This document shows positions 1-64,000 of a stretch of 64,000 bases of DNA, in pieces. Numbering within the stretch: the first letter of the stretch is position 1; each line of letters begins with the position of its first letter. Position numbers and translations under genes: made by a program. This stretch comes from Candidatus Aerophobetes bacterium Ae_b3b (GTDB lineage Bacteria > Aerophobota > Aerophobia > Aerophobales > AE-B3A): NCBI GenBank assembly GCA_005223085.1, contig NJBP01000002.1, positions 2,427 through 66,426 of the forward strand, in the 5' to 3' direction. Below the pieces are notes generated by a model. It had not been told where the DNA came from. It saw nothing but the letters and a program-made list of their open reading frames with translations, and searched no databases.

Positions 1-606
1 GCTACTCTGGTGTGCTCAGGCACCAAATGACCCCCTTCTTTTTTGGTGAAGTATTTATCGTCCTTCCTTGCTGGGTGCTCATCCCGTCGAACAGCCATGA
101 ACAAGGCTTTTATATTATTTTCTTCCACGAACTGATTGAGAACAACTGTTTTCATGAGGTGATTGCCAGCATAAGACTCTGCCTCAAAGGTGAATGAGTC
201 TTCCTCAAATCCAATTCGCTTAAGCTCAGCCTGATTTTGCTCATTTAAATCCTCTACATTGACGAGGCAGCCTAGATGACTTTGACAGCATTTAAGAACA
301 TCAAAATTACAAAGCCACTTAAGATCGACGTTCCATCTTTTTAAGATCCTGATAAGAAAGTCGGTGATTTCAGTAAATGCGTCCCCTTCATCAATGGTGA
401 TAACGTGTGGAAGCTCAATATTATCTTCCAAGCACACCTGACGAATGATCCAGAGATTGGTAGTACTATCTTTTCCTCCGGTCCAAGTAATAGCCGCTTC
501 AGAGGGTCTAAACTTTTCAAATGCTTGCCGGACGATCTTTTTGGACTCGCCAATTTTTTTTTGAATCTCTCTGGTTCTTTCCTCACTAACCTGGTATCCT
601 TTCACC
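1..606 (-). CDS. PAPS reductase / CysD-family PP-loop ATP pyrophosphatase (3' partial, runs off window)
   Basis: Manual minus-strand translation is open from a GTG at 606 (RBS AGGAGG 7 nt upstream) to position 1: VKGYQVSEERTREIQKK...AITWTGGKDSTTNLWIIRQ...LPHVITIDEGDAFTEITDF. The TGGKDS PP-loop and the HVxxDxG block are typical of the PF01507 family. Missing from the ORF track because it is partial. Confidence 0.6.
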
Positions 607-639
607 GGTTTACCTCCTGCAACTTTTCTGTTTTAGTTA

Positions 640-1854
640 CTATTCCTTCCCTAACCATCTTCCTAGTCTTGGTCTCAATATCTCTTTCATCCTGTCTACC
701 TTGGGGGATATTTCAGCTATATTGTTAAGCTCCTGGGGGTCCCGCCGAAGATCATACATCTCCCAGCTATCCGTATTCTCTCTGTATATCACTTTGAACT
801 CTTTGTTCTGGTAGTAGTATATGGGTCTATCGGTCTCCTTCTCGTGGGCGCTTCTTTTATCAATAGCCTCGCCAAAACATCCCCTTTCAGGAAACTCTTC
901 CAGAGGAAGGAGAGAGTGACCTTCAAAACTTTCCTCGCGGTCTAGGCCAAAAAGATTAACGATCGTGGGGGGGACATCAATGCTACTCACCAAGGTATCA
1001 GAAACCCTACCCCTCGTTTGGGTATGATTATAGATTAAAAAAGGCACATTTATGAGTTCGGAGTACATCTTGCCATCATGAGAGAGACCCCCATGTTCAC
1101 CAAACTCATCGCCGTGATCTGAAGTTATAACAATGACTGAACCCTCTAAGAGGTCGATTTTTTTTAATAGCTCAAAGAACTCTTCCACGTAACTGTCTAC
1201 TTGCCGAATATGGACAGAGTAAAGTTTTTTTAGAAGTTCTACCTTTCCTTTGTCGGAGAGATCTCGTTTCAGTAGAGTTTCTTTAAATAAGTTAAACATT
1301 TCACCCCGACTGAGGTCAATGGAAGAATCAACCATATCAATATATTTTTTCTCAGGCATATAGGGCTCATGCAAATCCATATAGTGAAGCCACAAGAAAA
1401 AAGGCTTGTATTTTCCTCCTTTGATATAGGAGGAGAGCCACTCCTTTACCTTTCCGTTAATCTCATCTCCTTTTATATAGGGAACTTCCTCACTCACTTC
1501 ATCTTCTATTGAATCATAAAAAACATCCCAGCACCGGTTCCAGCCAAAATAATCGCTAAGATAGGGATTTGAGTGAAACCCGGCGGTGGTGATTCCAGAT
1601 TTTTGAAGTACTGTAGAAATCAAGGTTTTCTTTGGGGAAAGATACTTCTCTCTTCCGTATTCAAGATAATATGAAGAGGTGAGTATCGCTGGAAATGAGG
1701 CCTGAGTGTATGGTCCTGTAGCCTGCATATTAGTAAATCTAATGCAGCTTCCCTGAAGAGAGTCAATAAAGGGAGTTAAGTTACTTTTGCTGTCATAGCA
1801 TCCTAGCACATCTTTTCTAAGGGTATCTATGGTAAGTAGAATAACATTTTTCAT
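640..1854 (-). CDS. sulfatase-fold (AlkP superfamily) hydrolase, Thr variant lacking C/S-x-P-x-R
   Basis: N-terminal LLTIDTLRKDVLGCYDS and IRFTN...TGPYTQASFPAILTS align to the sulfatase signature block. The FGly position reads T-Q-A-S-F, so both Cys and the Pro/Arg are lost. Confidence 0.7.
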   Translation of the reverse strand: MKNVILLTIDTLRKDVLGCYDSKSNLTPFIDSLQGSCIRFTNMQATGPYTQASFPAILTSSYYLEYGREKYLSPKKTLISTVLQKSGITTAGFHSNPYLSDYFGWNRCWDVFYDSIEDEVSEEVPYIKGDEINGKVKEWLSSYIKGGKYKPFFLWLHYMDLHEPYMPEKKYIDMVDSSIDLSRGEMFNLFKETLLKRDLSDKGKVELLKKLYSVHIRQVDSYVEEFFELLKKIDLLEGSVIVITSDHGDEFGEHGGLSHDGKMYSELINVPFLIYNHTQTRGRVSDTLVSSIDVPPTIVNLFGLDREESFEGHSLLPLEEFPERGCFGEAIDKRSAHEKETDRPIYYYQNKEFKVIYRENTDSWEMYDLRRDPQELNNIAEISPKVDRMKEILRPRLGRWLGKE

Positions 1855-1931
1855 TTTGCGTTCCTATTTGCTCTTCTTTTTATACTTTAACCTCTAGGTC
1901 TATCTGCAAGGTATCAATTTTTGGCTAATTA

Positions 1932-3191
1932 TTACCACAATGCTGGGAGTTTAAAAACAGGTTTTCTTTCAGCCAGATATTTCTCGGTACAAAAAGGAGA
2001 GCCAAAACCGTACTTTTCAGCGCTCTCCATTAACTTATCATATATCTCCGGTCTGAAGATAAGCTTGGTGGGCTTCACCTTATCCTCTATCATACTTCTA
2101 ATTAATGTACCGCTGAATTTTTGTCTTTCCTGGCTATGACCACAGAGACCCGAGTAAGTGACTTCCCCACATATTGGGCAGTACCACCATTCAAGCACCC
2201 GTACTGGCTTAATTTTCAATTTATGTTGGGGGATCTGGTCGAATATGCGGTGAGCATCATAGGAGCCATAGTAGCTACCTACTCCAGCATGGTCTCGACC
2301 AAACATGTGATGAGTGCATCCTAAGTTCGTCCGCAGAATGGCGTGGAAAATAGCCTCTCTTGGCCCTGCGTAGCGCATATCCCACAGAGCAATGGTCACC
2401 ATATGAATATCATCTCTGAAGTACCTTGCCTCACAAAGTCGCTGATGACACAAAACAATGGCCTCATCTATATAATCACCGGTTCGCTTAGGTCCAATTA
2501 TACAGTTTACCAGGATCCCTGTCTTTAGCTTCTCTACGGGAAGTTCTCCATTTGCAGAAAACCAAGCTCCCTTCATTAACCATTCATGCCCACTATGCGG
2601 CACATTCCTGGTTTGATGGGCTACTACTCTTTCCCAACCGTTTTCAACTATTCTCTTTCGCAGTTGCCTTGGCGTATACCAGAATCTATCAAAAGGGGGC
2701 TGGAACTCGGGGGGGTTCACCAAAGCAATCTTCCCCCCTAAGAAAGTATTCTCCAATCCCCTAAGCATTCTTACTCCAGGGTGTCTCTCATCGGTTGTTC
2801 CCAGCACAGCCTCTGCTATTTTCGTTTTATTGAGTCTGAAAATATCTTCCACTTCCATCATCGCCAATGAAGAGGCAGTGTAAGTAAGGAGAATGGAATC
2901 TCCTTTCTTAATTTTCTTTGTTCTGATTTCCTCCTCTTTCACATCGAGAACAATGGGGATAGGCCAGAGCGTGCCGTCAGCCAAGGTCATCCTTTCGCAT
3001 ACCGCATCAACCTCTTCCTTACCCATAAAACCCTCTAGGGGGGTAAAAAAACCGTAGGCGATGTTGATGCATTCTCTCGCACATCGTCCACTGACGGGAA
3101 TTTGCTTCAACTTTCTAATCTTTTCTGTTACTTCAGACTCGGGTATCACCCTTTCTCTAATCTCGCGGTTACCATGCCCCTCATAGTTCAT
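1932..3191 (-). CDS. sat: sulfate adenylyltransferase (ATP sulfurylase), Zn-ribbon-containing type
   Basis: QTRN(VPHSGHE) and GRDHAG motifs, PUA-like N-terminus (FTPLEGFM, LADGTLWPIPI). C-terminal CPICGEV-x8-CGH resembles the Cys3His zinc site described for Thermus Sat. Confidence 0.9.
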   Translation of the reverse strand: MNYEGHGNREIRERVIPESEVTEKIRKLKQIPVSGRCARECINIAYGFFTPLEGFMGKEEVDAVCERMTLADGTLWPIPIVLDVKEEEIRTKKIKKGDSILLTYTASSLAMMEVEDIFRLNKTKIAEAVLGTTDERHPGVRMLRGLENTFLGGKIALVNPPEFQPPFDRFWYTPRQLRKRIVENGWERVVAHQTRNVPHSGHEWLMKGAWFSANGELPVEKLKTGILVNCIIGPKRTGDYIDEAIVLCHQRLCEARYFRDDIHMVTIALWDMRYAGPREAIFHAILRTNLGCTHHMFGRDHAGVGSYYGSYDAHRIFDQIPQHKLKIKPVRVLEWWYCPICGEVTYSGLCGHSQERQKFSGTLIRSMIEDKVKPTKLIFRPEIYDKLMESAEKYGFGSPFCTEKYLAERKPVFKLPALW

Positions 3192-3266
3192 AGTTTAATC
3201 CTTCCCTCAAAAGGGTGTCGTCTTCGTTCAGATCGACTACCCCCTGTTTTTCTCTACTCTTTATGT

Positions 3267-4355
3267 TTAAGTAAATTTGCCCTTCATATCCTGTAGGCCT
3301 TCATGTTCCGGACCATATCGGTATGCTCTGGGGATAATTCTGTTATGTCCATAAACCGGATCGGACGAGGCAGAGAAGGGATTAACGAATTCCCAAACGA
3401 TCCGTCCTGATTTCATTACCTCAAAGATTCGTCCTGTCGCTGCCTCGCATATCAAAGTATTATCATTGGGTAGCCTCTGACAACTAGACATGTAGGCACT
3501 ATAAAAAGCCATCCAAGGGTCATCCTTATATTCCCACACCATTTTATTGGTAGCGGGATTTACCTCCAAAACGCGAGAGTACCCTTCAGAAATATGGACA
3601 CAGTGCGTCCCATTATCAAATAACAGAATGTTCCCATTTTCGAGGATGGTAGCACTATTTTGATGACCTAGCTCTCCTCCCGAACCCCACCGCCATTTGA
3701 TATCTCCTGTAGATTTGCTGATGATACATATACTATTAAGTCGGGCGAAGCTAGCTAAGATATCCCCATTGGATAGGATGGCAAATGAATTAGCCTCGGT
3801 CCACTGGCTACGGGGACATAAGGAACAAATAATGTCCTTTTCTGGATCTAAGTGCTCGTATGCCAACCACTTCCAGACTATCTTACCACGCGGATTAACC
3901 TCTTGAAAAGAGTCACCCCACATAATTCCTTCCTTTTCAGTACCTAGTATACCGCCTTTGACTTTTGCAGCAATATCCTTGGGTACCTGAACCCATCTAA
4001 GTACCATAGTATTTCCATTGAACAGGCGGCAAAAACTATGGTGCAAATACCGGTCCTGGTAATTCCATACCACATTACCATTCCAATCTACTTCAAGTAA
4101 CTCTCCCCCGGCACCCTTAAAACTAGCCAACGGTCCGTTTTCTAGCTGCCCGGCATAAAGCAGATTGCCACTATTCAAAAGCACCCCGTACAACGCTGGT
4201 GGATATGGTACCTTCCATTGATGAACGACCCGTCCCTTCATATCAATTAACATCGTTTCCCTTATTCCCAAAGGAGTAAATAAGGTATACCCATTGTAAG
4301 CATTTGAATGAACATAGTGGGTAACCCCTTTCAAATTGGTTCGTGCAATGCCCAT
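3267..4355 (-). CDS. arylsulfotransferase (ASST)-like beta-propeller protein
   Basis: Repeated NGN/DNG blade motifs (ENGNILLFDNGTH, LSNGDIL, LPNDNTLICE) and an HH(S/D)F block. Start moved to MGIARTNLKG (RBS AGGAGG 7 nt upstream) by comparison with the paralog; the ORF-track N-terminus is an extension. Confidence 0.5.
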   Translation of the reverse strand: MGIARTNLKGVTHYVHSNAYNGYTLFTPLGIRETMLIDMKGRVVHQWKVPYPPALYGVLLNSGNLLYAGQLENGPLASFKGAGGELLEVDWNGNVVWNYQDRYLHHSFCRLFNGNTMVLRWVQVPKDIAAKVKGGILGTEKEGIMWGDSFQEVNPRGKIVWKWLAYEHLDPEKDIICSLCPRSQWTEANSFAILSNGDILASFARLNSICIISKSTGDIKWRWGSGGELGHQNSATILENGNILLFDNGTHCVHISEGYSRVLEVNPATNKMVWEYKDDPWMAFYSAYMSSCQRLPNDNTLICEAATGRIFEVMKSGRIVWEFVNPFSASSDPVYGHNRIIPRAYRYGPEHEGLQDMKGKFT

Positions 4356-4385
4356 TGGATCTCCTCCTTGCCCCATTAAAAATAT

Positions 4386-5558
4386 CTACGTAGCATCAGG
4401 TCCATATATTCCATTTAACCACTCAAATTTGTCAGGATCTAAGTTCTTTCCTATTAGCCCCTCATGTTCATGTCCGTAGCGGTAAGCTCGATAGATTAGG
4501 TTAGCCTGACCGTAAACCACAAAGGGGCCATAAAAGGGACTGATATACTCCCAAACTATCTCACAATCAGGAGTCGCCTCGAAAATACGACCTCCATGAG
4601 TCTCACATATCAAAGTATTCCCGTTTGACAGACGCTGGGCCCCCCCCATACCAAAGGCATAGAACTCCGACGGAGGGTCATCCTTATATTCCCACTCAAT
4701 TTTATTAGTAGCTGGATTAACCTCCAATACTCTAGAATAGTAATCCAGATCTTGGGTGAAAAAACGATGCGCTCCATTATCAAAGACTAAAATATTCCCA
4801 TTATCCAGCATAGTAGGCTCATGCTGGTGTCCCAATTCCTCGGGACCCCACCTCCAGGTGATCTTTCCCGTAGCTTTATCAATAATACAGATGGTATTAG
4901 TCTGGCGAAATGAGCCTAAGATATTTCCATCTGGTAGCACAGTACAACCATTCATATGAGTCCATTCTCCTCGATACTCCAGAGGGCAAATGACATCTAT
5001 CTCCGGATCTAGGTGTTCGTACGATAGCCACTCCCACACTACTTTACCCTCAGGAGTAACCTCATTAAGGGCATCAGCCCACATAACCCCCCCGCTCAAC
5101 TCTGTACCCGGGATACCACCTTTGACCTTACTTTTAATGTCATCAGGCACAGTTACGTATTTTATAAGCATAGTATTTCCATTTTCCATGCGGTAAAAGT
5201 CGTGATTAAATTGTGGTTCTTCGTACTTCAATACCAGATTATTATCCCAATCTACCTCTATTAAACACACGCCTCTATCTTGCTCATTTTGCTCGCAATC
5301 CTCACCAAAGAGGTAGGCAACCCCCGGTCCCATTATGCCCCCCGACTTAACACCTTGATAAACCAGATTACCATTAGTCAAAAACCGTGCAAAATTTGGT
5401 TTATACGGTTCTGTAGACCAATGGTGCACAATTCTACCCTGCATGTCGATCAGCCACGCATCATTGCCAAACATAGGCGTAAACAAAGTATACCCTTTAT
5501 ATGCCTTTGAAGGAACATAGTGGGTAACCCCCTTCAAACTGGTTCGTGCAATACCCAT
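4386..5558 (-). CDS. arylsulfotransferase (ASST)-like beta-propeller protein, tandem paralog
   Basis: Paralog of 3267-4355 (MGIARTSLKGVTHYV..., LDNGNILVFDNGAHR, NHDF). Start set at MGIART with RBS GGAGG upstream. Confidence 0.5.
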   Translation of the reverse strand: MGIARTSLKGVTHYVPSKAYKGYTLFTPMFGNDAWLIDMQGRIVHHWSTEPYKPNFARFLTNGNLVYQGVKSGGIMGPGVAYLFGEDCEQNEQDRGVCLIEVDWDNNLVLKYEEPQFNHDFYRMENGNTMLIKYVTVPDDIKSKVKGGIPGTELSGGVMWADALNEVTPEGKVVWEWLSYEHLDPEIDVICPLEYRGEWTHMNGCTVLPDGNILGSFRQTNTICIIDKATGKITWRWGPEELGHQHEPTMLDNGNILVFDNGAHRFFTQDLDYYSRVLEVNPATNKIEWEYKDDPPSEFYAFGMGGAQRLSNGNTLICETHGGRIFEATPDCEIVWEYISPFYGPFVVYGQANLIYRAYRYGHEHEGLIGKNLDPDKFEWLNGIYGPDAT

Positions 5559-5728
5559 TGGATTTCCTCCCTTCGTCAACCTGATTAAGAATCTTCTCGT
5601 ACCTCGTGTTACGACCAACACAAACTAGACACAGCCTTGACATAGGCTGTTGACATATCCTATCTCCTCCTTAAAAAGCCTCTTTTATGAGAAAGGGGAT
5701 TATTCTTGATTCCGCCTGATACTAAATT

Positions 5729-7204
5729 TCAATAACCTAAAAACTTGAGCCGAGAAGCTACTTTCTTGTCAGTCTCTTCGGGAGATGGCATTACCTCTTT
5801 TTTTACCATAGGTAGAATGGATGGCCTTTCCATATTTCTTGGGGTTGGTATGTCAAGAACATCCAGAACAGTCGGAGCAATGTTAAGTAATGATACTCCC
5901 TTAAGTTCCTTTCCCTCTGGGATACCTGGCCCAGTGATAACAAAGTAGCCACATAAACCATATGCCACGTCATGACAGTCTTTTGCAGTATCAAATGAAT
6001 ATATTCTCTCTTGGTCATGACCTACTAGCTCACTGGTACCTAATCGGCCTTCATCAAAGTCCACCAACAGGTCCGGACCGTAGCTTACGTAAGGACCAAA
6101 ACAAATATCACCGGGCTGCCACACCTGAGTGTTTAGAGGTTTTCCACCCTTATCGGGAATATCCTTTAGCTTAGCGGTCAATTCACCCAAGAATTTATCA
6201 TAGTCCTTGGGGTCAACAATTCCTTGCGGTTCCCTTCCCTTCATATTGAGGTATAACTTACCAGTATAACCCGTACTCCAGCATTTTGTCCTAGACCAGT
6301 CCACCTTAACATCCTTGAATGAGGTCGGCCTCTGTGGTTGCTCAAAGAGGCTCATATATCCCTCTTTCATTAGCCACTCATCAAGATTGATCCGTCCCTG
6401 AAGTTCTTTGGCACTATAGCCACTATAAATGAATAGTACGGTCTCTTTAGGTACGTTCTGATAGAGTTCTCCAATATTCTTATCAATCCAAAGGTAGTAA
6501 TCATGCAAAGCTCCTTCATAATGAGGATCAGGAGTGTACTGTCTATTTTGCGAATTAAAACCACCATAGAAAAGACTCAGCATCCGAGTACATCCCATTA
6601 CTGCCGTCATAACACAGTCACAATTTTTTTCATTAATAAAATACTTTGTCAATACGAAACGCTGCGAATCCATTTCGTAGATTTTTTGGAGCACCCGGCC
6701 CTTATCTACCTCCTTACCACCCACATCGGCCTCCGTCAGGTCAATAATATATTTCCCGACTAATTCATAAACCTCATCTTTAAGATTCTCGGGATAGGTA
6801 AAGCTAAGATCGAGGTTCGGAGTTATCAATCCAGAAATAACATAGCCTGCGGGAATTTTGGGAGAGGGCCAAGTAGCCGGGACATTAATCATCGCTACTC
6901 TCTGCATCTTTTTAGGAAGGATTGTGTATAGTAGATCAACCCTTCTTGTGACTTCGGAACTAACCACTTTTTTCTCACCATAAGAGAAATCATCCCTATA
7001 GGTAAAATCCCAGATTCCATAGGCTCCAGGGTTCCGACCAGATTGAGTGGATATCCACACTTGAGGGAGAGCCGGAGGAATTGCACTTTCTAAAACTCCC
7101 CAAATTCCCCTCTTCTGCATTTTCATCAAGTTAGGCAGCTCGTCCGCCCACTGCCTAAGAAACTCGGGACATAATCCATCTAAGCCCAGCAATACTACTC
7201 TTGC
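5729..7204 (-). CDS. AlkP-superfamily type I phosphodiesterase / nucleotide pyrophosphatase-like protein
   Basis: MARVVLLGLDGLCPEFL N-terminus (metal-ligand Asp block) and paralogy to 18279-20213. Start set at MARVV (RBS AGGAGG). The residue aligned to the NPP Thr nucleophile appears substituted (..PPALPQVW..). Confidence 0.55.
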   Translation of the reverse strand, partial: ARVVLLGLDGLCPEFLRQWADELPNLMKMQKRGIWGVLESAIPPALPQVWISTQSGRNPGAYGIWDFTYRDDFSYGEKKVVSSEVTRRVDLLYTILPKKMQRVAMINVPATWPSPKIPAGYVISGLITPNLDLSFTYPENLKDEVYELVGKYIIDLTEADVGGKEVDKGRVLQKIYEMDSQRFVLTKYFINEKNCDCVMTAVMGCTRMLSLFYGGFNSQNRQYTPDPHYEGALHDYYLWIDKNIGELYQNVPKETVLFIYSGYSAKELQGRINLDEWLMKEGYMSLFEQPQRPTSFKDVKVDWSRTKCWSTGYTGKLYLNMKGREPQGIVDPKDYDKFLGELTAKLKDIPDKGGKPLNTQVWQPGDICFGPYVSYGPDLLVDFDEGRLGTSELVGHDQERIYSFDTAKDCHDVAYGLCGYFVITGPGIPEGKELKGVSLLNIAPTVLDVLDIPTPRNMERPSILPMVKKEVMPSPEETDKKVASRLKFLGY

Positions 7205-7548
7205 CATAGACAGGCCTCCTAATTTCAGTAAGTCAGGAAGAGAAGTGCAACTTAAGGAAAAATTACTAAGCAGTCCTTCTCTCGTCTGAAGCATATTCGT
7301 AACTTTATTTTTACGAAAAAACCCTCGATCCCTGATTTCTCTAACAAAACTTTCACTCTCGCAGCATTGCCGAGCTTTTCCATATTCCTGTCGGTTATCA
7401 GTAAGGGCTTCTCACCAAATTCGATTGCTTCACTTCCCACTCTCCCAGTTCCAGTTGCTCTTCTTAATATTGATATTTGAAATATCTTTAAATTACTTCT
7501 GCTGTAGCCTTATCTTCGAGTTTACGAGTAAAGTGTCCATTACATCTT

Positions 7549-8373
7549 TTATATCTTTACGGCCCCCGCGGTAAGCCCTCTTACAAAATACTTCTGCAAT
7601 AAGAAAAAACCAATAATTAAGGGAAAACACACTATTACATCTATGGCCATAAGATCATTCCAAAATATATTATATTGACCTAACTTGGCACCTATAACTA
7701 CAGTTAGCATCCGTCGATTAGCAGAAGTAGTGAGTACAAGTGCAAATATATATTGGTTCCACGCAACCAAAAAGCCAAATAAAGCCGTAGCTATCATTCC
7801 AGGAAAAGATAATGGCAGAATTATTCGGAGAAAGGCTCCCAATCTTGAGCATCCGTCGATTAGCGCAGCATCATCCAGATCTACAGGTATATTGACAAAA
7901 AATCCTCTGAGTATAAGTGCACAAAAAGGTAAAGTAAATGTAAGATAGGTTAGCATGAGACCAGGATAGGTATCGTAAAGTCCAGTTCTCTTTAATATAA
8001 GATAATAGGGAAGGATTAAAAGAACAGGGGGTATCATCTGTGTGGAAAGCATATAGATAATAAATGTATTTTTACCCTTAAATTCGAATCGAGAAAGCCC
8101 GTATCCTGCCACTGCTGCTAAGAACACAGAAACTAATGCTACGGAAATGGAAACTATCACGCTATTAATAACAGCCTGCAGGAATGCCGGATCACTCAAT
8201 ACCCTTTCGAAAGCTCCGAAGGTTATCTTTTCTGGTACCCAACGAGGAGGAATGGTGAAGACTTCCTGCGCTTCCCTTACAGAAATTGTGCACATCCAAA
8301 ATATAGGAAATACTATAATTATAACTACTACAATACAACAGGTAAACCATACATATTTCTTAATATTCGTCAT
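7549..8373 (-). CDS. carbohydrate ABC transporter permease (MalG-like)
   Basis: Six TM segments and the EAA-loop region (DAALIDGCSRLGAFLRIILP). Confidence 0.85.
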   Translation of the reverse strand: MTNIKKYVWFTCCIVVVIIIVFPIFWMCTISVREAQEVFTIPPRWVPEKITFGAFERVLSDPAFLQAVINSVIVSISVALVSVFLAAVAGYGLSRFEFKGKNTFIIYMLSTQMIPPVLLILPYYLILKRTGLYDTYPGLMLTYLTFTLPFCALILRGFFVNIPVDLDDAALIDGCSRLGAFLRIILPLSFPGMIATALFGFLVAWNQYIFALVLTTSANRRMLTVVIGAKLGQYNIFWNDLMAIDVIVCFPLIIGFFLLQKYFVRGLTAGAVKI

Positions 8374-8403
8374 CTAGGCCACTTATCTTGCCAAATTTAA
8401 AAC

Positions 8404-9288
8404 TCATTTTATTTCCCTGGGAACAGAAAGCTTTATGTAAACAATAGCAAAAGCAAGAGTAAACAAAAATGTCAATATTCCTTGTGCTGCGGCTCTTCCG
8501 AATCTTAAATCCTCAAAGGCAGTATAATAAATAAGCAAAGGTAAGTTTCGGGTAGCACCCGCGGGACCTCCCCCTGTAGTGAGGAAAATCAAGTCGAATT
8601 GTTTGAAAGACCAGATTGTATCTACCATACCCAAGGTAAGCAGACTGGGAACAATATAAGGTAAGGTAATATAGAAAAATTGCGTAACTTTACCTGCCCC
8701 ATCTATACTAGCTGCTTCGTAAAGTCGCTGAGGTATACTTTCCATCGAGGCTAAAATAATAACTACAAAAAAAGGCAAGATTCTCCACACATACAATACT
8801 ATTACTGATGGAAGGGTTAATTTATTATCTCCTAACCATATCCAAGGGTTCTTTAACAAACCAAGAGTCATAAGAATGCTATTGACAGCTCCAAAAGGAT
8901 GAAAAATAACGAGCCAAATAGAAGCAGCTACTGCCCCGGCTAAAAGCCAAGGTACTATGATAACAGCGCGAAAAATTCTTCTTATTCTTTCGAATCCCGC
9001 AAACCGCTGATTAAGTAATAGTGCTATGCTTACTCCTAAAACTAAATGTAAAAATACTGCACTTCCACTAAATACAATAGTTATTAGAAAGGAATTCCAA
9101 AATTCAGGTGTTTGTAAGATTTGTAAATAATTGGAAAACCCAATGAAACTCTGTGTTTCCTCAGGTAGATAGTATCTGCGAAATCCCAATAAAAGAACAT
9201 AACCAAGAGGTATAGTAGTGATCGCCACGAGGCACGCACCTACAGGAAATACGCTTATCCAACCCGTTGTTTTAGAGCTTAGTTTCAT
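8404..9288 (-). CDS. carbohydrate ABC transporter permease (MalF-like)
   Basis: EAASIDGAGKVTQFFYITLP EAA motif and multi-TM profile. Confidence 0.85.
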   Translation of the reverse strand: MKLSSKTTGWISVFPVGACLVAITTIPLGYVLLLGFRRYYLPEETQSFIGFSNYLQILQTPEFWNSFLITIVFSGSAVFLHLVLGVSIALLLNQRFAGFERIRRIFRAVIIVPWLLAGAVAASIWLVIFHPFGAVNSILMTLGLLKNPWIWLGDNKLTLPSVIVLYVWRILPFFVVIILASMESIPQRLYEAASIDGAGKVTQFFYITLPYIVPSLLTLGMVDTIWSFKQFDLIFLTTGGGPAGATRNLPLLIYYTAFEDLRFGRAAAQGILTFLFTLAFAIVYIKLSVPREIK

Positions 9289-9540
9289 TTTTTAGCTCTT
9301 TTCCAAAAATAGTTTGCACTTAATTCGTCGATGGGAGCTATGATTTTCTCACCACTATATTCTATTGCATATCTAACAAGAAGAGGTATTTGCAGTACAT
9401 CGGGAGCAGTACCAGCATTTACAGCCACTAATATCTTCTCCTCGTATCTCGGGCCACTAACTCCTATAGTATTTAAAATCTTCTTATGTTGAGCGTTTCC
9501 CTCTACCGAGCAAAGAAAAACTCTTCCCCCGTTTGATTTT
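9283..9540 (-). pseudogene. remnant of an extracellular solute-binding protein gene (fragment, no proper start)
   Basis: Minus-strand frame reads ...KILVAVNAGTAPDVLQIPLLVRYAIEYSGEKIIAPIDELSANYFWKRAKK*. It resembles the AGxxPDV block of the neighbouring SBP (MWQAGRLPDVLAVNRNWLWEF...EPLDPY). It is bounded upstream by an in-frame TAA, and its stop overlaps the permease ATG (ATGA). Confidence 0.35.
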
Positions 9541-9631
9541 TAGCAAGCCTGATATCATCCACTTTATCCAGCGCCTCTCGAGCTATCGCTCAAAATGAAC
9601 CTGCTTCATTCCTCACTTATAGTACAGAGGC

Positions 9632-9676
9632 AAAGGAAAGCTGGAAGTTAAATAGCCCCAGCTTTCCTTTGCTGTT
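9632..9676. terminator. perfect 15-bp stem hairpin between SBP and permease genes
   Basis: GCAAAGGAAAGCTGG-13 nt-CCAGCTTTCCTTTGC located 25 nt downstream of the SBP stop. Probably an intra-operon attenuator/stabiliser hairpin; no clean U-run. Confidence 0.45.
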
Positions 9677-9699
9677 CTAATCGCTAGTAAATGATTTTT

Positions 9700-11016
9700 T
9701 TACTCCTCCCCGTAGGCCTTTTCAAGAACTTCATTATATTTAGCAGCTGCTGCATCCAGGGCTTCCTTCGCTGACTCTTCCCCCAGAAATACCTTATGAA
9801 TTGCAGATACCACTATTCGGTTCATTTGAATCTCCTGAGGAATAGACCCAGTCTGGAAAAAGTTATTCGTGGAGCCAAATGTTTCAAAAAATCCCTCGTA
9901 TTCACTCTTGAACTCAGGGAAATCTGCAATTTTCTTAGCCAGGGGCATGTATCCGCTTTTGTACCAGTAATAAATTGTATCGTCGCTTGTCATGTACTTA
10001 ATGAACTCCCATGCCTCGCTTTTATGCTTTGATTGTTTGGGGATACCCAAGTTTCCCCCATTATATACCGTTCCTATCGCTTCATCCATTGGCACAGGAG
10101 CATTTTTAATGTTCAACTCAGGAGCTTTTGCACCGTACACTGCCCAACACCAAGCTCCATCCAGAACCATAGCAGCCTTCTCGCCTGCAACCATATCACG
10201 CATATCTGCTGCTGTATAAGTTATAGAGCCAGGCATAGTGTATCCTTTTTTCTCCATATTCACCATAAAATCAACAGTCTTCACCCCCGGTTCTTCATTG
10301 AACACTGCCTTTTTATTTCTAACATATTGGCCACCCATCGAATACAATAAAGGTCCAATAGTACAAACGTTAGCTCCAGCTACATTCTTTTCGCTAAGGC
10401 AGAAAACAGTTGCGTAACGAAATCTAGCAGGTTCTGCAAGCTTCTTGCTCACTTCAACAAAGTCTTCCAAAGTTGCAGGAGGAAGTAGGCCTTTTTTCGC
10501 AAATATGTCTGCGTTATACACCAGGCCTGCAACTCCCCCCCATAAAGGAAATACGTATGTTTTTCCACGAAAGGTACCTCGAGCTGCTTCAAAGAATTTA
10601 TTTTGAAGCTCTTGTGCGTACTCCGGCGATTCCTGGTTTAGATAAGGGTCCAGCGGTTCAATTAACCCAAGTGAAACAAATTCCCATAGCCAATTTCTAT
10701 TCACTGCCAATACATCAGGTAATCTCCCTGCTTGCCACATAGTGATTATTTTGTCGTGAGTGACCGGCCATGGATCAGTGATTTGTTTTACGTTAATATC
10801 TGGATGTTTTTTTTCGAATCCTTTAATTATATGCTCCATTACCCCTGGTTTAGCTTCTTGACTAACCCATTCATACCAGGTGAGGGTTATTTTTTCAGCA
10901 GCTGCAGTGCCAAAAGAAATCAATACCAGACAGAAACTTAATAAAATCCCAAAGCTCAACATCCCCATACTTCTTTGCTTTCCTCCATACATCTTGTTCC
11001 TCCTTACATAGTTCAA
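9700..11016 (-). CDS. ABC transporter extracellular solute-binding protein (family 1)
   Basis: N-terminal signal peptide (LSFGILLSFCLVLISFGTAAA) and SBP_bac_1-like sequence. Confidence 0.85.
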   Translation of the reverse strand: MNYVRRNKMYGGKQRSMGMLSFGILLSFCLVLISFGTAAAEKITLTWYEWVSQEAKPGVMEHIIKGFEKKHPDINVKQITDPWPVTHDKIITMWQAGRLPDVLAVNRNWLWEFVSLGLIEPLDPYLNQESPEYAQELQNKFFEAARGTFRGKTYVFPLWGGVAGLVYNADIFAKKGLLPPATLEDFVEVSKKLAEPARFRYATVFCLSEKNVAGANVCTIGPLLYSMGGQYVRNKKAVFNEEPGVKTVDFMVNMEKKGYTMPGSITYTAADMRDMVAGEKAAMVLDGAWCWAVYGAKAPELNIKNAPVPMDEAIGTVYNGGNLGIPKQSKHKSEAWEFIKYMTSDDTIYYWYKSGYMPLAKKIADFPEFKSEYEGFFETFGSTNNFFQTGSIPQEIQMNRIVVSAIHKVFLGEESAKEALDAAAAKYNEVLEKAYGEE

Positions 11017-11170
11017 CCTTCGGCCAACGTTCCCCAGAGAAGCGGGCTTTCGACACTCCTCTCTTGACGACTTGGCTCACTTTTCCCTGAAAGCTTCTAA
11101 AAAGAAATTTAGTTATTTAACGCTTTTCTTCAGAAGCTTTCTCTTGTCCCAGCTACCGGCCTATGTACTT

Positions 11171-11198
11171 TCTCACCCCCCTCCCGCCTTATTTTTAG
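11171..11198 (-). promoter_or_regulatory. conserved upstream box, copy 1 (TAAAAAT + AGGCgGGAGGgGGGTGAGA on coding strand)
   Basis: One of four copies of a ~30-nt box, about 150 nt upstream of the SBP start. A -10-like hexamer is followed by a purine-rich conserved segment. Confidence 0.5.
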
Positions 11199-11574
11199 AC
11201 TTCCTTTCAAAAAAGACCTAACCTTGCTAACTAATTATGAGCACATTCATTCTTTGTCAGTAATCATAGTGTGAAGTACTGTGTCTCTAGTCATGTCTCT
11301 TTTCTCATATTTTCTACTACGGGTTTTAAAGCGTATCCTTTGTCATGCCCTTGACGAATTCCTCAAGTTGGAGAATAACCTCTCTAGACTGATTCATTTT
11401 GACCCTCCCTTCTTGTCCATAGTTTTTCCCTGGAAAGGAGAATAGCAATTTTTCTCCTCCTTAACAAGAAGCAATAATTACCGGACACAATATTTTTTAT
11501 CCTCCTTAGCCTTCGCAAATTTCAATATCAGTTATTTTTCCCAGCTTTCAAATACGCTACAACATCGTATTTTC

Positions 11575-12993
11575 CTACTCCACCAAAAGTGGGGTACAGC
11601 CGGGCTCACCCTTTAGCTTCCTTAAGAACTCTGGAACCTTGCCACCGGCATCGGCAATTGCCAGATCTTTCATCCGCTCACAGATGTGAGGATACTCTTG
11701 GGCAATATTTTTTTCCAGTTTGGGATCAGCCTCTAAATCATAAAGAAGGGGGCTTTCACCCCAAAGATAAGCGTTATACCAATAGTGTCTGTCACGAACC
11801 ATAACGAATGGTCCCCAGCCACAGGTAACATGATCGTATATCTCTTTTCCTTTGCCTAAGGCTAGAGGCCAAATATCTTTTCCATCCATGGGCTTTTCTG
11901 GCTCTATTCCTAATCTGGCAAGAATGGTGGCGGGTAAATCAAAGTTGTAAATTAGACTATCGCAGGTTGTACTTGCCCCTTCTGCTTCTGGATGGCGAAT
12001 TATCAAAACCAAATCACAAATCTCTCGGCTCATGGGATGGCCTTGCTTTCCGACTATGTTATACTCACCAATGCAATGCCCATGATCAGAGATGAGAGCA
12101 ATGAGAGTATTCTCCATTAATCCAAGATTTCTCATCTTCTCAATAAAATAACCTAGCCATCGGTCTACCAATGTTATCTCTCCGGCATAGTTTGCTCTAA
12201 GGCGTTTTAATACACGTGAGCTCAGTTGATCAACCGGACCATAAAGAGAGGATAAGAAGTCTATGGTATCATTATCAGCATCATAGAGTTTTCTATAAGA
12301 TTTAGGTGGATCCCAAGGCTCATGAGGATCAAAGGAATCAACCACGAGGAAGAACTTATCGGCATCTTGATTCCTCTCGAGCCAATTAGTAGCAGCTTTA
12401 AAAACCTGAGCAGGAAAATAATCCTCCTCACAATGTCTATCAGCCACATTAGTTAGATACTTGCCAACAAAATCTGTATAATTTCCAAATTTTTCTATTT
12501 TCCCAGATCCTCTTAACTTTGTTCTTAAATTTTCAGGTATGTGATTTTCAATCTCTTCCTCAGGTGGAGCAGGACCTGAGCGATAAGGATCATGTTCCTG
12601 TCCTCTTATCCAGACCCACTCATCAAAACCACGATGAAAGTTCATTGATGGCTTAAACTGATGGTAAGTGTCGGTTATGAATGCCGTGCGATATCCATGC
12701 TGCTGCAGAATCTCAGTGATAGTATCACGTTCTTCGGAGATAGGCCCCCAGCCAGGTGAACCAATAAAAAGGTTGCCCCTGGAAGCTTTATGACCTATGA
12801 AGGGAAAGATATGACAGCCGGTTTGTAGAACTCTTCGAACCTGTAAAGTAGGAAGTGATTCTGGATAAGCATGGGTGAAAAGTACCGACTCTTTAGTTAA
12901 GGAGTCAAGATAAGGTGTTTTAATCCACTTATTTCCATAACAGCCTACATGATCCTGTCTTAAGGTATCAATGATTATCAATACCACATTCAT
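11575..12993 (-). CDS. sulfatase-fold (AlkP superfamily) enzyme, Thr-x-x-x-R variant of FGly motif
   Basis: IIDTLRQDHVGCYG N-terminus. AYPESLPTLQVRRVLQTG aligns to AYxTSPVCSPSRAALLTG with Thr at the Cys position. No TM segment. Confidence 0.75.
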   Translation of the reverse strand: MNVVLIIIDTLRQDHVGCYGNKWIKTPYLDSLTKESVLFTHAYPESLPTLQVRRVLQTGCHIFPFIGHKASRGNLFIGSPGWGPISEERDTITEILQQHGYRTAFITDTYHQFKPSMNFHRGFDEWVWIRGQEHDPYRSGPAPPEEEIENHIPENLRTKLRGSGKIEKFGNYTDFVGKYLTNVADRHCEEDYFPAQVFKAATNWLERNQDADKFFLVVDSFDPHEPWDPPKSYRKLYDADNDTIDFLSSLYGPVDQLSSRVLKRLRANYAGEITLVDRWLGYFIEKMRNLGLMENTLIALISDHGHCIGEYNIVGKQGHPMSREICDLVLIIRHPEAEGASTTCDSLIYNFDLPATILARLGIEPEKPMDGKDIWPLALGKGKEIYDHVTCGWGPFVMVRDRHYWYNAYLWGESPLLYDLEADPKLEKNIAQEYPHICERMKDLAIADAGGKVPEFLRKLKGEPGCTPLLVE

Positions 12994-13366
12994 CCCATTT
13001 CCTCCTCGTAGAGCTTTTTTTAAAATTATCAGCCTGCCTACTTATCCTTTGTGTAACGAGCATTACTCTATTAAAACTGGCAATTCCCTTTTATGAATAT
13101 AAAACTTTGGGAGAAGTTATCCTGAAAATAAACTCAAATGCTTGCTAGTATAAACACACTATAGCTGATTACAAATTAGCAAGGACAAAAGTCAACGTGA
13201 CCCGTATCTTTCCTGTCTAATTGGGTGCAGAAAATTTCCGATTCGAGAAAAAATTACAAAGCTTCAAAGAAAATTGAATTACATTGAATTTTCCATCAAG
13301 GCCTTACAAAGAACGAGAAGTCAGGATAGGTGTTTAGCCCTGTCTTTCTATCGCTGTAACAGCACA

Positions 13367-14215
13367 TCATTGCTTAACAGCCCCCGCCGCAAGTCCCGCA
13401 ACTAAATGGCGCTGCAACAAAAGGAAGAAAATAACGGTAGGGACAGTAGCCACGACTGAGGCAGCCATCACTACTCCCCAATCCGTTGTATACTGCCCAA
13501 GAAAGTTTGCTACCCCCACCGGTACGGTCTTTTTCTCAGTCTGGGTCATCAAGGTTAGCGCAAACACAAACTCGTTCCATGTTACTGCAAATGTATATGC
13601 TGAAGTTGCCACCAGACCCGGCAGGGAAATGGGCAAAATTACTCGAAAAATGACGCCCAGTGGTGAGCACCCATCGACAACGGCTGCCTCATCCAAGACT
13701 TTGGGAATTGTCTCAAAGTAACCTAATAGCATATATATGGAGAAAGGTACCGTAATGGCGATATAGACAATGATCAAACCCAGATAGGAGTTCACCAGGC
13801 GAAGGGCCCAAAACATCATAAAAACGGGGGTAACTAAGATTACCCAGGGGAACATTTGGGTAAAACCGACCATGGCCAATATTGAATTTCTCCCCGGGAA
13901 ATGATAGCGGGAAATGGCATAAGCCGCTGGCGAAGAGATAAGCCAAACACAAACGATAGTAGCAGTCGTGCACATAAACACGCTATTTAGAACGAAGCGG
14001 AAAAATCCAGCTTCAAGGATTCCCCGGTAATTTTCCAAGGTTAACGAACGACCGATCAATTGGAGTTCCCTGGTTAATAAATCAGTGGAAGGTTTTAGAG
14101 AACTAATAATCATCCAGAAGAAAGGGAATAGTATCAATCCAATGATGGCAAAAGTTACTACTACCACCGGTAAATCGCGGATCCTTGAAGACATATTCTC
14201 TTCGCTCCATATCAT
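13367..14215 (-). CDS. carbohydrate ABC transporter permease (MalG-like)
   Basis: EAA loop (DEAAVVDGCSPLGVIFRVILP) and TM profile. Confidence 0.85.
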   Translation of the reverse strand: MIWSEENMSSRIRDLPVVVVTFAIIGLILFPFFWMIISSLKPSTDLLTRELQLIGRSLTLENYRGILEAGFFRFVLNSVFMCTTATIVCVWLISSPAAYAISRYHFPGRNSILAMVGFTQMFPWVILVTPVFMMFWALRLVNSYLGLIIVYIAITVPFSIYMLLGYFETIPKVLDEAAVVDGCSPLGVIFRVILPISLPGLVATSAYTFAVTWNEFVFALTLMTQTEKKTVPVGVANFLGQYTTDWGVVMAASVVATVPTVIFFLLLQRHLVAGLAAGAVKQ

Positions 14216-15201
14216 GCAGTTATATTTCGTTTAAAAAGAGTACTAAAATATACCAATGCGAATCCCATCATTATCACCGTCATTATGACCCCAAAGGTTG
14301 CCCCGTACCCTACCTTGTAATTGACAAAGCTCTCGAAATACACATTGGTCCCCAGTACATGAGTAAAATCACCTGGACCTCCTCGGGTAGAGAGCCACAC
14401 GTAAACAAAATTGTTAAATGTCCAGATTGTGATCATGAAACCCACGATGGTGATAATTGGTTTCAGAAGAGGAAGTGTGACATAACGAAGTTCATGAAAC
14501 CAGCCCGCTCCATCGATTCTGGCAACTTCGTATAACTCCTGCGGGATGGATTGAAGCCCAGCAAGAAAACTGACCACGGCGAACGGCAGCTCTCGCCATA
14601 CCACTATTAAAATAATTGATAGCCAGACGACAGAAATATCAGTTAAGAAAAAAATCGGCTGACGTATCAATCCGAGGTTCTGAAGAGTTAAATTGACCAC
14701 TCCGTATCTGCTATGAAGCATCCACTTCCAAATGGTTACCGCCACCACAGGAGGAACTCCCCAGGGTACAAAAATAAGTATGCGCCCCATTCCGGCTAGG
14801 TGCCACCGCTTTAAGGCCTTGGAATTTAAAAGCAGTGCCAGTCCAAGACCCAGTAAAATCCGAAAAACCACCGTGGCCCCTGTGAGCCACAATACTGTGT
14901 TCTTAAGGGCATTATAAAACGCAGGATCCTCCGTGACCTTGATGAAGTTTTCCAGACCGACGAATTCTCCTCTTCCCTTGGCAGTCTCAAAAAGGCTAAT
15001 CTTATGCAGACTGAGCTCTATATTATACAGGGAAGGTATGAAGAAAAAGAAGACCAGGAGGGCTACGGCGGGCAAAATCAACCCATAGGCGTGAAATCTA
15101 GGTCGATGAGACCTATGCAGCCTTCCCCAGAGATTATTACTCTTCCCCATTTCTAGCCCCCCTGTCTCCTTTTTATCCTCACCTACACCATTTTCTTGCA
15201 A
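14212..15201 (-). CDS. carbohydrate ABC transporter permease (MalF-like)
   Basis: EAA loop (YEVARIDGAGWFHELRYVTLP). Stop overlaps the downstream permease start. Confidence 0.85.
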   Translation of the reverse strand: MQENGVGEDKKETGGLEMGKSNNLWGRLHRSHRPRFHAYGLILPAVALLVFFFFIPSLYNIELSLHKISLFETAKGRGEFVGLENFIKVTEDPAFYNALKNTVLWLTGATVVFRILLGLGLALLLNSKALKRWHLAGMGRILIFVPWGVPPVVAVTIWKWMLHSRYGVVNLTLQNLGLIRQPIFFLTDISVVWLSIILIVVWRELPFAVVSFLAGLQSIPQELYEVARIDGAGWFHELRYVTLPLLKPIITIVGFMITIWTFNNFVYVWLSTRGGPGDFTHVLGTNVYFESFVNYKVGYGATFGVIMTVIMMGFALVYFSTLFKRNITA

Positions 15202-15204
15202 CTT

Positions 15205-16539
15205 CTAGGACTTCCCGGTTGCCTCTTGCAATGCCTCCTCAATAGCCTCCAGGAGATCCTTGCTTGCTCTTTCTACTGACTTCTGACCCGAATAAACCGC
15301 AGCGAATTCACGGTTCGTAAGGGACCACATCGTCTGTACTCGAACAGGTGAGACAATATACTCATAGAATGTCTGTGCTTGCGGTATGAGTTTTACATAT
15401 CCCTCGTATTCAGATGCATAGCTAACTTTTTCCAGAAGCGTTTTTTGGGCGGAGAACTGTTGTCGGTAATAGGTTTCAAATACATGCTCAGAGCACATCC
15501 ATTTTAGAAGTTCCCAGGATTCCTTTAGATGTTTGGTATTCTTGTTGATGGCCAGAGTGCGCCCTCCCAAGTGGGTTCGCCGAGTCACCCTGCCTGCCGG
15601 AACCTGGGCAGAGGCTAGGGGTGCCTGGGGATTAGCGTCCATTGCCGCACGAAATGATTGAGGGGGCATGAATCCCATAGCAAAGTCACCTTTGGCCAGT
15701 CCATGGAGTATCTCGGGGTCTCCCCAGGAGTCGACGGCGATTAAGGATCGTGGGGAAATACCTTCCTCAAAGAAACTATTGAAATACCGCATGGCTTCCG
15801 CAATTGCCTCGGCATCAACTCCAAGTTGCCAGGTACCATCGCCGTTTTGTTTCATAAAGGTATATCCGTGACTCCAAATAAAGTAGTTAACCAAGAACCA
15901 CATTCCCCCGGTAGGGCCGCTGCCGGCTGGAAAAGCAAAGCCGTATCGATCTATTATTCCATCTCCATCACGATCTTCGGTCAGTTTCTTTGCCACCTCT
16001 TTGAAATGAGACCAGGAATCGTCCGGAAAGCCAACAATACCCGCTTTGGCAAAGAAATCTTTTCGATATATCATCGCGAAGGTATCAGTGGTCCAAGGGA
16101 TTCCATAGACATCATCACCCATCTTTCCAAGCTCTAGCGCGACAAAATCATCAATTCCCCTCGGTAGTGGATATTTCTCGAACAAGGGATTGAGTTTAAC
16201 CAATGTACCAGCCTTGGCCAAGTCCATTGTCCATACAAAAGCAAGTTGGAGCACATCGGGGCCTCCACCAACTCCCGCTTCCCGGACAAATTGAGTAAGA
16301 GCATCTGACCAGGGTACTACCTCATATTGGACTTTGATGTTAGGATGCTTCCGGTCAAACTCTTGCACAGCTTCTGATAGGCCAGTAGCATCAGCCGGAG
16401 AATCGTTTTGCCGGAATATCAGACTAATCTTATCTTGGGCAAATCCGGCCATCCCGGTGACCAACGTTAAAGTCAAACTAAGACCTACTACTAAGACAAG
16501 CTCTATTAGTTTTCGTTTCTCAATTCTCATTAATTTCAT
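15205..16539 (-). CDS. ABC transporter extracellular solute-binding protein
   Basis: Signal peptide and family-1 SBP-like sequence. Confidence 0.8.
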   Translation of the reverse strand: MKLMRIEKRKLIELVLVVGLSLTLTLVTGMAGFAQDKISLIFRQNDSPADATGLSEAVQEFDRKHPNIKVQYEVVPWSDALTQFVREAGVGGGPDVLQLAFVWTMDLAKAGTLVKLNPLFEKYPLPRGIDDFVALELGKMGDDVYGIPWTTDTFAMIYRKDFFAKAGIVGFPDDSWSHFKEVAKKLTEDRDGDGIIDRYGFAFPAGSGPTGGMWFLVNYFIWSHGYTFMKQNGDGTWQLGVDAEAIAEAMRYFNSFFEEGISPRSLIAVDSWGDPEILHGLAKGDFAMGFMPPQSFRAAMDANPQAPLASAQVPAGRVTRRTHLGGRTLAINKNTKHLKESWELLKWMCSEHVFETYYRQQFSAQKTLLEKVSYASEYEGYVKLIPQAQTFYEYIVSPVRVQTMWSLTNREFAAVYSGQKSVERASKDLLEAIEEALQEATGKS

Positions 16540-16656
16540 TTACTTTACCTCCTATATACAGGCATGGTTCAATTTGCCGTCAAATTCTCCAAGGAAATCT
16601 TAATTACCAGAGATCCCTTGGAAAATTCTTTGCCTCAAGCTAGCCTGGCCCCTTAT

Positions 16657-16689
16657 CTCTCACCTCCCTCCTGGCCTTATTTTCTAGCT
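16657..16689 (-). promoter_or_regulatory. conserved upstream box, copy 2
   Basis: tctctcacctccctcctggccttattttctagct, about 120 nt upstream of the SBP start. Confidence 0.5.
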
Positions 16690-16974
16690 TTTGTTCCACC
16701 AAGCCAGATCGTGTTCTCCCAACCTCTCGGAAATTGCTTTATCACCTCGTCAGTTTATGGACCTCTTTTTAGATATCCCTTTCACCTCCCTTCAATTTCT
16801 ATTTCTACTCTCTGTCTTCTCGTGATAACAAAAACCTTAATTTTTTTAAACTTTGTTCTCTCAAAACTTTATCTTAGGATGCGGCTATTAGAAAACCAAC
16901 ACCAGAGAGGTGTAGTTGTTTATCTACTATACCCTGTGATCGGCAGAAAAGCTATATTAAGTCCTTGCCCGTAT

Positions 16975-18282
16975 TTAGAAAGACCGACGATAAATTTGCT
17001 CCACATCTTCCTCAGTTGCTGGGACAGGATTCTTTTCTACACCTCTCCTCATAGTTTTAAACGCACCTTGGGCCATATTCGAAATCTTATTTTGATCGAT
17101 CTTCAATTGACTAAGATTTACTCTCAAACCCACCTTCTCCAGTAGCTCCTTTACTGCCTGGATACTCTTTTTTGCCTTCTCCTTAGTGCATTCACGTATC
17201 GATTGACCCATAGTTTTAGCTATCTCACAGTACTTATGCACAGTTTTTTTATCCCCGTTATCGATGTTAAACTCCATCACGTTAGAGGAGATGGCAGCTA
17301 AGGCCACCCCATGATCAACATTAGGATAATGTCCGCTTATCGGATGAGCCATAGCGTGGGGAAGAGCTGCAGATGCGACGGCAATAGCCCAACCAGCGTA
17401 GGTATCAGCGAGGGCCATGTTGAATCTTGCCTCCATGTTATCTCCTTCCCGGTAGGCTGCAGGAAGATAACTGAAGACAAGTTCAATCGCCTTCAAGCAG
17501 TAGCTATCTACAATAGGATTACCCTCCCTGGATACAAAAGCCTCCAAAACATGGGCCAAGGTATCAAATCCTGTACGGGCAGTTAGTTCTGGAGACATAT
17601 TTTTTGCTATATTTAAATCTACAATGGATACCCGGGGATACATATACTCTGAACCGAACCCTGGCTTTTCACACGTCTCAGGGTTGCTAATCACAGCATA
17701 TCTGGTTACATGACTTCCAGTACCCGACGTGGAAGTCACAGCAATTACGGGTAATGTGGCCTCGGTTATAGATAGTGGTTCATCCTGTGTTACCGAGAAA
17801 TCCCAGATAGAACAGGGGCTACTTTTAGAGTGCCCTGCCACTACTGCTATTACTTTTGCCGAATCCATAGCCGAACCTCCACCCATGCCCACTATCACCT
17901 CACACTGGTTTTGTAAAGCCAATTTAGCCCCTTCATCCACTATATCTACGGTGGGATTGGGTTCTACCTTCCCATAATGGAATACCTTAAGCCCTTCTTG
18001 CTCCAGATATTTTCTTGCTTTGTCCAAGAATCCCAATCTCTGCATGCTTTTTCTACCTGTAACCAGTAGGACAGATTTACCCAGTTTTCTTGTCTCTTTA
18101 CCGAGACTTTCCAGCGCTCCCTCTCCAAATATGAGGTTAGTTCGAGGAAATAGGTACCGAAATGTCATTTTCTTCTCCATCTGTAGTTTATGACTACTTT
18201 TGCTTACCCTGTCTTCTATATTTTCCAGCACTCCTTTACCAGACATTAACTCTGTTCTGGGTAGCAGATATTCAAAATTCAT
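16975..18282 (-). CDS. iron-containing alcohol dehydrogenase family protein
   Basis: GGGSAMDSAKVIAV and Fe-ADH His block (ALPHAMAHPISGHY). ATG overlaps the stop of the upstream NPP-like gene (ATGA). An alternative start is at M39 (18168). Confidence 0.85.
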   Translation of the reverse strand: MNFEYLLPRTELMSGKGVLENIEDRVSKSSHKLQMEKKMTFRYLFPRTNLIFGEGALESLGKETRKLGKSVLLVTGRKSMQRLGFLDKARKYLEQEGLKVFHYGKVEPNPTVDIVDEGAKLALQNQCEVIVGMGGGSAMDSAKVIAVVAGHSKSSPCSIWDFSVTQDEPLSITEATLPVIAVTSTSGTGSHVTRYAVISNPETCEKPGFGSEYMYPRVSIVDLNIAKNMSPELTARTGFDTLAHVLEAFVSREGNPIVDSYCLKAIELVFSYLPAAYREGDNMEARFNMALADTYAGWAIAVASAALPHAMAHPISGHYPNVDHGVALAAISSNVMEFNIDNGDKKTVHKYCEIAKTMGQSIRECTKEKAKKSIQAVKELLEKVGLRVNLSQLKIDQNKISNMAQGAFKTMRRGVEKNPVPATEEDVEQIYRRSF

Positions 18283-20213
18283 TCTTCTTGCTCCACTACA
18301 TCGTAAAGTACTCGCCCCTCTGCATTTCCCGGTGGGTGTATGCCTACAAGATAAGCTACAGTTGGTGTCACATCTATAGTTCTCGCTGGAACCTTACGTC
18401 GATATCCCTTTTTAACACCTGGACCCTTTATGAAAAGAATTGCTTTCATCGTCCCCAAGTTCTGCCTAGAAGACGGAAGATAGGTATGGTGGACGCCAGC
18501 GAAGGGATAAATGCCTTCCTCAGACTCATAGGGAGGATCCTCAATAATAGGCAGTCCTTTAGTGAGTATCCAAGCTGTCTCATCGTTGTACTTTGGATTT
18601 AGAGTATATACGATATCTCCCACTCTATCTCCGTGCTGACCAAAAAACGCGGCCTCTTCCTTCTTCAAGATCATATTTACGACATTCTCTCTAGTTTCTG
18701 GATCTTTGAGATTTCGGAAAAGGTCGATAACCTTCTCTCTTATCTTCTCGTAATCTTTAGGGTCTACAACCCCTCCTTTTTCTCGTCCGGCGAGGTTAAC
18801 ATAAATATACGAACCAAAGGGAGAAAAGACTTTAGTTTTGGACCAGTCAACTTTCAGGTTACCATCCTCAGTCTCTTTGTAAGCTATAAGACCTTCTCTC
18901 GCCAAAAAGTTATTGCAGTGGAATACCTTCCTTGGAGCCATATGTCCATGGTCTGAGACAACTAAGATAAGGGCCTCTTCTCCAGCTGCTTTCATAAGTC
19001 TTCCTAAGTAGACATCCGCCATCTGATAGACTCTACGGATGACCTCTTCACATTCTGTTGCCCTTTGCTCCTTGTAGGCAGAACTTTCCGGGTCCATTCC
19101 TCCAAGATAGCAGTGATCAGTGTAATCTATTCCGTGCCACTGGGCAAAGAGCATATCCCAGTCCTTATTCTTCACAAGATACTCTCCTGCCTCTGCCAAC
19201 CAGCTCATTTGATTCTCCAGCTCCTCTAGATATGTTTTTGAATCTATCCATCCTCCCAATATAGGACTGTAAATATCACAGAGAAGCTGATACGGTCGGC
19301 CGATATGCTCTGTGAGCTCTCTGGCAAGACTATCTGGATAAGTCCACCCCGTGGAGGGAAAGATCTGGCTAAAGTAGAGACGAAACCTTTTCGCATCCTT
19401 GGAAAGCTCAATGAGTTTCATACGAAAGTTCCCTTCCTCTTTTCCTTTACTGGTGGTAAATTCTGCCTTCAAAAAGTTGCTCCACTCCCCTTCAGTTATG
19501 CTACATAAAGCTTTTTCTATATCTTTTTCCTCTGAGAGGAAAAATCTGTCGTAACCCTCACCTTTGCTATCTATAACCAGAGCATAAAATGCTTTCTCTT
19601 CTCCCCCCGGAGGACGGATCTTTAGTATGGTCTCTAGCGGAGGAGAGTTTGAAGAAGGCCTGTTTCCCCATCTCTGCGCCTCCTTAAACTCTACCTTATA
19701 GGCACAGCTTATCTCCTTAGGTCCTGCCCCATAGGCTTCCATGTTTCTTTCTCGCATCTTCTCTGTGGAAAACCCAAGTCTAGGAGCAATTTGGAAAGGG
19801 TTCCAATCTGGATTTCCCACTCCTTCAACCTGTAGACCTTCCTTTATAGTTGGAGGCCAGGAGGCTGGGTAACGCAAGAGAATTACCTTCTTTCCCTGTC
19901 TTTCTGCTGCGTTCCATAGGTACTCTGCCTGACATCTTTCGGTGGTGAAAGACTGAAACCTCTCAGAAAGGGAAGTTCCGGGAAGATGAAGAGTCATCTC
20001 CACAATACCGTGAGTACCTACGTTGGCTCCTGTGGCAATACAGGTCCAGTTCATAGCTGTACCTGTGGGAATAGCAGGAAAAGTTTCTGAGGTCACTCCC
20101 TCTTCCATAAGGCGCTTCATGTTGGGAAGATGACCTTCCTTCACAAATCTTTCCACTAAGTTCAAATTCGCAGAGTCGAGTCCTAGTAGTATACATTTTT
20201 TTACGCGTGCCAT
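18279..20213 (-). CDS. AlkP-superfamily type I phosphodiesterase / nucleotide pyrophosphatase (NPP)-like protein
   Basis: ILLGLDSANLNL and FPAIPTGTAMNWTCIATGANVGTHGI match the NPP PTxTFPNHYTxVTGxxPxxHGI nucleophile block (Thr). Confidence 0.7.
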   Translation of the reverse strand: MARVKKCILLGLDSANLNLVERFVKEGHLPNMKRLMEEGVTSETFPAIPTGTAMNWTCIATGANVGTHGIVEMTLHLPGTSLSERFQSFTTERCQAEYLWNAAERQGKKVILLRYPASWPPTIKEGLQVEGVGNPDWNPFQIAPRLGFSTEKMRERNMEAYGAGPKEISCAYKVEFKEAQRWGNRPSSNSPPLETILKIRPPGGEEKAFYALVIDSKGEGYDRFFLSEEKDIEKALCSITEGEWSNFLKAEFTTSKGKEEGNFRMKLIELSKDAKRFRLYFSQIFPSTGWTYPDSLARELTEHIGRPYQLLCDIYSPILGGWIDSKTYLEELENQMSWLAEAGEYLVKNKDWDMLFAQWHGIDYTDHCYLGGMDPESSAYKEQRATECEEVIRRVYQMADVYLGRLMKAAGEEALILVVSDHGHMAPRKVFHCNNFLAREGLIAYKETEDGNLKVDWSKTKVFSPFGSYIYVNLAGREKGGVVDPKDYEKIREKVIDLFRNLKDPETRENVVNMILKKEEAAFFGQHGDRVGDIVYTLNPKYNDETAWILTKGLPIIEDPPYESEEGIYPFAGVHHTYLPSSRQNLGTMKAILFIKGPGVKKGYRRKVPARTIDVTPTVAYLVGIHPPGNAEGRVLYDVVEQEE

Positions 20214-20471
20214 ACCATGCTTCTCCCTAGTTCGTTAATGTGCCCTTCGCAAAATTCGAAAATCAGCTACTGCTACTTTATCTCCTATCTGCTTGCGATA
20301 GAGTATCCATCAGTCCAGAGTTTTCTGCTGCAGCATCTTCCGCTTAGATGTAGGAACTCATACAAAATCTCATTCCTCGATATACTCTTTATTATATTCA
20401 CCAGCTTTGCTGGAGTGTGCCTTGGTGGAGCTGAAAGGAAAAGATGGACATGACCCCTCATATTGTAAGAA

Positions 20472-21845
20472 CTACCTCACTGAAGTGTGAGATAACTCAT
20501 ACTGAAGCTGCAACATCTTTGTTTTCTGGGAGAAGGTTCTGTTTATCTCTTTTACTTTAAGGGTGAAATACCTGCCAAGATGGGATAAAAACTCCTCTAC
20601 TTTTTCCGGATACTCGTCGATGAGGTTTTTTGTTTCTTTAGAATCCCCCTTTAAGTTATAAAGTTCATTTTTCTCCCCTTCAGGGTGAACAAGTAAGCTC
20701 CACTCTTTATCTCGGATGCACCGATGATATGATTCATGGTAACCGGTTATGATAAAATCTCTTATCTTCTCCTTTTTTCCCCTAACAACGGGCCAGAAGC
20801 TTTTCCCGGACATAGCCTGGGTCTCTTTTTTGAGATCCATTGCCTCCAGGATGGTAGGAAGAACATCAGGCATTTGAATGAGAGTATCAATCCTTTTCCC
20901 TGCATAAAGTCCCTCAGGAGGATGAATGAAAAGAGGTATTCTTATAAGCTCACCGTATAGATTATCCGGGGTCTTCATTATGGAGCCATGATCTCCATGA
21001 GGATGTCCATGATCGGAGAGGAGTGCTATAAGAGAGTTATCATAAAGACCACAATCTTTTATCTTCTCTAAAAGGTATCCCACCCACTTATCCACAAAGC
21101 TTACCTCTCCTGCATATAGAGCTTTCACATATTTTAGCTCCTCATCACTCATCCAGTCAACTTTTCCATATTGGGGATGGATGAGTTTGGGACCTTCATA
21201 ATTAGGATTGGTATACATCTTATCAAAAGGAGAAGGAGGGTCCCAGGGCTCATGGGGATCAAAGGAGTCCACCCAGAGAAAGATCTTTTCCTCACCTTTA
21301 TTGCGTTCCAGCCACCTTACCGCCTCCTGCATGACCTGGGCGGCAAAATAGTCTTCTTCTTTTTGCCAATGTTCGGTATTTTTCAAGTACTGCTCAAGCA
21401 TTCCCTCCACAGGATCGCCTTTCATGGCTGGCTTTATATAACCATTGATATTCTTATTTAAAGGGCCTGACACATAGGAGTCTGCCTCCTGTCCCCTTAT
21501 CCAACGAAAGCAGCTAAATCCTCGGTGAAAGTTCATGTCAGGTTTAAATAAATGGTAGGTGTCAGCAATCAAGGCTGAGGTGTAGCCGTACTCTCTCAAT
21601 ATCTCTGAGATAGTTACATCCTCTTTGGTTAAGGGTTGCCAGGGTCGGTAGGGAAGGCTACTACATCCTGTGAAAAGCTCAGTTCTAGCCGGAATGGTGG
21701 GAAGACCTTCGGTGTAAGCCTCTTCAAAGAGGATACTCTCCTTAGCAAATTTATCTATATTGGGCGTCTTTATCCATGTATTCCCATAGCATCCCAGATG
21801 ATCCTGCCTCAAACTATCCAGCATAATCACAATAAGGTTCATCAA
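20472..21845 (-). CDS. sulfatase-fold enzyme, T-x-P-x-R variant (paralog of 11575-12993)
   Basis: MLDSLRQDHLGCYG N-terminus. AYTEGLPTIPARTELFTG carries Thr-Ile-Pro-Ala-Arg where sulfatases carry Cys/Ser-x-Pro-x-Arg. Confidence 0.75.
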   Translation of the reverse strand: MMNLIVIMLDSLRQDHLGCYGNTWIKTPNIDKFAKESILFEEAYTEGLPTIPARTELFTGCSSLPYRPWQPLTKEDVTISEILREYGYTSALIADTYHLFKPDMNFHRGFSCFRWIRGQEADSYVSGPLNKNINGYIKPAMKGDPVEGMLEQYLKNTEHWQKEEDYFAAQVMQEAVRWLERNKGEEKIFLWVDSFDPHEPWDPPSPFDKMYTNPNYEGPKLIHPQYGKVDWMSDEELKYVKALYAGEVSFVDKWVGYLLEKIKDCGLYDNSLIALLSDHGHPHGDHGSIMKTPDNLYGELIRIPLFIHPPEGLYAGKRIDTLIQMPDVLPTILEAMDLKKETQAMSGKSFWPVVRGKKEKIRDFIITGYHESYHRCIRDKEWSLLVHPEGEKNELYNLKGDSKETKNLIDEYPEKVEEFLSHLGRYFTLKVKEINRTFSQKTKMLQLQYELSHTSVR

Positions 21846-22087
21846 CTTTCCTCCTGTTTTTTGATCTTATCTACTTTGCCTCTAGCCATAGTTTGGTTGG
21901 ATATTCTGGTATTATTCATTACGAAAGGTAACCGTCAAAAAAATTGCAGGATGATCATAAGAAAGAACTAATCTCCTCGAGAAGAAATTTGAACCACGTC
22001 ATACTCTCTACCTTTCTTTAAGAGCTCTACCGTAATCAAGTCACCGCTGAAGCCCTGGAAAATACTCATAATTCGGGATAGATTTCT

Positions 22088-23209
22088 TTATGAAGGTAAA
22101 CTTTTACCTGTAGTAGGATCGAACAAGTAGATATTTTTTTCTCTAAAAGCAAGGAAAATTTGATCTCCAACCCCAAGCTCTTCTACCTCCAGAGGAGGAA
22201 ACACTCCTCTCAATTTTATCCTGTCCCTTTCAAAATGTACCACTATCTCTCGACCAAATTTCTCTATTACCTCAACACTCATCTTCAAGCTGCCTATGTA
22301 TCCTCTCGGAGATCTTTGATTAGCTTTTACTATACAAATATCTTCTGGCCTCATTCCAATTACTACCTTGTCTATATTACTTTCTTTAATAACTTGGGTT
22401 AATCTAGGGGACAGCAGAATCTTAAAATCTTTGTTTAAAAGAACTAATCCTCTTCCCTCTTTAAGTTTAAATTCACAATCACCAAAGATGTTCATAGGAG
22501 GATTTCCAATGAATCTAGCAACAAATTTGTTTTTGGGTCTAAAATACACCTCCATAGGAGATCCTATTTGCTGGATCTTTCCTTCATTTATAACAACAAT
22601 TCGATCACTAATTGACATTGCCTCATTCTGATCATGGGTTACATGAATTATCGTTGCTCCAAGCTTTTGGTTTAACCTACGTAACTCTGTTTGGAGTTCT
22701 ATTCTCAATCGCGCATCTAGGTTAGCAAAGGGCTCATCCATCAGAAAAACTGAAGGATCTCGCACAATTGCTCTACCAATAGCTGCTCGCTGTTGCTGTC
22801 CTCCACTTAACTCATGAGGCATTCTTTCAAGCAAATGTTCGATTCTAAGCAGGCGTGCAGCATTTTTTACTTTTTCCAAAATCTGCTCCTTAGAAAACTT
22901 CCTCTGCATACGCAGCCCAAAAGCAATGTTGTTTTTGATTGAAAGATGAGGAAATAAGGCAATACTCTGGAAAACCATGGCTATATCTCGGTCCTTGGGA
23001 GGAAGATGGGTGACCTCTCTTTTCCCTATGAAAACTTTCCCCTGATCTGGCTGTTCGAGACCAGCTACACAATAAAGAGTTGTAGATTTACCACATCCAC
23101 TGGGCCCTAGTAAGGTCATCAATTCTCCATCGTTAACCTTCAAATTAAAATCTTTGACCGCTGTTATCTTGCCGTATTTTTTGGTCAAATTTTCGAGTCT
23201 AGCTTCCAT
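22088..23209 (-). CDS. ABC transporter ATP-binding protein (MalK/UgpC-like)
   Basis: Walker A GPSGCGKSTT, signature LSGGQQQR, Walker B FLMDEPFANLD. C-terminal regulatory domain. Confidence 0.9.
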   Translation of the reverse strand: MEARLENLTKKYGKITAVKDFNLKVNDGELMTLLGPSGCGKSTTLYCVAGLEQPDQGKVFIGKREVTHLPPKDRDIAMVFQSIALFPHLSIKNNIAFGLRMQRKFSKEQILEKVKNAARLLRIEHLLERMPHELSGGQQQRAAIGRAIVRDPSVFLMDEPFANLDARLRIELQTELRRLNQKLGATIIHVTHDQNEAMSISDRIVVINEGKIQQIGSPMEVYFRPKNKFVARFIGNPPMNIFGDCEFKLKEGRGLVLLNKDFKILLSPRLTQVIKESNIDKVVIGMRPEDICIVKANQRSPRGYIGSLKMSVEVIEKFGREIVVHFERDRIKLRGVFPPLEVEELGVGDQIFLAFREKNIYLFDPTTGKSLPS

Positions 23210-23212
23210 TCT

Positions 23213-24088
23213 TCATTCCCGTGATCTTGCAACTAATCCTCGTATTATCTGTTTTTGAGCTAATAAGATGACTAACAATATGGGGATCATGGACACAACC
23301 GAGGCAGCTGTCACTAAATCCCAAGGCTGATAATATCCAACCGCAAATCGAAATATACCAATTGGAGCAGGCTGAGACGCCTTGGTGTGACTGAACAAGT
23401 TAGAAAAGAAAAATTCATTGTAAGTCATTATGAATGTCATTAATCCTACTGAAATAAAGCCCGGTAGGGCTAAGGGAACAATTACTTTCCAAAGAGCCTC
23501 AATCCTTGTGCATCCTTCAACTCGGGCAGCTTTCTCCAGATCCTGGGGTATCTGTTTATAGAACGCCTGAAGGGCCCAAACTGCTATTGGTAGCAAGTAA
23601 GCCGAGTCTGGTAAAATCATGGCAAGATGGGTATCTAACAAACCCCATCTGGAAAACATCTCAAATAGAGGGAAGAGAAAAGATACTTGAGGAAACATGG
23701 AAAGTCCCAGAATTGTGAGCATTATGATCATCTTCCCTTTGAGGCGGGCTCTACCAAAAACATACCCGGCTAAACTTCCAGCAAATAAAATAATAATTGT
23801 TGTGGAGCCAGAAATAATGACACTATTTAAAAGGTACCTTTCAAAATCCATGAATTTCCATATCTTTATAATATATGGGCTAAGGTCAATACTCCTGGGT
23901 ATAAGGTGTTGGATACGACTGTACAGTTCAGAGGGAGGTTTAACAGAAGACATGAATAACCAGTAAACCGGAAATAAAGCCTGAAGAATAAAGATAGACA
24001 CAAGTATCCAAAATGCTACTTTATAAAGTTTTGATCCATCCCCCTGAAATACTAATTTACTTGCCTTCTTTATTCCTTTTAAGATCAT
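23213..24088 (-). CDS. carbohydrate ABC transporter permease (MalG-like)
   Basis: EAA loop (EKAARVEGCTRIEALWKVIVP). Confidence 0.85.
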   Translation of the reverse strand: MILKGIKKASKLVFQGDGSKLYKVAFWILVSIFILQALFPVYWLFMSSVKPPSELYSRIQHLIPRSIDLSPYIIKIWKFMDFERYLLNSVIISGSTTIIILFAGSLAGYVFGRARLKGKMIIMLTILGLSMFPQVSFLFPLFEMFSRWGLLDTHLAMILPDSAYLLPIAVWALQAFYKQIPQDLEKAARVEGCTRIEALWKVIVPLALPGFISVGLMTFIMTYNEFFFSNLFSHTKASQPAPIGIFRFAVGYYQPWDLVTAASVVSMIPILLVILLAQKQIIRGLVARSRE

Positions 24089-25101
24089 TTTCTTCTTTTC
24101 TCCATATATTGAATGAACACCAGGTAGGCCAATATAATAAGAAAAGTAAATATCATTGTCATCGTAGCTATTGCACTTCCTTTTCCGATGTTCTTCGCAG
24201 TGAAAAAAGTCCTTATCGTTAATAACTGCAAGGTCTCGGTAAGTCTCCCTGGCCCTCCGCCTGTCATAGTCTCAATAATGCCATATATCCTCATCGCTGT
24301 AATTGCCCGCCATAGCACCACTACTGTTATAGCTGGCATAATAAGGGGAAGGGTAATGTGCCGAAAGATCTGCCAGGTGTTCGCCCCATTTACCTTAGCT
24401 ACTTTATAATATTCCGAGGGTATCGACTCCAGAGCTGCAAGTAGTAATAATGTACTGATAGGAATATTTCGCCATACTGCTGCAACAATAACAGCATTCA
24501 TAGCTACAGCTGAGTACATCCAGTTAAATACATGGGAGTAAGATAGCAACCATGGAATGTATTCTTCTATGAATCCTGCTGACTTCAACAGATAGTTAAT
24601 AACTCCATATTCGCTACTATACATTAGTTTAAAGGTTATACCTGCAATAGCTATAGGAGTAGCCCAAGGTACCAGAAGTGCAGTTCTAATAATAGCCTTT
24701 CCTTTAGTTTGTTTGGAGGCAAGAAAAGCACCCATCATTGCAAACAGGAGCATAAAAACAATATTTAAAACAGTAAAATAAAAGGAATGGAGAAGAGCGG
24801 CAAAAAAGATTGGGTCCGTCAAAAGGGAGATGTAATTGGCAAGCCCGGTGAATTTATACTCCAGCCAGGGTTTGGTCGGTGCATATTGGTGAAAGCTCAC
24901 CCAAATTGTTCCAAGGAGAGGAACCCCGATTATTACGGTAAGTAATAGGATAAGGGGACTTAATAGGAGAAGACAAAAGTGCCCCTCCGATAGTCTTTCC
25001 ACCCATAGACTGAATTTACCGGGTATACCTCTTATCCCATTTATGAAAAGACCCAGGGAAACCGTTCTTAGTTTCCCTGGGCTGTTTCTCCCTTTTACCA
25101 T
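24085..25101 (-). CDS. carbohydrate ABC transporter permease (MalF-like)
   Basis: EAA loop (YKVAKVNGANTWQIFRHITLP). Overlaps the downstream permease start. Confidence 0.85.
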   Translation of the reverse strand: MVKGRNSPGKLRTVSLGLFINGIRGIPGKFSLWVERLSEGHFCLLLLSPLILLLTVIIGVPLLGTIWVSFHQYAPTKPWLEYKFTGLANYISLLTDPIFFAALLHSFYFTVLNIVFMLLFAMMGAFLASKQTKGKAIIRTALLVPWATPIAIAGITFKLMYSSEYGVINYLLKSAGFIEEYIPWLLSYSHVFNWMYSAVAMNAVIVAAVWRNIPISTLLLLAALESIPSEYYKVAKVNGANTWQIFRHITLPLIMPAITVVVLWRAITAMRIYGIIETMTGGGPGRLTETLQLLTIRTFFTAKNIGKGSAIATMTMIFTFLIILAYLVFIQYMEKRRK

Positions 25102-25109
25102 ATCACTGT

Positions 25110-26483
25110 TTACTTTTTCCTTCCATACTCTTCCTCGATCTTCCTCATACCGGCTTCAAGACGTTGAACAGCTTCCTTCACATCGTACTGGCCAATTAGC
25201 ATAGGCTTAAGTACATCTATCAGCAGTGCTCTCAGCTCCCCGTAGACCGGGCTGAACGGCCGCTCATTAGCGTATTGAACTGCTTGCCCAATGGTTCTCG
25301 CATAGGGGGCAAGCAAAGGGGAAACTTCTTTAATTTTCTCAGGAGTGAAAAGAGCCGAGTAGGGAGGTAGGGCTCCCATAGCGTTAATGAGGAAGAGCAA
25401 TGAATTGGGCTCTGCTGCTGCTTGAATTACCTTTACTGCTGCCCTCTTGTTCTTGGAGTTGGGATTCACTCCCCACCACCATCCCCCCATTGAACTGTTG
25501 CCATGAGGAGACATTGCCGAGTAAAGTGGTGTCGCTGCCCATTTCTCGGAAGAGAGTCCAGTTACCGGTTCCAATTGAGTAATTCCGAAGTTCCAGAGTC
25601 TCATAAAAACGGACTTACCGGCACCAAACATCCTCATCGCGTCACTGTTATTCCAACTGATAGCTTCTTTAGGCATAATCTTGTGCTTTAAATACAAGTC
25701 CTGCCAGGCCTTCAGAGTCATAATAACCTCGGGGGCATCAGCGGTTATGGGACGGTCTCCTACCGGTCCATAGAGATACTGTTTTCCTCCGTAGAGATAT
25801 CCGTCAAAAGCCCGCAAAAGCTCAAAGAAGAAGCCATCAAAACTTCCACCCTCATGGGGAGCGATCCAGCCGTAAGGAACACCTTCTTTTTCAGAGACCT
25901 TTTTAGCAGCATCAATGAGGTTGCCCAAGCTGGGGTTACTGTCAAACTGTAAGGGAGTAACCTTGTATCCATATTTTCCTAAGAGATCCTTCCGCACGTA
26001 GAGAACTCCTACCCCGAACCGCCAAGGAACAGCATAGTACTTGTTACCCCATGCCGCAGCATAAATACTTTGGTGTACTGGAAAAAGTCGGTTCCAAAAA
26101 TCTTTGGGCATGTGTTCCATCAGTGCTTCCGCATCTAGCCATCCTGCAGTAACATATTCTGCATAGTCCTCTACGGTAAGACTGGTGAGGTCCGGTAGTG
26201 ACTGTCCAGTTATCATAATTGTGGCAACTTCTTCCCTTTCCTTGGGGACACTGACATCAGAACGTCCAGGAACGAATTCGACTTTTATATCTTCTCCCAT
26301 TTTTATTACATTGTCTTGAACGATGGATTTCCACTTCTCCCAGTTCTCATCAGTCATTCCCTTATTAGCCCGGAACTGAACTTTAGTGGTAGCCCCAGCG
26401 GTACCGAGGCTAATCCCTGCTAGGATAAGGCAACTCAAAGCCAATATACAGAGACTTCTGCAAACATTTGCTTTTGCTCTCAT
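25110..26483 (-). CDS. ABC transporter extracellular solute-binding protein
   Basis: Signal peptide and SBP-like sequence; first gene of the SBP-perm-perm-ATPase operon. Confidence 0.8.
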   Translation of the reverse strand: MRAKANVCRSLCILALSCLILAGISLGTAGATTKVQFRANKGMTDENWEKWKSIVQDNVIKMGEDIKVEFVPGRSDVSVPKEREEVATIMITGQSLPDLTSLTVEDYAEYVTAGWLDAEALMEHMPKDFWNRLFPVHQSIYAAAWGNKYYAVPWRFGVGVLYVRKDLLGKYGYKVTPLQFDSNPSLGNLIDAAKKVSEKEGVPYGWIAPHEGGSFDGFFFELLRAFDGYLYGGKQYLYGPVGDRPITADAPEVIMTLKAWQDLYLKHKIMPKEAISWNNSDAMRMFGAGKSVFMRLWNFGITQLEPVTGLSSEKWAATPLYSAMSPHGNSSMGGWWWGVNPNSKNKRAAVKVIQAAAEPNSLLFLINAMGALPPYSALFTPEKIKEVSPLLAPYARTIGQAVQYANERPFSPVYGELRALLIDVLKPMLIGQYDVKEAVQRLEAGMRKIEEEYGRKK

Positions 26484-26598
26484 ATTTTCCCTCCCTGAAA
26501 TATGGTTCGAATTTCTAGGAAAGCTCTCATCAAGAAAAAACCATGAGTTAACAACCTACCTCGAGAACTTCCTTTTCCTGAGCTGACAGCCTACTCAT

Positions 26599-26629
26599 TC
26601 TCTCACCTCCTCCTGGCCTATTTTTAGCT
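26599..26629 (-). promoter_or_regulatory. conserved upstream box, copy 3
   Basis: tctctcacctcctcctggcctatttttagct, about 117 nt upstream of the SBP start. Confidence 0.5.
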
Positions 26630-26843
26630 CTTCTCTTACCGACAATCCAGCTTCACTACTACTTGTGAGGATTTTTCGAGCAGCATTTCTCTCAAAAACT
26701 TTCCTTAACAATGTTCACTCTCAAAAACATTGACAAAACATCCATCGAGATTATACCAAAAAAGAGCCGCTTTGGCAAGACCACCCTCGTTTTAGTTTCG
26801 CCTTCTAACCTGCATTCCTCATCGATCCAGAAAAGATTGCCCC

Positions 26844-27824
26844 TTACTCTCCCTTCAGCATCTCCCTTCGTTTGTTGAGCAGAGATTCAATAGCTTCTAT
26901 ATCTTCATTGGAGAGAGTCCACTTTGCTGCAACAACATTTTCCTCAATTTGAGATTGTCGTCGTGCCCCTACGATAGCTGCGGTTACCTCGGGACGTCGT
27001 AGCACCCAACCAATCGCCACGTGCGCCACAGTGATATCATTCTTTTTGGCAATAGACCGTAGGCCCTCAACCAACGCAAGATTAGCGCCTAACTCGGGTT
27101 CCTGAAAATGAGGATCTCTATCACGCCGATGGTCATCGTGGGGCAAGCTGTGTATCCACTCCTTGGTGAACTTCCCGGTCAAAATGCCCTTTTGCAGGGG
27201 ACTGTACACAATGACACCGATGTTGTTGGCTGCACAATAATCCAGCAGCCCTTCCTCCACACCCCGCTCGAGCATACTGTAGGGCGGCTCGAGTGAAGCC
27301 ACCGGATGAATGGGCTGGATACGTTGGAGTTGTTCTACGTTGAAATTAGAAACTCCAATGTAGCGGACCTTCCCCTCTTTTACCAGCTCGGCCATGGCAG
27401 CCCAGCCTTCCTCAATATCTTTGTCGGGATCTGGCCAGTGCATTAGATACAAATCAATAACCTCGACCTTTAGTCGCCGGAAGCTTGCCTCAATTTCGCG
27501 GCGGATACTGTCTTTGGTCAGTATGCCAGATATCTTCCCCTTTGAGTCCCACTTCCGACCGCACTTGGTAACAAGGATCACCCGCTCACGTATTCCTTTG
27601 ATAGCCCTGCCCACGACCTCCTCTGAGTGACCAAATCCGTATACTGGAGCGGTATCTATCCAATTTATCCCTAGTTCCACACCTCGCCGGATCACAGCAA
27701 TCGACTGTTCGTCATCCTGGGGACCCCAACTCCATGTCCACCCGCTTCCTCCAATTCCGGCCGTCCCTAGTCCAATGGTTGATAGGCTAAGCCCTGTGTA
27801 ACCCAGTCTTCTTGTCTTCACCAC
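26844..27824 (-). CDS. aldo/keto reductase
   Basis: AKR family sequence (GYTGLSLSTIGLGTAG..., IGVSNF). GTG start preferred after RBS GAGGAGG; the ORF track uses an upstream TTG. Confidence 0.8.
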   Translation of the reverse strand: MVKTRRLGYTGLSLSTIGLGTAGIGGSGWTWSWGPQDDEQSIAVIRRGVELGINWIDTAPVYGFGHSEEVVGRAIKGIRERVILVTKCGRKWDSKGKISGILTKDSIRREIEASFRRLKVEVIDLYLMHWPDPDKDIEEGWAAMAELVKEGKVRYIGVSNFNVEQLQRIQPIHPVASLEPPYSMLERGVEEGLLDYCAANNIGVIVYSPLQKGILTGKFTKEWIHSLPHDDHRRDRDPHFQEPELGANLALVEGLRSIAKKNDITVAHVAIGWVLRRPEVTAAIVGARRQSQIEENVVAAKWTLSNEDIEAIESLLNKRREMLKGE

Positions 27825-28406
27825 TACGCCTCCTCGCAAGTCTTATAAAGGGTCAATTTTCGATGAGTAAGCGCTACCACACCTGAGGTTCTCTTCCTCA
27901 GGCCAGAAGTATATCTAGCCCCCGAGCCTTGCTTTCTGACCACCAAAAGCATATCTCCTGCCTTACGTTTCTTCCAATTCTTCTTTTACCTGCTCGACAC
28001 AGCTGCGTCCATAATTCTACTCACGTAAGTAATTATCTCGCCTCCTTTTATTTCCATTTCTCCACGTATGGAGCCATCCCCGGCATATAAAATTTTGATC
28101 ACGCCTCTTACCTCCCATTCTTATTTTTGAGATCCAGCTTGCGATTCTGACAGAATAACAAAGTTCCTTTTATCCTAATTATGATTTGAACATGGTTGCA
28201 GGGTCAAGCAGGCGTGGTATCTTAAGTCTGACCAGTCTGTTTCCACCCTTTTCGTCTGGTGACGCCTCAGCAGCCATACCATAGATCTATCTCTTGTTCT
28301 CGCCTCTTCAAACTGGACTCGACCTTTTCGGTGACATGGCTTTCCTGGCTACTTCACATATCTCCAAGCTGGATCGGCCCTCCCTACCTGTCGGCGGACT
28401 ACCTAA

Positions 28407-28439
28407 CTCCTCACCTCCTGTCGGCCCTATTTTCCAGCT
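28407..28439 (-). promoter_or_regulatory. conserved upstream box, copy 4 (more diverged)
   Basis: ctcctcacctcctgtcggccctattttccagct in the 760-bp gap between the IclR and AKR genes. Confidence 0.4.
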
Positions 28440-28601
28440 TTGCCGCCTTCAAAAGATCTGAAGAACTGGTTTTGTAGCCAGTGCAAACCGCTTTCGACCT
28501 TTCTTTTGCTTAGGATGGAGATTGAGCCATGAAAGAACAATAAGGCAGACCCAGGATCTGCCTGCACCTTGGAATCTAAAAGGGCTGTCTTTCGACTCTG
28601 T

Positions 28602-29381
28602 TTATGTTTTATTCTCTAATCTTTCCCAGCCAAGCTTATTTGAAACCTCCCCCGCTGCTCGCTTAACTATCCTGCCTAGCTCTTCTTTTCGTCCTCGTCT
28701 CATACGGAAAGTCGGTCCAGCAATGCCAATAACACCTGCTATCTTTTTTGAATGATCGAATATGGGGGCGGCGATGCGTCGGACCCCGAGTCTTACCTCC
28801 TGATCATCAAAAGCGTATCCGTTGGCTCGGATTTCTTTTAACTCTTCTTTCAACTTCTCGGCATCGGTGATGGTATTTTGCGTAAACTGCTTTAACCCTC
28901 TTTCTCTTATAATATACTCAAAGTCTTCCTCAGACATATAGGCCAGAAAAACCTTTCCTACGGCGGTTGGATGCAAAGTTGAGTATCTGCTCCCAATATG
29001 GGCTACCAGTCTTATAGACTCGTAACTTTCGTGCTTGTCGATATAAACTATCTCTTTATCATCAAGAATAGCTAGTTCTACAGTTTCTTTCGATTTCTCC
29101 ATCAGCTTCTGCATTGAAGCTCTTGCCTTTTCCCGTAAATCCAGTCTATCTAGAAGTCTATCGCCAAGGGTCAAAAGCTTTAGAGTCAGTTGATATTTCC
29201 TGGTCACAGGATTGTGGCTAACATAGCCCCTTTGCTGCAAATTAGAGAGCAATCGTGAAAGTGAAGGCTTGGGGATGTTTAAAGAAGAGCTAAGCTGAGT
29301 AAAAGATAGCTCTCCTTGCTCACTCGCCAACAATTCGATAATCTTGAGAACCCTATCTACCGCTGGAATCAGTTTTTGCAT
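28602..29381 (-). CDS. IclR-family transcriptional regulator
   Basis: N-terminal wHTH (LKIIELLASEQGELSFTQLSSSLNIPKPSLSRLLSNL) plus C-terminal effector domain. Confidence 0.85.
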   Translation of the reverse strand: MQKLIPAVDRVLKIIELLASEQGELSFTQLSSSLNIPKPSLSRLLSNLQQRGYVSHNPVTRKYQLTLKLLTLGDRLLDRLDLREKARASMQKLMEKSKETVELAILDDKEIVYIDKHESYESIRLVAHIGSRYSTLHPTAVGKVFLAYMSEEDFEYIIRERGLKQFTQNTITDAEKLKEELKEIRANGYAFDDQEVRLGVRRIAAPIFDHSKKIAGVIGIAGPTFRMRRGRKEELGRIVKRAAGEVSNKLGWERLENKT

Positions 29382-29728
29382 CTTTATTAATCCATATATG
29401 AAACAAAGGTTCCTTTTTCTTAACTTAATAATAATATGAAAATCTCAAGTGTCAACCCCCCCCTTTTTATTTTTTGATAACCGGATGAGCCAAAAATATT
29501 GAGGGGATCGGCTATCTAAGCTACAATGAGTGCGGCGTAAATCAGCGAGTTTCATGGCAATAAAAGTGAAAGATACGGAAAGATATATTGTTAAGATTAT
29601 CCATTTTGGAAGTACCGCTAAAGGAGAAGGAAGCGAGGAGGGATGTATATTCAGTGAAAAAGGGAAATTTAAAGAAAGTTTTCGCTGACCTCCGTTAAAA
29701 GAAAAATAATCTAAAAATCTTTGGTCTT

Positions 29729-30463
29729 TTACCCGTTCTCTATCTCTCTGCTTAAGATTATGGCTTCGGCTACCTCACGCATGGATTTACGGGTATTCAT
29801 GCTCTGCCTCTGGATCCTTCGGTATGCTTCCTCTCCAGAAAGCCCTAGCCTTTGCATCAAAATATCCTTGGCCCGTTCTACCAGCTTACGGGCTTCAAGC
29901 TCTTCTTGAATCACCCTTGTCTTTACCATCAGTTCTGTATTCTCGATGGCAATGGCAGCCTCATTGGCAACAGTGGTGAGAACATCCACCTCCACTTTAG
30001 AGAATTTATGGAGACGCGAAGTATAGCAGTTGATTACTCCAATAGTCCGGCCCTTAACGCTCAAGGGAACACATAGAAGTGATTTTAGACCCTCTTTTTC
30101 AGCTATGTCCTTATACTTATACTCTGCCCTCTTCATAACATCAAATACAGCAATGGGCCTACTCTCTTTTATCACCTTACCAGCAATACCCTCTCCCACC
30201 TTCAAGGGAGGCTTCTTGTTGTACTCTTCACTGATACTCTGAGTAGCCCTGATAATTAACTTTTCGTCTTTCTCATCTAACAACATTAAAGAGCAGATTT
30301 TAGAATTCATTACCTGAGCTGTCACGGTAACAATTAGCCTTAAGATATCCTCAAGGTAAAGATCAGAGGATATGGCTTTGCTTATTTTGGAAAGAGCCTC
30401 TATCTTTTCCACATAAGAAGGAACTTCTTTATTTCCCGTAGGGGAATTTTTGGATTGTCGCAT
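29729..30463 (-). CDS. GAF-ANTAR RNA-binding antitermination regulator
   Basis: GAF-like N-terminal domain and C-terminal ANTAR block (LEARKLVERAKDILMQRLGLSGEEAYRRIQRQSMNTRKSMREVAEAII). Confidence 0.8.
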   Translation of the reverse strand: MRQSKNSPTGNKEVPSYVEKIEALSKISKAISSDLYLEDILRLIVTVTAQVMNSKICSLMLLDEKDEKLIIRATQSISEEYNKKPPLKVGEGIAGKVIKESRPIAVFDVMKRAEYKYKDIAEKEGLKSLLCVPLSVKGRTIGVINCYTSRLHKFSKVEVDVLTTVANEAAIAIENTELMVKTRVIQEELEARKLVERAKDILMQRLGLSGEEAYRRIQRQSMNTRKSMREVAEAIILSREIENG

Positions 30464-30540
30464 TTTACTTTCTTATAATATTCAACCGCAGAGCACGCCG
30501 AGAACGCTAAGAGTAAGACAGTTGCGGTGAACAGTTACAG

Positions 30541-31263
30541 TTAATCCAGTTTAAATACGGGAACCGGGGACCTTTTATGTTCGGATTTTTTCTTTAACTC
30601 CTTTACCCTGGCTACCATCCGGGGAGGAAGAGAATCGGTTTTACCCGATTCTATGGCCAAAATAATTCTATCTAGATCCGAGTAACTCAGGCCTATTTCT
30701 CCCTCATCGGTCTGTTCTTTCCACAACCCAGCACTTGGCTTTCTTTTTATTATCTCCTCGGGAATTCCCAAACTTACAGCCAGCTCCCTCACCTGGGTCT
30801 TCAAAAGATCTCCTAGAGGAAGGATATCACATCCTCCATCCCCATATTTGGTAAAGTAACCTATGAGGATTTCACTTTTATTTCCTGTCCCGGCCACTAA
30901 ATAATTCAAATCATTGGCAAAATAATATAGAGTGGTCATTCGCAGTCTCGGTTTCAAATTGGCCAAAGCTAGCTTCTCGGCGGAAGGGAGGATCTCGAGG
31001 AATCTGTCGTAAACAGGGTCAAGAACTATGTGTTCTGTCCTCATACTCAACTTTTTAGCCATCAAGCCAGCGTAGTGCTCATCCAAAGATTCGCTATAGC
31101 AGGGCATAATCAGCCCCAGCACTTTGTCTTTCATGGCCATCCTGGCCAAACAGGCAACTACCGAGGAATCTACCCCTCCACTCAGACCAACTACCACACC
31201 CTCAGCCCCTGCCTCCTGGACCTTTTCCCTAATCCAGTTAGATACCCGATCTTCTAGCCTCAT
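30541..31263 (-). CDS. nadE: NH3-dependent NAD+ synthetase
   Basis: PP-loop GLSGGVDSSVV and NadE-like length and sequence. Confidence 0.85.
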   Translation of the reverse strand: MRLEDRVSNWIREKVQEAGAEGVVVGLSGGVDSSVVACLARMAMKDKVLGLIMPCYSESLDEHYAGLMAKKLSMRTEHIVLDPVYDRFLEILPSAEKLALANLKPRLRMTTLYYFANDLNYLVAGTGNKSEILIGYFTKYGDGGCDILPLGDLLKTQVRELAVSLGIPEEIIKRKPSAGLWKEQTDEGEIGLSYSDLDRIILAIESGKTDSLPPRMVARVKELKKKSEHKRSPVPVFKLD

Positions 31264-31290
31264 TTTTATCCAGTGCTTAAACCATCAAAA

Positions 31291-31779
31291 TCACATATTC
31301 TCCTTTAATTTTTGATAGGTCTTGCGCAAAGACTCTGAGATTATCTTGGTATTTGAAATAACAGGCATAAAATTGGTGTCCCCTTTCCAACGGGGAACCA
31401 CGTGAAGATGTAAATGACCGACTATACCTGCCCCGGCTACACTTCCCAGATTCATCCCCACATTGAAACCCTCAGGGCGTAAAACCTTCTTAAGTAGAGT
31501 TATCATCCGGGAGAGAATCTCCATCATATCCCTTGCCTCATCACCCTCTAAATCCTCAACTGAGTCAATGTGCCGATATGGAGCTATCATGAGGTGACCA
31601 TTATTGTAAGGATAGGTATTAAGCATCACCAGGCACCTTTTTCCCCTGAGGAGAATGTAGTTATCCTCGTCCTTCTCTTGCTTGGGTTTTTCGCAAAATA
31701 TGCATTTACCCTCCTTCTCACCCAGGATATACTCAATTCGCCAGGGAGCCCATAGTCTCTTCATCTGATGACCCACCAA
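31291..31779 (-). CDS. HIT family hydrolase
   Basis: Histidine triad HLHLHVVPR and CIFC zinc motif. Confidence 0.85.
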   Translation of the reverse strand: MVGHQMKRLWAPWRIEYILGEKEGKCIFCEKPKQEKDEDNYILLRGKRCLVMLNTYPYNNGHLMIAPYRHIDSVEDLEGDEARDMMEILSRMITLLKKVLRPEGFNVGMNLGSVAGAGIVGHLHLHVVPRWKGDTNFMPVISNTKIISESLRKTYQKLKENM

Positions 31780-31976
31780 TTGCTTATTTTATGGCTAACC
31801 TAGTATAATTATTGAGTTTTGTCAACCTTGACATCTAAAATATCCCCTATAAAATAGAAAATAAATTGTGGGTTTTCTTTTGTGCATAACCCACAAGATG
31901 AGCCTGGAGCGTGAGTTTGGGTGAACAAGGGAAGTGCCTTGATAAGATCTTTTTCTTAATCCTGAAGGGTTTTTAG

Positions 31977-31996
31977 TTATCCACACCTGTGGATAA
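31977..31996. promoter_or_regulatory. pair of perfect inverted DnaA boxes (TTATCCACA cc TGTGGATAA) immediately upstream of dnaA
   Basis: Exact consensus 9-mers head-to-head, 21 nt before the dnaA start. A weaker ATAACCCACA sits near 31888. Confidence 0.8.
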
Positions 31997-32017
31997 CTCT
32001 GTGATTAACTTCTGACG

Positions 32018-33361
32018 GTGAAAAGAGTTTTTTTGATGACCGATCGAGAGAAAAGCGTCTGGGAAGAGCTTCTATCCAAGCTAGAGAAAAAACTCAAGCC
32101 ACAGAACTTTAAGACCTGGTTTAAACCCACCCAATTATATTCAGTTACCTCAGAAAAGCTGACCATTATGGTTCCCAATGATTTCTTTAAAAAATGGCTA
32201 GATAGGTACTATATGGGAATGATAAGAAGAGAGATTGCCAAGATTAGTGGGCATGAAATGGAGGTAGATTTTATTCTTCCTCCAAAGTACAACAATATCA
32301 AAAAGAGAAAAAATGTTGGCTTTAAGAAAAAACGTTCTGTTTCCCGGTTAAACCCTAGATTTCACTTCAATAGCTTTGTGGTAGGAAATAATAACCGATT
32401 AGCCCATGCGGCGGCTCTGGCAGTAGCTCAATCTCCTGCGCGTGCTTACAACCCTTTGTTTATCTATGGGAAGGTAGGGTTGGGAAAGACTCACCTCTTG
32501 CAAGCTATCGGTCACTATATTACGGAAAACAGTGAATTAACCTTTACCTATCTATCTTCTGAACAATTTACCAATGAATTAATAAATGCCATTAGGGATG
32601 ATAAAACAACTGCTTTTAGAAGAAGGTACAGAAATACCGATGTTCTGCTGGTGGATGATATTCACTTCCTGGCCGGGAAAGAGAGAACTCAGGAGGAGTT
32701 TTTTCATACTTTTAATGCCTTACATGAAGCCCACAAACAGATAGTTCTTTCAAGTGATAGACCCCCTATAGAGATTCCTACCTTAGAGAAAAGGCTTCAA
32801 TCACGTTTTGAATGGGGCCTTATTGCTGATATTCAGTCTCCAGACCTAGAAACGAGGATTGCTATTTTAAAAAAGAAAGCAGAAATCGAAAATATGGAGC
32901 TTCCTGATGAAGTGGCTACGTTTATTGCTGAGAGAATAAAAACTAATATTCGTAAGCTAGAGGGCTGTCTGGTAAGAATAACTGCTCATTCCTCTCTATT
33001 CAAAGAAAAAATAGACATGAATTCAGTTAAGGAAATCTTAAAAGGCATTCTTCCTGAAGAAAAACCCAGACCGATTACGGTAGAGTTGGTCCAAAAAACA
33101 GTTAGTAAATACTATAAGATTAAAGAATCAACAATTAAAGGGAAAAAGAGAAGTAGATCTATTGCTTTTCCCAGACAAATAGCTATGTACCTGTGCCGGG
33201 AGCTCACCGAGGATTCTTTTCCAGAAATTGGAGCAAAATTTGGCGGCAAAGATCACACAACGGTCATGTACGCCTACAGAAAGATAGTCGAACAGGCTAA
33301 GAAAGATGAGGTTTTAAGTAATGAACTAAAAGAACTAGAGAACATACTAAAAACCTCTTAA
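32018..33361 (+). CDS. dnaA: chromosomal replication initiator protein DnaA
   Basis: AAA+ Walker A GKVGLGKTHLL, DnaA box-binding C-terminus (AMYLCRELT, KFGGKDHTTV). Confidence 0.95.
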   Translation: MKRVFLMTDREKSVWEELLSKLEKKLKPQNFKTWFKPTQLYSVTSEKLTIMVPNDFFKKWLDRYYMGMIRREIAKISGHEMEVDFILPPKYNNIKKRKNVGFKKKRSVSRLNPRFHFNSFVVGNNNRLAHAAALAVAQSPARAYNPLFIYGKVGLGKTHLLQAIGHYITENSELTFTYLSSEQFTNELINAIRDDKTTAFRRRYRNTDVLLVDDIHFLAGKERTQEEFFHTFNALHEAHKQIVLSSDRPPIEIPTLEKRLQSRFEWGLIADIQSPDLETRIAILKKKAEIENMELPDEVATFIAERIKTNIRKLEGCLVRITAHSSLFKEKIDMNSVKEILKGILPEEKPRPITVELVQKTVSKYYKIKESTIKGKKRSRSIAFPRQIAMYLCRELTEDSFPEIGAKFGGKDHTTVMYAYRKIVEQAKKDEVLSNELKELENILKTS

Positions 33362-33444
33362 TATTCTGGGTAATATTTGGGAATAAAAGTTAATAAGAAC
33401 TTAAAAAGTTCCTTGATTGTGAATAAGATAGAAAAGTTTAGTTA

Positions 33445-33600
33445 TTATCCTCATACTTATCTTCTTATCCTGAATAGGTGGAAGCGTAGCTTTCGCATTT
33501 ATCCCCATAACTCACAAGTACTACTACTACTACTATTTGTTTATAAAATAATAGTATAAATAAGTAAGTCTTAATTAAAGGATATCTGGAGTGAGAGAAA
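33445..33600. promoter_or_regulatory. oriC-like region: three direct DnaA-box variants, (TAC)5 microsatellite and AT-rich unwinding stretch
   Basis: TTATCCTCA (33445-33453), TTATCCTGA (33465-33473) and TTATCCCCA (33499-33507), all in one orientation. Then TACTACTACTACTAC (33519-33533) and a >70% AT tract up to the trx RBS. Confidence 0.6.
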
Positions 33601-33622
33601 TAATACTTTTTAGGAGAATGAA

Positions 33623-33949
33623 ATGAGTCAGGTTAAAGAACTCAAGGAAGAAGATTTTCAAGAAAAAGTACTGGAAGCCGATAAACCCGTAGTAATAGAT
33701 TTCTGGGCTAAGTGGTGTAATCCCTGTTTAAAAATGGAACCCATAATTGAAGGGCTAAGTGAGGAATTCAAAGGTAAGGTCGAGATCTACAAATTAAATG
33801 TAGACGAAAATACCTCTAAAGCAGCTGAATATGGAGTACGTGGTATTCCTGCTTACTTTTTTTTCAAAAATGGAGAAGTAGTTGATCGAGTAGTCGGAAT
33901 AACATCAAAAAAGGAACTTACGCGACGCTTAATAAAGTTAATAAGATAA
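33623..33949 (+). CDS. trx: thioredoxin (active site WCNPC)
   Basis: FWAKWCNPCLKMEPIIEGL and thioredoxin fold length. Gly of the CGPC motif is replaced by Asn. Confidence 0.85.
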   Translation: MSQVKELKEEDFQEKVLEADKPVVIDFWAKWCNPCLKMEPIIEGLSEEFKGKVEIYKLNVDENTSKAAEYGVRGIPAYFFFKNGEVVDRVVGITSKKELTRRLIKLIR

Positions 33950-33955
33950 TGATTC

Positions 33956-35803
33956 ATGAAAAATAGGAAAATAAGGGTAATTTTCCGACCAGAAAAAAAG
34001 GAGATTCTCACCTCTATTAAAAGTTCTCTTAAGGAAGTGATAAAAAGAGCAGGAATTAAGATAAATTTTCCTTGCGGCGGAAAAGGTATATGTGGAAAGT
34101 GTAAAGTTAAAGTCAAAGGGAAACTTTCTCCCTTAACTTCGGCTGAAAAAAAACATCTCCAGCCAGTAGAGAAAGATGTTCGCCTGGCTTGCCAGGCAGT
34201 TGTTGAAGGCAACATCGAGGTTGAGGTTTACCCTCTTTCCTTAATTTCCTTTCCCAAAATTTTAACTAATAGAATAAACAGGGAAATAAAAATCAAGCCT
34301 TTAATTAAGAAAACATACCTTTCTCTTCCTCCTCCCAGCCTTAAAGATCAAATTGCTGATCTATCCCGCCTGGAAAAATATCTAAAGGAAAGAGGAATTA
34401 GGTATCCTTTTGCTGATCTTGATTTAGTTAAAAAGCTCCCGAGGGTTATGCGGGAGGCAGATTTCAAGCTTACGGCCGTATTAAAGAAGCAAAGATTATT
34501 GACAGTGGAAAAAGGGGACACCAGAGGAAAAAATTTCGGAGTGGCTTTCGATGTAGGAACTACGACAGTGGTGGGGACACTAATAGACCTGGACACAGGA
34601 GAAGAGCTAGCTACACGCGCTCTCTTAAACCCACAGGCCTCGTTCGGAGAAGATGTGGTAAGCCGAATAGATTTTCTTCAATCACACCTGGAGGGGCTCA
34701 AGATTCTGCAGAAAAGGATAATCGGGGCAATAAACCGGATAATCCAGATGTTGAGCCGAGTAGGTGAAGTAAAAAGAGAAAACATTTATTTAGCTACCTT
34801 TGTAGGAAATACAGTCATGCAGCATCTTCTTTTGGGAGTGAATCCTACAAATTTAGCTCTTTATCCTTATGTCCCTGTGCTCAAGAGATCTATGGAGTTA
34901 AAAGCTAGTGATTTAGGGATTAGAATAAATCCCCAGGGGAGCTTATATTTTTTTCCTAATATCGCTGCTTTTGTAGGAGGAGATACAGTTGCAGTCATTC
35001 TGGCCACCTCCTTATTCGATGATAATAGTCAGAAGGTAAGATTAGCCATAGACATTGGGACAAACGGTGAGATTGTCCTGGCCAAAGGAAAAAAGTTGGT
35101 TTGCGCCTCTACGGCTGCTGGACCGGCCTTTGAAGGAGCGAGGATCTCCCAGGGAATGAGAGCAGAAAGAGGGGCTATAGAGAAGGTAAAACTTGAAGAA
35201 GGGAAGGTAGAGATAGGGGTGATAGGAGGGGGTAGGGCCAGGGGAATTTGTGGCAGTGGATTGATAGATGCCTCCAGCCAGCTTCTAAAGGAAGAGATCA
35301 TTGACAGCTCGGGATGGCTCAAGCCTTCTTCCAAAGCAAAAGAAAAATGGTCGAGTAGGATAACAAAGAAAAATAACCACAATGGTTTTCTTTTGGTGGA
35401 AAGAGAAAAAGCTCAAGATAGAATTCCTATTGTCCTCACCCAGAAAGATATAAGGGAGCTTCAATTGGCCAAGGGAGCTATTTGCTCGGGGATAAAAATT
35501 CTCCTCACTCGTCTTGAAGTAGAAAAAGGCGAAGTAGATGAGGTTCTTCTGGCTGGAGCATTTGGAAGCTACATTAACCCTGAAAGTGCTCATCTAATTG
35601 GTCTAATTCCCAATTTTCCTAAAGCTAAAGTGAGGAGTGTGGGTAATGCGGCAAGTCTGGGTGCAATTATGGCTCTTGTTTCAGAAGAGGACTGTAAGCA
35701 AGCAGAGAAAATTTCTGAAGGGGTAGATTATGTTGAGCTGGCCTCTTTCCCCGAGTTTCCGGATATCCTCACCCAGGCCATGAGATTTGGGAAGCAGGAT
35801 TGA
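33956..35803 (+). CDS. 2Fe-2S ferredoxin-domain / ASKHA-fold ATPase protein (RACo-like, DUF4445-type)
   Basis: N-terminal Cys cluster (FPCGGKGICGKCKV) followed by sugar-kinase/Hsp70/actin-like motifs (FDVGTTTVVGT, AIDIGTNGEIVLA). Confidence 0.5.
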   Translation: MKNRKIRVIFRPEKKEILTSIKSSLKEVIKRAGIKINFPCGGKGICGKCKVKVKGKLSPLTSAEKKHLQPVEKDVRLACQAVVEGNIEVEVYPLSLISFPKILTNRINREIKIKPLIKKTYLSLPPPSLKDQIADLSRLEKYLKERGIRYPFADLDLVKKLPRVMREADFKLTAVLKKQRLLTVEKGDTRGKNFGVAFDVGTTTVVGTLIDLDTGEELATRALLNPQASFGEDVVSRIDFLQSHLEGLKILQKRIIGAINRIIQMLSRVGEVKRENIYLATFVGNTVMQHLLLGVNPTNLALYPYVPVLKRSMELKASDLGIRINPQGSLYFFPNIAAFVGGDTVAVILATSLFDDNSQKVRLAIDIGTNGEIVLAKGKKLVCASTAAGPAFEGARISQGMRAERGAIEKVKLEEGKVEIGVIGGGRARGICGSGLIDASSQLLKEEIIDSSGWLKPSSKAKEKWSSRITKKNNHNGFLLVEREKAQDRIPIVLTQKDIRELQLAKGAICSGIKILLTRLEVEKGEVDEVLLAGAFGSYINPESAHLIGLIPNFPKAKVRSVGNAASLGAIMALVSEEDCKQAEKISEGVDYVELASFPEFPDILTQAMRFGKQD

Positions 35804-35867
35804 AAAAAAGGGACGTGATTATTTTTTCTTTTATCAGGGAATTGCTGGATAGCTGAACGCTTACAGC

Positions 35868-36112
35868 TATTTTTCGGTGGAGGGGGGAGTTTCTTTCTCC
35901 TGGGACTCTTCCTCAAGACTCTCCGGCTTTAGTTTACCCTCCGCAATCTCCTTTAAAACCAAGATAGGCAGTTTCTCGTGAGTGTCCTCTAGGGCCCTTT
36001 TATCTTTCTCTTTAACAAGTTGTCTGATTCTTCGAATGGCCAAACGGGTAAGCTCGTATTTATCTTCTATCCCACTTTTACGTAATAAATCATCAGTAGA
36101 GAATTTAATCAG
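35868..36112 (-). CDS. rpoZ: DNA-directed RNA polymerase subunit omega, apparent non-AUG (CTG/ATT) start
   Basis: Manual translation: (L)IKFSTDDLLRKSGIEDKYELTRLAIRRIRQLVKEKDKRALEDTHEKLPILVLKEIAEGKLKPESLEEESQEKETPPSTEK*. Typical omega core, directly downstream of gmk, RBS AAAAGGAG. No ATG/GTG/TTG in frame after the upstream TAA, hence absent from the ORF track. Confidence 0.65.
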
Positions 36113-36135
36113 TTTAAGCTCCTTTTAGCTTGATA

Positions 36136-36765
36136 TCAGTGGTCAAAATCTCTCAATTCTCGCACGGGTACTCTATTCATGCGACAGCGTTCCGCTCTGA
36201 TTATGGCGGTCAAGTCATCCAAAGCTCTATTTATATCGTTGTTTATTATTAAATAATCATAATAAGGCGCATACTCAATCTCTTTTTTTGCCTGTGTTAT
36301 CCTTTCCTTAACCCTCTCGTAATCCTCGGTACGCCGGCTTTTTAACCGTTTTTCTAACTCCTGCCAAGAGGGAGGAAGGAGAAAGATTAGCACCGCCTGA
36401 GGATAGTTTTTCTTGATTTGGGTTCCGCCCTTGACATCAACCTCCAGCACCACATCTTTTTCCGCTTCTATGGCTTTATTTAAAAGATTAGCTGAGGTTC
36501 CGTAAAGTTGCTCATGCACCTTTGCCCATTCCACGAATTTTCGGTCCTCTATCATTTTTTGGAATTCTGTGGGTGAGACAAAGCAATAGTCTACCCCTTC
36601 TATCTCATTCTTACGAGGATGCCGAGTAGTGAAAGATACCGAACAAGTAAATGAGGGTGAGTTTTGGAGAAGTCTTTTGCAGAGGGTAGTTTTGCCCGCT
36701 CCTGAAGGAGCAGAAATAACCACGATTAAACTCTTCTTTTTAAACAAATTTCTCCTTTTATTCAT
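36136..36765 (-). CDS. gmk: guanylate kinase
   Basis: P-loop SAPSGAGKTTL and Gmk family sequence. Confidence 0.9.
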   Translation of the reverse strand: MNKRRNLFKKKSLIVVISAPSGAGKTTLCKRLLQNSPSFTCSVSFTTRHPRKNEIEGVDYCFVSPTEFQKMIEDRKFVEWAKVHEQLYGTSANLLNKAIEAEKDVVLEVDVKGGTQIKKNYPQAVLIFLLPPSWQELEKRLKSRRTEDYERVKERITQAKKEIEYAPYYDYLIINNDINRALDDLTAIIRAERCRMNRVPVRELRDFDH

Positions 36766-36860
36766 AGAAAATGATTTTTCAGGATTTAGAGTTAAGCACC
36801 AGAAACCTAACTAGATTAGCTAAGTTCTAAATTCTCTTTTACTCATAAGTGGTTGGTTAG

Positions 36861-37736
36861 TCATTCGATGTTCTGAACTTCCTCTCTGATTCTTTCTAGA
36901 TCCTCTTTAATTTGGACAACAAGGCGAGAGATAATAAAAGAATTAGCTTTTGCTCCCATGGTGTTAATTTCTCTATGGAGTTCCTGTAGTATAAATCTTA
37001 TTTTTTTCCCCACCGACTCTTTCTGCTGCAAAGTGGTTTGCAACTCGCGTAAATGAGATTGAAATCTTAGCTTTTCCTCGCTGATGTCACCGCGTGAGAT
37101 AAGGAAGGATAGCTCGCGGGCGACCTTTTCCCTATCTTCTCCTAATGCCAAAAGGTTCTTCAGGCTTTCCTTTACCTTCTCTTGATAGAGGTTTTGAGCC
37201 GTGGGGATCTCTTCTTCCAGGTCGGAAAGTCTTTTTTGGATTCTCTTCAGGTACCGAAGAATACTTTGAAGATGTTCTTTTCCCTCCTTTCCCCTCATCT
37301 TGAGAACGTTCTTTAAGGCCTTGGTTAAGGCTTTCTCCAACGTGGTCTCTAAACTCTTCTTGATCTGTGGTTTTCTAGGGGGTGAGATTACACCTCGAAG
37401 TGCTAAAAGATGAGAGAGGGTCACTCTGTCATCTAGCCCTAGGTTCTGGCAAAGCCCAGAAAGGGCATTTTTGTAGGAGGTGACAAGCTCCCGATTTATC
37501 ACTACTTCAGAGAGGAAGGGGGGTTTCCATTTAGCCTCAACATTAAGACTTACTTTTCCCCGCTTAATTTTTTCTCTAACCAAATGCCTAATTTTTTTCT
37601 CCCAGGCAAAAGGAATCGGTTCAGAAGATTTAACTTCTATTTCTAGGAACCGGTGGTTAACTGTGCTCATCTCCACATGGAGATCTACTTCCTTGTTGCT
37701 CTCTCTTCCTTCCCCATACCCGGTCATACTGTACAA
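36861..37736 (-). CDS. yicC: YicC family stress-induced protein
   Basis: MYSMTGYGEG N-terminus and conserved yicC-gmk-rpoZ synteny. Confidence 0.8.
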   Translation of the reverse strand: MYSMTGYGEGRESNKEVDLHVEMSTVNHRFLEIEVKSSEPIPFAWEKKIRHLVREKIKRGKVSLNVEAKWKPPFLSEVVINRELVTSYKNALSGLCQNLGLDDRVTLSHLLALRGVISPPRKPQIKKSLETTLEKALTKALKNVLKMRGKEGKEHLQSILRYLKRIQKRLSDLEEEIPTAQNLYQEKVKESLKNLLALGEDREKVARELSFLISRGDISEEKLRFQSHLRELQTTLQQKESVGKKIRFILQELHREINTMGAKANSFIISRLVVQIKEDLERIREEVQNIE

Positions 37737-37792
37737 TTAAAACGCTCCCCCCCCCGACTAATCATTATTATACCTTGCCCCTCTCCCCTGTC

Positions 37793-37996
37793 AAGAGAAT
37801 CTCGGGACTCTTCCCCTTCGTCGCTGTATATCGACTTTGGATTGTTTCTGCTCGTCTTCTCGTTTCGGGAAAGACGTGAAACTCGTCGCTCCGCTCCTCA
37901 GACATCACGTCTTTCTTCTTCCTCAACTCGAAGACTCGTTAAGGTGGCTGATATAAGGCTCCTTTGGGGAAAGTCCCTCGATACGCGTATAAATCT
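37793..37996. repeat. MITE-like repeat, family A, copy 1 (~205 bp, imperfect TIRs GGGACTCTTCCCC / GGGGAAAGTCCC)
   Basis: Near-identical to 49453-49814 apart from two indels. Intergenic between yicC and folK. Confidence 0.75.
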
Positions 37997-38091
37997 TCTG
38001 AACAGCTTCCCGCAAAAGTTTAAAAGCCCCCTGGCCGATAGATAACCATATAAACTGGGATCCTTGATAAATCTTTCTGATCCTTCTAGTC

Positions 38092-38589
38092 TTAATGACC
38101 TGCATACCCATTCTCCAGGATTTTGTCCACCTGGTGTGAGTCCTTAAGTCCTTTCAGAATCTCCTTCAAGGATTTTCCCAGCACCGGATGAACAAGGTGG
38201 GAATTGATTTCTACCAGCGGTATAAGGGCAAACCTTCTTTTATGTAGATGAGGGTGGGGAACTATGAGGTCGACCTTGTCAACTACTGCATCCTCGTAGA
38301 GCAAAAGATCGAGGTCTATCACCCGGGGGTTCTTCTTTTTTTCTCTGATTCTTCCCATCCTTTTCTCAATTTGGAGTAAGGTATCGAGCAGTTTTTCCGG
38401 GGACTGTTCTGTTTTCCCTTCCAGAACGCAGTTTACAAACCATCTTCCTTCCATTCCCACTGGCTCGGTAAGGTAGAAAGAGGATATTTTCTCTACGGCT
38501 ATCTTCTCTTTGAGGTGATCCAGGGCGACTTTTATATTCTTAAGTCTATCGCCCTTATTTGAACCTAACCCGATATAGACGACTGGCAT
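38092..38589 (-). CDS. folK: 2-amino-4-hydroxy-6-hydroxymethyldihydropteridine pyrophosphokinase
   Basis: VYIGLGSNKGDR N-terminus and HPPK family sequence. Confidence 0.85.
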   Translation of the reverse strand: MPVVYIGLGSNKGDRLKNIKVALDHLKEKIAVEKISSFYLTEPVGMEGRWFVNCVLEGKTEQSPEKLLDTLLQIEKRMGRIREKKKNPRVIDLDLLLYEDAVVDKVDLIVPHPHLHKRRFALIPLVEINSHLVHPVLGKSLKEILKGLKDSHQVDKILENGYAGH

Positions 38590-38652
38590 TTATTTCCTGG
38601 CCTCAAAATATCTCCCACCAAACTTCTCATAATCCCCTGTAGTAAGATACCT

Positions 38653-38985
38653 TCAGCAATCCCCGGGAGAAAGACAGAAAGCGAATTTTATGGCTTGATT
38701 AACTTGACTTATCTTTTCGGCACTTAAAAGACAAACTCTTTCCCTTAGCAGTTCCTTGCGGATAGTAATTATGGTATCTAAGTTTGCAACACACCTTTTA
38801 GGAAGACCATCCTTAGGACCAAGACATACCTCAACAGGTATGTCTCTGATGGTGGTAGTTACCTCTGCCACCGTAACTGCATTTCTTATCGGGTAGGCCT
38901 CATCCCGGGAAAGAAGCACTACGGGACGTTTCCTAATAGGTGAAGGCAGTTCAGCCCACCAGATCTCTCCTCTTTTCATCACCAT
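38653..38985 (-). CDS. type II toxin MazF/PemK-family endoribonuclease
   Basis: RGEIWWAELP...KRPVVLLS PemK signature and ~110 aa length. Confidence 0.75.
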   Translation of the reverse strand: MVMKRGEIWWAELPSPIRKRPVVLLSRDEAYPIRNAVTVAEVTTTIRDIPVEVCLGPKDGLPKRCVANLDTIITIRKELLRERVCLLSAEKISQVNQAIKFAFCLSPGDC

Positions 38986-39233
38986 TCCTCTTTGGTAAGT
39001 GCTGTTAAAGAAGCCTTTTCCCAGGCTATCGATTCACCTATGGTCTCCGGCATTTTTTTATATCCTTCCTCGTATTTTCTGATAAGCTTTTTCATACTTT
39101 TGGACTCTTCCCATAGTTTAACCGCCTGTAAAACAGCTTTACTACGAGTTAATCTCTCCTGCTGCCTGAGCGCCTCCAGTTTGTTGAAATCCTCTTCAGG
39201 AATGCTTATAGCAAATTTCACTACCTTAGTCAT
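38979..39233 (-). CDS. putative RHH/CopG-type antitoxin
   Basis: 84 aa, 7-nt overlap with the MazF-like gene, N-terminal beta-strand/helix pattern (KVVKFAISIPEEDFNKLEAL). Confidence 0.55.
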   Translation of the reverse strand: MTKVVKFAISIPEEDFNKLEALRQQERLTRSKAVLQAVKLWEESKSMKKLIRKYEEGYKKMPETIGESIAWEKASLTALTKEEW

Positions 39234-39402
39234 GAGGCTCTCCTTTGGAAAATATTTTCATACTCTAGTATAACGACATTTTCCCATATGTCAATCCTAT
39301 GTACACGCCTAAGTCAAATGATGACGATGACCTAACCCAAATCACACATTTTACAGCCCACCCTTTATCTGTTAGAATAGAGGTAAATACTTAGTGAACC
39401 AC

Positions 39403-39493
39403 GCCATTGCGAGCGCAAGCGAAGCAATCTCAACCTTCATCAGAGATTGCCACGTCGTCCCGAAGACTTTCGGGACTCCTCGCAATGACAGAA
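39403..39493. repeat. MITE-like repeat, family B (gccATTGCGAG...CTCGCAATgac terminal inverted repeats, internal hairpin)
   Basis: Shares terminal and internal segments with the TIRs flanking the GIY-YIG gene (60774-61183) and with 62441-62500. Confidence 0.6.
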
Positions 39494-39676
39494 GGGAACG
39501 TACTTCACTGAATTTTTACGAATAGAGGGAGGGTTTTTCGGAATGCGCAGAAAGGGGAGGGATGAATGGAAATAGTGTTGGGCGAAACCAAGGACTCAGG
39601 CATTTATGGAAAAAAGAGTGAAGTAACCAGACTCAATGGGATGAGAGCGGGTTGAACAAAACGAGGAGGAAGAGGG

Positions 39677-40876
39677 ATGAAAGTCAGTCCGACATATGAG
39701 CGCGATTTGGAAATTCATTTACACGGGCCGGGCCCGAGTGACGTGCCGGGAGAGGTTTTAAGAGCAATCTCGATGACTACCCTGGGCCACTTAGATTCAG
39801 AATTCATCAGAATAATGGACGAGACCCAGGCCATGTTAAGAATGCTGTATCAAACCGAAAATCGAATGACCATTCCCATTTCCGGCACCGGAAGCTCGGG
39901 CATGGAGACCCTGGTAGCTAATCTCATCGAGCCTCAAGATAGAGTAATGGTGGTGAAAAATGGAGTCTTTGGAGGAAGGATTGCCGATGAAGTATCTCGA
40001 TTTGGGGCGGAAGTGGTACCGATCGATCTAGAATGGGGAACTGTGGTTACCCCTGATGAGGTAAGAGAAGCTTTTTCTAGAAAAAGCTGTCAGGCGCTTT
40101 TCCTGGTACACGCAGAGACCTCTACTGGTGCCCATCAACAACATATGAAAGAAATTGGTGAGGTTGTTCACCAAAATGGCGCCCTATTTCTAGTTGATAC
40201 GGTAACATCTTTAGGAGGGACCGAAGTAAAGATAGATGAGTGGGGGATCGACGCTGCCTACAGTGGAACCCAAAAATGCCTTAGTGTGCCCCCAGGGCTT
40301 TCTCCCATTACGTTAAATGAGAGAGCCATGGAAAAGCTCCGGGGAAGAAAGGTAAGAAGCTGGTATTTTGATTTAGGGATGATCGAGAAGTACTGGAATG
40401 AGGGGCATCAAAGAAAATATCATCATACTGCCCCGGTGAATATGATTTATGCCCTCCATGAAGGGCTCAGGTTAGCCCTAGAAGAAGGGTTTGAGGCAAG
40501 ATTCCAACGCCACCGAAGAAACGCTGCCACCCTTCAGGCTGGTCTTGAAACCTTAGGTTTCACCTACATTGTGAGAAAACAGGACCAAAGACTTCCCATG
40601 CTTCATGCGGTCTACCTTCCCGAGGGAGCAGAAGAAGGCAAACTTTGGGGAGAAATAAGATCGAGTTACCATATTGAGATTGGTGGTGGTCTGGGGAAAT
40701 TCAGTGGAAGGGCCTGGAGAATTGGACTGATGGGTCACTCGTCAACAGAAGACAAAGTATATCGGCTTCTCAATGCTATTGGAGAGGTATTCGAAAAATA
40801 TGGTCTTGTAGGTGATCGAGCCGCCGGTGTTCAAGGTGCCAAAGCTATTTACAAGGACGCAAGAAGGCTGAGGTGA
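39677..40876 (+). CDS. class V aminotransferase (alanine-glyoxylate / serine-pyruvate aminotransferase family)
   Basis: SGTGSSGMET, LFLVDTVTSLGG, YSGTQKCLSVPPG (PLP-Lys region). Confidence 0.8.
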   Translation: MKVSPTYERDLEIHLHGPGPSDVPGEVLRAISMTTLGHLDSEFIRIMDETQAMLRMLYQTENRMTIPISGTGSSGMETLVANLIEPQDRVMVVKNGVFGGRIADEVSRFGAEVVPIDLEWGTVVTPDEVREAFSRKSCQALFLVHAETSTGAHQQHMKEIGEVVHQNGALFLVDTVTSLGGTEVKIDEWGIDAAYSGTQKCLSVPPGLSPITLNERAMEKLRGRKVRSWYFDLGMIEKYWNEGHQRKYHHTAPVNMIYALHEGLRLALEEGFEARFQRHRRNAATLQAGLETLGFTYIVRKQDQRLPMLHAVYLPEGAEEGKLWGEIRSSYHIEIGGGLGKFSGRAWRIGLMGHSSTEDKVYRLLNAIGEVFEKYGLVGDRAAGVQGAKAIYKDARRLR

Positions 40877-40906
40877 TATTTTTGTGGTAATATCCGGTTT
40901 CCATCT

Positions 40907-42337
40907 TCAGTCAGGAAGAATTTTTCCCGGATTGAGGATGTTGTTGGGGTCGAAAAGCTGTTTGATGCCCCGGAAGAGTTTCAGTATTTTCGGGCCCACT
41001 GCTTTTTCGAGGTATTTACTCCTCGTGGCACCAACTCCGTGCTCGCCGGTTATCTGCCCACCCAGGGCAAGAGCGATATCAAAAATCTCCCCACTGATTT
41101 TAGGAATGATTTCCTTCCATTTATCTTCAGGATAATCCTCTTTGAGGATATTAACATGAACATTCCCATCACCTGAATGGCCGAAACAGATGATTGGATA
41201 CTCGTATCTTTCCTGCAGTTTCTTTATCTCACGTAGAAAATCGTTTATCCGGGCTCGAGGAACGACGATGTCCTCCATGTGATTGACTGGGCTTCTCTCC
41301 TTCAGTGCCTCAATGATGGCCCGCCTGGCTTCCCATAATTTCTCCTGAGTGGGACGGTCATCGGCAACCAAAACATCAATGGCATCGTGCTCAAAACAGA
41401 CCTCGCCGACAGTCTCACAGAGTGCTTCCACATCTTCTTTCCGATTTCCATCCAGTTTTATGAGGAGAAAGGCGGCCGCTTCACGTAGAGGGAGTTCTTT
41501 CTTAAGGTATTTCTCACAGGCGAGGAGGGAGTCTTGTTCCATAAACTCAATGGAGGTAGGGAGTATCTGTCGTTTGATAATGGCTGAGACCGTGTCCGCT
41601 GCACCTTGAAATTCATTGAAGGCCACCAATAGGTCTATGGTTACCCTGGGAAGGGGAATGAGACGAAGGATTATCTTGGTTATGATGGCTAAGGTACCCT
41701 CGGAGCCGATGAGAAGCCCGATTAAATCATAACCGGTGACGTTTTTGACAAGTTTCCCGCCCAATTGAATTACTTGACCCGAGGGCAGAACCGCCTCCAG
41801 TCCGCAAACGTAGTCTTTGGTCACTCCGTACTTAACGGCCCGCGGTCCACCAGCGCATTCGGCGACGTTGCCGCCGATAGAGCAGGAGTCCAGGCTGGCC
41901 GGATCCGGCGGATAGAAAAGCCCTTCTCTCTCTACGGCTTCATGGATTTTGCTGGTTATAACACCTGGTTCAACCGTTATCATAAGATTCTTCTTATCAA
42001 TTTCCAGAATTCGGTCCATTTTTTCCAGGGAGAGAACTATCCCCCCGCAAACAGGGACTGCCCCACCGGAGAGACCATAGCCAGCGCCGCGCGGAGTTAC
42101 GGGAATTCTTTTCTCATTGGCGAATTTCATGACTTTTGAGATCTGCTGGACCGTTGTCGCCCTGACAACTACCTCCGGTCGGGCCTTCAGGCCAGGGACC
42201 TCATCGTGGGCATACATCTCCAGCAGATCTGGATCAAGCAAAACCCTATCTTTACCAAATAGACCGGTTAGGAATTCCAGGACCTCATGGTCGACTTTTG
42301 CATACATTTCTAAACCCTCCCCTTGTTGAGGGATCAA
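40907..42337 (-). CDS. FAD-linked oxidase (GlcD / D-lactate dehydrogenase family)
   Basis: FAD_binding_4 region (PRGAGYGLSGGAVP) and C-terminal oxidase domain. Confidence 0.8.
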   Translation of the reverse strand: MIPQQGEGLEMYAKVDHEVLEFLTGLFGKDRVLLDPDLLEMYAHDEVPGLKARPEVVVRATTVQQISKVMKFANEKRIPVTPRGAGYGLSGGAVPVCGGIVLSLEKMDRILEIDKKNLMITVEPGVITSKIHEAVEREGLFYPPDPASLDSCSIGGNVAECAGGPRAVKYGVTKDYVCGLEAVLPSGQVIQLGGKLVKNVTGYDLIGLLIGSEGTLAIITKIILRLIPLPRVTIDLLVAFNEFQGAADTVSAIIKRQILPTSIEFMEQDSLLACEKYLKKELPLREAAAFLLIKLDGNRKEDVEALCETVGEVCFEHDAIDVLVADDRPTQEKLWEARRAIIEALKERSPVNHMEDIVVPRARINDFLREIKKLQERYEYPIICFGHSGDGNVHVNILKEDYPEDKWKEIIPKISGEIFDIALALGGQITGEHGVGATRSKYLEKAVGPKILKLFRGIKQLFDPNNILNPGKILPD

Positions 42338-42501
42338 GTTTACCCACTAATGATGCTCAATGCAGAGTTACTTTGAGTCGTTTATCGATAGAAATCTGTT
42401 TTTTTCGATGGATAAGTGTGGCAGTAGAGAAAGCGAGTGTCAAAGAAGGTTAAAAAATTTCTTTTGGCTACAATGATACGGGACACATTCAGGCAAAAGG
42501 T

Positions 42502-42894
42502 CTACTCAATCTTCACTATTACCTGGCGGTGGCGGGGGCCATCGAACTCACAGAAGTAGATGGACTGCCAGGTGCCCAGGACTAATTGGCCTTTCTCCAC
42601 GAATATAGTTTCAGAAGAGCCAACTAAAGATGCCTTTATATGAGCGGGGGAGTTTCCTTCCCGGTGTTGATAATCACCGCTCCAGGGGATGATCTTATCC
42701 AGTTGATTCAGTATATCTCTTCTCACACTGGGGTCAGCTCCTTCATTGATAAGGATCCCGGCCGTGGTATGAGGAACAAATACCTGGCAGGTCCCCTCTT
42801 CTACCCGGGCCTCTTTTACAATATCCTCTACTTGAGAACTGATGTCGATTAACTCTGACCGGGAATGGGTAGAAAGGGAAAATTTTTTTATCAC
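42502..42894 (-). CDS. YjbQ/UPF0047 family protein
   Basis: Strong similarity in pattern to E. coli YjbQ (HTTAGILINE, PAHIKASL, GTWQSIY). Confidence 0.8.
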   Translation of the reverse strand: MIKKFSLSTHSRSELIDISSQVEDIVKEARVEEGTCQVFVPHTTAGILINEGADPSVRRDILNQLDKIIPWSGDYQHREGNSPAHIKASLVGSSETIFVEKGQLVLGTWQSIYFCEFDGPRHRQVIVKIE

Positions 42895-42895
42895 T

Positions 42896-43363
42896 TTAGC
42901 CTCCTTCTTGTTTCATGAGCTTCTCGGGGGTAGTAATCCTTATGCGGGGATAACCGCTAATCAGATTATAGGCATTTATTCTTCTTTCTACCTGGGTTTT
43001 GACCAGATGTGCAAAATCCCAGCTAACAAATATATCCACTTTGTTTATCACTGCCAGTGCTAGATGTAGAGCATCGTTGAAGGCATTTGGGGGGATGATC
43101 TTTTCCTCGACATACCTTCTAGCTAGTTTCTCGGCCAAGGGGGAGACCTCCAGGGGAGGAAAATCACTAATTAAGGAGAGGATGGCCTCTCTTTTATCTT
43201 TAGTCTCCAGGGCCTTTATTTCATCAATGGTTAACCTTGAGATTATCACCCGGCAATGAGGAATCCGAACCTTCCACCACTGACGAGTGATCCTTCGGCG
43301 CTGCGGCTGGGAGGTCTCGCAGCAAGCAGAAGGAATGGAGGGATCAAGATAAACACTCTTCAT
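42896..43363 (-). CDS. PIN-domain (VapC-like) protein, no cognate antitoxin seen
   Basis: YLDPS N-terminal Asp plus the NDALHLALAVINKVDIFVSWDFAHL C-terminal block typical of PIN nucleases. Confidence 0.5.
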   Translation of the reverse strand: MKSVYLDPSIPSACCETSQPQRRRITRQWWKVRIPHCRVIISRLTIDEIKALETKDKREAILSLISDFPPLEVSPLAEKLARRYVEEKIIPPNAFNDALHLALAVINKVDIFVSWDFAHLVKTQVERRINAYNLISGYPRIRITTPEKLMKQEGG

Positions 43364-43366
43364 AGA

Positions 43367-44236
43367 TTAAAGTAGTCCATAGTCAGCCAGAGCCTTCTCC
43401 AGCCTTTCCTCATTCTCCTTTTTCATCCCATCCAGAGGAAGTCTCCACTCTGGCTCGATCATCCCCAGACGGGCCATGGCTGTCTTTACTGGAAGAGGAT
43501 TGGTCTCTATGAACATAGCCCGGGACAGGGGATATGTCTTGTAGTGAAGCTCCTTTGCTTTGCTGATATTTCTCTTTAAGTAAGCTTCCACCATTTGAGA
43601 CATCTCTCCGGGTAAGATATTCGCTAGCACTGATATTACTCCCACTCCACCAAGAGATAGGATGGGCAAAGTATGAGAATCATTTCCGGAAAGGACAGAA
43701 AAGTTAGGGTCGGATAAAGACATAATAGTTGATACCTGGTCCATATTACCACTCGCTTCTTTAATGCCTGCTATGTGGGTGAGCTTGCTTAATTTAGCCA
43801 CCAATGCTGCATCAATATTGACTCCAGTGCGTGAAGGGACATTATAGATAATAATAGGAAGGCCAATGGCCTCTAATTTCCGGTAATGAGCTTCCAGACC
43901 CTTAGGGGTGGGTTTATTGTAATAGGGAGTGATTACCAGGGCAGCATCTGCACCGGCTTCTTTGGCAAATTGAGTTAACTCTTCGGCCTCATGGGTGCTG
44001 TTGGAACCAGTCCCGGCGATTACCGGAACTCGATGATTGACCTCTTTCACAGTTATCTCTACCACTCGTTCGTGTTCATCAAAGGACAAAGTAGGTGACT
44101 CCCCTGTGGTTCCACAAGGAACTATTCCATCCACTCCTTTTTCCAGACAAAACCCGATGAGCTTGCGGAAGCTATCCTCATCTACCTCCCCCCCTTTGAA
44201 AGGGGTAACTATGGCTACATGACATCCTTTGAACAT
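43367..44236 (-). CDS. dapA: 4-hydroxy-tetrahydrodipicolinate synthase
   Basis: GTTGESPTLS motif, Lys region (IAGIKEASGN). Confidence 0.9.
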   Translation of the reverse strand: MFKGCHVAIVTPFKGGEVDEDSFRKLIGFCLEKGVDGIVPCGTTGESPTLSFDEHERVVEITVKEVNHRVPVIAGTGSNSTHEAEELTQFAKEAGADAALVITPYYNKPTPKGLEAHYRKLEAIGLPIIIYNVPSRTGVNIDAALVAKLSKLTHIAGIKEASGNMDQVSTIMSLSDPNFSVLSGNDSHTLPILSLGGVGVISVLANILPGEMSQMVEAYLKRNISKAKELHYKTYPLSRAMFIETNPLPVKTAMARLGMIEPEWRLPLDGMKKENEERLEKALADYGLL

Positions 44237-46398
44237 TGGCTAACCTCCCCTTCCCATTTTCCCTCATATACCACTTCTGCTTTACCTTCCAGGGAAACTT
44301 GAGTAAAATTATGGGTGCCTGATTTTTGAAAATAGACTTTCAGATCTCCCCCGCCGGTTTTTATCTTCACCGGAGAATTAAGGGCGTAGACTAGATTTGC
44401 TGCTAAAGCTGTAGCTACTGCTCCGGTACCACAACTTAGAGTCTCTGCCTCTACCCCTCTTTCGTAGGTTCTCATCCTCACGGTATCATCCTTTATTTCT
44501 GCAAAGTCAACATTGGTGCCCTCTGGCTGAAACTTTCCATGGTATCTTATTCGGGATCCCATTTTGGGAAGATCAATCTTTTCTACCTCCGGGACAAAGA
44601 GAACAAAGTGAGGTACTCCCGTATCCAGAAAATGGCCTGTGTAGGAGCCATCCCCCAGGTTTATCTCTAGGTTTAACTGAGAAATGGAAGGATCTTTCAT
44701 TCTTATGCGGACCCGATTCTTTTTTACCTGGGAGAAAATCTTTCCCGATAAGGTCTCAAAAGAACATTTTTCCCCCACAATTTTCTTAAGGTGGGCAAAT
44801 CTAGCTATGCATCGGGCTCCATTTCCACACATTGCCGGTTCGCTCCCGTCAGGATTGAAAATGCGCATTTTAAAATCAGCTACCCGAGATTTTTCCAGAA
44901 GTAGAACTCCATCTGCTCCAATGCCGATCTTTCTGGGACATATGGTTCTGGAAAATTCGGGTCCATTCTTGATAAACTGGGAGCGGTTATCAATGACGAT
45001 AAAGTCATTGCCACTTCCCTGTAACTTGGTGAAAGGGATGGGACCAGAAAGAGCTTTCTTTTCCCCCAGTGGGCGAGCTGAGCAAGATTTAGAACTCGAG
45101 GGAGAACCTCTAAAGGAGGAGAATAATTCCTCAGGGATGGACTCCTCCTTAATCAGATCTTTATAAGTTTCCCTCTCTCGAATTATCCACCACTGATCCT
45201 TCTTTACCAACACTTCTGCTGGTCTGGGTCGAGCATTGTAAGTAAAGCTCATGCTAAAGCAATAGGCTCCGGTATCCATGATAGCCAGATACTCTCCTTC
45301 CGTGATTTGAGGAAGAGGTCTTTCCCGAGCAAAGAAATCTCCCGACTCACAGACCGGACCTACTACATCTACCACTTCAGGGGAACCCGCCCCATGAGGT
45401 TCTTTTAGTTTTTTTATCTGGTGATAGGCTCCGTAAAGGGATGGTCTAATGAGATCGTTCATCCCCGCATCTACAATGATAAATCTCTTTTTCCCTCTAT
45501 TCTTTTTATAAAGTACCTGAGTGATTAAGACCCCGGCCGGTCCCACCAGGAATCTTCCTGGCTCAAGGATTAATTTTGCCCCGGTTTTCTTGATCAATGG
45601 ATAGATTTTTTCTGCTAGATCCATGATGTTTAAAGGGAGCTTTCCTTCCTCATAGCTAATGCCAAATCCCCCTCCCATATCCACATATTTTAGGTTCAGT
45701 CCCTTTTCTTTAAGCAGTTCAAGAAAATCCAGGATCTTTTCCAGAGCCCTAAGATAAGGCTGAAGGCTGGTTATCTGGGAGCCGAGATGAAAATGAATCC
45801 CTACTGGCTCCAAGAGGGGTGATTTTTTAACCTGGGAGTATAGTTTCTCTGCCTCATCAAAGTCAAGACCGAACTTATTTTCCCTCTTGCCGGTGGTGAT
45901 GTAGCGGTGAGTTTTCGGATCCACGTCGGGATTTATGCGTAAGGATATTTTGGCACTCTGGTTCAATTGGCGGCTGAGCTTTTCTATTAATCTTAACTCT
46001 CCTGGTGACTCCACGTTAAAGATAAAGATGTTCTCTCTTAGGGCGTATTCTATCTCCTCTTTATTTTTTCCGGGTCCCGCAAAAACTATTTTTTGAGGAG
46101 GGAATCCAGCCTGAAGCGCTTTGTATAGCTCTCCTCCCGAGAGAATGTCTGCTCCCGCACCTTCAGTAGCCAGAATTCGGCAAAGGGTAAGATTGGCATT
46201 GGCCTTTACTGAGTAGCAAATTAAGGGGGAGAGTTTGCTGAAGGCGTGGCAGACTTCCCGGTAACCATCGATTAGGCTATTATAGCTGTAAAGATAAAGA
46301 GGGGTCCCTACCTCCTCAGCCACCTGGCCAACTGGTACCTCTTCGCAGAAAAGCTGCCTGGCCTTATAGTGAAAATGGCTTTTTCTATTAGCTGGCAA
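44215..46398 (-). CDS. lysA-dapF: fusion protein: diaminopimelate decarboxylase (N) + diaminopimelate epimerase (C)
   Basis: N-terminal 430 aa has the Orn/DAP decarboxylase fold-III PLP signature (YSVKANANL, GGGFGISY, EPGRF, CESGD). C-terminal 290 aa has DapF motifs (MQGSGNDFIVID, FNPDGSEPAMCGNGARC, GTGAVA). Confidence 0.8.
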   Translation of the reverse strand: MPANRKSHFHYKARQLFCEEVPVGQVAEEVGTPLYLYSYNSLIDGYREVCHAFSKLSPLICYSVKANANLTLCRILATEGAGADILSGGELYKALQAGFPPQKIVFAGPGKNKEEIEYALRENIFIFNVESPGELRLIEKLSRQLNQSAKISLRINPDVDPKTHRYITTGKRENKFGLDFDEAEKLYSQVKKSPLLEPVGIHFHLGSQITSLQPYLRALEKILDFLELLKEKGLNLKYVDMGGGFGISYEEGKLPLNIMDLAEKIYPLIKKTGAKLILEPGRFLVGPAGVLITQVLYKKNRGKKRFIIVDAGMNDLIRPSLYGAYHQIKKLKEPHGAGSPEVVDVVGPVCESGDFFARERPLPQITEGEYLAIMDTGAYCFSMSFTYNARPRPAEVLVKKDQWWIIRERETYKDLIKEESIPEELFSSFRGSPSSSKSCSARPLGEKKALSGPIPFTKLQGSGNDFIVIDNRSQFIKNGPEFSRTICPRKIGIGADGVLLLEKSRVADFKMRIFNPDGSEPAMCGNGARCIARFAHLKKIVGEKCSFETLSGKIFSQVKKNRVRIRMKDPSISQLNLEINLGDGSYTGHFLDTGVPHFVLFVPEVEKIDLPKMGSRIRYHGKFQPEGTNVDFAEIKDDTVRMRTYERGVEAETLSCGTGAVATALAANLVYALNSPVKIKTGGGDLKVYFQKSGTHNFTQVSLEGKAEVVYEGKWEGEVSQCSKDVM

Positions 46399-47779
46399 TG
46401 GGATTTTCTCCTTCCTCCAGTTTCTCCCTGGCCAGTTTTATCTGTCTGGCCAGAGACTTTTTTCCGGTACCCCCGGTTGATTCCTTATTAAAAACAGATT
46501 CTTCCAGCTTTATCCTTTGGAAAACATCGGCCTCAAAAAGAGAAGAAATCTTTTGATAGTCCTTCAAGGCTAGATCCTCAAAACACTTATTTTCCTTTAA
46601 ACAGTGTTTAACCAATTTTCCCACCATTCCGTGAGCTTCTCTGAAAGGAACGCCTTTCTCTACCAGATAATCAGCCAGGTCCGTAGCCGCGAAAAAGCCC
46701 TGTTGGGCCTGTTTTCTCATATTCTCATGGTTTAGCTTTATCTTACCTATCATCCTGGGGTACAGTTTTAAACATCGCTTGATAATCTTCACCGCTTCAA
46801 ACAAAGAAGATTTGTCTTCCTGTAGATCTCGATTATAAGAGAGGGGAAGAGCCTTCATGGTGGTGAGAAGAGAAAAAAGATCCCCATAAACTCTGGCCGT
46901 TTTTGCCCGAGTGAGTTCGGCCACATCAGGATTCTTTTTCTGCGGCATGAGACTGGAGCCGGTGGTAAAGGCATCACTTATTTCAACAAAGGAGAAGGCA
47001 GGAGATGACCAGAGGATGAGATCCTCTGAGAGACGGGAAAGATGCATCATTAAAAGAGCCACACAACATAGAAATTCAATAATATAATCACGGTCACTCA
47101 CGGTGTCCATACTGTTCTTGGTAATGAGGGGAAAATTTAAAAGCCTGGCCACATAGGCTCTATCAATGGGCAAAGACGTTCCCGCCAGAGCCCCTACCCC
47201 CAGGGGAAGGACATTGACTCGGACATAGCAGTCTTTTAGCCGTAGTTTATCCCTTTGTAGCATCCAAAAATATGCCAGAAGGTGGTGAGAGAAAAAAACT
47301 GGCTGGGCATATTGTAGGTGCGTATAGCCGGGTAGGATAACCTGCCTGTTTTTTTCGGCAAATTCAAGGATCACCCTTTGGAAATTAGATATAAGATGGA
47401 GGATTTCACTTATTTCCTCTCTCAAGAAAAGTCTTTCATCCAGGGCTATCTGGTCATTTCTGGATCTTGCCGTGTGAAGTTTTTTGCCAGCCTCCCCGGC
47501 TCTTCTTATTACCTCCTCCTCTATAGCCATATGAATGTCTTCTTTTCCAGTGAAGTCAAGCTTTCCCTTATCTAAGTCTTTTTTTATCTCTTCCAGGGCC
47601 AGGATGATCTTTTGAGCCTCCTTTTCCTCGATGATTCCCACCTTGGAGAGCATTTTGACATGAGCAATGCTCCCGATTATATCGTGGGGGTAGAGTTTTC
47701 TATCTACGTCAATAGAGGAGGTGAAGTCCTTCACTAACTCATCGGTCTCCTCACTGAATCTTTCGGCCCAGAGGCTCAT
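46388..47779 (-). CDS. argH: argininosuccinate lyase
   Basis: Fumarate-lyase signature GSSLMPQKKNPD and ArgH-like N-terminus. Confidence 0.9.
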   Translation of the reverse strand: MSLWAERFSEETDELVKDFTSSIDVDRKLYPHDIIGSIAHVKMLSKVGIIEEKEAQKIILALEEIKKDLDKGKLDFTGKEDIHMAIEEEVIRRAGEAGKKLHTARSRNDQIALDERLFLREEISEILHLISNFQRVILEFAEKNRQVILPGYTHLQYAQPVFFSHHLLAYFWMLQRDKLRLKDCYVRVNVLPLGVGALAGTSLPIDRAYVARLLNFPLITKNSMDTVSDRDYIIEFLCCVALLMMHLSRLSEDLILWSSPAFSFVEISDAFTTGSSLMPQKKNPDVAELTRAKTARVYGDLFSLLTTMKALPLSYNRDLQEDKSSLFEAVKIIKRCLKLYPRMIGKIKLNHENMRKQAQQGFFAATDLADYLVEKGVPFREAHGMVGKLVKHCLKENKCFEDLALKDYQKISSLFEADVFQRIKLEESVFNKESTGGTGKKSLARQIKLAREKLEEGENPIAS

Positions 47780-47795
47780 AAAAATATTCCCTTAT

Positions 47796-48017
47796 TTATC
47801 TATGGCAAGGTGCACAGCTTGGTGCTCGGCAGGTAGAACAGCTACTCGTTCCACCTAGTGTGCCTTCTTTGGTTCTCCCGCTGATGAATCGAGGAAGAAG
47901 TTTTTTCAGTTGGGAGCTACCGCATTTTGCGCATTTAAGTTCATTTTCCTTACCCAGATTTACCAAGCGGGTAAACTCTTCCCCGCAACTGCCACATTTG
48001 TATCGATATAAAGGCAT
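47796..48017 (-). CDS. FmdB-family zinc-ribbon protein
   Basis: YRYKCGSCGEEF...CAKCGS CxxC-x-CxxC, 73 aa. Confidence 0.7.
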   Translation of the reverse strand: MPLYRYKCGSCGEEFTRLVNLGKENELKCAKCGSSQLKKLLPRFISGRTKEGTLGGTSSCSTCRAPSCAPCHR

Positions 48018-48167
48018 CTTAACCTACCTCTTCGGGCTTTCCCTCTCTATTAGCGCAATCTGGTGCTTAAGTTTAGTATAATTCGGTGGAGCTGTCAAAT
48101 TGACTCTCTTAGAAAAATTGCTTATTATGGTTTAGTGAGCTTATTGGAAACCAAAGTTTTTGAATGA

Positions 48168-49451
48168 TTGAAAAAAATGAGGAAAAGATTAACTTTAAGG
48201 TATAAAGACAAGGAGATTGAGGTAAAAATTCCCCTGGGGAATCTTATGTATGTTATAAAGCCAGAGGATCTTCCTGGACTAGAGAATGAGCAAAAATCTA
48301 TTAAGCACTCGCTAGAGAATCCCATAGGCTCAGCTCCTCTATCTCAACAAGTGAAAAAAGGAATGAAGGTGGTTATCATGGCAGATGATATTACTCGACC
48401 CACACCCCGAGAGAGGATTCTTCCGGCCCTCCTGGATGGATTAAATGAATCTGGCATACTTGATAGAGATATCACGGTGTTGATTGCTCTGGGAACTCAT
48501 CGTTATATGAGCAAAGAGGAGATAGAGCACTGTTTTGGGAAAAGGCTTACGGAAAGAGTAACCATCTTAAACCATGAGTGGAAGGCTAAAGCTAATCTTG
48601 TCTACCTGGGCTCAACTCCCAGGGGGATACCCGTCTCCATTAATAAGATCGCCCATGAGGCTGATTATTTAATTGGGGTAGGCAGTATTGTTCCTCATTC
48701 TCTTGCTGGTTATGGAGGAGGCGCTAAGATAGTCCAGCCTGGAATTTGTTCTTGGGAGACCACTGGGAAAACGCATCTTCTGGCGGTAGAAAGGAATGAC
48801 TTTCTTGAAGTTGCAGGAAATCCGGAAAATGAGGCCAGGTTGGAGATGGAGGAGGTGGCAAGAATTGCTGGATTAAATTTCATTGTTAATGTGGTACTCA
48901 ATGGCAAAGGAAGAATAGTCAAGGTAGTTTCCGGTGACCCAGTGAAGGCCCACAGAGAGGGAGTAAAAGTAGCCAGGAAAGTTTATGAGCAAAAAATACC
49001 CGAGTTAGCTGATGTGATTATAGCAAGTGCCTATCCAGCCAATATAGACTATTGGCAGGGTGCCAAGGCCCTCTCTTATGCCCAACACGGCCTTAGAGAA
49101 AAGGGCACGGTTATCCTTCTAGCTTCCTTCCCTGATGGCATCTCTCCCACGCACTCTGAGTTTGAAAAATACGGAGATAGGCCATATGAGGAGATAAAGC
49201 GGCTAATTAAAGAAAATAAGATTCAGGATCTCGTCTGTGCCTCTATTTTAGTTTGTCATGCGCTGGTTAGAGATCGCTGTGAAGTTATCTGCGTTTCGGA
49301 GGGACTGTCTATAGAACAAAAGGAAAGGCTTGGCTTCAGGCACGCCGATAGCCTGGATGAGGCATGGGAAATGGTCTTATCAAAGTATGGAAAAGGGGTG
49401 AAGATAGGGCTTATAGACCATGGAGGTGATATGCTGCCCAGACCTGGTTAA
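48168..49451 (+). CDS. lactate racemase (LarA)-like nickel-pincer enzyme family protein
   Basis: LarA_N hallmark DITRPTP, ALGTHR, GVGSIVPHSLAGYGGGAK. Confidence 0.65.
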   Translation: MKKMRKRLTLRYKDKEIEVKIPLGNLMYVIKPEDLPGLENEQKSIKHSLENPIGSAPLSQQVKKGMKVVIMADDITRPTPRERILPALLDGLNESGILDRDITVLIALGTHRYMSKEEIEHCFGKRLTERVTILNHEWKAKANLVYLGSTPRGIPVSINKIAHEADYLIGVGSIVPHSLAGYGGGAKIVQPGICSWETTGKTHLLAVERNDFLEVAGNPENEARLEMEEVARIAGLNFIVNVVLNGKGRIVKVVSGDPVKAHREGVKVARKVYEQKIPELADVIIASAYPANIDYWQGAKALSYAQHGLREKGTVILLASFPDGISPTHSEFEKYGDRPYEEIKRLIKENKIQDLVCASILVCHALVRDRCEVICVSEGLSIEQKERLGFRHADSLDEAWEMVLSKYGKGVKIGLIDHGGDMLPRPG

Positions 49452-49452
49452 G

Positions 49453-49814
49453 AATATCTCGGGACTCTTCCCCTTCGTCGCTGTATATCGACTTTGGATT
49501 GTTTCTGCTCGTCTTCTCGTTGCCTGCGGCACCTTAACGGCCGGGAAAGACGTGAGGATCTCGAGGGGGGAAACATCCCCCCTCGACGCTACGCTGCTCC
49601 CCCCAATCCAAAAACAGGCAGAGCACGTCGCTCCGCTCCTCAGACAACACGTCTTTCTTTTCCTCAACTATTCTTGAGGGGGAAAATATTCCCCCTCAAC
49701 GCTCGCTTCGCTCACTGCTCCCCCTAAATTCGAAGCCTGCAGAGCTGACTCGTTAAGGTGGCTGATATAAGGCTCCTTCGGGGAAAGTCCCTCGATACGC
49801 GTATAAATATCTTC
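49453..49814. repeat. MITE-like repeat, family A, copy 2 (~360 bp, with two internal palindromic insertions)
   Basis: Same termini as 37793-37996. The extra segments contain near-perfect hairpins (CTCGAGGGGGGAAACATCCCCCCTCGA; CTTGAGGGGGAAAATATTCCCCCTCAA). Confidence 0.75.
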
Positions 49815-49873
49815 CTGGTACTGGTAGTTTAGCCCGTTTTTGAAAAAGCTAAAGAGCGAAAGGAGAAAATGGT

Positions 49874-50905
49874 TTGAAGGCGATTTTAAAAAATAAGGAG
49901 GCCGTAGGTTTTGATCTTGAGGAGATACCTGTACCTGAGCCCAAGTCCAAAGAGGTTCTGGTTAAAGTGAAAGCTGCTGCTATATGCGGCTCGGATTTGA
50001 AAATTTTTAAGTGGATACCCTGGTGTAAAAATGTGGTTAAGTCTTTGCCCTTTATTCCAGGGCATGAATGTGCCGGTGAGGTGGTGGAGGTTGGAAAGGA
50101 GGTTAAAAGGATAAAAGTAGGGGATAAAGTAGCAGCGGAAACCCATATTACCTGTGGAAAATGCTGGCAATGTCGGCATGACCGCTCTCACACCTGCCAG
50201 AATATGGAACTTTTTGGTCACACTGTAAACGGCTGTTTTGCTGAATACTGTATAATACCCCTGGTCTCTACCAGGAGGGTGCCTGAGGATCTACCTTTTG
50301 AGAAGGGATGTCTTCTCGAACCAATGGGAATCCCCTTGAGGGCTGTATACGAAGGAGAAGTAGAGGGAGATTCAGTAGTGGTTATAGGATGTGGGCCTAT
50401 CGGGCAATTTGCGGTAGGGATTTCGAGGATAAAAGGAGCCGAAAAAATTATCGCTACCGATATTAACGAGAAAAGGCTAAACCTAGCCAGGAGAATGGGA
50501 GCGACTCATCTGGTTAATGCTCAAAAAGAATCTCTCGTAGATAGAGTTTTATCCCTGACCAACGGAAATGGAGCAGGAGTGATAATCGAGGCTTCGGGTG
50601 ATGCTCAAGCCTTAGAGAAAGCATTTAATTACTTAAGGACTGGGGGAAAGTTATTTATGATAGGTCATCCTGAGGAGCTTTTAAAGATTGATGGATCTCC
50701 TCAGATTATTCTCAAGGAAGCCAGAATCAGAGGACTGTTCGGAAGGGAAATATGGAGAACCTGGGAGATAGCCGAGAATCTACTTTCCGCGGGAAAACTC
50801 AATATAGATCCTATAATTACTCATAAATTTTCCTTAGAAGATTTCGAGAAGGCCTTCGATATAGCAATTTCGGGCCAAGGATGCAAGATACTTCTCATTC
50901 CTTGA
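49874..50905 (+). CDS. zinc-dependent medium-chain alcohol/polyol dehydrogenase
   Basis: GHECAGEVVEVG zinc signature and a structural-zinc Cys cluster (CGKCWQCRHDRSHTC). Confidence 0.85.
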   Translation: MKAILKNKEAVGFDLEEIPVPEPKSKEVLVKVKAAAICGSDLKIFKWIPWCKNVVKSLPFIPGHECAGEVVEVGKEVKRIKVGDKVAAETHITCGKCWQCRHDRSHTCQNMELFGHTVNGCFAEYCIIPLVSTRRVPEDLPFEKGCLLEPMGIPLRAVYEGEVEGDSVVVIGCGPIGQFAVGISRIKGAEKIIATDINEKRLNLARRMGATHLVNAQKESLVDRVLSLTNGNGAGVIIEASGDAQALEKAFNYLRTGGKLFMIGHPEELLKIDGSPQIILKEARIRGLFGREIWRTWEIAENLLSAGKLNIDPIITHKFSLEDFEKAFDIAISGQGCKILLIP

Positions 50906-50926
50906 TAGCTTTAAAGGAGTAATTCA

Positions 50927-51874
50927 ATGGCTGTTCTTATTACGGGAGGTTACGGACAATTAGGGTCCTGGCTTACCTACCAGTTTGCTGGGGTGGGAAA
51001 AGAGGTTATAGTTCTCGATGTGGTAGGTAAAGACCTTGATTATCTTAAGGAAATAAAAGATAAGATTAGATTTGTTCGGGCAAGTGTGCTCGATTTCCCA
51101 AAACTGGTGGAAGTATTTATCCGGTACAAGGATAAAATTGAGGGAATTATACATACAGTAGCGATAACTGCCGACCCCTCTCTTGAGGGAAACCCTCACC
51201 AGGCTCTTATGATAAATCTCACCGGGACAGTCAATATGCTCGAGCTGGCTAGACTCTTTAAAATTAAGAAATTTCTCTTTGCTAGCTCAGGAGCAGTATA
51301 TGGAGAGGTAAAAGACAACCCTTCTGAACTTACTCATCCTCTTCATCCTAGTGACTTATATGGCGCCAGCAAGGTGGCCGGGGAGCTCATTGGTCAGCAA
51401 TATGAGCATCACTATGGTCTTGATTTTCGGAGTGCTCGTCTTTACTTTTTCTTTGGTCCGGGAAGGCTTCCTTCCCAGCAAACTGAGCTGTTTAAAAATC
51501 TTCTAGGGCCTCTTGAGGGTCTTCCTGGTCTAAAACTGGAGAAGGGTGCCGATCAGAAACTGGGATTTACTTACGTTAAAGATATCGCCTATGGAACTTA
51601 TCTTCTCTACCAGGCTGAAAATCTCAAGCACAAATCGGTAAATATCTCTTCCGAACAACCGATTTCTTTCCTCCAGATGGTGAGCTTAGCTCAAAAGTAT
51701 AGTGATAAACCTACTCAGGTGGAGATAGGCCCGGGCAAGCTCTTTCCTCGAGGAGAGACTTTGGATATCTCTCTTGCCAAAGAGGAGCTTGGATTTTATC
51801 CCCAATATACTGTGGAGGAAGGTATGCGCGAATACGCCCGGTGGGTAAAGAAAAATGCGATGAGGAAGGATTAG
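50927..51874 (+). CDS. NAD-dependent epimerase/dehydratase (extended SDR)
   Basis: ITGGYGQLGSWL Rossmann motif and YGASK catalytic motif. Confidence 0.8.
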   Translation: MAVLITGGYGQLGSWLTYQFAGVGKEVIVLDVVGKDLDYLKEIKDKIRFVRASVLDFPKLVEVFIRYKDKIEGIIHTVAITADPSLEGNPHQALMINLTGTVNMLELARLFKIKKFLFASSGAVYGEVKDNPSELTHPLHPSDLYGASKVAGELIGQQYEHHYGLDFRSARLYFFFGPGRLPSQQTELFKNLLGPLEGLPGLKLEKGADQKLGFTYVKDIAYGTYLLYQAENLKHKSVNISSEQPISFLQMVSLAQKYSDKPTQVEIGPGKLFPRGETLDISLAKEELGFYPQYTVEEGMREYARWVKKNAMRKD

Positions 51875-51887
51875 AGAGGACGATAAG

Positions 51888-53441
51888 ATGGCTAGATATG
51901 TCATTGGCGGTGATGTGGGCTCATCCGGGTACAAAGCAGTCCTTCTGGATATGGAAACCGGTGAGGTTAAGGCAACTGCTAGTGTGGTTTATGAAGTGAA
52001 CTGGGTTAAGCCAAGCTGGGCTCAACAAGATCCTATTCTCTGGAAAAGAGCATTTATAAAGGCAACTAAAAGGCTATTAAAAAATGCAGGAATTGCAAGT
52101 AAAGAAGTTGAGGGGATTGCTTTTTCCGGTCAGCAGCACGGAGCAGTGGTAGTGGATAAGGATAATCAACCTTTGTATGAAGCCATTTTATGGTGTTGTC
52201 AAAGGAGTGCTCAGGAATGTAAGGATATAGAAGAAAGTGTAGCTAAAGAGACTGCCAGAACAGATGCTTATGTTGAAGAGATTGGTATGCATGCTATGCC
52301 TGGTTTTCAAGGACCAAAGGTGCTCTGGATCTACAGGCACCTACCTCAGGTTTATAAAAGGACAGAACAACTTTTATTTCCCAAGGACTGGCTAAAGACA
52401 GAGATCAGCCGAGAAAAAAGGTGGGCAACAGAACTTTCTGATCTTTCTGGCTCGGGCTATCTAAGGCTAGATGGCACATTGTCGGAATTAGTAATGAAGG
52501 TTATGAAATTAAATTCTCGCTGGGTACCGGAGATTCTTCCTTCTACTTCTCAAGTAGGTACTGTTTCAGAGGGAATAGCTAAAAAGACAGGCTTAGATGT
52601 AGATACCAGAATCTTCGGTGGAGGAGGAGATAATCCGTGTAGTATGCTAGGCAATAATGCCTATCTTCTAGAGAGTGTAGGTACCTCAGGTACCTTTTCC
52701 GTCAGGGTTAAACAGCCCATCGTGGATGGAACCCTACATCCTTTCATTCTTCCTGACGATAGATTTAATCATCCCCGGGGACCAAGACAGCCCTTGCACT
52801 GTATTATTGATGCGGCCAGTGCCATAGATTATATCGCCGAGAAGGTTTATGGAAAAGGTAGGTTTACTTACGAGATGCTTAACAGAGTTGCCAGAAATAC
52901 GCCGGCAGGCTCCAATGGCAAAATCATTATTCCTTTTATCCATGGACAAAGGGTTCCCTATGCGCCTCAGGGTAAACTCTACATCAAGGGATATGATCCG
53001 ACTAAGGATAAAAAGGAAGATTTGATTCGTGCGGTAATGGAGGGAGTAGCCTATGCTATGAAGTATGGCTTTGAGCTCTTACAAAGAGGTATGCAAAAGC
53101 AGAAAATAGCTGAGCCGAAAAGAATTACCATTACCGGGGGCGGTTCTAAAGGCGAAGAAGCTAGCCAGATAAGATCGGATGTTTACGGCAAGGAGCTTAT
53201 CAATCCTCATACTGAGGGTGCCGCGGTTGGTGCTGCCTACATTGCTGCAGCAGGAGTGCTTGATGAGCCAGTAGAAGAGGTATCAGCCAGGTTATTTGAA
53301 AGAGGGATTCAACTCAGCCTGCAAAAACCCACTTTTGTAATTCCCCGGGATGAAAACATCAGGCTGTATGAAGAGGGCTATCAAAGATATTTAGAAATTC
53401 TTGAAGAGGCTATTGAAAATAACTTTGAGCAAAAATGGTAG
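51888..53441 (+). CDS. FGGY-family carbohydrate kinase (xylulokinase-like)
   Basis: VIGGDVGSSGYKAV N-terminus, FGGY_N/C pattern, ITGGGSKG. Confidence 0.8.
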   Translation: MARYVIGGDVGSSGYKAVLLDMETGEVKATASVVYEVNWVKPSWAQQDPILWKRAFIKATKRLLKNAGIASKEVEGIAFSGQQHGAVVVDKDNQPLYEAILWCCQRSAQECKDIEESVAKETARTDAYVEEIGMHAMPGFQGPKVLWIYRHLPQVYKRTEQLLFPKDWLKTEISREKRWATELSDLSGSGYLRLDGTLSELVMKVMKLNSRWVPEILPSTSQVGTVSEGIAKKTGLDVDTRIFGGGGDNPCSMLGNNAYLLESVGTSGTFSVRVKQPIVDGTLHPFILPDDRFNHPRGPRQPLHCIIDAASAIDYIAEKVYGKGRFTYEMLNRVARNTPAGSNGKIIIPFIHGQRVPYAPQGKLYIKGYDPTKDKKEDLIRAVMEGVAYAMKYGFELLQRGMQKQKIAEPKRITITGGGSKGEEASQIRSDVYGKELINPHTEGAAVGAAYIAAAGVLDEPVEEVSARLFERGIQLSLQKPTFVIPRDENIRLYEEGYQRYLEILEEAIENNFEQKW

Positions 53442-53454
53442 AATTCAGGAAAAC

Positions 53455-54678
53455 TTATTCTGGAGGTTGAGAACCCTGAGATTTTAGCTGGGCGGCTTTT
53501 TCATGGTGATCCGCTGCCTGTAAATACATTCCTTTCTCTGCGTACAGGTCCCCTAGTAGCTCATGGGCCTGAGCATCCTGCGGGTTAATCTGTATTACCT
53601 TCCTCAAGTTTTGTTCAGCAAGATCGTACTTTTTCTCTTCAAAATAAATAAGGCCTAAATTGAAATAGGCATCTGGATTGTCGGGATGATGCTGGGTCTC
53701 TTTCTCATAACACTCAATGGCTTGCTCGTTTTTACCTTGCTTGTAGTAAATACTACCCAGATGAAAGTAGGTGTCCTGAAAAACAGGTTTCAGTTTTAGG
53801 ACCTCTTGAAACTCCTCAATTGCTTGTGCGTACTTTTGTAGCTGGACGTAGGTGTGAGCTAAATTATAATGGAAGAAAGGCTCATCTGGTTTTATTTTTA
53901 CTGCTTTTTCCAGCTCGGCTTCTGCTTTAGGATACTCTCCTTGTTCCATATAAATGTTAGCCAGATAGGCATGGGCATAACTATTTTTGGGTTCCAGCTC
54001 TATCACTATCTGCAACTCCTTCTCTGCTTTTTCATAGTTTTTCTGTTCAAGATGGACCCTTCCTAAATAAAGATGAGAATCTACGTGTTTAGGGTTCTGA
54101 GTGACCGCTTTCTGGAGTGATTCCAAAGCCTTGTCCCAACGATGGAGCTTAAAATAACTCATTCCTAAACTCGTATACGCTCTCTTTAAATCAGGGTTAA
54201 GATCAATAGCTTTTTCAAAGTTCTCCATCGCTTTTTCGTATTCCCCCTGCCAGTAAAGGATTTGGCCTAAATTGTACCAGGCTAGAGCATCGGAAGGATT
54301 AATGGTTATTTCTTTCTCATATTCAGTTATAGCTTTTTCAGGCAGTTGCTGATAGGAAAATAGGTTTCCCAATAGCAAGTGAATCCCTGGATAGGCTGGT
54401 TTAAGTTTTACGCAGACCATAAGCTCCTCAGTAGCTTCCTCGTATTCTTTGAGTTCGAGGTCGGTGAGAGCTAAGTTATAGTGGGCTTCAAAGTTGTCCG
54501 GCTCCAGTTTAACAGCCTGCTCGAAGGCTTGCCTAGCTTTGGTGTACTCCTTCAAGTGATAATAATCCAGTCCGAGCTTAATATATGGTGCCGAGTTTTG
54601 TTCTGGATATGCCAATCCTGAAGAAAATAAGATTATCCCCAGGCCTATCAGAAATGAAAACACTACTATTTTCTTCAA
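53455..54678 (-). CDS. tetratricopeptide-repeat protein with signal peptide
   Basis: About 10 consecutive 34-aa TPR units (AxxYxNLGxxYxxxGxYxxA). Confidence 0.8.
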   Translation of the reverse strand: MKKIVVFSFLIGLGIILFSSGLAYPEQNSAPYIKLGLDYYHLKEYTKARQAFEQAVKLEPDNFEAHYNLALTDLELKEYEEATEELMVCVKLKPAYPGIHLLLGNLFSYQQLPEKAITEYEKEITINPSDALAWYNLGQILYWQGEYEKAMENFEKAIDLNPDLKRAYTSLGMSYFKLHRWDKALESLQKAVTQNPKHVDSHLYLGRVHLEQKNYEKAEKELQIVIELEPKNSYAHAYLANIYMEQGEYPKAEAELEKAVKIKPDEPFFHYNLAHTYVQLQKYAQAIEEFQEVLKLKPVFQDTYFHLGSIYYKQGKNEQAIECYEKETQHHPDNPDAYFNLGLIYFEEKKYDLAEQNLRKVIQINPQDAQAHELLGDLYAEKGMYLQAADHHEKAAQLKSQGSQPPE

Positions 54679-56147
54679 TCTCTATCCTCCTTGATCAAAG
54701 TAGATTCCTCTAGCTGATAAACAATTTGTAGTTCTACAGTGAGAGAATTTTTCTGCCAGGAAGAGGGAAAAGGAGGAAAAGGTGAGGTATCTTTTATCAG
54801 TTTTTCTGCGGCGCGATTGAGCACTTCGTAACTACAGGGAGACGAAACTTCAGTCTTTATGACTCTGCCACTGGAATTAATCGTGAATCTGACCTTTATT
54901 CTTCCTTTCCATCCGTGTTGCCTGGCAACCGATGGATATTTTTTGTTGGCGTTGATTAACTTTCGAGTCTTTTGTGCATATTCTCTTAGCCAAAGGCTCT
55001 CGGTAAGGCGCTCTGTATCTTCCTTCAGGATCCTGATTTCTTCTCGGTGAAAATCTGGCTCAGTGGTCAGAGGTGAGAATTTCTTTTTTTCTACGATGGG
55101 GGAATAACCACGAGTCCTTGGCTGCACAATCGGATCTAAGGAAGTGGACAAAATTTCGCGCCTAACCTTTTCCTTAGCTTTACCGAGGGATATTCTCGGG
55201 AGCGGATTTGGTTCCCTCAAAGCGGCTTTTTTATAAGGGAAAACTCGTGAAGCTCTTGAGATTATGATTTCGGGTCGTATACCTTCTTCTGTGATTCTTA
55301 CCTGGTGAGGATAGTAGTTCTTTTCACTTTTCCTCATAGGGAAAGCGTTAAGGTTCCTTTCCGTGGGTAAATAAGAAGCTGACATAGGTTCCGATTTCTT
55401 TTCCTCGAAAAGAAGACCCAGGAAAGCCAGGCTTCCCTCCCTTTGTCTTAGCGGTAGAGTCTGGTTTAAACCTACAGGCTCAGTAGCTAAACTCGGGGTA
55501 TGATCGGCCAACCTTTTTTGGCTCAAGTTTTCCTCCCTCGCAAGGTAAACGCTTGCTTCAATTTTCCTGAGGAGAGGAGATTTTTCCACTTGGGTTAAGG
55601 GTGAGAAAGACGAGGAGATGGCGGCTTTGTCAACTGAAAGATTCACTCCCGGGATCTTACTCACCATCTTGGATGTTCCTTCTCTGAGAGGGTTAGATTC
55701 CATGGTCGATTCACGTACCTTTGTTGGTGGGGAAAAAAGGGATAGAGATTTTCTTTTCCTGTGGTTAGATGTCTCTTCGGGAGAAAGGATTCTCTCCTGA
55801 GATCTCAGATTGGAAGAAATAGAGGGCTTTATCGTGCGAATCGAAGATGGCTTGAGTAGCTCCCTATTCTTTCTTTTGAATGCAATGGTTAAGGGAGAGA
55901 TTATGGATTTTCCCGATGATTCCCTCAGGTGATGATTTATTTTAGGCAAAGAGATAATGTAGTCTACTTTTATACTTTTGACATATTTGACAGACTTCGG
56001 GGGAGAAAGGAAAATGGGGGCTGCAAGAAGTCCCAAATGAATGAGTATGGAAATGAGAAGAGAAAATGTCTCTACTTTCAATTTACCCACTCTATTTTTC
56101 TTACCAGTCCCTAATTTCCCCCTTTTTACTTTCTTTCTAGAGGCCAA
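54675..56147 (-). CDS. TonB-family energy transducer (N-terminal TM anchor, Pro/Ser-rich linker, TonB_C domain)
   Basis: TM helix LLISILIHLGLLAAPIFL, low-complexity linker, C-terminal TonB fold (GRIKVRFTINSSGRVIKTEV). Confidence 0.65.
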   Translation of the reverse strand: MASRKKVKRGKLGTGKKNRVGKLKVETFSLLISILIHLGLLAAPIFLSPPKSVKYVKSIKVDYIISLPKINHHLRESSGKSIISPLTIAFKRKNRELLKPSSIRTIKPSISSNLRSQERILSPEETSNHRKRKSLSLFSPPTKVRESTMESNPLREGTSKMVSKIPGVNLSVDKAAISSSFSPLTQVEKSPLLRKIEASVYLAREENLSQKRLADHTPSLATEPVGLNQTLPLRQREGSLAFLGLLFEEKKSEPMSASYLPTERNLNAFPMRKSEKNYYPHQVRITEEGIRPEIIISRASRVFPYKKAALREPNPLPRISLGKAKEKVRREILSTSLDPIVQPRTRGYSPIVEKKKFSPLTTEPDFHREEIRILKEDTERLTESLWLREYAQKTRKLINANKKYPSVARQHGWKGRIKVRFTINSSGRVIKTEVSSPCSYEVLNRAAEKLIKDTSPFPPFPSSWQKNSLTVELQIVYQLEESTLIKEDRD

Positions 56148-58023
56148 TTTTCATCCCCAGATTGATTCTTCTACCCGGCATGGGGTAATCCCTGAACACC
56201 TGGTATGACTCATCCAGTAAATTCTCCCCCGTGGCAAAAACCTCAACTTTCTTGGTTAACCTTTGAGAAAGCCTGGCGTTAAGGAGATTATAGCCCTTTA
56301 ATTTCTGGGTGTTTTCTCTATTGGTATATTGCTCACTTACCTTCTCTGTCTCTATGCGGATGCCTAATCCAAAATCTGTTTCATATTCCAGACTCAAGCC
56401 CATTTTGTATTCAGGTGTATATGCCAGATAATTTCCTTTATACTCCTCACCCTCATCCTTAGCTTGTTGATAGAGATAATTTAATCCGAGAGATAACCTC
56501 GAGGTCAACTGTAATCTGAGCTCCGATTCTATACCCTGGTTATGGGCCTTGTCTACATTGGTAGCCTGCCAGTGCCAGGGTGAAATCTCCACCCAGCTAA
56601 TTAGCTGCTCAGTTTTTCTATCAAACCAACTTATTCTGGCTAGTAGAGGCAGGCTAAACTGATGCTCCAATCCCAACTCATAGCCTCTAGATTTTTCTGG
56701 TTTAAGGTCTTCATTTCCAAATAGACCCATTCCCCATCCCCAATCCTCATACCAGTAAAGTTCATTTACCGTAGGGGGCCTGAAAGCCTGACCATAGGAA
56801 GCACGAAGGCGGGTATTGTGTCCTAAAAGGTAAAGGAGACTCACTCGAGGACTGCATTGGGAAGCGTAGGCGGAGGGATTGTCGTACCTCAGTCCCGGGA
56901 GGAGGACTAAGCGGGAAGAAGGATTTATCTCGTCCTGAAGATAAAGAGAAATCGTATCTAACTTCCGGGGGTCACCAATTCTGGAAGCTCCATCAATGGT
57001 TGTGACTTTGACCCGATCCTGTCTTAGCTCCAAACCTATCGTGGGGAAATGTCTTCCCCAGGGGAGGCTATACTGCATTTGCACACCACTGGCAAGATTT
57101 TCTGTTGTATCTTTCATCGGACCGCCCCAGGCCTCAGGGTCTTGGTAACATATTTCATATTGTTCGATAAAAGTTTTAGTAAGAAGACGAGCTCCTCCTT
57201 TTAAATCCTTGTGGTAGGAAAGATCCAAGAAGTTCCTTTTGTCCTCTTCCCGGGCACCAGGAGTGGGATAAGTGGTGGAGCCGGGAACCCCGCTGTCTCG
57301 ATGAGAGTAACCAGCCAATAAAGAGAACCCCGATGAATCATTGACTTCATAAGTGAGCTTGGCTGTCGCATGTGTCTCGTTACAGCCACTATTTTCTCTG
57401 TCTCCGGCTGAGTCTCCCAGCTTAGCGGTGAGAAAGTATCCAGTCTTGTCTAGCTTTCCACCATGGGTAAGAGTGTATCCACTGGTTTCATAGGTGCCAT
57501 AGGAAGCTCTGATCTCGGTCTGCCTCTTTTCAGGAGCAGGTTTGGTAATGATATTGATAACGCCGCTCAGGGCGTTAGCTCCGTAGAGAGAGGAGAAGGG
57601 ACCTCTAACTACCTCGATCCTTTCGATGTTTTGTACCGGAAGGAAACCCAGATCTATGGTTCCGGAAGCGGCAGGATTTAATTCTCGTCCATCCATTAAA
57701 ACTAAGACTTGATCTGCGGCAGAACCGCGAATATGTGCTGTAGTCAGTGAACCCGGACCCCCGTAAGCGGTCACTCTCATTCCCGCTACATTCTCTAATG
57801 CCTGAGCCACCGTGGAAGCACCGGTTTGTTCGATCTCTTTTTCAGTGATGACCGTGGTGCTCACCGGAACATCCTTTAATAAATGGGGAGTACGGGTAGC
57901 GGTAATAACTATTTTTTCTAGCTCTAGGATGCTTTCTTCTTTATTTTCCTCAGCCTCTGTCCAACCGGAAAAGATAAGCACTAGACCCAAGGTTACCATA
58001 AGTAATCTGCTAAATGAAGACAT
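56137..58023 (-). CDS. TonB-dependent outer-membrane receptor (probable corrinoid transporter BtuB-like)
   Basis: Signal peptide, plug domain with TonB box region, C-terminal beta-barrel ending with aromatic residue. Preceded by a cobalamin riboswitch. Confidence 0.8.
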   Translation of the reverse strand: MSSFSRLLMVTLGLVLIFSGWTEAEENKEESILELEKIVITATRTPHLLKDVPVSTTVITEKEIEQTGASTVAQALENVAGMRVTAYGGPGSLTTAHIRGSAADQVLVLMDGRELNPAASGTIDLGFLPVQNIERIEVVRGPFSSLYGANALSGVINIITKPAPEKRQTEIRASYGTYETSGYTLTHGGKLDKTGYFLTAKLGDSAGDRENSGCNETHATAKLTYEVNDSSGFSLLAGYSHRDSGVPGSTTYPTPGAREEDKRNFLDLSYHKDLKGGARLLTKTFIEQYEICYQDPEAWGGPMKDTTENLASGVQMQYSLPWGRHFPTIGLELRQDRVKVTTIDGASRIGDPRKLDTISLYLQDEINPSSRLVLLPGLRYDNPSAYASQCSPRVSLLYLLGHNTRLRASYGQAFRPPTVNELYWYEDWGWGMGLFGNEDLKPEKSRGYELGLEHQFSLPLLARISWFDRKTEQLISWVEISPWHWQATNVDKAHNQGIESELRLQLTSRLSLGLNYLYQQAKDEGEEYKGNYLAYTPEYKMGLSLEYETDFGLGIRIETEKVSEQYTNRENTQKLKGYNLLNARLSQRLTKKVEVFATGENLLDESYQVFRDYPMPGRRINLGMKIGL

Positions 58024-58224
58024 TGCCTTCTCCCTTCCTTTTATTCTCTGTATCTAACGGTGCTAACCTACATGCCTCATCCTTCTGAGGGTACTCCTCA
58101 GTTATTCAAAAAGCTACTTCCTATAAAAAACCCCAGCCTTCCCGATAAAGAAAGCTGGGGTTCTATTGTTCGACAAAAACCCTCATTACCTTTTATGCGA
58201 AGAAGGAGGGTACACACACATAGG

Positions 58225-58425
58225 CAGGTCTTCTGGCTCCCGGTGACCTCAATCTTGAGTTTTTCTACTCTCCGCGCCTTCCCATCTCACTGGCTCATCA
58301 AAATTACTACATCAAGAGACAGTGGCCTAGTGCGGATTTCGCTACCGGTTACAGCGGCGCAACCGCGAGGGTTTCTCACCCTCTTCCCTTTTAAGCCCAC
58401 ATAGGGCACCTATATACTTCAACCA
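58225..58425 (-). promoter_or_regulatory. cobalamin (B12) riboswitch
   Basis: Minus-strand RNA: GGUGCC...AAAAGGGAA...GGUGAGAAACCC...GCUGUAACCGGUAGCG...GCCACUG (B12 box)...GGGAAGGCG. Lies in the leader of the TonB-dependent receptor. Confidence 0.8.
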
Positions 58426-58509
58426 GGACATTAAAGAGCAGATATTTTATAATACTGTATCAAGAATTTTTGTCAAATTGAACGTTCCAAGATTCCCTCA
58501 TTTAGTGAA

Positions 58510-59871
58510 CTATTTTTTTTCCTTTCCGTTAAAGATCCTTCTATAGCTTAGGTTTAAAATGAGGGCAGGAAGTGAATATTTCCACCTTCTTCCTCCGGAT
58601 AAACTGGTCAGTCTCTTAAAAATAGAAGAAAGACGATAGATTCTCTGATAGGCCCAGTCAAATCCTTGTTTTAGCTCCTGAGGAGTCATTGATTTTGGTT
58701 TAAAGACCGCATGGGCCAGGTCATAATTTGACCAATTTCTATCTATGATTCTATCTTCTTTTTCTAATTTTTCATATAATTTTGTCCCCGGCAAAGGGGT
58801 GAGAATGCTGAATTGAACGACATCTAACTTCACTCTCTCTATGAATTCTACTGTTTTTTTGAAGATACTCTTATCATCATGATCAAAGCCAAAGATAAAG
58901 GCCCCTTCAATTGATATCCCAAACCGGTGGATTTTTTCAATAGCCTTCTCGTAGAATTTTATCTTATTTTGAGATTTATCAGCTTCCGCCAGGGAGGCTT
59001 CAGAAATTGATTCAAAACCAATGAATAGTCCTTTGCATCCGCTGGCTGCTGCCAGTTGCAGAACGTCTTCGTGCCGGGCTATGTTGATAGAAGATTGCCC
59101 TATCCATAAAAGCTTATAGGGTACCAAAGCCTTAAACAGCTCCCGGGCATAGGCAATATTCCCGACAATGTTATCATCGAGAAATCCCAGGAAGCGCGTT
59201 TTTAGGGGTTTACTTACCATACCTTTGATTTCTTCTATGACTTTTTTTACCGGACGAAAGCGATATTTCTTGCCGAAAAATTTAGAGACCGAACAGAAAC
59301 TACAATCAAAGGGACAGCCCCTGGTCAATTGCAAGAAACGACTGAGAAGATAGCCTTTATCCTTAACGAGCTCTCTTCTGGGAATAGGTATCTTCACCGG
59401 ATCCGGCCTCTGGGAATTTCGGTAGAACTTGGCCAGTGCTTGCTTTCCTCCCCTTTTAAAATCCTCAATTAGCCTCTCCCATAATCCTTCTGCCTCTCCT
59501 ATTACTACTGCATCTGCATGTTTAGCTGTTTCCTCGGGCAAAACTGTCGCATGTATCCCCCCAAAGACCACCAGAACCCCTCTTTCTCTAAATGTATCCG
59601 CTATTTCGTAAGCACGGGGACTGGAGGCGGTCATAGTAGTTATCCCTACCAGGTCAACCTTCTTATCAAAATCTATCTCTTCAATATTCTCATCAATTAT
59701 CTCCACTTTTACATCCTTAGGAGTTAAGGCAGATACAATAAGAAGATTATGGGGGGGAACTTTAAAGATTCTACCTCTGCCCATTCTCTTAATTTTTGTC
59801 TCTTTTTTCCAGGTAGGTGAAATCAACAGTATTTTCATATTTCCTCTTCCTTTTTTTGAATGATTTTCCAT
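58510..59871 (-). CDS. B12-binding domain radical SAM protein
   Basis: N-terminal cobalamin-binding Rossmann (KILLISP..., VVFGGIHATV) and radical SAM CxxxCxxC (RGCPFDCSFCS). Confidence 0.8.
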   Translation of the reverse strand: MENHSKKGRGNMKILLISPTWKKETKIKRMGRGRIFKVPPHNLLIVSALTPKDVKVEIIDENIEEIDFDKKVDLVGITTMTASSPRAYEIADTFRERGVLVVFGGIHATVLPEETAKHADAVVIGEAEGLWERLIEDFKRGGKQALAKFYRNSQRPDPVKIPIPRRELVKDKGYLLSRFLQLTRGCPFDCSFCSVSKFFGKKYRFRPVKKVIEEIKGMVSKPLKTRFLGFLDDNIVGNIAYARELFKALVPYKLLWIGQSSINIARHEDVLQLAAASGCKGLFIGFESISEASLAEADKSQNKIKFYEKAIEKIHRFGISIEGAFIFGFDHDDKSIFKKTVEFIERVKLDVVQFSILTPLPGTKLYEKLEKEDRIIDRNWSNYDLAHAVFKPKSMTPQELKQGFDWAYQRIYRLSSIFKRLTSLSGGRRWKYSLPALILNLSYRRIFNGKEKK

Positions 59872-59911
59872 TTTATGCCTGTCTTTTCAAAGTATAGCTA
59901 GCTTCGTCATC

Positions 59912-60712
59912 TCACCTCAACCTCCCTTGGCGATAGGCAGAAATATAATCCATACAGTATTCATCCAATCCAAGAGCTGCTTGAGCTGAGAGTAGAATAT
60001 TCATCATCCCGCGCTCACAGGGGTCAATAATTATCCCATCACATCCGGCTGCCATAAGCATAGCCAGAAAAACTTTATTTAAGTTATTCCGTAAGGGAAG
60101 CCCGAAGGAAATATTTGATAATCCAAGAGCAATGTGAGCTTCAGGGAATTCTCTTTTGGTAGCAATAATAGCATCTAAGATAAATCTTGCCTGTCCCGGA
60201 TTGGTTGAGGCGGGACGGACAAGATGATCAAAATAAACTTTATCCAGAGGAATCCCTTCTTCTTCAATTATCTTTGCTAAGTTCCTGGTGATCTTCATCC
60301 TTCCCTCATAATCTTCAGGCATACCGTTATCATCCATGGTTAATGCAATTACACCTGTTCTATATTTCTTTACCAAAGGTAGGATATCTTCAATGCGCTT
60401 TTTTTCTCCGGTAATAGAATTTATTATAGTTCCCGGTCTATTGCACAGCTTCAGCCCTTCTTCCAGTGCTAGGGAGTTAGCTGAATCAAATACAAGGGGA
60501 AGCTTTGTTGCCTTAGATACTACCTCTGTTAACCATCTCATATCATCTACTTCCTTTGCTGGATCACCGCCGGCATTAACATCTATATGAGTGGCACCTG
60601 CTTCAGTCTGTTTACGTGCTTCCAACATAATAAAATCAGCATCTCTTTCCCATACCTTTTCTTTAATTTTCTTTCGCGTCATATTAATGCGTTCTCCAAT
60701 GATTGTGAACAT
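59912..60712 (-). CDS. pterin-binding (methyltetrahydrofolate) methyltransferase domain protein, MetH/AcsE-like
   Basis: MFTIIGERIN start and Pterin_bind/DHPS-like TIM barrel sequence. Confidence 0.7.
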   Translation of the reverse strand: MFTIIGERINMTRKKIKEKVWERDADFIMLEARKQTEAGATHIDVNAGGDPAKEVDDMRWLTEVVSKATKLPLVFDSANSLALEEGLKLCNRPGTIINSITGEKKRIEDILPLVKKYRTGVIALTMDDNGMPEDYEGRMKITRNLAKIIEEEGIPLDKVYFDHLVRPASTNPGQARFILDAIIATKREFPEAHIALGLSNISFGLPLRNNLNKVFLAMLMAAGCDGIIIDPCERGMMNILLSAQAALGLDEYCMDYISAYRQGRLR

Positions 60713-60773
60713 AGCTTTTTCTCCTCCTAGTTAGTTCCCAGTTCATAATTTACAAAATAATATTGTATTTAGC

Positions 60774-61183
60774 CTGTCATTGCGAGGGACAAGGTCCCGA
60801 AGCAATCTCAAGACAGACTCGGAACAGGCTCCGTAATCTCTTATAGTTCCCCATACAAATCCCGCCATTCCTTATTCATACTATTGATTAACTCAATCTT
60901 CCTCTGCCTTGAGCCAGCTTTGATCTGTTTCTCTTTCAAAATGGCACTCTCTATATCCTCAAATACCTCATAATACACAAGTTTAGTAATGTTATATTTT
61001 TTTGTGAATCCATCGACAAGTTTTTCTTTGTGCTCATAAACCCTTCTTTTTAAATTGTTGGTAACACCTGTATAAAGTACAGTGTTCCTTTGGTTGGTCA
61101 TTATGTAAATATAGTACTGTTTATTCATTTATTTATAGATGCCATTGGATTGCTTCGTCGCTTCGCTCCTCGCAATGACAGTA
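60774..61183. mobile_element. small TIR-bounded element carrying a GIY-YIG nuclease gene
   Basis: Left end gtcATTGCGAGggacaaggtcccgaagcaatc, right end (reverse complement) gtcATTGCGAGgagcgaagcgacgaagcaatc. Gives ~35-bp imperfect TIRs enclosing the 95-aa ORF. TIR-only derivatives at 39403-39493 and 62441-62500. Confidence 0.6.
60841..61128 (-). CDS. GIY-YIG nuclease family protein (UPF0213-like)
   Basis: YYIYIMTNQRNTVLYTGVTNNLKRRVYEH: GIY...YIG, Arg, Glu catalytic pattern. Confidence 0.85.
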   Translation of the reverse strand: MNKQYYIYIMTNQRNTVLYTGVTNNLKRRVYEHKEKLVDGFTKKYNITKLVYYEVFEDIESAILKEKQIKAGSRQRKIELINSMNKEWRDLYGEL

Positions 61184-61217
61184 AATCACACAAGTTAATC
61201 CGGAGACGAATAATAGG

Positions 61218-62147
61218 TTAACCAGAAAATTTAATCACTGTTTCCAGATATTTTTTAGCTATATCAATGTAACTGGGGACTTCTTTAGCAATTAAACGAA
61301 TATGCTCAGGGGTAGTTCCGCAACATCCTCCAATCATACTTATTCCTGCTTTTATCAAATCAGGAATCAACCTTGCCATCTCTTCTGGAGTTTCCCGATA
61401 AACAGTTTTTCCCTCTTCCAGTTGAGGAGATCCTGCATTTGGTTTTATCCACAAAGGCAGGGTAGTAGCAGAACGTATAATACAGGCTATTTCAACCATA
61501 TTTTCTATTCCAGAGCCACAATTTGCTCCTACTATGTCTGCTCCAGTTTTTTCTAATTCGACCACTGCTTTTCTTGGAGTTACGCCCATCATTGTAGCGT
61601 ATCCCCTTTCTCCTTTGTTAAAAGTCATTGATACCGCTACCGAAAGATTAGAATTCTCTCTAACAGCTTTTAGAGCACACTTGGCCTCATTAAGATCTGT
61701 CATTGTCTCAACGATTACACCATCGGCACCTCCTTCTACAAAAGCCTTAACTTGCTCTGAAAAACAAGAAATCATCTCATCCTCTGCAGTCATGCCTAAA
61801 GGCTTCAGAAATTCACCAGTAGGGCCGATAGAGGCAAATACTAAGGAATCTTCCGCGATCTCCTTAGATAACTCCACACCTTTCCTGTTTATCTCTCTTA
61901 CTTTCGATGAAACACCGGCTTTTTTCAATTTAAAATAATTGCCGCCAAATGTATTGGTCAATATAATATCAGCTCCAGCTTCTCGATAAGCTCTGGCAAT
62001 GGCCCGGATATCATCAGGGCGGTCTAGATTCCACAGCTCTGGACATTCGCCAGGCACAAGTCCTCGCTTTATCATTTCTGTTCCCCAGGCTCCATCCAGA
62101 ACTAGGATTCCCCTGGAAAACAGCCTTTTCTTCCAGTCTCTTGTCAT
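61218..62147 (-). CDS. homocysteine S-methyltransferase domain protein (MetH N-terminal module-like)
   Basis: LDGAWGTEM start of the Hcy-binding barrel, Zn-ligand Cys pair (GANCGSG; GGCCGTTPEHI). Confidence 0.8.
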   Translation of the reverse strand: MTRDWKKRLFSRGILVLDGAWGTEMIKRGLVPGECPELWNLDRPDDIRAIARAYREAGADIILTNTFGGNYFKLKKAGVSSKVREINRKGVELSKEIAEDSLVFASIGPTGEFLKPLGMTAEDEMISCFSEQVKAFVEGGADGVIVETMTDLNEAKCALKAVRENSNLSVAVSMTFNKGERGYATMMGVTPRKAVVELEKTGADIVGANCGSGIENMVEIACIIRSATTLPLWIKPNAGSPQLEEGKTVYRETPEEMARLIPDLIKAGISMIGGCCGTTPEHIRLIAKEVPSYIDIAKKYLETVIKFSG

Positions 62148-62440
62148 CTTTCTTTCCTTTTTATTTTATCTGATTTTCTTCTAACGAGCCTTTAATGTCA
62201 AGACCCATTTTTTGCTGGGCTTTCCCCAAAATTTTTAAAAGGAGAAAGTCCAGGGAAGTATTGGAGCTGATAATATCTTTGTCAAAAAAATCCCAAACCA
62301 CAAATTGGTTTGGGGATTCCTCTAACTTAAAGACCATTCTGCAGATATTATTAACACATTGTTACTTTTTGTCAACCCAATTGTGACGTTAAGGCTTATA
62401 TTCCCTGCAGTCCTTGCATTTCCTGGAAGACAGGCTCGGA

Positions 62441-62528
62441 ACAAGCTCCACAATCCCATAAGATTGCCACGGTTGTTTTCAACAACCTCGCAATGACAGC
62501 GACGGAGGGGAAGAGTCCCGAGATATCC
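62441..62528. repeat. adjacent repeat fragments: family B right end (..CCTCGCAATGACAG) followed by a solo family A terminal repeat (GGGGAAGAGTCCCGAGAT)
   Basis: Sequence identity to the ends of the elements at 60774-61183 / 39403-39493 and to the left TIR of 37793 / 49453 (inverted). Confidence 0.6.
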
Positions 62529-62557
62529 TTGACAAATCTGTCTTGATAACGTAAATT
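62529..62557 (+). promoter_or_regulatory. sigma70-type promoter (TTGACA-17-TAAATT) driving riboswitch-cobU-cobT
   Basis: Consensus -35 and good -10 with 17-bp spacer, about 15 nt before the riboswitch. Confidence 0.55.
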
Positions 62558-62569
62558 GGAGACGATTTG

Positions 62570-62730
62570 AAAATTAGGTTACGTATGAGATGAGCAGATG
62601 AAGGGAATTGGGTGAAAATCCCAAGCAGTGGCGCTGCTGTAATGGGAAACGAAACCTCACAAACCACTGGAACGTGAAGTTCTGGGAAGGGAGGGAGTAG
62701 GCTGTCCCTAAGCCAGAAGACCTATCTGCT
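62570..62730 (+). promoter_or_regulatory. cobalamin (B12) riboswitch
   Basis: GAAGGGAAUUGGGUGAAAAUCCCAAGCAGUGGCGCUGCUGUAAUGGGAAACGAAACCUCACAAACCACUGGAAC...GGGAAGGGAGG: GGUGAAAAUCC, GCUGUAA, B12-box-like CCACUGG. Confidence 0.8.
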
Positions 62731-62776
62731 TTTCTAGCCATTCTTCCTTTGCGCATCACAAAGGAGGTGTTTTTTT

Positions 62777-63340
62777 ATGAAAGTTGAATTAGGAGGAGAA
62801 TCTCTCCACAAAATGGCTAAACTTATCTTTATTACTGGAGGGGCCAGGAGCGGGAAAAGCAGATTTGCCGTAAAACTGGCTAAACAGTTGGCCAGTAAGG
62901 TGACCTTTGTAGCTACAGCTATGGCAAAGGACGAAGAAATGCGGGAGCGCATCCGACGGCATCAAAAGGATCGTCCTAGCCATTGGAGATTGGTGGAGGA
63001 AGGAAAAAACCTCTCTCTCGTTCTCTCCCAGCTTGATGCTTCCTGCGAGCTGGTGATAATAGACTGCTTGAGTTTTCTCATCTCCAACCTTCTTCTCGAT
63101 AATACCGAGGAAGATACTATCATCAAACAGGTGAGGGAGATAGCTGACGAGGTAATTCATCTTCGGCCTACTTTCATCGTGGTCTCTAATGAGGTAGGTT
63201 ATGGAGTGGTACCTCCTACCAGATTAGGCCGGAGGTTCAGAGATATCTGTGGTCAAGCTAATCAAATAATGGCTGAGCAAGCCCAGGAAGTCTATTTTAT
63301 GATATCAGGAATTCCCATGAGGATAAAGAGGAACCTATAA
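62777..63340 (+). CDS. cobU: adenosylcobinamide kinase / adenosylcobinamide-phosphate guanylyltransferase
   Basis: P-loop ITGGARSGKSRFA and CobU/CobP family length. Confidence 0.85.
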   Translation: MKVELGGESLHKMAKLIFITGGARSGKSRFAVKLAKQLASKVTFVATAMAKDEEMRERIRRHQKDRPSHWRLVEEGKNLSLVLSQLDASCELVIIDCLSFLISNLLLDNTEEDTIIKQVREIADEVIHLRPTFIVVSNEVGYGVVPPTRLGRRFRDICGQANQIMAEQAQEVYFMISGIPMRIKRNL

Positions 63341-63363
63341 GAAAATAAACAAAGGAGAGCTTT

Positions 63364-64000
63364 GTGAGAAAGATCACCGAGACTATAGGGAAGATAAAAC
63401 CGATTGACGCTAGAATTCTCAAAGAGGCTCAGCGTCGACTGGATAACCTCACTAAACCTGAGAGAAGTCTGGGGAGATTGGAGGAATTAGCCAAAAAGGT
63501 GGTAGCCATCACCGGCAGAGAAAACCCCACCCTGGATAGAAAAGTTATCTTTACCATGGTGGGAGATCATGGGGTAGCCAGGCAAGGAGTGAGTGCTTTT
63601 CCTCAAGGAGTTACGGTTCAGATGGTTCATAACTTTCTTCAGGGAGGAGCAGCCATAAATGTTCTAGCCAGGGGAGTGGGAGCAAAAGTTCTAGTTGTAG
63701 ATATGGGAGTAGCTCACAAGATAAAGTCCAGCAAGAATCTGATTAACAAAAAGGTGGCCTCTGGAACACAGGATATGATGAAGGGTTCAGCTATGAGCCG
63801 GAAACAGGCTCTTGAGTCCATCAGAGGGGGAATAGAGATTTTTGAGGAGGAATGGGCTATGAGTGGCGTTGATATAGCCGGTACCGGAGATATGGGGATC
63901 GCTAATACCACCTCTAGCAGTGCCATTGTAGCCTGCATAACCGGGTGTAAAGTTCAAGATGTTACTGGTAGAGGAACGGGGATAGATGATGAGAGGCTTA
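63364..64000 (+). CDS. cobT: nicotinate-nucleotide--dimethylbenzimidazole phosphoribosyltransferase (5' partial view, continues past window)
   Basis: GTG start after RBS AAGGAGAG. Sequence KPIDARILKEAQRRLDNLTKPERSLGRLEELA..., GDMGIANTT. Partial, so absent from the ORF track. Confidence 0.8.
   Translation, partial: MRKITETIGKIKPIDARILKEAQRRLDNLTKPERSLGRLEELAKKVVAITGRENPTLDRKVIFTMVGDHGVARQGVSAFPQGVTVQMVHNFLQGGAAINVLARGVGAKVLVVDMGVAHKIKSSKNLINKKVASGTQDMMKGSAMSRKQALESIRGGIEIFEEEWAMSGVDIAGTGDMGIANTTSSSAIVACITGCKVQDVTGRGTGIDDERL

Follow-up and report, generated by a model that had tools for sequence, protein, structure and literature searches.

Gene content and organization of the region

The window analyzed here, a 64-kb stretch of DNA, comes from a MAG of Candidatus Aerophobetes, an uncultured marine-sediment bacterium. 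Positions 1-26,650 hold 24 genes, all on the minus strand. An ORF map and Pfam/NCBIfam scans reproduced every gene, coordinate and strand of a first-pass annotation made from the sequence alone, and profile-HMM searches agreed with its Pfam family assignments. The features, including those of the three importer modules (A, B and C) recognized in that annotation, are as follows:

1-611, minus: PP-loop protein of the PF01507 family, FMN-adenylyltransferase/CysD-like (Pfam PAPS_reduct; weak CysD NCBIfam match)
640-1854, minus: SulfA, cassette-type sulfatase-fold protein (PF00884, 136 bits)
1932-3191, minus: Sat, homo-oligomeric ATP sulfurylase with PUA_2 and ATP-sulfurylase domains (PF01747, 251 bits)
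3267-4376, minus: ASST-like 2, beta-propeller sulfotransferase homologue (PF05935/PF14269 over cutoff)
4386-5621, minus: ASST-like 1 (PF05935/PF14269)
5729-7204, minus: NPP-like A, COG3379-type AlkP-superfamily protein (PF01663, 72.8 bits)
7549-8373 and 8404-9288, minus: module A permeases, two BPD_transp_1 (Pfam)
9700-11016, minus: module A solute-binding protein, CUT1 di/oligosaccharide type (SBP_bac_1, 137 bits)
11065-11215, minus: leader copy A (alignment; nhmmer 4e-33; covariance model 64 bits)
11575-12993, minus: SulfB, Thr-variant sulfatase-fold protein (T-L-Q-V-R; PF00884; 42% identical to SulfC)
13367-14215 and 14212-15201, minus: module B permeases (Pfam BPD_transp_1)
15205-16539, minus: module B solute-binding protein, CUT1 type (SBP_bac_1 and comparison with solved relatives)
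16557-16703, minus: leader copy B (alignment, nhmmer, covariance model)
16975-18282, minus: Fe-dependent alcohol dehydrogenase, Fe-ADH (PF00465/PF25137)
18279-20213, minus: NPP-like C, 644 aa (PF01663, 129 bits)
20472-21842, minus: SulfC, Thr-variant sulfatase-fold protein (LPTIPAR; PF00884, 141 bits)
22088-23209, minus: MalK-type ABC ATPase, the sole ATPase of the region (Pfam)
23213-24088 and 24085-25101, minus: module C permeases (Pfam BPD_transp_1)
25110-26483, minus: module C solute-binding protein, CUT1 type (SBP_bac_1)
26497-26643, minus: leader copy C (alignment, nhmmer, covariance model)
26844-27839, minus: aldo/keto reductase (AKR), adjoining module C also in related contigs L001 and L006
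28364-28440, minus: leader copy 4, partial, first domain only (nhmmer; covariance model 36.6 bits, E 9e-5)
28602-30463, minus: candidate regulators adjoining the region, IclR-family (28602-29381) and GAF-ANTAR (29729-30463)

The region, earlier termed an island, is not a mobile island, because its GC is close to that of the remainder of the window and a tRNA scan found no tRNA within it. Co-orientation is likewise no special mark of it, being shared by every gene up to 31.8 kb, with dnaA beginning at 32,018 on the plus strand. Modules A, B and C are separate transcription units, as each has its own leader, a strong promoter-like site (TTGCCA-17-TGnTATAAT, 26778-26750) lies about 100 nt upstream of leader copy C, and a terminator-like hairpin (16913-16899) precedes leader copy B. 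They are also separable, since in close relatives a LacI regulator gene, not module B, precedes module A.

The sulfatase-fold paralogs are 24-42% identical to one another, the NPP-like pair 23-27% and the ASST-like pair 53%, while the binding proteins share 22-23% of their residues; the duplications are old, as had been proposed. The enzymes start straight at the first beta-strand with its metal-binding Asp and have no recognizable signal peptide, in keeping with the cytoplasmic location predicted for them; the N-termini of the binding proteins are hydrophobic. The best solved relatives of the module A binding protein are 5CI5 and the trehalose/maltose-binding protein 1EU8; for its module C counterpart, solved relatives are MalE3 and TMBP, along with SmoF, which binds sulfoquinovosyl-glycerol. 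A CUT1 ABC importer followed by a cytoplasmic ester-cleaving enzyme is also the plan of UgpBAEC-UgpQ, but the binding proteins of the window resemble disaccharide binders more than they do UgpB, and its enzymes belong to the AP superfamily rather than the GDPD family.

A common leader element

The conserved box previously noted before each binding-protein gene is real: alignment and nhmmer recover the same leader of about 150 nt upstream of all three, and the partial fourth copy sits in the 760-nt spacer between the IclR and AKR genes. A covariance model of this leader matches 18 times across 0.88 Mb of related loci, and 1.12 Mb of sequence from other phyla yields no match. Within this lineage both nhmmer and the covariance model also place it ahead of the ASST-like and Sat units of relatives. 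Such a common leader fits a regulon, and we propose that the region represents one, with at least four transcription units under a single leader element.

Threonine-type sulfatase-fold proteins and their NPP-like neighbors

SulfA, SulfB and SulfC share the PF00884 fold of S1 sulfatases and phosphonate monoester hydrolases or PMHs (AtsA, BT4656, RlPMH/BcPMH, EfAS), which are their best sequence and structure matches, and keep the metal ligands Asp and Asp-His along with the active-site His and Lys; SulfC retains even the x-P-x-R motif. An AF2 model of SulfA (pLDDT 68.6, pTM 0.78) resembles S1 sulfatases and phosphonate monoester hydrolases most closely, with TM scores of 0.65-0.71. In all three proteins, alignments confirm the earlier observation that Thr replaces the Cys or Ser of the formylglycine position (T-I-P-A-R in SulfC, T-L-Q-V-R in SulfB and T-Q-A-S-F in SulfA). 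At the residue level, the Thr of SulfC aligns with the formylglycine Ser of 3ED4, and that of SulfA lies within an invariant GPYTQASFP, in which the motif Arg is replaced by Phe. They further differ from S1 sulfatases in having Thr as the putative nucleophile and Ser or Thr for the second Asp and in their predicted cytoplasmic location, and the window has no maturase gene.

The SulfC family is very large, with at least 5,645 homologues; TxPxR is found in 117 of the best 120, and the family alignment reveals D9, T49, R53, Y96-H97, H197, D277-H278 and K290 as invariant. For SulfA at least 2,015 homologues were found; identity reaches 63-80% for many, and the motif and metal ligands are conserved. 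This conservation in both families argues that the Thr is functional and not a product of decay. Thr is not convertible to formylglycine, and SulfAtlas explicitly does not count Thr variants as sulfatases (PMC5066984). For these reasons the fold and family assignment of the first-pass annotation stands, whereas its description of these proteins as ester-cleaving sulfatases is doubtful; group transfer, or else phosphodiester chemistry, is no less likely than hydrolysis by a sulfatase. Thr nucleophiles of this superfamily, such as those of NPP, LtaS, EptA and phosphopentomutase, transfer groups via a covalent intermediate.

The NPP-like pair, also presented earlier as ester-cleaving, does belong to PF01663, but its members diverge in their active sites. 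In the family alignment, NPP-like C still has PTGT...N as its nucleophile motif and DHGH as ligands; its one solved relative, a weak match, is phosphonoacetate hydrolase. NPP-like A is degenerate, a 13-member alignment having PPAL for the PTGT nucleophile motif and SGYS for the SDHGH metal ligands. Because both nucleophile and metal ligands are lost, it is probably inactive and not an esterase; its C-terminal tail ...SRLxxLGY is conserved, and its gene adjoins ASST-like genes in 15 of 80 loci. The Fe-ADH gene has a 4-nt overlap with the end of NPP-like C, at its stop codon, and the nearest NCBIfam models of its product, all under cutoff, are ErcA, GbsB and lactaldehyde reductase.

A conserved cassette of ASST-like, Sat, SulfA and PP-loop genes

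The ASST-like proteins share the beta-propeller (PF05935/PF14269) of E. coli AssT (3ELQ), Cpz4-type proteins (PF14269) and 9KF4, and conserve the catalytic-His region and the FDNG motif. Like Cpz4 they are predicted to be cytoplasmic, and in contrast to AssT they are about 200 residues shorter and lack both a signal peptide and a Dsb partner. Relative to the His436 position, their invariant His is shifted upstream by two residues: alignment of profiles with 9KF4 and 3ELQ gives H-Q-H in ASST-like 1, which retains the canonical His, and H-Q-N in ASST-like 2, where canonical ASSTs have Q-His436. At least 2,511 homologues of ASST-like 2 were found; the true start of ASST-like 1 is likely near 5558 (390 aa in relatives). 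Sat surpasses the cutoffs of both PRK04149 (492.6 bits against 387) and TIGR00339 (378.6 bits against 323). A genetic tie to Sat is unreported for ASSTs, whose physiological role is described in reviews as poorly understood.

The PP-loop gene runs off the left edge, leaving the N-terminal ~200 aa of a protein that has 280 aa in relatives. In the full-length orthologue from L007 the PP-loop reads TGGKDST and the protein ends in ...GRRQDKEKTMERLRKLGYM; the ECGLH motif, the C-terminal Cys motif of the reductases, is absent from it. Its closest solved relatives are FAD synthase (4e-11), CysD (4e-5) and APS reductase (1e-4). This protein, first assigned to the PAPS-reductase family, lacks the Cys motif and is closest to FMN adenylyltransferase and then to CysD, not to a reductase.

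Together with one to four tandem ASST-like genes, Sat, the distinct Thr-type SulfA and the PP-loop protein form a cassette that is conserved across loci and recurs in many sediment metagenome contigs. It stays conserved and co-oriented even where the ASST-like match of a contig falls to 53-60% identity; the PP-loop gene directly follows SulfA in 16 of the 19 SulfA genes with room downstream, and Sat lies within 1.5 kb in 19 of 26 cases. The cassette is joined to five classes of importers (CUT1 ABC, DctP-TRAP, TAXI-TRAP, TctC-TTT and DASS), with substrate-type regulators (LacI, DeoR, GntR, GAF-kinase/LuxR) nearby and, in at least eight loci, a TauE-family anion permease downstream.

The triad of importer, Thr-type sulfatase-fold protein and NPP-like protein, put forward earlier as the locus type, has a different distribution. 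In 80 genomes of other phyla, ABC permeases are near the SulfC homologue in four and an NPP-like gene is near it in none. The neighbors there are sugar and sugar-acid enzymes, with one GDPD-family gene among them, and these SulfC-type genes are linked neither to transporters nor to the cassette. Recurrence of the triad is confined to Aerophobetes-like contigs, where a CUT1 importer, a Thr-type sulfatase-fold protein, NPP-like A and two ASST-like proteins (56-82% identical to those of the window) are found together, and where SulfC/SulfB-type genes can lie directly beside ASST-like pairs (L097, L173). Hence, the triad is lineage-specific and no general locus type, and the conserved unit is the cassette that had been regarded as its cap.

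The suspicion that the locus is not of a recognized type holds up, as no published description was found in the literature searched, and the four-gene cassette appears to be undescribed. Like ats/ssu operons and Bacteroidota PULs with S1 sulfatases, the window combines uptake with the sulfatase family, and organosulfates are the presumed substrates. In contrast to these, domain scans of the window bear out the earlier statement that it has neither SusCD nor an ats/ssu architecture: AtsB/anSME, FGE, a TauABC/SsuABC-type transporter and a monooxygenase are lacking, and cytoplasmic Thr variants are found with ASST-like, Sat and PP-loop genes. As it recurs and appears to be undescribed, the cassette probably acts on sulfate groups through a chemistry that still has to be established.

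Functional interpretation

We tentatively favor a system under common regulation that deals with esterified, probably sulfated, compounds after their import; it would rest on group transfer linked to APS and not on formylglycine hydrolysis. The three CUT1 importers would carry esterified small molecules into the cytoplasm, with sulfated glycosides, oligosaccharides or aryl compounds as the most probable cargo; the resemblance of the binding proteins to disaccharide binders and SmoF is in line with this reading, as are a second SulfA gene and a second ASST-like gene on another contig of the same MAG. There the ester group would be handled by the AlkP-superfamily Thr-nucleophile enzymes SulfA, SulfB, SulfC and NPP-like C, and by PAPS-independent ASST-type sulfotransferases, with the cassette core (ASST-like, Sat, SulfA and the adenylyltransferase-like PP-loop protein) coupling the organic sulfuryl pool to APS and presumably to ATP. 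We lean towards a catabolic direction: the five importer classes, the substrate-type regulators and TauE suggest the layout of an inducible catabolic operon for imported, often anionic, substrates. Sulfuryl groups would then pass from the imported esters to APS or sulfate, the sulfate being exported or reused, and the carbon skeletons would go to the adjacent dehydrogenases (Fe-ADH, AKR, Zn-ADH). Feeding of released sulfate to Sat, as first suggested, is one among several possible directions. Against this reading, a covalent Thr-O-sulfate would be chemically inert; in arylsulfatase A, replacing formylglycine by Ser leaves the sulfo-enzyme trapped. With an active site like that of phosphonate monoester hydrolases (Tyr-His, Asp-His), the Thr-type proteins may have phosphodiesters, not sulfate esters, as substrates. 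Because SulfC-type genes outside the lineage are unlinked to transporters and cassette, the function of modules B and C might have nothing to do with that of module A. One ASST-like paralog lacks the canonical catalytic His, and NPP-like A is probably inactive.

An anabolic role is also conceivable, if unlikely. Here Sat, SulfA and the PP-loop protein would constitute a sulfate-activation system needing no APS kinase, with sulfate entering via a TauE or DASS carrier, and the ASST-like proteins, or elsewhere a P-loop sulfotransferase, would sulfate imported or internal acceptors, possibly yielding a sulfated solute, an envelope component or a good leaving group. In L174 the gene order Sat, SulfA, PP-loop, DUF6955, TauE, Sulfotransfer_3, Na_sulph_symp, with a canonical P-loop sulfotransferase and a gene of the Na/sulfate-symporter family, is easier to understand as sulfate activation that serves sulfation. 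Neither APS kinase nor APS reductase was recognized in any cassette neighborhood, and the resemblance of binding proteins A and C to trehalose/maltose binders also speaks for this role. In caprazamycin biosynthesis the cytoplasmic ASST-like protein Cpz4 comes into play after sulfate activation (PMC13426309; PMC4257720). For the ascamycin cluster (acmA/B/W/G/K), joint action of CysD/N/C, a sulfotransferase and a 'sulfatase' has been proposed in 5'-O-sulfonamide formation; knockout of the sulfatase or the sulfotransferase abolished production, the role of the sulfatase being unexplained. With such sulfate-activation sets (Sat/CysDN, CysC and CysH) the cassette shares ATP sulfurylase, PF01507, PF00884 and sulfotransferase components; unlike them it lacks the CysN GTPase, APS kinase and the reductase Cys motif, its PP-loop protein is nearer to FMN adenylyltransferase, and it is found with importers and catabolic regulators in uncultured sediment bacteria, not in an antibiotic cluster. 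High-affinity importers, substrate-type regulators and up to four tandem ASST-like genes look catabolic, glycosyltransferase or other biosynthetic genes are not linked, and in sediment starved of energy there is little to justify paying ATP for the sulfation of carbon that has been taken up.

A phosphoester reading of modules B and C, and of the SulfC/SulfB family in general, is rather improbable. In it, the Thr-type enzymes, along with NPP-like C, would work in the cytoplasm as phosphodiesterases or phosphonate-monoester hydrolases and would act on imported phospho-glycoconjugates (glycerophospho-sugars, teichoic-acid-like fragments or other necromass), with Fe-ADH oxidizing the freed small alcohol and proximity to the sulfur cassette reflecting co-regulation only. 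Thr is the nucleophile of NPP, PhnA, LtaS and EptA; the N-terminal LDSLRxDH resembles the NPP motif DGxRxD; and the Tyr96-His97 and Asp277-His278 pattern is like that of phosphonate monoester hydrolases and EfAS. The intact NPP-type site of NPP-like C, the GDPD-family gene near a SulfC homologue and the affinity of Fe-ADH to small-alcohol and aminoalcohol dehydrogenases point the same way. However, the binding proteins are not UgpB-like, TxPxR retains the sulfatase-specific Pro and Arg, SulfC/SulfB-type genes directly adjoin ASST-like pairs in L097 and L173, and the common leader joins modules B and C to the sulfur units.

That a sulfur-metabolism operon simply adjoins three sugar ABC operons of an ordinary kind near dnaA on one strand, with no functional unity, as the single strand of all genes up to dnaA, the replacement of module B by a LacI gene and the unrelated SulfC-homologue neighborhoods of other phyla might suggest, is very unlikely in view of the lineage-specific leader common to four units, and present before ASST-like and Sat genes of relatives, and of the recurrence of the importer with the Thr-type, NPP-like A and paired ASST-like genes.

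Gene organization of the island

The island (positions 1-26,650 of the window) holds a lineage-specific regulon, in which three sugar-type importers are found with cytoplasmic Thr-type enzymes of the AP superfamily, fused to a widely conserved four-gene cassette that includes an ATP sulfurylase. The gene list of the first-pass annotation, with the minus strand used throughout, was reproduced by an ORF map, translations and Pfam/NCBIfam scans. Modules A, B and C are the three sugar-importer gene sets, and each binding protein is the solute-binding protein of its module:

1-611, minus, PP-loop protein, N-terminal part only (Pfam PF01507)
640-1854, minus, SulfA, sulfatase-fold protein (PF00884)
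1932-3191, minus, Sat (NCBIfam PRK04149, 492.6 bits, cutoff 387)
3267-4376 and 4386-5621, minus, two ASST-like proteins (PF05935/PF14269)
5729-7204, minus, NPP-like A (PF01663)
7549-9288, minus, two permeases of module A (BPD_transp_1)
9700-11016, minus, binding protein A (SBP_bac_1)
11575-12993, minus, SulfB, sulfatase-fold protein (PF00884)
13367-15201, minus, two permeases of module B (BPD_transp_1)
15205-16539, minus, binding protein B (SBP_bac_1)
16975-18282, minus, Fe-ADH (Pfam/NCBIfam scan)
18279-20213, minus, NPP-like C (PF01663)
20472-21842, minus, SulfC, sulfatase-fold protein (PF00884)
22088-23209, minus, MalK-type ATPase (Pfam/NCBIfam scan)
23213-25101, minus, two permeases of module C (BPD_transp_1)
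25110-26483, minus, binding protein C (SBP_bac_1)

As had been supposed from the first reading, the paralogues are too diverged for a recent duplication: SulfB and SulfC share 42% identity and SulfA 24-25% with either, the NPP-like pair 23-27%, the ASST-like pair 53% and the binding proteins 22-23%. The enzymes likewise have no signal peptide, with the first beta-strand of the fold opening each translation; the N-termini of the binding proteins are hydrophobic. The minus-strand run continues past the island to 31.8 kb, through genes for an aldo/keto reductase, an IclR regulator, a GAF-ANTAR regulator, NadE and a HIT protein, and is followed by dnaA on the plus strand, starting at 32,018. A mobile genomic island was considered and rejected: the GC content (0.39-0.48) is like that of the remainder of the window, tRNA genes are absent, and the ORFs scanned in 1-31 kb include nothing integrase-like.

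Modules A, B and C are predicted to be separate transcription units. A strong promoter-like site, TTGCCA-17-TGnTATAAT, is situated at 26778-26750, a terminator-like hairpin lies 3' of the Fe-ADH gene at 16913-16899, and every binding-protein gene is preceded by a long leader. In the close relatives L007 and L010 module A is preceded by a LacI-family gene and not by SulfB, while the order of module C and then B is kept in two related contigs, L002 and L003. Near-identical contigs are present in several metagenome assemblies, including those of JGI samples 3300009529 and 3300009499.

Thr-type proteins of the sulfatase fold

SulfA, SulfB and SulfC belong to the sulfatase fold, with PF00884 scores of 121-141 bits. 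Unlike S1 sulfatases, which are defined by a Cys or Ser nucleophile that is converted to formylglycine within the motif (C/S)-x-(P/A)-x-R, all three have Thr at the formylglycine position (TIPAR, TLQVR and TQASF). In SulfC this Thr aligns with the formylglycine residue of the E. coli sulfatase 3ED4, and SulfC retains the motif's Pro and Arg (LPTIPAR). The SulfC family comprises at least 5,645 matches at E<=1e-10, drawn from many bacterial and archaeal phyla and nearly all from MAGs, with TxPxR present in 117 of the best 120. The residues that are invariant in the family alignment (D9, R12, D14, T49, R53, Y96-H97, H197, D277-H278 and K290), of which D9 and D277-H278 are the metal-binding Asp and Asp-His, resemble the active site of the arylsulfatases and phosphonate monoester hydrolases (EfAS and the PMHs), except that the nucleophile position of SulfC is occupied by Thr. 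EfAS itself, a Mn-dependent arylsulfatase to which there were weak NCBIfam matches, was considered as a characterised Thr-type relative and rejected, being of the Cys type.

SulfA represents a distinct family, comprising at least 2,015 tightly conserved proteins (63-80% identical in many cases), whose invariant motif GPYTQASFP keeps the Thr and has Phe in place of the Arg. The best matches of an AlphaFold (AF2) model of SulfA, which is of moderate confidence (pLDDT 68.6) with low-confidence active-site loops and is therefore read at the level of the fold, are S1 sulfatases and PMHs (TM 0.65-0.71). A second SulfA (P0408) and a second ASST-like gene occur on another contig of the same MAG. No gene for a maturase of the anSME or FGE type was found within the 64-kb window, where the sole radical-SAM gene (58510-59871) encodes a B12-binding-type protein that lacks a SPASM domain.

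The authors of SulfAtlas pointed out that Thr in PF00884 proteins would give a ketone, not formylglycine, and that such proteins are not to be called sulfatases without experimental evidence (PMC5066984). We found no characterised Thr-type member in the open-access literature. To our knowledge, genomic surveys enter all PF00884 genes in their counts of 'sulfatases'; the two very large families with an invariant Thr described here (lower bounds of 5,645 and 2,015 proteins in the searched database) should be kept out of such counts until tested.

In a closely related strain (contig L001), two sulfatase-family fragments of 143 and 192 aa, apparently one disrupted gene, lie at 751-1856 upstream of the aldo/keto reductase gene; the IclR-aldo/keto reductase spacer occupies the same position in the window.

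NPP-like, PP-loop and Fe-ADH proteins

Both NPP-like proteins pass the PF01663 cutoff. NPP-like C keeps the nucleophile motif PTGT...N and the metal ligands of SDHGH. NPP-like A has PPAL at the nucleophile motif and SGYS at the ligand motif, and across this protein and 12 aligned homologues the two sites read PP(A/T)x and SGY(S/G). With no conserved nucleophile and without the metal ligands, NPP-like A is probably a non-catalytic member of the AP superfamily. The conserved C-terminal tail of its family (...SRLxxLGY) is like that of the PP-loop protein (...RLRKLGYM; L007:11250-12092), and this common tail could be a docking motif.

The full-length PP-loop protein of L007 is 280 aa long, with the PP-loop TGGKDST and a GYRSLG motif. 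The gene had initially been placed in the PAPS-reductase family; the PF01507 domain is indeed present, and a reductase is ruled out by the C-terminus of the orthologue, ...RRQDKEKTMERLRKLGYM, which has no reductase Cys motif (ECGLH), and by the nearest solved relatives, which are the eukaryote-type FAD synthase (an FMN adenylyltransferase, 4e-11), then CysD (4e-5) and then the APS/PAPS reductases. It is distinct from CysD as well as from CysH: its score against the CysD model is 49.9 bits, with a cutoff of 195, and no CysN-like GTPase gene was recognised in any cassette neighbourhood examined. Sequence relationships point to an adenylyl-transfer enzyme, not a reductase.

The Fe-ADH ORF (16975-18282, minus) opens with a segment of ~38 aa, MNFEYLLPRTELMSGKGVLENI..., that looks like a diverged duplicate of the true N-terminus, MTFRYLFPRTNLIFGEGALESL..., located after it; the Pfam match begins at residue 48.

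ASST-like proteins and ATP sulfurylase

The two ASST-like proteins have the beta-propeller ASST domain, scoring above both cutoffs (63 and 76 bits for PF05935; 59 and 60 bits for PF14269), and their profile matches to 9KF4 (8e-15) and to 3ELQ, the E. coli AssT (2e-6), are aligned around the catalytic His. In the profile alignment the position of EcAST His436 is His in the product of 4386-5621 (H-Q-H) and Asn in that of 3267-4376 (H-Q-N), and the invariant His of the ASST-like family lies two residues upstream of it. These proteins differ from known ASSTs in size, location and, apparently, catalytic-His position: the classical cluster I/II ASTs are periplasmic with a Dsb partner, whereas here there is no signal peptide and the island has no dsb gene. 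According to recent reviews, what bacterial ASSTs do physiologically is still poorly understood. Sat combines PUA_2 and ATP-sulfurylase domains and is above the equivalog cutoffs of both PRK04149 and TIGR00339 (378.6 against 323 bits), identifying it as an ATP sulfurylase.

Importers

Each of the three modules has the composition of a CUT1 carbohydrate ABC importer, SBP_bac_1 with two BPD_transp_1 permeases, and module C alone includes a MalK-type ATPase; ATPases shared between importers are common in the CUT1 family. Binding proteins A, B and C are of the CUT1 di/oligosaccharide type, with TMBP, MalE3, GacH, CbpB and SmoF as solved relatives. The 411-nt gap between the genes for binding protein A and the permease (9289-9699, minus) begins with a perfect 15-bp hairpin. 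One frame of this gap contains a binding-protein-like stretch, …VAVNAGTAPDVLQIP…APIDEL…, possibly a gene remnant; a BLAST comparison with the local binding proteins gave no significant match.

A leader shared by the units

The conserved box noted at first sight ahead of each binding-protein gene was confirmed, the three leaders aligning over ~150 nt. Copies were located with nhmmer and a covariance model at 26497-26643, 16557-16703, 11065-11215 and 28364-28440, all on the minus strand. The first domain, GCUAAAAAUAAGGCC-AGGAGG(G)AGGUGAGAGA-...-GGCC..UAGCU, has the near-perfect Shine-Dalgarno-like GGAGGUGA as its core, with short complementary segments on both sides, and 3' of this domain come a long putative hairpin of variable sequence and then a conserved tail, GAAAuUxGAACCAWG. 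In diverged relatives (L094, L095, L096, L109-L111, L116, L117, L134 and L173) the leader precedes binding-protein and ASST-like genes, and in L110 and L111 it lies between the ASST-like genes and Sat. The covariance model gave 18 matches in 0.88 Mb of related loci versus none in 1.12 Mb from other phyla. We treat the leader as a putative lineage-specific cis-regulatory element that joins the units into one regulon. The remaining intergenic gaps of the island have no detectable common motif.

Comparison of the leader regions with Rfam produced no match at the gathering score or at E<=5, and a known riboswitch was rejected on this ground. An ANTAR target or an attenuator was likewise set aside, as inspection by eye revealed neither dual hexaloop hairpins nor a U-tract after the long hairpin. 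RNAalifold found no structure in a MAFFT alignment of the leaders, single-sequence folds were no more stable than shuffles, and in the model-fitted alignment 72% was paired versus 70% in shuffles, 73 of 500 of which reached the observed covariation score. By eye, the outer helix has compensatory-type changes, e.g. AGCUAA/UUAGCU to AGCUGGA/UCCAGCU, along with G-U pairs. A search for a conserved leader peptide found none, an AUG after the Shine-Dalgarno-like core being present in copy C only.

Distribution of the triad and the cassette

The triad of importer binding protein, Thr-type sulfatase-fold protein and NPP-like protein had been put forward as a possible general locus type. We surveyed the neighbourhoods of SulfC homologues in 80 species-representative genomes of other phyla with a pipeline validated on L002 and L007. 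ABC permeases were found near SulfC homologues in 4/80 loci and an NPP-like gene in 0/80, and for this reason the triad cannot be considered a general, cross-phylum locus type. Even the commonest neighbour family occurs in at most eight of the 80 loci. The recurrent neighbours, namely sulfatase-fold genes, GFO/IDH/MocA oxidoreductases, the MR/MLE enolase superfamily, HpcH aldolases, an epimerase and a GDPD protein, suggest a cytoplasmic sugar or sugar-acid context for SulfC homologues in other phyla.

The neighbourhoods of ASST-like genes on 80 metagenome contigs, with many short loci among them, contain a recurring co-oriented cassette of one to four ASST-like genes, Sat, SulfA and the PP-loop protein, sometimes with DUF6955. 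The counts are 26 loci for SulfA-type genes, 24 for Sat, 19 for the PP-loop gene and 15 for NPP-like A; the PP-loop gene directly follows SulfA in 16 of the 19 with room downstream, and Sat is within 1.5 kb in 19 of 26 cases. The associated importer varies: Aerophobetes-like contigs have a CUT1 ABC system, L106 and L171 have DctP and a TRAP permease of the fused DctQM form, about 10 loci have a TAXI-type binding protein whose permease is a fusion of 643 aa, L166 has TctC, and the cassette of L174 is accompanied by a Na_sulph_symp (DASS) carrier and a canonical Sulfotransfer_3 gene. A TauE-family permease is encoded downstream of the cassette in at least eight loci, and the regulators nearby are of the LacI, DeoR, GntR or GAF-kinase/LuxR types. 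Within the Aerophobetes-like group, the combination of CUT1 importer, TxPxR sulfatase-fold protein, NPP-like A and two ASST-like proteins recurs (L094-L097, L105, L172 and L173).

Genes of the URO-D family (MtaA/CmuA-like methyltransferases) are found near the cassette in relatives (downstream in L007-L009; L173:11173-12357), and a RACo activator is encoded in the window at 33956-35803. These genes hint that methoxylated aromatics undergo corrinoid-dependent O-demethylation in these organisms; the products would be phenols, the usual substrates of ASSTs.

Possible functions of the cassette

In its modular coupling to an anion permease, substrate-type regulators and importers, the cassette resembles an inducible catabolic system for compounds that are imported and often anionic, and the tandem ASST-like genes together with Sat appear to point to sulfate esters as the substrates. 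Organic sulfate esters in marine sediments are a large and poorly understood pool of sulfur and carbon. The Thr nucleophiles of the AP superfamily, such as those of NPP, LtaS, EptA and phosphomutases, catalyze transfer via covalent intermediates, and work on formylglycine-to-Ser mutants has reportedly indicated that hydrolysis in the sulfatase fold comes to a dead end at a sulfo-Ser or sulfo-Thr intermediate. On these grounds we tentatively propose, at slightly under even confidence, that the system works by group transfer linked to adenylyl sulfate and not by hydrolysis.

As to direction, we lean towards the catabolic one. In the boldest reading, which is speculative and decidedly improbable, the cassette would be sulfuryl-transfer machinery, possibly energy-conserving, by which organic sulfate esters are coupled to adenylyl sulfate with no hydrolytic step. 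In the catabolic form of this reading Sat would run in the ATP-forming sense and sulfate would leave through TauE, with the net reaction R-OSO3 + AMP + PPi -> R-OH + ATP + sulfate. Hydrolysis of a sulfate half-ester yields ~-8.9 kcal/mol and that of ATP to AMP and PPi ~-10.9 kcal/mol; from these values, we estimate that the net reaction would be close to thermoneutral with alkyl sulfates, whereas aryl sulfates would make it favourable. It would amount to substrate-level phosphorylation from 'energy-rich' sulfate esters in an energy-starved sediment.

Run in the opposite direction, the same enzymes would constitute an anabolic, kinase-independent sulfation route that costs one ATP and needs no APS kinase. 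The gene content of L174 speaks for this, as do the precedents of the ascamycin cluster and of Cpz4, a cytoplasmic ASST-like enzyme downstream of sulfate activation in caprazamycin biosynthesis (PMC13426309; PMC4257720); we regard it as possible, if doubtful. For modules B and C, a phosphoester function of SulfB, SulfC and NPP-like C is a serious rival, albeit an unlikely one. Mere juxtaposition of unrelated units is very unlikely, given the leader common to them and the recurrence of the gene set.

If sulfuryl transfer does take place, in either direction, the Thr-type enzymes would be transferases, an activity new to the sulfatase fold, and the shared leader would be a new cis-regulatory RNA. 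Should the cassette link sulfate esters to APS/ATP, the deep biosphere would have a new way of handling sulfur and, possibly, of conserving energy.

Relationship to known systems

The locus is, as was thought at the outset, unlike both Bacteroidota PULs and ats/ssu operons: there is no SusC/SusD pair in 1-31 kb, and the ats/ssu architecture is absent. Neither does it have the architecture of Ugp systems. The only TonB-dependent receptor gene in the window (56137-58023) sits behind a cobalamin riboswitch. The nearest precedent is the ascamycin cluster, in which a sulfatase-family protein occurs with sulfate-activation genes and a sulfotransferase, and where its role is also unexplained. In the open-access literature, the part within reach, we came upon no account of the cassette, Thr-type TxPxR enzymes or Aerophobetes sulfur metabolism; searches for Aerophobetes with sulfatase, for Thr-type sulfatases and for ASST with Sat in sediments returned nothing relevant there beyond SulfAtlas. 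The SulfA family is locked in a conserved cassette with ATP sulfurylase, homologues of PAPS-independent sulfotransferases and an adenylyltransferase-like protein, which offers a testable way into two questions, the purpose of bacterial ASSTs and the role of Thr-type sulfatase-fold proteins.

Other features of the window

The dnaA gene (32018-33361, plus), 5 kb to the right of the island, heads a short plus-strand gene run in which thioredoxin and the RACo-type corrinoid reductive activator come next (33623-35803, plus). GC skew in the window tracks the coding strand and so provides no evidence of an origin by itself. Two cobalamin riboswitches are present, at 58206-58428 (minus) and 62559-62743 (plus), with scores of 106 and 90 bits; one lies upstream of an operon for a TonB-dependent receptor, TonB and a TPR protein (53455-58023), which implies a diderm envelope, and the other upstream of CobU. 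At 44215-46398 (minus) a single ORF of 727 aa contains both a diaminopimelate decarboxylase domain (Orn/DAP/Arg decarboxylase) and a diaminopimelate epimerase domain, and is apparently a LysA-DapF fusion. A MazF/PemK-type toxin gene (38653-38985, minus) is located amid the housekeeping genes for HPPK, YicC and guanylate kinase.

Follow-up and report, generated by a model that had tools for sequence, protein, structure and literature searches.

Three sulfatase-fold proteins encoded in the window, i.e. the whole 64 kb stretch of DNA that was analysed, carry threonine at the formylglycine position, and are most likely Thr-nucleophile metalloenzymes and not formylglycine sulfatases. In the reading favoured here, which is given a probability of roughly 0.55, all three would be active cytoplasmic metalloenzymes with a Thr nucleophile, of which S2 and S3 would act on imported sugar esters, and S1 on an adenylyl-sulfate-related intermediate. 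These proteins of a sediment bacterium represent large uncharacterised families, probably with other ester chemistry, and Thr-type proteins are currently counted among sulfatases in metagenome studies. No characterised member of the S1–S3 families was found.

All three genes are on the reverse strand, as are the neighbouring genes described below. S3 (20472–21842; 456 aa, TKJ46267.1, annotated ‘sulfatase’, PF00884 E-value 5.6e-41) and S2 (11575–12993; 472 aa, TKJ46260.1) are paralogues with 42% identity, and S1 (640–1854; 404 aa, TKJ46252.1, annotated ‘hypothetical’) represents a second Thr-type family. The annotation ‘sulfatase’ is carried by two of the three genes. Each protein matched Pfam Sulfatase PF00884 (E-values 1e-35 to 1e-41) together with SGSH_C, and they were the only PF00884 proteins among the scanned ORFs of ≥110 aa, a scan covering all non-overlapping ORFs of the window but one (62777–63340, 187 aa). 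The S3 gene had earlier been placed at 20472–21845; its stop side was retained, and the start was moved from the TTG at 21845 to the ATG at 21842.

The three motifs were present as first described: T-Q-A-S-F in S1 (T50, codon ACT at 1705–1707, within G-P-Y-T-Q-A-S-F-P), T-L-Q-V-R in S2 (T49, ACT at 12847–12849, within L-P-T-L-Q-V-R), and T-I-P-A-R in S3 (T49, ACC at 21696–21698, within L-P-T-I-P-A-R-T-E-L-F-T-G). The common label T-x-P-x-R, in turn, applies to S3 only, as S2 belongs to a T-x-Q-x-R subclade and the S1 signature is devoid of both the sulfatase Arg and Pro. Likewise, the treatment of the three as one class was not upheld: S2 and S3 form one clade, and S1 belongs to another family with another conserved partner.

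In phmmer alignments with eight solved sulfatases and phosphonate monoester hydrolases (3ed4, 7an1, 7oz8, 6hhm, 4uph, 5g2v, 4upl and 4upi), Thr of S1–S3 was located in the formylglycine (Cys/Ser) column and the T-G/T-S further downstream was aligned as well, and T50 of S1 paired with T49 of S3 in profile-profile alignment, which bears out the position claimed by the original prediction for all three. Therefore, as it also stated, the canonical cofactor cannot form in these proteins. That Thr cannot be oxidised to the aldehyde has been pointed out for Thr-containing PF00884 seed sequences by the SulfAtlas authors (PMC5066984). The original prediction had proposed AlphaFold modelling and a homologue survey as checks. 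In the AlphaFold model of S3 (pLDDT 91.4), strand 37–43 is followed by helix 49–58, which begins with T49, i.e. the modelled T49 opens the nucleophile helix at the alkaline phosphatase superfamily nucleophile position.

Members of the S2/S3 clade were identified in the genomes of at least 595 bacterial and archaeal species, including Poribacteria, Latescibacterota, Planctomycetota, Anaerolineae and Bathyarchaeia. Among 131 representatives of 50%-identity clusters around S2, the nucleophile column contained Thr in 124, Cys in 6 and Ser in 1, with Gln in the Pro position (T-x-Q-x-R) in 18 of the 131. Thr was kept in 119 of the 120 best S3 homologues, and down to ca. 31% identity in bacteria and archaea; the S2 orthologue at the related locus L082 retains PTLQVRRVLQTG. 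In the S1 family, the motif GPYTQASFPG was nearly invariant, with Thr in every homologue motif inspected. All four ACN codons were in use for the conserved Thr. On the basis of the sequences, the residue is thus conserved in two families, not a product of drift or chance, and by the same counts and codon usage it is under purifying selection.

The metal ligands were kept in all three proteins, in the S2/S3 clade as D9 and D277-H278 (S3 numbering), the latter a D-H pair like that of phosphonate monoester hydrolases. The three sulfate-contacting residues R53, H197 and K290 of S3, equivalent to sulfatase R55, H211 and K375, were likewise retained. In contrast to type I sulfatases, the sulfate-binding Lys of G-K-x-x-H (K113 equivalent) was replaced by Asp94 in 131 of 135 S2/S3-clade representatives, and is Asp in S2 and S3 themselves. 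It is highly improbable that S1–S3 are non-catalytic relics or ligand-binding pseudoenzymes of sulfatase descent, since the catalytic scaffold persists throughout the clade: metal ligands, His and Lys vary little or not at all, and Thr has been retained over deep divergence. Such a relic does exist nearby, namely an NPP-like gene (5729–7294, PF01663) which has lost nucleophile and metal ligands, and the missing Arg and Pro in the S1 signature would suit the same fate.

The formylglycine type I sulfatases (SulfAtlas family S1; P. aeruginosa AtsA 1HDH, E. coli 3ED4, and carbohydrate sulfatases 6PSM, 7OZ8 and 6HHM) were the best sequence and structure matches, and share with S1–S3 the two-subdomain fold (PF00884 and SGSH_C), the metal site and the equivalents of H211 and K375, and with S3 also a nucleophile signature in the same place and with the same spacing (x-P-x-R...L-x-T-G). 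They differ in having Cys/Ser at the Thr position, and S1–S3 are moreover predicted to be cytoplasmic, with no linked maturase. The N-termini of S1–S3 begin right at the first beta-strand and therefore have no signal peptide, in agreement with the proposal of soluble proteins.

No FGE (PF03781) or anSME-type radical SAM protein was matched among the scanned ORFs of the 64 kb window, as had been noted from the sequence, and the sole radical SAM protein there was a B12-binding class enzyme (58510–59871). However, a single maturase commonly acts on the products of many sulfatase genes to which it is not linked, and the absence from the window is for this reason weak evidence. A maturase encoded elsewhere might then convert Thr to a 3-oxo residue, the ketone hydrate of which would mimic formylglycine; anSMEs have reportedly acted in vitro on threonyl or allo-threonyl peptide analogues, and apart from the Thr, the maturase recognition motif (x-P-x-R, L-x-T-G) is intact in S3-type proteins. 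This is nevertheless the least probable explanation and a very unlikely one, since Pro is lost in S2-type and both Pro and Arg in S1-type proteins, only one anSME-like neighbour was found in 160 related loci, no protein described as containing such a residue was found in the literature, and a ketone is both less electrophilic and less readily hydrated than an aldehyde.

Foldseek queries with the S3 model returned the phosphonate monoester hydrolase 4uph as the best match, with 2w8s and 2vqr near the top and type I sulfatases among the top matches. Phosphonate monoester hydrolases and promiscuous arylsulfatases (RlPMH 2VQR, BcPMH 2W8S, 4UPH, SpAS1/2 4UPI/4UPL) have in common with these proteins an N-terminal D-x-L-R-x-D, the D-H metal pair, no K113-type Lys, and no signal peptide, and their substrates are singly charged phosphodiester, phosphonate and sulfate esters. 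They still use formylglycine, unlike the Thr-type S1–S3, and the identity is only ca. 20%, with NCBIfam PehA scores of 83–126 bits against a cut-off of 900.

Precedent for Thr chemistry within the Pfam family is provided by LtaS, EptA (MCR-1) and OpgB, PF00884 enzymes whose metal-bound Thr is the nucleophile and forms a covalent threonyl-phosphoester intermediate; unlike S1–S3, these are multi-pass membrane-anchored proteins with an extracytoplasmic domain, and lack the SGSH_C subdomain. Their signature is of the T-x-N-x-E type (PMC5066984), differing from that of S1–S3. NCBIfam scores for this group were 19–31 bits against cut-offs of 561–1240, and no structure of the group was among the top 50 Foldseek matches of the S3 model. 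The bimetallo phosphodiesterases NPP, PafA and PhnA (PF01663) belong to the same superfamily with Thr at the equivalent helix N-terminus, and differ by a two-zinc site with Asn and by the lack of a C-terminal sulfatase subdomain; S1–S3 gave only short local matches to PF01663, around the D-H-G metal motif. The earlier statement that a Thr nucleophile is typical of NPP, LtaS and EptA chemistry agrees with established knowledge.

The S1–S3 proteins may accordingly be placed, as catalytically competent, cytoplasmic and metal-dependent enzymes, in the sulfatase/phosphonate monoester hydrolase branch of the alkaline phosphatase superfamily. In place of formylglycine, the nucleophile would be a metal-bound threonine alkoxide, and catalysis would run via a covalent threonyl ester, as in NPP, EptA and LtaS, without the aldehyde-hydrate chemistry characteristic of true sulfatases.

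Three CUT1-type ABC importers adjoin S2 and S3. Two permeases and a solute-binding protein (7549–11016) are transcribed after S2, followed by the NPP-like gene 5729–7294; a solute-binding protein and two permeases (13367–16539) lie directly upstream of S2; and a solute-binding protein, two permeases and a MalK-type ATPase (22088–26483) directly upstream of S3. Directly downstream of S3 are NPP2 (18279–20213), with Thr, Asn and DHGH intact, and an Fe-dependent alcohol dehydrogenase (16975–18282), the start of which is overlapped by the NPP2 stop. Two of the three proteins had been described as lying beside Thr-using NPP-like genes. This is correct for S3 and NPP2; the NPP-like gene 5729–7294 is three genes away from both S1 and S2, and when aligned to NPP2 it shows Leu in place of the nucleophile and YSGYS in place of SDHGH, and thus does not use Thr. 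In other genomes, the neighbours of S3-type genes were heterogeneous, with catabolic enzymes among them. The T-x-[P/Q]-x-R clade of S2 and S3 would most likely strip sugars delivered by the adjacent importers of a singly charged ester group, with a phosphate diester or monoester favoured and a sulfate ester less likely. The solute-binding proteins of the three importers resemble oligosaccharide binders (MalE3, TMBP, CbpB, GacH, SmoF) and not organophosphate binders such as UgpB, an observation which speaks against a phosphate preference.

The substrate context pulls both ways, and the phospho(di)esterase reading of the original prediction is not established. Environmental glycans more commonly carry sulfate esters as their anionic decoration, and Poribacteria, Latescibacterota, Planctomycetota, Anaerolineae and Bathyarchaeia are sulfated-glycan degraders. 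It is conceivable, though rather unlikely, that the proteins are genuine sulfate-ester hydrolases without formylglycine, in which Thr attacks sulfur and the sulfo-threonine is hydrolysed by metal-activated water, or Thr does no more than bind the metal while water makes the attack itself. Fold and nearest relatives (type I sulfatases), the retained R53, H197 and K290, the sugar-type importers and the habits of the host lineages all point in that direction, as do the sulfur-related genes around S1-type genes. In addition, the active-site signature, Asp94 included, recurs in a small subcluster of Cys-type (C-x-P-x-R) proteins, so the scaffold alone does not demand Thr chemistry. Against this, by established chemistry a Ser/Thr sulfo-alkyl ester is not releasable by the formylglycine-type elimination and Ser/Thr-nucleophile superfamily members have only trace sulfatase activity; moreover, the K113-equivalent Lys is Asp, and S1 also has no Arg.

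S1 resides in a sulfate-activation module, a setting compatible with sulfuryl and phosphoryl chemistry alike. Immediately upstream is ATP sulfurylase (Sat, 1932–3191; PF01747 and PUA_2, NF003166 492 bits, above the cut-off), preceded by a tandem pair of ASST-like (arylsulfotransferase) beta-propeller genes (3267–5621, i.e. 3267–4376 and 4386–5621; PF05935, PF14269), both by their N-termini without signal peptides. Downstream, the window edge cuts a CysD-like PAPS_reduct-family gene (1–605, N-terminal part with the PP-loop ..ITWTGGKDST..), the start of which at ca. 605 was inferred from locus L083, where the full-length orthologue (9250–10092) matches PF01507. The best NCBIfam match of the protein was CysD (100 bits, under the cut-off), and the ECGLH Cys motif was absent from it. 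A CysD-like gene immediately followed the S1-type gene in 72 of 75 loci and Sat immediately preceded it in 31 of 74; ASST-like genes were present in ca. 30 of 80 S1-type loci. Sat, ASST-like and TauE genes are the usual further members of these loci. No APS kinase was found in the module.

The T-Q-A-S-F family could be a dedicated partner of the CysD-like adenylyltransferase and ATP sulfurylase, most likely acting on an adenylyl-sulfate-related intermediate (APS or PPi) by transfer or hydrolysis of a phosphoryl or sulfuryl group. More broadly, S1–S3 might be group transferases or mutases, with an acceptor resolving the threonyl intermediate as in LtaS/EptA or the mutases iPGM and DeoB; above all, S1 might donate a sulfuryl or phosphoryl group to, or accept one from, an adenylate on which the CysD-like protein acts. 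LtaS, EptA and OpgB are indeed transferases, and the pairing with CysD-like genes, the sulfotransferase homologues and the missing APS kinase agree with such a role. It is nonetheless doubtful for the three as a whole, as no candidate acceptor was found, no fusion of the S1-type and CysD-like partners occurred among the best 120 homologues of either, and for S2 and S3, placed after importers and elsewhere beside catabolic enzymes, hydrolysis fits better. The module itself is conserved across phyla, being found in Aerophobetes and Dehalococcoidia.

A single minus-strand array of more than 20 genes occupies the window from position 1 to roughly 29,400, and includes the three genes for sulfatase-family proteins S1 (640-1854), S2 (11575-12993) and S3 (20472-21842). 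In transcription order the array opens with an IclR regulator and an aldo-keto reductase, continues with ABC importer 3 (solute-binding protein, two permeases and MalK-type ATPase), S3, the NPP-like (PF01663) gene NPP2 of 644 aa (18279-20213), an Fe-dependent alcohol dehydrogenase (16975-18282), ABC importer 2, S2, ABC importer 1, a second NPP-like gene (5729-7294), two ASST-like genes (3267-5621), an ATP sulfurylase (1932-3191) and S1, and runs over the window edge with a PAPS_reduct-family gene, of which only the start is included; all are on the minus strand. S2 and S3 are annotated as "sulfatase" and S1 as "hypothetical protein" in the deposited sequence. Since dnaA (32018-33361, plus strand) coincides with a sign change in GC skew (window 31800-33400), the chromosomal replication origin is probably located near 32 kb. 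The sulfatase-like array lies to one side of this putative origin and is co-oriented with replication.

All three proteins matched the Pfam family Sulfatase (PF00884; E 1e-35 to 1e-41) and the C-terminal subdomain SGSH_C. The original prediction placed Thr at the formylglycine position of each, and the three motifs were found as first read, T-x-P-x-R in S3, T-x-Q-x-R in S2 and T-Q-A-S-F in S1. Thr thus stands throughout, while the summary formula T-x-P-x-R/T-x-x-x-R was refined: T-x-P-x-R describes S3 alone, and the S1 motif ends in Phe. None of the three carries the formylglycine signature C/S-x-P/A-x-R, as Thr replaces Cys/Ser, S2 has in addition Gln for Pro, and S1 has Ala at the Pro position and Phe at the Arg position.

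In phmmer alignments, Thr was placed opposite the formylglycine Cys/Ser of eight solved structures (3ed4, 7an1, 7oz8, 6hhm, 4uph, 5g2v, 4upl and 4upi), and both the neighbouring residues and the T-G at +9/+10 stayed in register. T49 of S3 aligned with T50 of S1 in a profile-profile alignment of both families. In the AlphaFold model of S3 (62 homologues, pLDDT 91.4), T49 opens the helix 49-58 after the strand 37-43, which is the predicted canonical nucleophile position of the superfamily. The fold comparison rests on this S3 model, the S1 model having a pLDDT of 62 from a shallow alignment. No Cys or Ser elsewhere takes the nucleophile site, in agreement with the original prediction, and a Cys two residues past T-G in S2 and S3 is not conserved. 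Also as predicted, neither FGE nor an anSME-type radical SAM maturase was identified among the ORFs scanned in the 64 kb window; the sole protein with CxxxCxxC among these ORFs was a B12-binding radical SAM protein (58510-59871). Around related genes, maturase candidates were present in 1 of 160 loci.

A database search with S3 gave 5,599 relatives at E ≤ 1e-10, and in the best 120 of these (48-88% identity) the residue was Thr in 119 and Ser in one. S2 and S3 are paralogues of 42% identity. An exhaustive S2 search against 50%-identity representatives returned 496 clusters at E ≤ 1e-30, of which the best 149 were aligned to the family profile; among the 131 covering the nucleophile site, Thr was present in 124, Cys in six and Ser in one. 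Arg53 was kept in 130 of the 131, and the Pro position was occupied by Pro in 105 and by Gln in 18, the latter marking the S2 subclade. Only 25% identical to S3, S1 falls into a family of its own, in which 2,121 relatives had E ≤ 1e-10 and the motif G-P-Y-T-Q-A-S-F-P-G is almost invariant. Across loci of both families all four ACN codons were used for the Thr, so selection acts on the amino acid.

With each species represented by one genome, a scan gave at least 595 genomes carrying a member of the S2/S3 clade. Uncultured organisms were the source of each of the 80 loci listed; they were members of Armatimonadota, Planctomycetota, Chloroflexota, Poribacteria, Latescibacterota, Desulfobacterales and Aerophobetes, and of the archaeal groups Bathyarchaeia, Thermofilaceae, Brockarchaeota and Hadarchaeota.

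The six Cys-type members grouped together inside the Thr-type radiation in a rough neighbour-joining tree without branch support, and retained the clade signature Asp94, R-G-Q-E and D-P-H-E-P-W. The clade thereby provides a Cys form and a Thr form of the same scaffold in nature. One clade with one active-site signature, mostly with Thr and in a few members with C-x-P-x-R, is a natural experiment on the need for formylglycine, and bears on how a scaffold shifts between sulfuryl and phosphoryl transfer. The C-x-P-x-R representatives were P0339, P0355, P0370, P0373, P0375 and P0383.

Invariant or nearly invariant positions of the S2/S3 clade (S3 numbering) were D9, R12 and D14 of strand 1, P48-T49-x-P51-x-R53...T58-G59, D94-x-Y-H97, R116-G-Q-E119, F-D195-P-H197-E198-P-W, D277-H278 and K290. 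AtsA numbering, taken from the SulfAtlas paper (PMC5066984), was mapped onto S3 through PDB alignments. The metal ligands (D9, D277-H278), the H211 equivalent H197, the K375 equivalent K290 and the signature Arg were kept in S2 and S3, and the Asn of the sulfatase D-N metal pair was His. Of 135 representatives, 131 had Asp94 in place of the G-K-x-x-H Lys (AtsA Lys113), and 105 retained the His (AtsA His115). S1 likewise has metal ligands and acid-base residues (D10, D246-H247, H162, K262) and keeps T50, H94 and D160-x-H162-E-P; the signature Arg and Pro and the G-K-x-x-H Lys are gone, the second-signature region reading F-H-S-N-P-Y. Strong selection maintains the Thr together with the metal and acid-base residues.

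Residues D94, H97 and H197 may form a second metal site. A Thr-specific switch from Lys to Asp creating such a site was rejected, since the Cys-type relatives have Asp94 too, and the Lys-to-Asp and Thr changes are therefore uncoupled.

The chains of S1, S2 and S3 (404-472 aa) open straight with the first beta-strand of the catalytic domain (MNLIVIMLDSLR and similar), so the three proteins are cytoplasmic. In a distant Thr-type subclade of S2/S3 (P0265, P0276, P0308, P0378 and neighbours), N-terminal extensions of 40-95 residues carry twin-arginine-like motifs (SRRSLLRSA, RRQLLTG), so exported forms exist.

Among known families, the formylglycine-dependent type I sulfatases (SulfAtlas family S1, distinct from the 404-aa protein S1) share with the three proteins the PF00884 and SGSH_C fold, the metal ligands and the H211 and K375 equivalents, but have the formylglycine Cys/Ser in place of Thr, and a second-signature Lys absent from S1-S3. 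The best Foldseek match of the S3 model was 4uph, followed by SulfAtlas S1 sulfatases mixed with other phosphonate monoester hydrolases (TM 0.61-0.71, 19-24% identity). The phosphonate monoester hydrolase and promiscuous arylsulfatase group shares with S2 and S3 the absent second-signature Lys, the D-H pair and the N-terminal D-x-L-R-x-D, whereas the Thr of S1-S3 aligns with the formylglycine Cys of 4uph, 4upl and 4upi (Ala in the crystallised variant). No NCBIfam model reached its cut-off for S1, S2 or S3; the PehA equivalog scored 83-126 bits against a cut-off of 900, and the LtaS, EptA and OpgB models 19-31 bits against 561-1240.

By alignment and by the secondary structure of the S3 model, the Thr of S1-S3 is at the position equivalent to the metal-bound nucleophile Thr of LtaS, EptA and OpgB, and may likewise bind the metal. 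These enzymes have an N-terminal multi-pass membrane domain and an extracytoplasmic catalytic domain, absent from S1-S3. No LtaS or EptA structure was among the top 50 Foldseek matches of the S3 model. With NPP (PF01663) there was no full-length match, only local ones of 30-65 residues around the D-H-G motif. S1-S3 are built like sulfatases and, we infer, work like the Thr-nucleophile members of the superfamily.

Formylglycine serves to release sulfate by elimination, which is impossible for sulfo-threonine, while phospho-threonine intermediates are routine. At the nucleophile site of the superfamily, a Thr or Ser is activated by the metal to an alkoxide and becomes covalently esterified during catalysis, as in AP, NPP, PhnA, EptA, LtaS, iPGM and DeoB, and Thr is chemically unable to yield an aldehyde. 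The SulfAtlas paper likewise argues that Thr gives no aldehyde (PMC5066984). S1-S3 would similarly use a metal-activated Thr alkoxide and pass through a covalent threonyl ester.

For S2 and S3, phosphate mono- or diesters are favoured as substrates with moderate confidence, because sulfo-threonine cannot eliminate, the sulfate-binding Lys is lost, and the nearest structural relative is a phosphonate monoester hydrolase. Sulfate esters are a serious rival: the R/H/K triad is retained, Cys-type relatives bear an identical signature, importers of sugar type adjoin S2 and S3, and the host lineages of the clade are presumably degraders of sulfated glycans; it is the missing Lys and the inability of sulfo-threonine to undergo elimination that speak against them.

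Within the window, S2 and S3 each come after an ABC importer of CUT1 type. In all three importers the solute-binding protein resembled oligosaccharide binders most, SmoF for sulfoquinovosyl-glycerol among them, and did not resemble UgpB; for this reason uptake of glycerophosphodiesters in the manner of Ugp was rejected as unsupported. NPP2, directly after S3, has its Thr, Asn and DHGH motifs intact; sequence searches with the NPP-like proteins, NPP2 included, returned no solved relatives. The NPP2 stop overlaps the start codon of the Fe-dependent alcohol dehydrogenase (16975-20213, minus strand), and this overlap suggests that the two catalyse a coupled phosphodiesterase and alcohol/aldehyde oxidoreductase step.

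Around 80 S3 homologues the NPP, Fe-dependent alcohol dehydrogenase and solute-binding neighbours of the window were essentially absent. De novo clustering of neighbours at these 80 loci, built like the S1-type analysis on heuristic ORF calls, gave weak recurrence of GFO/IDH/MocA oxidoreductases (13/80) and enolase-superfamily dehydratases (10/80), and further of AKR, HpcH aldolase, PfkB kinase, and GntR regulators accompanied by TTT or MFS transporters. Four S3-type loci on long contigs had heterogeneous neighbours. These contexts suggest that sugars or sugar acids are processed in the cytoplasm after import; being heterogeneous, they do not fix the ester group of the substrate.

S1 was associated with a different set of genes. 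In 80 metagenomic S1-type loci, a PAPS_reduct-family gene followed directly downstream in 72 of the 75 having a downstream gene, and ATP sulfurylase was directly upstream in 31 of 74. ASST-like genes were present in about 30 of the 80 loci, and genes for DUF6955, TauE, and TRAP and TTT transporters were recurrent. The PAPS_reduct-family partner combines the PP-loop T-G-G-K-D-S with a C-terminus resembling that of CysD. The cysteine that PAPS/APS reductases carry in ECGLH is missing from it, and CysD was its best NCBIfam match, below cut-off. Other Aerophobetes also have the S1-type module, and in Dehalococcoidia it comprises a fused double ASST, NPP-like, S1-type and CysD-like genes, another sulfatase-like gene, Sat, TauE and AF_1016.

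The near-obligate pairing with the CysD-like adenylyltransferase and ATP sulfurylase points to S1 acting on APS, on PPi or on a related adenylate, and a transferase whose threonyl intermediate is resolved by an acceptor is as plausible here as hydrolysis. A role for S1 as phosphatase of PAP (3'-phosphoadenosine 5'-phosphate) was weakened, since APS kinase was not found in the window or the 80 S1 loci with an approximate CysC query sequence, and the partner is CysD-like, not a Cys-containing PAPS reductase. A Rosetta-stone link of S1 to the CysD-like protein was likewise discarded, as the top 120 matches of either protein included no fusion of the two.

The S1 module is flanked by importers of organic anions (TRAP, TTT, ABC) and by a TauE-type anion exporter. 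It seems very unlikely that the Thr-type enzymes of the sulfatase fold perform sulfuryl rather than phosphoryl chemistry without formylglycine, the S1-type protein being a sulfo-threonyl relay between organic sulfate esters and adenylyl sulfate. Its partners would then be the obligate CysD-like protein, ATP sulfurylase and the cytoplasmic ASST-like proteins. If such a relay ran toward ATP sulfurylase, it would yield ATP from organosulfate, AMP and PPi by substrate-level phosphorylation, of use to energy-starved subsurface fermenters; in the opposite direction it would be a sulfation route independent of PAPS.

ASST-like, degenerate NPP-like, S1-type, CysD-like and Sat genes are conserved together across phyla (window 1-7294, minus strand; loci L081, L082, L083, L167 and L168), also with DUF6955, TauE and AF_1016 and often with another sulfatase-fold gene. 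One such gene, from other Aerophobetes (L081, 7023-8372) and absent from the window, encodes a 449-aa protein with S-S-Y-T-G-A-A-T-P at the nucleophile region and no Cys/Ser at the nucleophile position; similar genes recur beside the S1-type/CysD-like pair. The NPP-like protein of the window module (5729-7294, minus strand) has, relative to its paralogue, Leu for the Thr nucleophile, Val for Asn and YSGYS for SDHGH, and is probably a pseudoenzyme, yet recurrent in S1-type modules. The two tandem ASST-like beta-propeller proteins (3267-5621, minus strand) have no signal peptide; characterised ASSTs are periplasmic. In the Dehalococcoidia locus L167 two ASST-like proteins are fused (766 aa).

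Homologues of S1-S3 bear names such as "arylsulfatase A-like enzyme", and studies of sediments and sponge symbionts infer organosulfate use from sulfatase annotations (e.g. PMC6129605). If S2/S3-type proteins are not sulfatases, sulfatase counts in such studies are inflated. The SulfAtlas paper noted that 30 of the 59 PF00884 seed sequences have Thr, of T-x-N-x-E type, and should not count as sulfatases (PMC5066984). Beyond this remark, our literature search found nothing on threonine-type sulfatases or threonyl anSME substrates, and nothing on the T-x-P-x-R clade, the T-Q-A-S-F family or the S1/CysD-like module. S1-S3 are real, widespread, uncharacterised and testable, and the cross-phylum module of S1-type, CysD-like, ATP sulfurylase, ASST-like and TauE genes, its function undescribed, is a lead into unknown sulfur metabolism of subsurface bacteria.

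In the Rfam search no riboswitch was located near S1, S2 or S3. Two cobalamin riboswitches were identified elsewhere in the window, one (58206-58428, minus strand) upstream of a TonB-dependent receptor/TonB-like/TPR operon (53455-58023) and the other (62559-62743, plus strand) upstream of a small ORF (62777-63340). A 727-aa ORF adjoining dapA (44215-46398, minus strand) is a lysA-dapF fusion, combining a PLP-dependent Orn/DAP decarboxylase with a diaminopimelate epimerase domain.

Follow-up and report, generated by a model that had tools for sequence, protein, structure and literature searches.

A predicted cytoplasmic aryl-sulfate sulfotransferase-like propeller and its paralog in a conserved ATP sulfurylase cassette of uncultured anaerobic bacteria

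The physiological role and the natural substrates of PAPS-independent aryl-sulfate sulfotransferases (ASSTs) are poorly understood (PMC13426309). AssT of E. coli CFT073 and the gut and periplasmic ASTs (PF05935; 3elq) are six-bladed beta-propellers, sharing this fold and four equivalent residues with a protein described below as B (PMC13426309). AssT is a periplasmic protein of 571 residues with a signal peptide, a Dsb partner and an N-terminal beta-sandwich domain. Another PAPS-independent enzyme, Cpz4 (472 aa; 9kf4 and 9kf6), is encoded in the gene cluster of the antibiotic caprazamycin in Streptomyces. The donor for Cpz4 is made by a type III PKS together with a PAPS-dependent sulfotransferase. 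Two further systems are relevant to the genes found next to B. In CysH (PAPS/APS reductase), a mobile C-terminal tail carries the sulfuryl group as Cys-S-SO3-, a precedent for its transfer from APS to a flexible arm. In sulfur oxidisers, APS is produced from sulfite via AprAB, and Sat converts APS and PPi to ATP and sulfate, a precedent for a substrate-level ATP gain from APS.

The locus compared here with these systems lies in a 64-kb stretch of DNA from Candidatus Aerophobetes bacterium Ae_b3b ("the window"), in which two paralogous genes, B and A, are followed by genes for Sat, a sulfatase-fold protein and a PP-loop protein (Table 1). The preliminary description of this DNA put the paralogs at about 370–390 residues and 50% identity; B and A share 53% identity in an alignment of 371 columns (E = 7e-133). 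Both begin with MGIART(S/N)LKG, and a Shine-Dalgarno (SD) sequence, GGGAGGA for B and AGGAGGAG for A, stands 5–7 nt 5′ of each ATG, so the conserved start with a good ribosome-binding site was described correctly. The stop of B and the start of A are 30 nt apart. Between the PF01663 gene and B there is a small ORF with a strong SD, conserved in near-identical contigs only; a scan for promoters and terminators gave no enrichment over shuffled sequences, and no riboswitch was found near the cassette with Rfam.

Table 1. Genes of the cassette and of the adjoining importer in the 64-kb window.
Feature	Position	Strand	Length	Remarks
CysD-like PP-loop protein (PAPS_reduct family)	1–605	minus		TGGKDS motif
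Thr-type sulfatase-fold gene	640–1854	minus	404 aa	PF00884, 135.8 bits
Sat	1932–3191	minus	419 aa	PF14306 (PUA_2) + PF01747 (ATP-sulfurylase)
Paralog A	3267–4355	minus	362 aa	SD + ATG at 4355
Paralog B	4386–5558	minus	390 aa	SD + ATG at 5558
PF01663 (NPP-like alkaline-phosphatase superfamily) gene	5729–7294	minus		72.8 bits
CUT1-type ABC importer	7549–11016	minus		co-directional with the cassette
Importer permease	7549–8373			
Importer permease	8404–9288			
Importer solute-binding protein	9700–11016			SBP_bac_1, 136.8 bits

The proposed membership of the pair in the ASST family holds at the levels of both sequence and fold. In Pfam, PF05935 (gathering threshold 24.2) matches B with 76.8 and A with 63.2 bits, and PF14269 (gathering threshold 27) matches them with 59.8 and 59.1 bits, respectively. 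An AF2 model of B (pLDDT 88.7, pTM 0.90) is a six-bladed beta-propeller like those of the solved ASSTs. When this model was used as a Foldseek query, the best match was Cpz4 (9kf4, E = 3e-19, TMq 0.66) and the second 9kf6, the two Cpz4 structures being seven orders of magnitude ahead of the next match; E. coli AssT (3elq) is absent from the best 50 matches. In profile comparison, the B family matches Cpz4 with E = 1e-16 and AssT with E = 1e-7, the latter alignment spanning AssT residues 220–525 only. Cpz4 is the best relative of B in both structure and sequence, with a QH(D/E)...FDN block containing the catalytic His in common, while the two proteins are only 18% identical. One may suppose that the propellers are PQQ/BamB-like or NHL-like scaffolds with a superficial ASST likeness, since weak PQQ_2 and Mala_s_1 matches are present and many propellers appear further down the Foldseek list. 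Such a mis-assignment is hardly credible: the PQQ_2 matches of B and A are below threshold whereas both ASST models lie 30–50 bits above theirs, the top two structures belong to an ASST-type enzyme by the wide margin given above, and the catalytic-His block QH...FDNG aligns with AssT and Cpz4. A generic propeller of these kinds was rejected on this basis.

Compared with the classical periplasmic AssT/AstA type, B does not fit: with 390 residues it is propeller-only, and no dsb gene was found within the window. Furthermore, neither B nor A has a signal peptide, as the preliminary description noted. In the model of B, about 19 residues stand ahead of the first conserved strand, and residues 10–14 form a strand within the fold, in a stretch with a pLDDT of 97. 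An N-terminal hydrophobic segment is missing in 117 of the 120 closest homologs. B and A are thus predicted to be cytoplasmic.

His201, Asn203, Arg218 and His246 of B are the equivalents of His356, Asn358, Arg374 and His436 of AssT. In the family profile, the QH of B is aligned with Q435-H436 of AssT, and the QH...FDNG block also aligns with the QHD block of Cpz4. His252 and Thr501 of AssT lie in the weakly aligned N- and C-terminal parts and are without a mapped equivalent in B. Of 118 clade members, 101 have His at position 246. Arg218 is kept in 64% of the clade only, which counts against the sulfuryl relay discussed below. As to the catalytic His residues expected from the preliminary description, the expectation stands for B and fails for A, where position 246 is Asn as in the inactive H436N variant of AssT (4p04). 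A also has Glu201 for His201, Ala218 for Arg218 and Cys265 for Arg265, and keeps Asn at the position of AssT Asn358, so that three of the four mapped residues are gone. The E201/N246/C265 pattern is constant across the eight A-type orthologs (L081, L082, L084–L088 and the window). These identical substitutions, kept in eight orthologs, are not decay, and A, without the catalytic His and two further active-site residues, is probably no transferase itself. Judged from these residues, A is probably a non-catalytic partner, and it probably pairs with B; E. coli AssT has been reported to be homodimeric. Taken together, B is very probably a cytoplasmic, propeller-only member of the PAPS-independent ASST superfamily with its sulfo-His kept, A a conserved paralog lacking it, and the two together the part facing the substrate in a conserved cytoplasmic module. 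This module comprises an importer, ASST-like propeller(s) and/or AlkP-superfamily enzymes with a C-terminal tail (see below), Sat, a Thr-type sulfatase-fold protein, a CysD-like PP-loop protein, DUF6955, a TauE-type anion permease and AF_1016.

Sat scores 492.6 bits with NF003166 (cut-off 387), and the model of the bifunctional enzyme aligns to it over positions 26–388 of its 572 only. No APS kinase domain was found in Sat, in line with the preliminary description, and its domain content identifies it as a predicted homo-oligomeric-type ATP sulfurylase, the family to which Sat of sulfur oxidisers also belongs. No contig with the exact sequence of the window Sat was found. Homologs of cysC, cysN, cysI and a Cys-bearing cysH were found neither in the window nor in 84 related loci, so that sat does not belong here to an assimilatory operon of the cysC-cysH-cysI kind, as had been suspected. 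The proposed APS source also sets the cassette apart from sulfur oxidisers: it is a sulfate ester, and apr, dsr and sox genes are not among the recurrent neighbour families.

The sulfatase-fold product encoded next to sat, a predicted cytoplasmic protein, was described earlier as a Thr variant. It reads ...GPYTQASFPAILTS... (Thr, YTQASFP) at the expected C/S-x-P-x-R site, and all NCBIfam sulfatase models stay far under their cut-offs. With Thr at the nucleophile position, FGly (type I) sulfatase activity was rejected for this protein. At this site, TLQVR and TIPAR stand in the two further sulfatase-fold genes of the window, the FGly motif is missing in all three, and neither an anSME nor an FGE maturase was found within the window. 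The PF01663 gene upstream of B likely starts at the Met at 7207 (493 aa), judging from a 493-aa ortholog in L162; the protein has no sequence relative in the PDB. In 10 loci, an ortholog of this gene precedes the B-A pair. The solute-binding protein and permease genes of the ABC importer have ortholog sets flanking the cassette in L082 and L084–L088, and TRAP or other importers take the importer's place in other lineages.

The arrangement of these genes recurs. Of 34 related metagenome loci with a length of 10 kb or more, 15 contain sat, 21 the Thr-type sulfatase-fold gene and 20 the PP-loop gene; one or another of them accompanies the ASST-like gene in 25 of the 34. In 19 of 22 related loci, sat lies on the same strand at most 205 nt from the ASST-like gene, and this adjacency spans lineages with only about 50% identity. 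The arrangement in the related loci is not due to chance, being far above the chance frequency. Loci gathered around the PP-loop gene or around DUF6955 reveal a wider core, consisting of sat, the Thr-type sulfatase-fold gene, the CysD-like PP-loop gene, DUF6955, TauE and AF_1016. The Thr-type gene is a constant companion of the PP-loop gene: the two adjoin in those ASST-anchored loci that bear the cassette, and in 7 of 8 arrangements with the PP-loop gene or DUF6955 as anchor. Most loci with the latter anchors also have Sat and a permease of the TauE family or, as its substitute, of the DASS/CitMHS family. In L170–L174 and L176–L178, the core occurs without an ASST-like gene, and Thr-type sulfatase-fold proteins are present there instead. 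The ASST-like genes often form the front end of the larger core but are optional to it, and they do not make up its centre.

The cassette recurs in many uncultured anaerobes of sediments and digesters, with hosts among Aerophobetes, Dehalococcoidia and Atribacteria-, Planctomycetota- and Acetomicrobium-like organisms; a literature search gave no description of either the cassette or DUF6955. Its surroundings contain TRAP, CUT1 ABC, other ABC and MFS importers, GntR, IclR and LacI regulators, and TauE or DASS permeases. This content, with no product exporter in the cassette neighbourhoods, gives the module a catabolic flavour. In 80 more distant genome relatives (35–52% identity; Streptomyces, Rhodospirillales, Nostoc and Dehalococcoidia), sat is not nearby and the neighbours are heterogeneous, the clustering of these neighbours being spoiled by high-GC shadow ORFs. 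The linkage is thus confined to the closer clade.

An ordinary use of such genes would be one in which the ASST-like and AlkP enzymes strip sulfate or phosphate from imported esters, and Sat and the CysD-like protein serve assimilation of the sulfate together with cysC, cysH and sir genes at other sites of the genome. In favour of it, Sat is an enzyme of the standard kind, operons for the scavenging of sulfate esters are familiar, and the DNA inspected amounts to 64 kb of this genome and 10–20 kb per relative. Yet this reading is improbable in view of the tight spacing of sat and the ASST-like genes across lineages only half identical, and of the finding that cysC, cysN, cysH proper and cysI are in none of the 84 loci. 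Furthermore, a transferase of the His type is no hydrolase and depends on an acceptor, sulfidic sediments and digesters make sulfur limitation implausible, and the C-terminal tail shared by the partner proteins (see below) would be left without a role. Synteny with sat and the PP-loop gene supports the earlier suggestion of sulfuryl transfer or sulfate recycling over plain assimilation; the chemistry itself we infer.

The window edge falls within the PP-loop gene, about 201 residues into a protein of 280, and its full length is known from a 99%-identical contig (L088), where the protein ends ...GRRQDKEKTMERLRKLGYM. The full-length protein matches PF01507 with 87.7 bits and was rightly called CysD/PAPS-reductase-like. 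In common with CysD of CysDN, it has the PAPS_reduct fold, the PP-loop and a C-terminal ER.GR..D....ME..+..GY(F/M); this C-terminus aligns with the tail of translated E. coli cysD and is CysD-like to the last residue. Unlike CysD, it reaches only 75 and 47 bits with the two CysD models (cut-offs 195 and 397), lacks the CysD insertions while possessing a Cys-rich insertion of its own, has no CysN GTPase in the window or the 84 loci, and stands beside the other ATP sulfurylase type. CysH shares the fold, but CysH models stay under their cut-offs; with Gly at the position of the ECGLH Cys, a CysH-type reductase role was rejected, and thioredoxin-type chemistry is not implied.

Among PDB sequences, the PP-loop protein is closest to a human FAD synthase domain (8rom, E = 4e-11), followed by CysD (1zun) and APS reductase (2goy); the 48-residue tail alone retrieved nothing relevant. 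The lead of FAD synthase over CysD would suit a module of phosphoryl or nucleotidyl transfer, in which the PP-loop protein is an FAD-synthase-like adenylyltransferase, the Thr-type proteins of the AlkP superfamily are phosphodiesterases or phosphotransferases, and the propellers act on a non-sulfate substrate. Thr nucleophiles of the superfamily act mostly on phosphate esters, as established for NPP, LtaS and EptA, none of the three sulfatase-fold proteins of the window has the FGly motif, and the core is known without ASST-like genes. This is quite improbable, considering that Sat and a TauE (or DASS/CitMHS) permease accompany the core in most PP-loop- or DUF6955-anchored loci, that the PP-loop protein has a CysD-like C-terminus, and that B keeps the sulfuryl-binding His, Asn, Arg and His set of AssT.

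The PP-loop protein shares a C-terminal RLxxLGY motif with its propeller, NPP-like and sulfatase-fold partners, that is, across four folds. The motif is present in 75 of 178 proteins of the four cassette families and in 1 of about 416 other ORFs, and its R, L, G and Y are invariant across three folds. For example, the PF01663 protein of the window ends ...SRLKFLGY, the tail is present in all 10 of the orthologs upstream of B-A pairs, and sulfatase-fold proteins of 420–449 residues also carry it. In the model of a tailed homolog, the terminal helix is predicted with higher confidence than the linker. Within the close clade, where many contigs are incomplete, the tail on ASST/AlkP proteins shows no significant association with sat or the PP-loop gene in the locus (Fisher p = 0.19). 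Its role may be that of a docking peptide or of an arm that carries the sulfuryl group. The sulfuryl-carrying tail of CysH serves as a model for an arm ending in Tyr; the analogy is weakened by the position of the tail Tyr, about 17 residues beyond the CysH nucleophile in a MAFFT alignment. Moreover, E. coli CysD has a similar tail yet is no sulfotransferase, so the tail may be a lid or docking peptide only.

The explanation favoured overall, tentatively, combines the module identity given above with a sulfuryl relay from aryl sulfate through APS to ATP; the complete chain of steps taken by itself is a somewhat more doubtful proposition. His246 of B would take over the sulfuryl group of an imported aryl sulfate ester, by the ping-pong mechanism of AssT and Cpz4. 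The group would then pass to a phenolic acceptor within the module, for which the invariant terminal Tyr of the RLxxLGY tails is the best candidate, or straight to AMP held by the PP-loop protein. APS would be formed by the CysD-like protein, Sat would work in the ATP-forming direction (APS + PPi to ATP + sulfate), and sulfate would leave via the TauE-type permease. The net reaction would be ArOSO3- + AMP + PPi to ArOH + ATP + sulfate, so that the energy-rich bond of the aryl sulfate would not be hydrolysed but conserved. Peptides with tyrosine are known acceptors for ASTs, and there are bacterial sulfotransferases that use pNPS as donor to sulfate PAP or NTPs (PMC13426309).

All chemical steps of the relay, its direction and the role of the tail are what we infer. 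The equilibrium from PAPS to aryl sulfate is only about 4e3, hence the formation of APS from an aryl sulfate would cost about 20 kJ/mol; the Sat reaction, at about -46 kJ/mol, can pull it. There are points against the relay besides the partial conservation of Arg218. Sat and the CysD-like protein, both able to interconvert ATP and APS, look redundant, and the cassette encodes no PPi source. In the loci with a core lacking the ASST-like gene, the chemistry of the Thr-type substitutes is likely phosphoryl transfer or proceeds by an alkyl sulfate intermediate, which is thermodynamically unable to feed APS.

Or the module may run in the opposite direction, in an APS-dependent, PAPS-independent two-step sulfation. 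Sulfate would be imported by TauE or DASS and converted to APS by Sat, the CysD-like protein would sulfate the terminal Tyr of itself or of a tailed partner, and this aryl sulfate would be the donor with which the ASST-like enzyme sulfates an imported or endogenous acceptor, for example in leaving-group activation or phenol detoxification. This accounts for an aryl-sulfate-dependent enzyme beside Sat without a pathway for a small-molecule donor, and by established chemistry all steps past Sat are thermodynamically downhill. The closest solved relative, Cpz4, uses such a scheme with a dedicated aryl sulfate carrier (PMC13426309). The setting of the cassette differs from that of Cpz4, with Sat, the CysD-like protein and importers, and neither PKS nor APS kinase. 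One locus, L172, carries an extra gene of PAPS-type sulfotransferase fold (Sulfotransfer_3) and one of the Na+/sulfate symporter family (Na_sulph_symp), which indicate the sulfating direction. On the other hand, importers and catabolic-type regulators are nearby, with nothing that would export a sulfated product or use it further, and no pyrophosphatase is present to pull Sat. Each turnover would cost ATP to AMP and PPi in energy-limited fermenters, and the sulfatase and ASST folds are both known to cleave sulfate esters. Sulfation in this direction is unlikely, if well worth considering.

If the relay operates in its most specific form, energy of an aryl sulfate ester would be conserved by passage of the sulfuryl group from the sulfo-His of the propeller to a tyrosine O-sulfate on the RLxxLGY arm, then to AMP on the CysD-like protein to give APS, from which Sat and PPi would yield ATP. 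This is a long shot; if true, it would be substrate-level phosphorylation from a sulfate ester bond, and the swinging arm with tyrosine sulfate would be a new type of group carrier. Should the ordinary reading prove true, the outcome would be a correction of annotations, in that the names given to paralog A and to the Thr-type "sulfatases" are unlikely to match the activities of these proteins. For the family, a large cytoplasmic ASST clade gains a conserved genetic context of Sat, a CysD-like protein, a TauE-type permease and importers, with the hypothesis that sulfate esters and APS are linked here without the need for an APS kinase. The cassette would also explain the "orphan" sat genes of subsurface genomes that do not reduce sulfate, usually read as assimilation, and energy-starved subsurface organisms may possibly gain ATP from organosulfates.

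Two tandem genes, B and A, had been described as paralogs resembling aryl-sulfate sulfotransferases (ASSTs); both are genuine minus-strand open reading frames, and the identity of about 50% estimated by eye is 53% across 371 aligned columns (E = 7e-133). Both ASST families of Pfam are matched far above their gathering scores, PF05935 with 76.8 (B) and 63.2 bits (A) against 24.2, and PF14269 with 59.8 and 59.1 bits against 27, unlike the PQQ propellers, for which only sub-threshold PQQ_2 matches are found. An AlphaFold2 model of B made with 30 homologs is an all-beta propeller (pLDDT 88.7, pTM 0.90). In a Foldseek search of the PDB with this model, the caprazamycin sulfotransferase Cpz4 from Streptomyces is at the top (9kf4 and 9kf6; E = 3e-19, TMq 0.66), and the next hit follows seven orders of magnitude behind; a family profile search gives E = 1e-16 for Cpz4 and E = 1e-7 for E. 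coli AssT (3elq). The family comprises 12,177 cluster representatives (50% identity) at E <= 1e-3, and the closest named relative belongs to Candidatus Aerophobetes bacterium Ae_b3b (86% identity).

In the family profile, the block QH(E/D)P...GNILVFDNG is aligned with Q435-H436 of AssT, whose H436 is the transiently sulfated histidine (PMC13426309), and the AssT variant H436N (4p04) falls at this position too. Likewise, EWTHxN corresponds to His356 and Asn358, and SFR to Arg374. The catalytic histidine is found in B and not in A: the equivalents of His356, Asn358, Arg374, and H436 are His201, Asn203, Arg218, and His246 in B, whereas A has Glu, Asn, Ala, and Asn there, and also Cys instead of the otherwise common Arg265. 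Position 246 is His in 101 of 118 clade members. B can thus credibly be read as a sulfuryl transferase of the His type, whereas A is probably not one. The A-type pattern is unchanged in eight orthologs diverged to roughly 70–80% identity, and thus A is a maintained degenerate paralog rather than a decaying gene.

HMM matches, fold, and catalytic His place B in the ASST superfamily. B is not, however, of the classical periplasmic AssT type, which has an N-terminal beta-sandwich domain, a signal peptide, and a Dsb partner, all three missing from B and A. As had been noticed, no signal peptide precedes B: residues 10–14 are already a strand in a stretch of pLDDT 97, so that the N-terminus, as modelled, cannot be a cleaved signal peptide, and a hydrophobic N-terminus is missing in 117 of the 120 closest B homologs. 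A minority of the clade is probably exported, since one ASST-like paralog immediately upstream of a PP-loop gene (contig L175, 7582–8832) has a clear signal peptide (MKKLKKLSLIVVVLGCLAFG...) not seen in its ASST-like neighbor, and the homologs P0037, P0061, and P0062 are similar to it.

Features of the window discussed in the text
Feature	Position	Strand	Remarks
PP-loop gene	window edge to 605	minus	TGGKDS
Thr-type sulfatase-fold gene	640–1854	minus	nucleophile position ...YTQASFP...
sat	1932–3191	minus	PUA_2 and ATP-sulfurylase domains; NF003166, 493 bits
A, ASST-like	3267–4355	minus	362 aa
B, ASST-like	4386–5558	minus	390 aa from ATG; Shine-Dalgarno upstream
15-codon ORF	5609–5656	minus	MSTAYVKAVSSLCWS
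PF01663 protein	5729–7294	minus	C-terminus ...SRLKFLGY (tail at 5729–5752)
CUT1 ABC importer	7549–11016		upstream of B/A
Second Thr-type sulfatase-fold gene	11575–12993	minus	formylglycine position TLQVR
Second PF01663 protein and Fe-alcohol dehydrogenase	16975–20213	minus	the 644-aa PF01663 protein lacks the LGY tail
Third sulfatase-fold gene	20472–21845	minus	formylglycine position TIPAR
dnaA	32018–33361	plus	at GC skew sign change
727-aa ORF	44215–46398	minus	Orn_Arg_deC_N/C and DAP epimerase domains
Cobalamin riboswitch RF00174	58206–58428	minus	Rfam 105.9 bits
Cobalamin riboswitch RF00174	62559–62743	plus	Rfam 89.5 bits

The neighboring genes agree with the preliminary description: all are co-directional with gaps of 30–170 nt, sat indeed lacks an APS kinase domain, and Thr stands for the C/S-x-P-x-R formylglycine motif in the sulfatase-fold gene. 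All three PF00884 sulfatase-fold proteins of the window have Thr at the formylglycine position and are cytoplasmic, without a signal peptide. No sulfatase maturase is found within the 64-kb window either. Formylglycine sulfatase activity is unlikely for all three, and the Thr-type “sulfatase” falls, judged from its sequence, outside that class. Bases 1–29,400 form one minus-strand island in which AlkP-superfamily enzymes abound; besides the second PF01663 protein and the Fe-alcohol dehydrogenase, it contains an IclR regulator, an aldo-keto reductase, and three CUT1 ABC sets. The stop of the 644-aa PF01663 gene overlaps the start of the Fe-alcohol dehydrogenase gene by 4 nt. The 15-codon ORF in the PF01663-B gap has a strong Shine-Dalgarno sequence and overlaps a hairpin; it is kept only in the near-identical contigs L081 and L088 and is probably not meaningful.

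Elsewhere, GC skew is negative to ~32 kb and positive at 32–36 kb, and dnaA lies at this switch, so that the replication origin is probably within the window; together with a TonB-dependent receptor, dnaA points to a diderm bacterial chromosome near its origin. Of the two cobalamin riboswitches, one precedes a TonB-dependent receptor/TonB/TPR set, and cobU follows the other. The single 727-aa ORF with diaminopimelate decarboxylase and epimerase domains appears to be a LysA-DapF fusion.

Window proteins were mapped onto 80 metagenome loci encoding relatives 49–99% identical to B. The recurrent order is one to four ASST-like genes, sat, the Thr-type sulfatase-fold gene, and the PP-loop gene. Of these loci, 34 span at least 10 kb: 15 of the 34 carry sat, 21 the sulfatase-fold gene, 20 the PP-loop gene, 25 at least one of these three, and 12 a TauE-family permease; sat is at most 205 nt from a same-strand ASST-like gene in 19 of 22 sat-bearing loci. 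None of 80 distant isolate/MAG relatives (35–52% identity; Streptomyces, Rhodospirillales, and Nostoc among them) has sat near the ASST-like gene, and therefore the linkage is a property of one clade. Homologs of CysC, CysN, and CysI are absent from the window and 84 related loci, in line with the lack of an APS kinase already noticed at the locus; E. coli CysD and CysH queries hit only the PP-loop proteins there, and Pfam annotation finds no sulfate-reduction genes in the rest of the window. That the cassette combines desulfation and assimilation without any connection between the two is improbable.

A search anchored on the PP-loop protein recovers the same set: a Thr-type sulfatase-fold protein (400–403 aa), the PP-loop protein, sat, DUF6955, TauE (replaced by a DASS/CitMHS permease in some loci), and the membrane protein AF_1016. 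A DUF6955-anchored search recovers this core again, including in an Acetomicrobium-labelled contig. ASST-like genes are present in core loci L162–L165, L168/L169, and L175 and absent from L170–L174 and L176–L178, where a 420–449-aa sulfatase-fold protein lies beside the core; hence, the propellers are a frequent but optional front end. Importers vary by lineage (TRAP in 27 of 80 loci, CUT1 ABC in the window, other ABC or MFS elsewhere), and GntR, IclR, and LacI regulators are common around the cassette. In L173 and L174, the core adjoins the genes of a glycyl-radical enzyme and its activase, in divergent orientation.

Contig L088, 99% identical to the window, extends beyond its left edge and yields the complete PP-loop protein (280 aa), followed by the DUF6955 gene. 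This protein is 66–98% identical across its 120 closest relatives, including Aerophobetes, Dehalococcoidia, and Atribacteria. It scores 87.7 bits with PF01507 and matches no curated CysD or CysH model; its nearest solved relatives by sequence are human FAD synthase, in its PAPS-reductase-like domain (E = 4e-11), CysD (1zun), and APS reductase (2goy). In alignment with translated cysD and cysH of E. coli MG1655, its C-terminus, ...ER.GRRQDKEK..MERLRKLGYM, is homologous to that of CysD, while Gly occupies the place of the CysH nucleophile Cys (ECGLH), ~17 residues before the tail Tyr. On these grounds, it is assigned as a stand-alone, CysD-like adenylyl/sulfuryl-handling enzyme without the reductase Cys and without CysN, the partner of CysD, and is by sequence neither CysD nor CysH. 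The family (L088 10010–10852, P0121–P0240) has a conserved insertion missing from both; it contains a Cys/His-rich stretch (WLCNFDVLKCCQSHLG), a possible metal or redox site, which some Aerophobetes sequences retain only in part (WLCNFDVLRACLSKLG).

Furthermore, 76 of 594 complete ORFs in the 80 loci end with (L/M/I/V)GY followed by at most two residues, and 75 of these belong to four cassette families: ASST-like (43/118), PP-loop (20/24, e.g., L088 10790–10852), PF01663 (10/10, including that adjoining B), and sulfatase-fold proteins (2/26), against 1 of ~416 ORFs outside. In the logo, R-L-x-x-L-G-Y, the R, second L, G, and Y do not vary in any of the three larger sets. The folds bearing this tail, CysD-like PP-loop, ASST-like propeller (e.g., P0094), NPP-like PF01663, and sulfatase-fold, are unrelated. 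It is also found on the 420–449-aa sulfatase-fold proteins of ASST-less loci (L170 3777–5126, L173 9862–11124) and, among the 80 distant relatives, on three ASST-like proteins only, two of which adjoin cassette genes. B and A lack it, and B ends with an alternative conserved segment, ...WLNGIYGP.... The model of one tailed homolog has a terminal helix (374–386, pLDDT ~83) after a linker of pLDDT 62–70, which suggests that the helix is docked and flexibly tethered. The tail may be a docking peptide, a lid, or a sulfuryl-carrying Tyr arm.

The His-type ASST-like enzyme sits in the cytoplasm, and its linkage to Sat, the CysD-like protein, anion permeases, and importers is tight and conserved. A catabolic relay from aryl sulfate through APS to ATP is possible, if tentative: an imported aryl sulfate would donate its sulfuryl group to His246 of B, from which it would pass to a phenolic acceptor inside the module, the tail Tyr, or alternatively to AMP. 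Indeed, ASTs accept tyrosine-containing peptides (PMC13426309). The CysD-like protein would then make APS, Sat would turn APS and PPi into ATP, and the TauE-type permease would let the sulfate out. This direction is favored because it gives each conserved part a job and because the context looks catabolic, having importers and local regulators but no exporter for a product. The PAPS-to-aryl-sulfate equilibrium is ~4e3, aryl sulfate to APS is uphill by only ~20 kJ/mol, and the ATP-forming step of Sat releases ~46 kJ/mol, so that the net reaction would be feasible for aryl but not alkyl esters. An anabolic relay, from sulfate through APS and Tyr-sulfate to an acceptor, would parallel the two-step Cpz scheme, with APS driving it; this relay is rather doubtful, although chemically easier than the catabolic direction and hinted at in L172, where the core lies beside a Sulfotransfer_3-fold gene (PAPS-type sulfotransferase fold) and a Na_sulph_symp transporter gene (Na+/sulfate symporter family). 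Either relay is weakened by the ASST-less versions of the core, by a similar tail on genuine CysD, and by the AlkP-superfamily enzymes of the Thr type, which usually catalyze phosphoryl transfer; that the cassette performs non-sulfur chemistry is very unlikely.

The ASST-like family as such is known, since NCBI already names these propellers “aryl sulfotransferase,” while full-text literature searches found no account of the linkage of the cytoplasmic clade to Sat and a CysD-like protein, nor a description of DUF6955 or the shared RLxxLGY tail. ATP formation driven by sulfate esters, with tyrosine sulfate on a carrier arm, would be much more unusual and is unlikely. The shared C-terminal tail may be central to the cassette.
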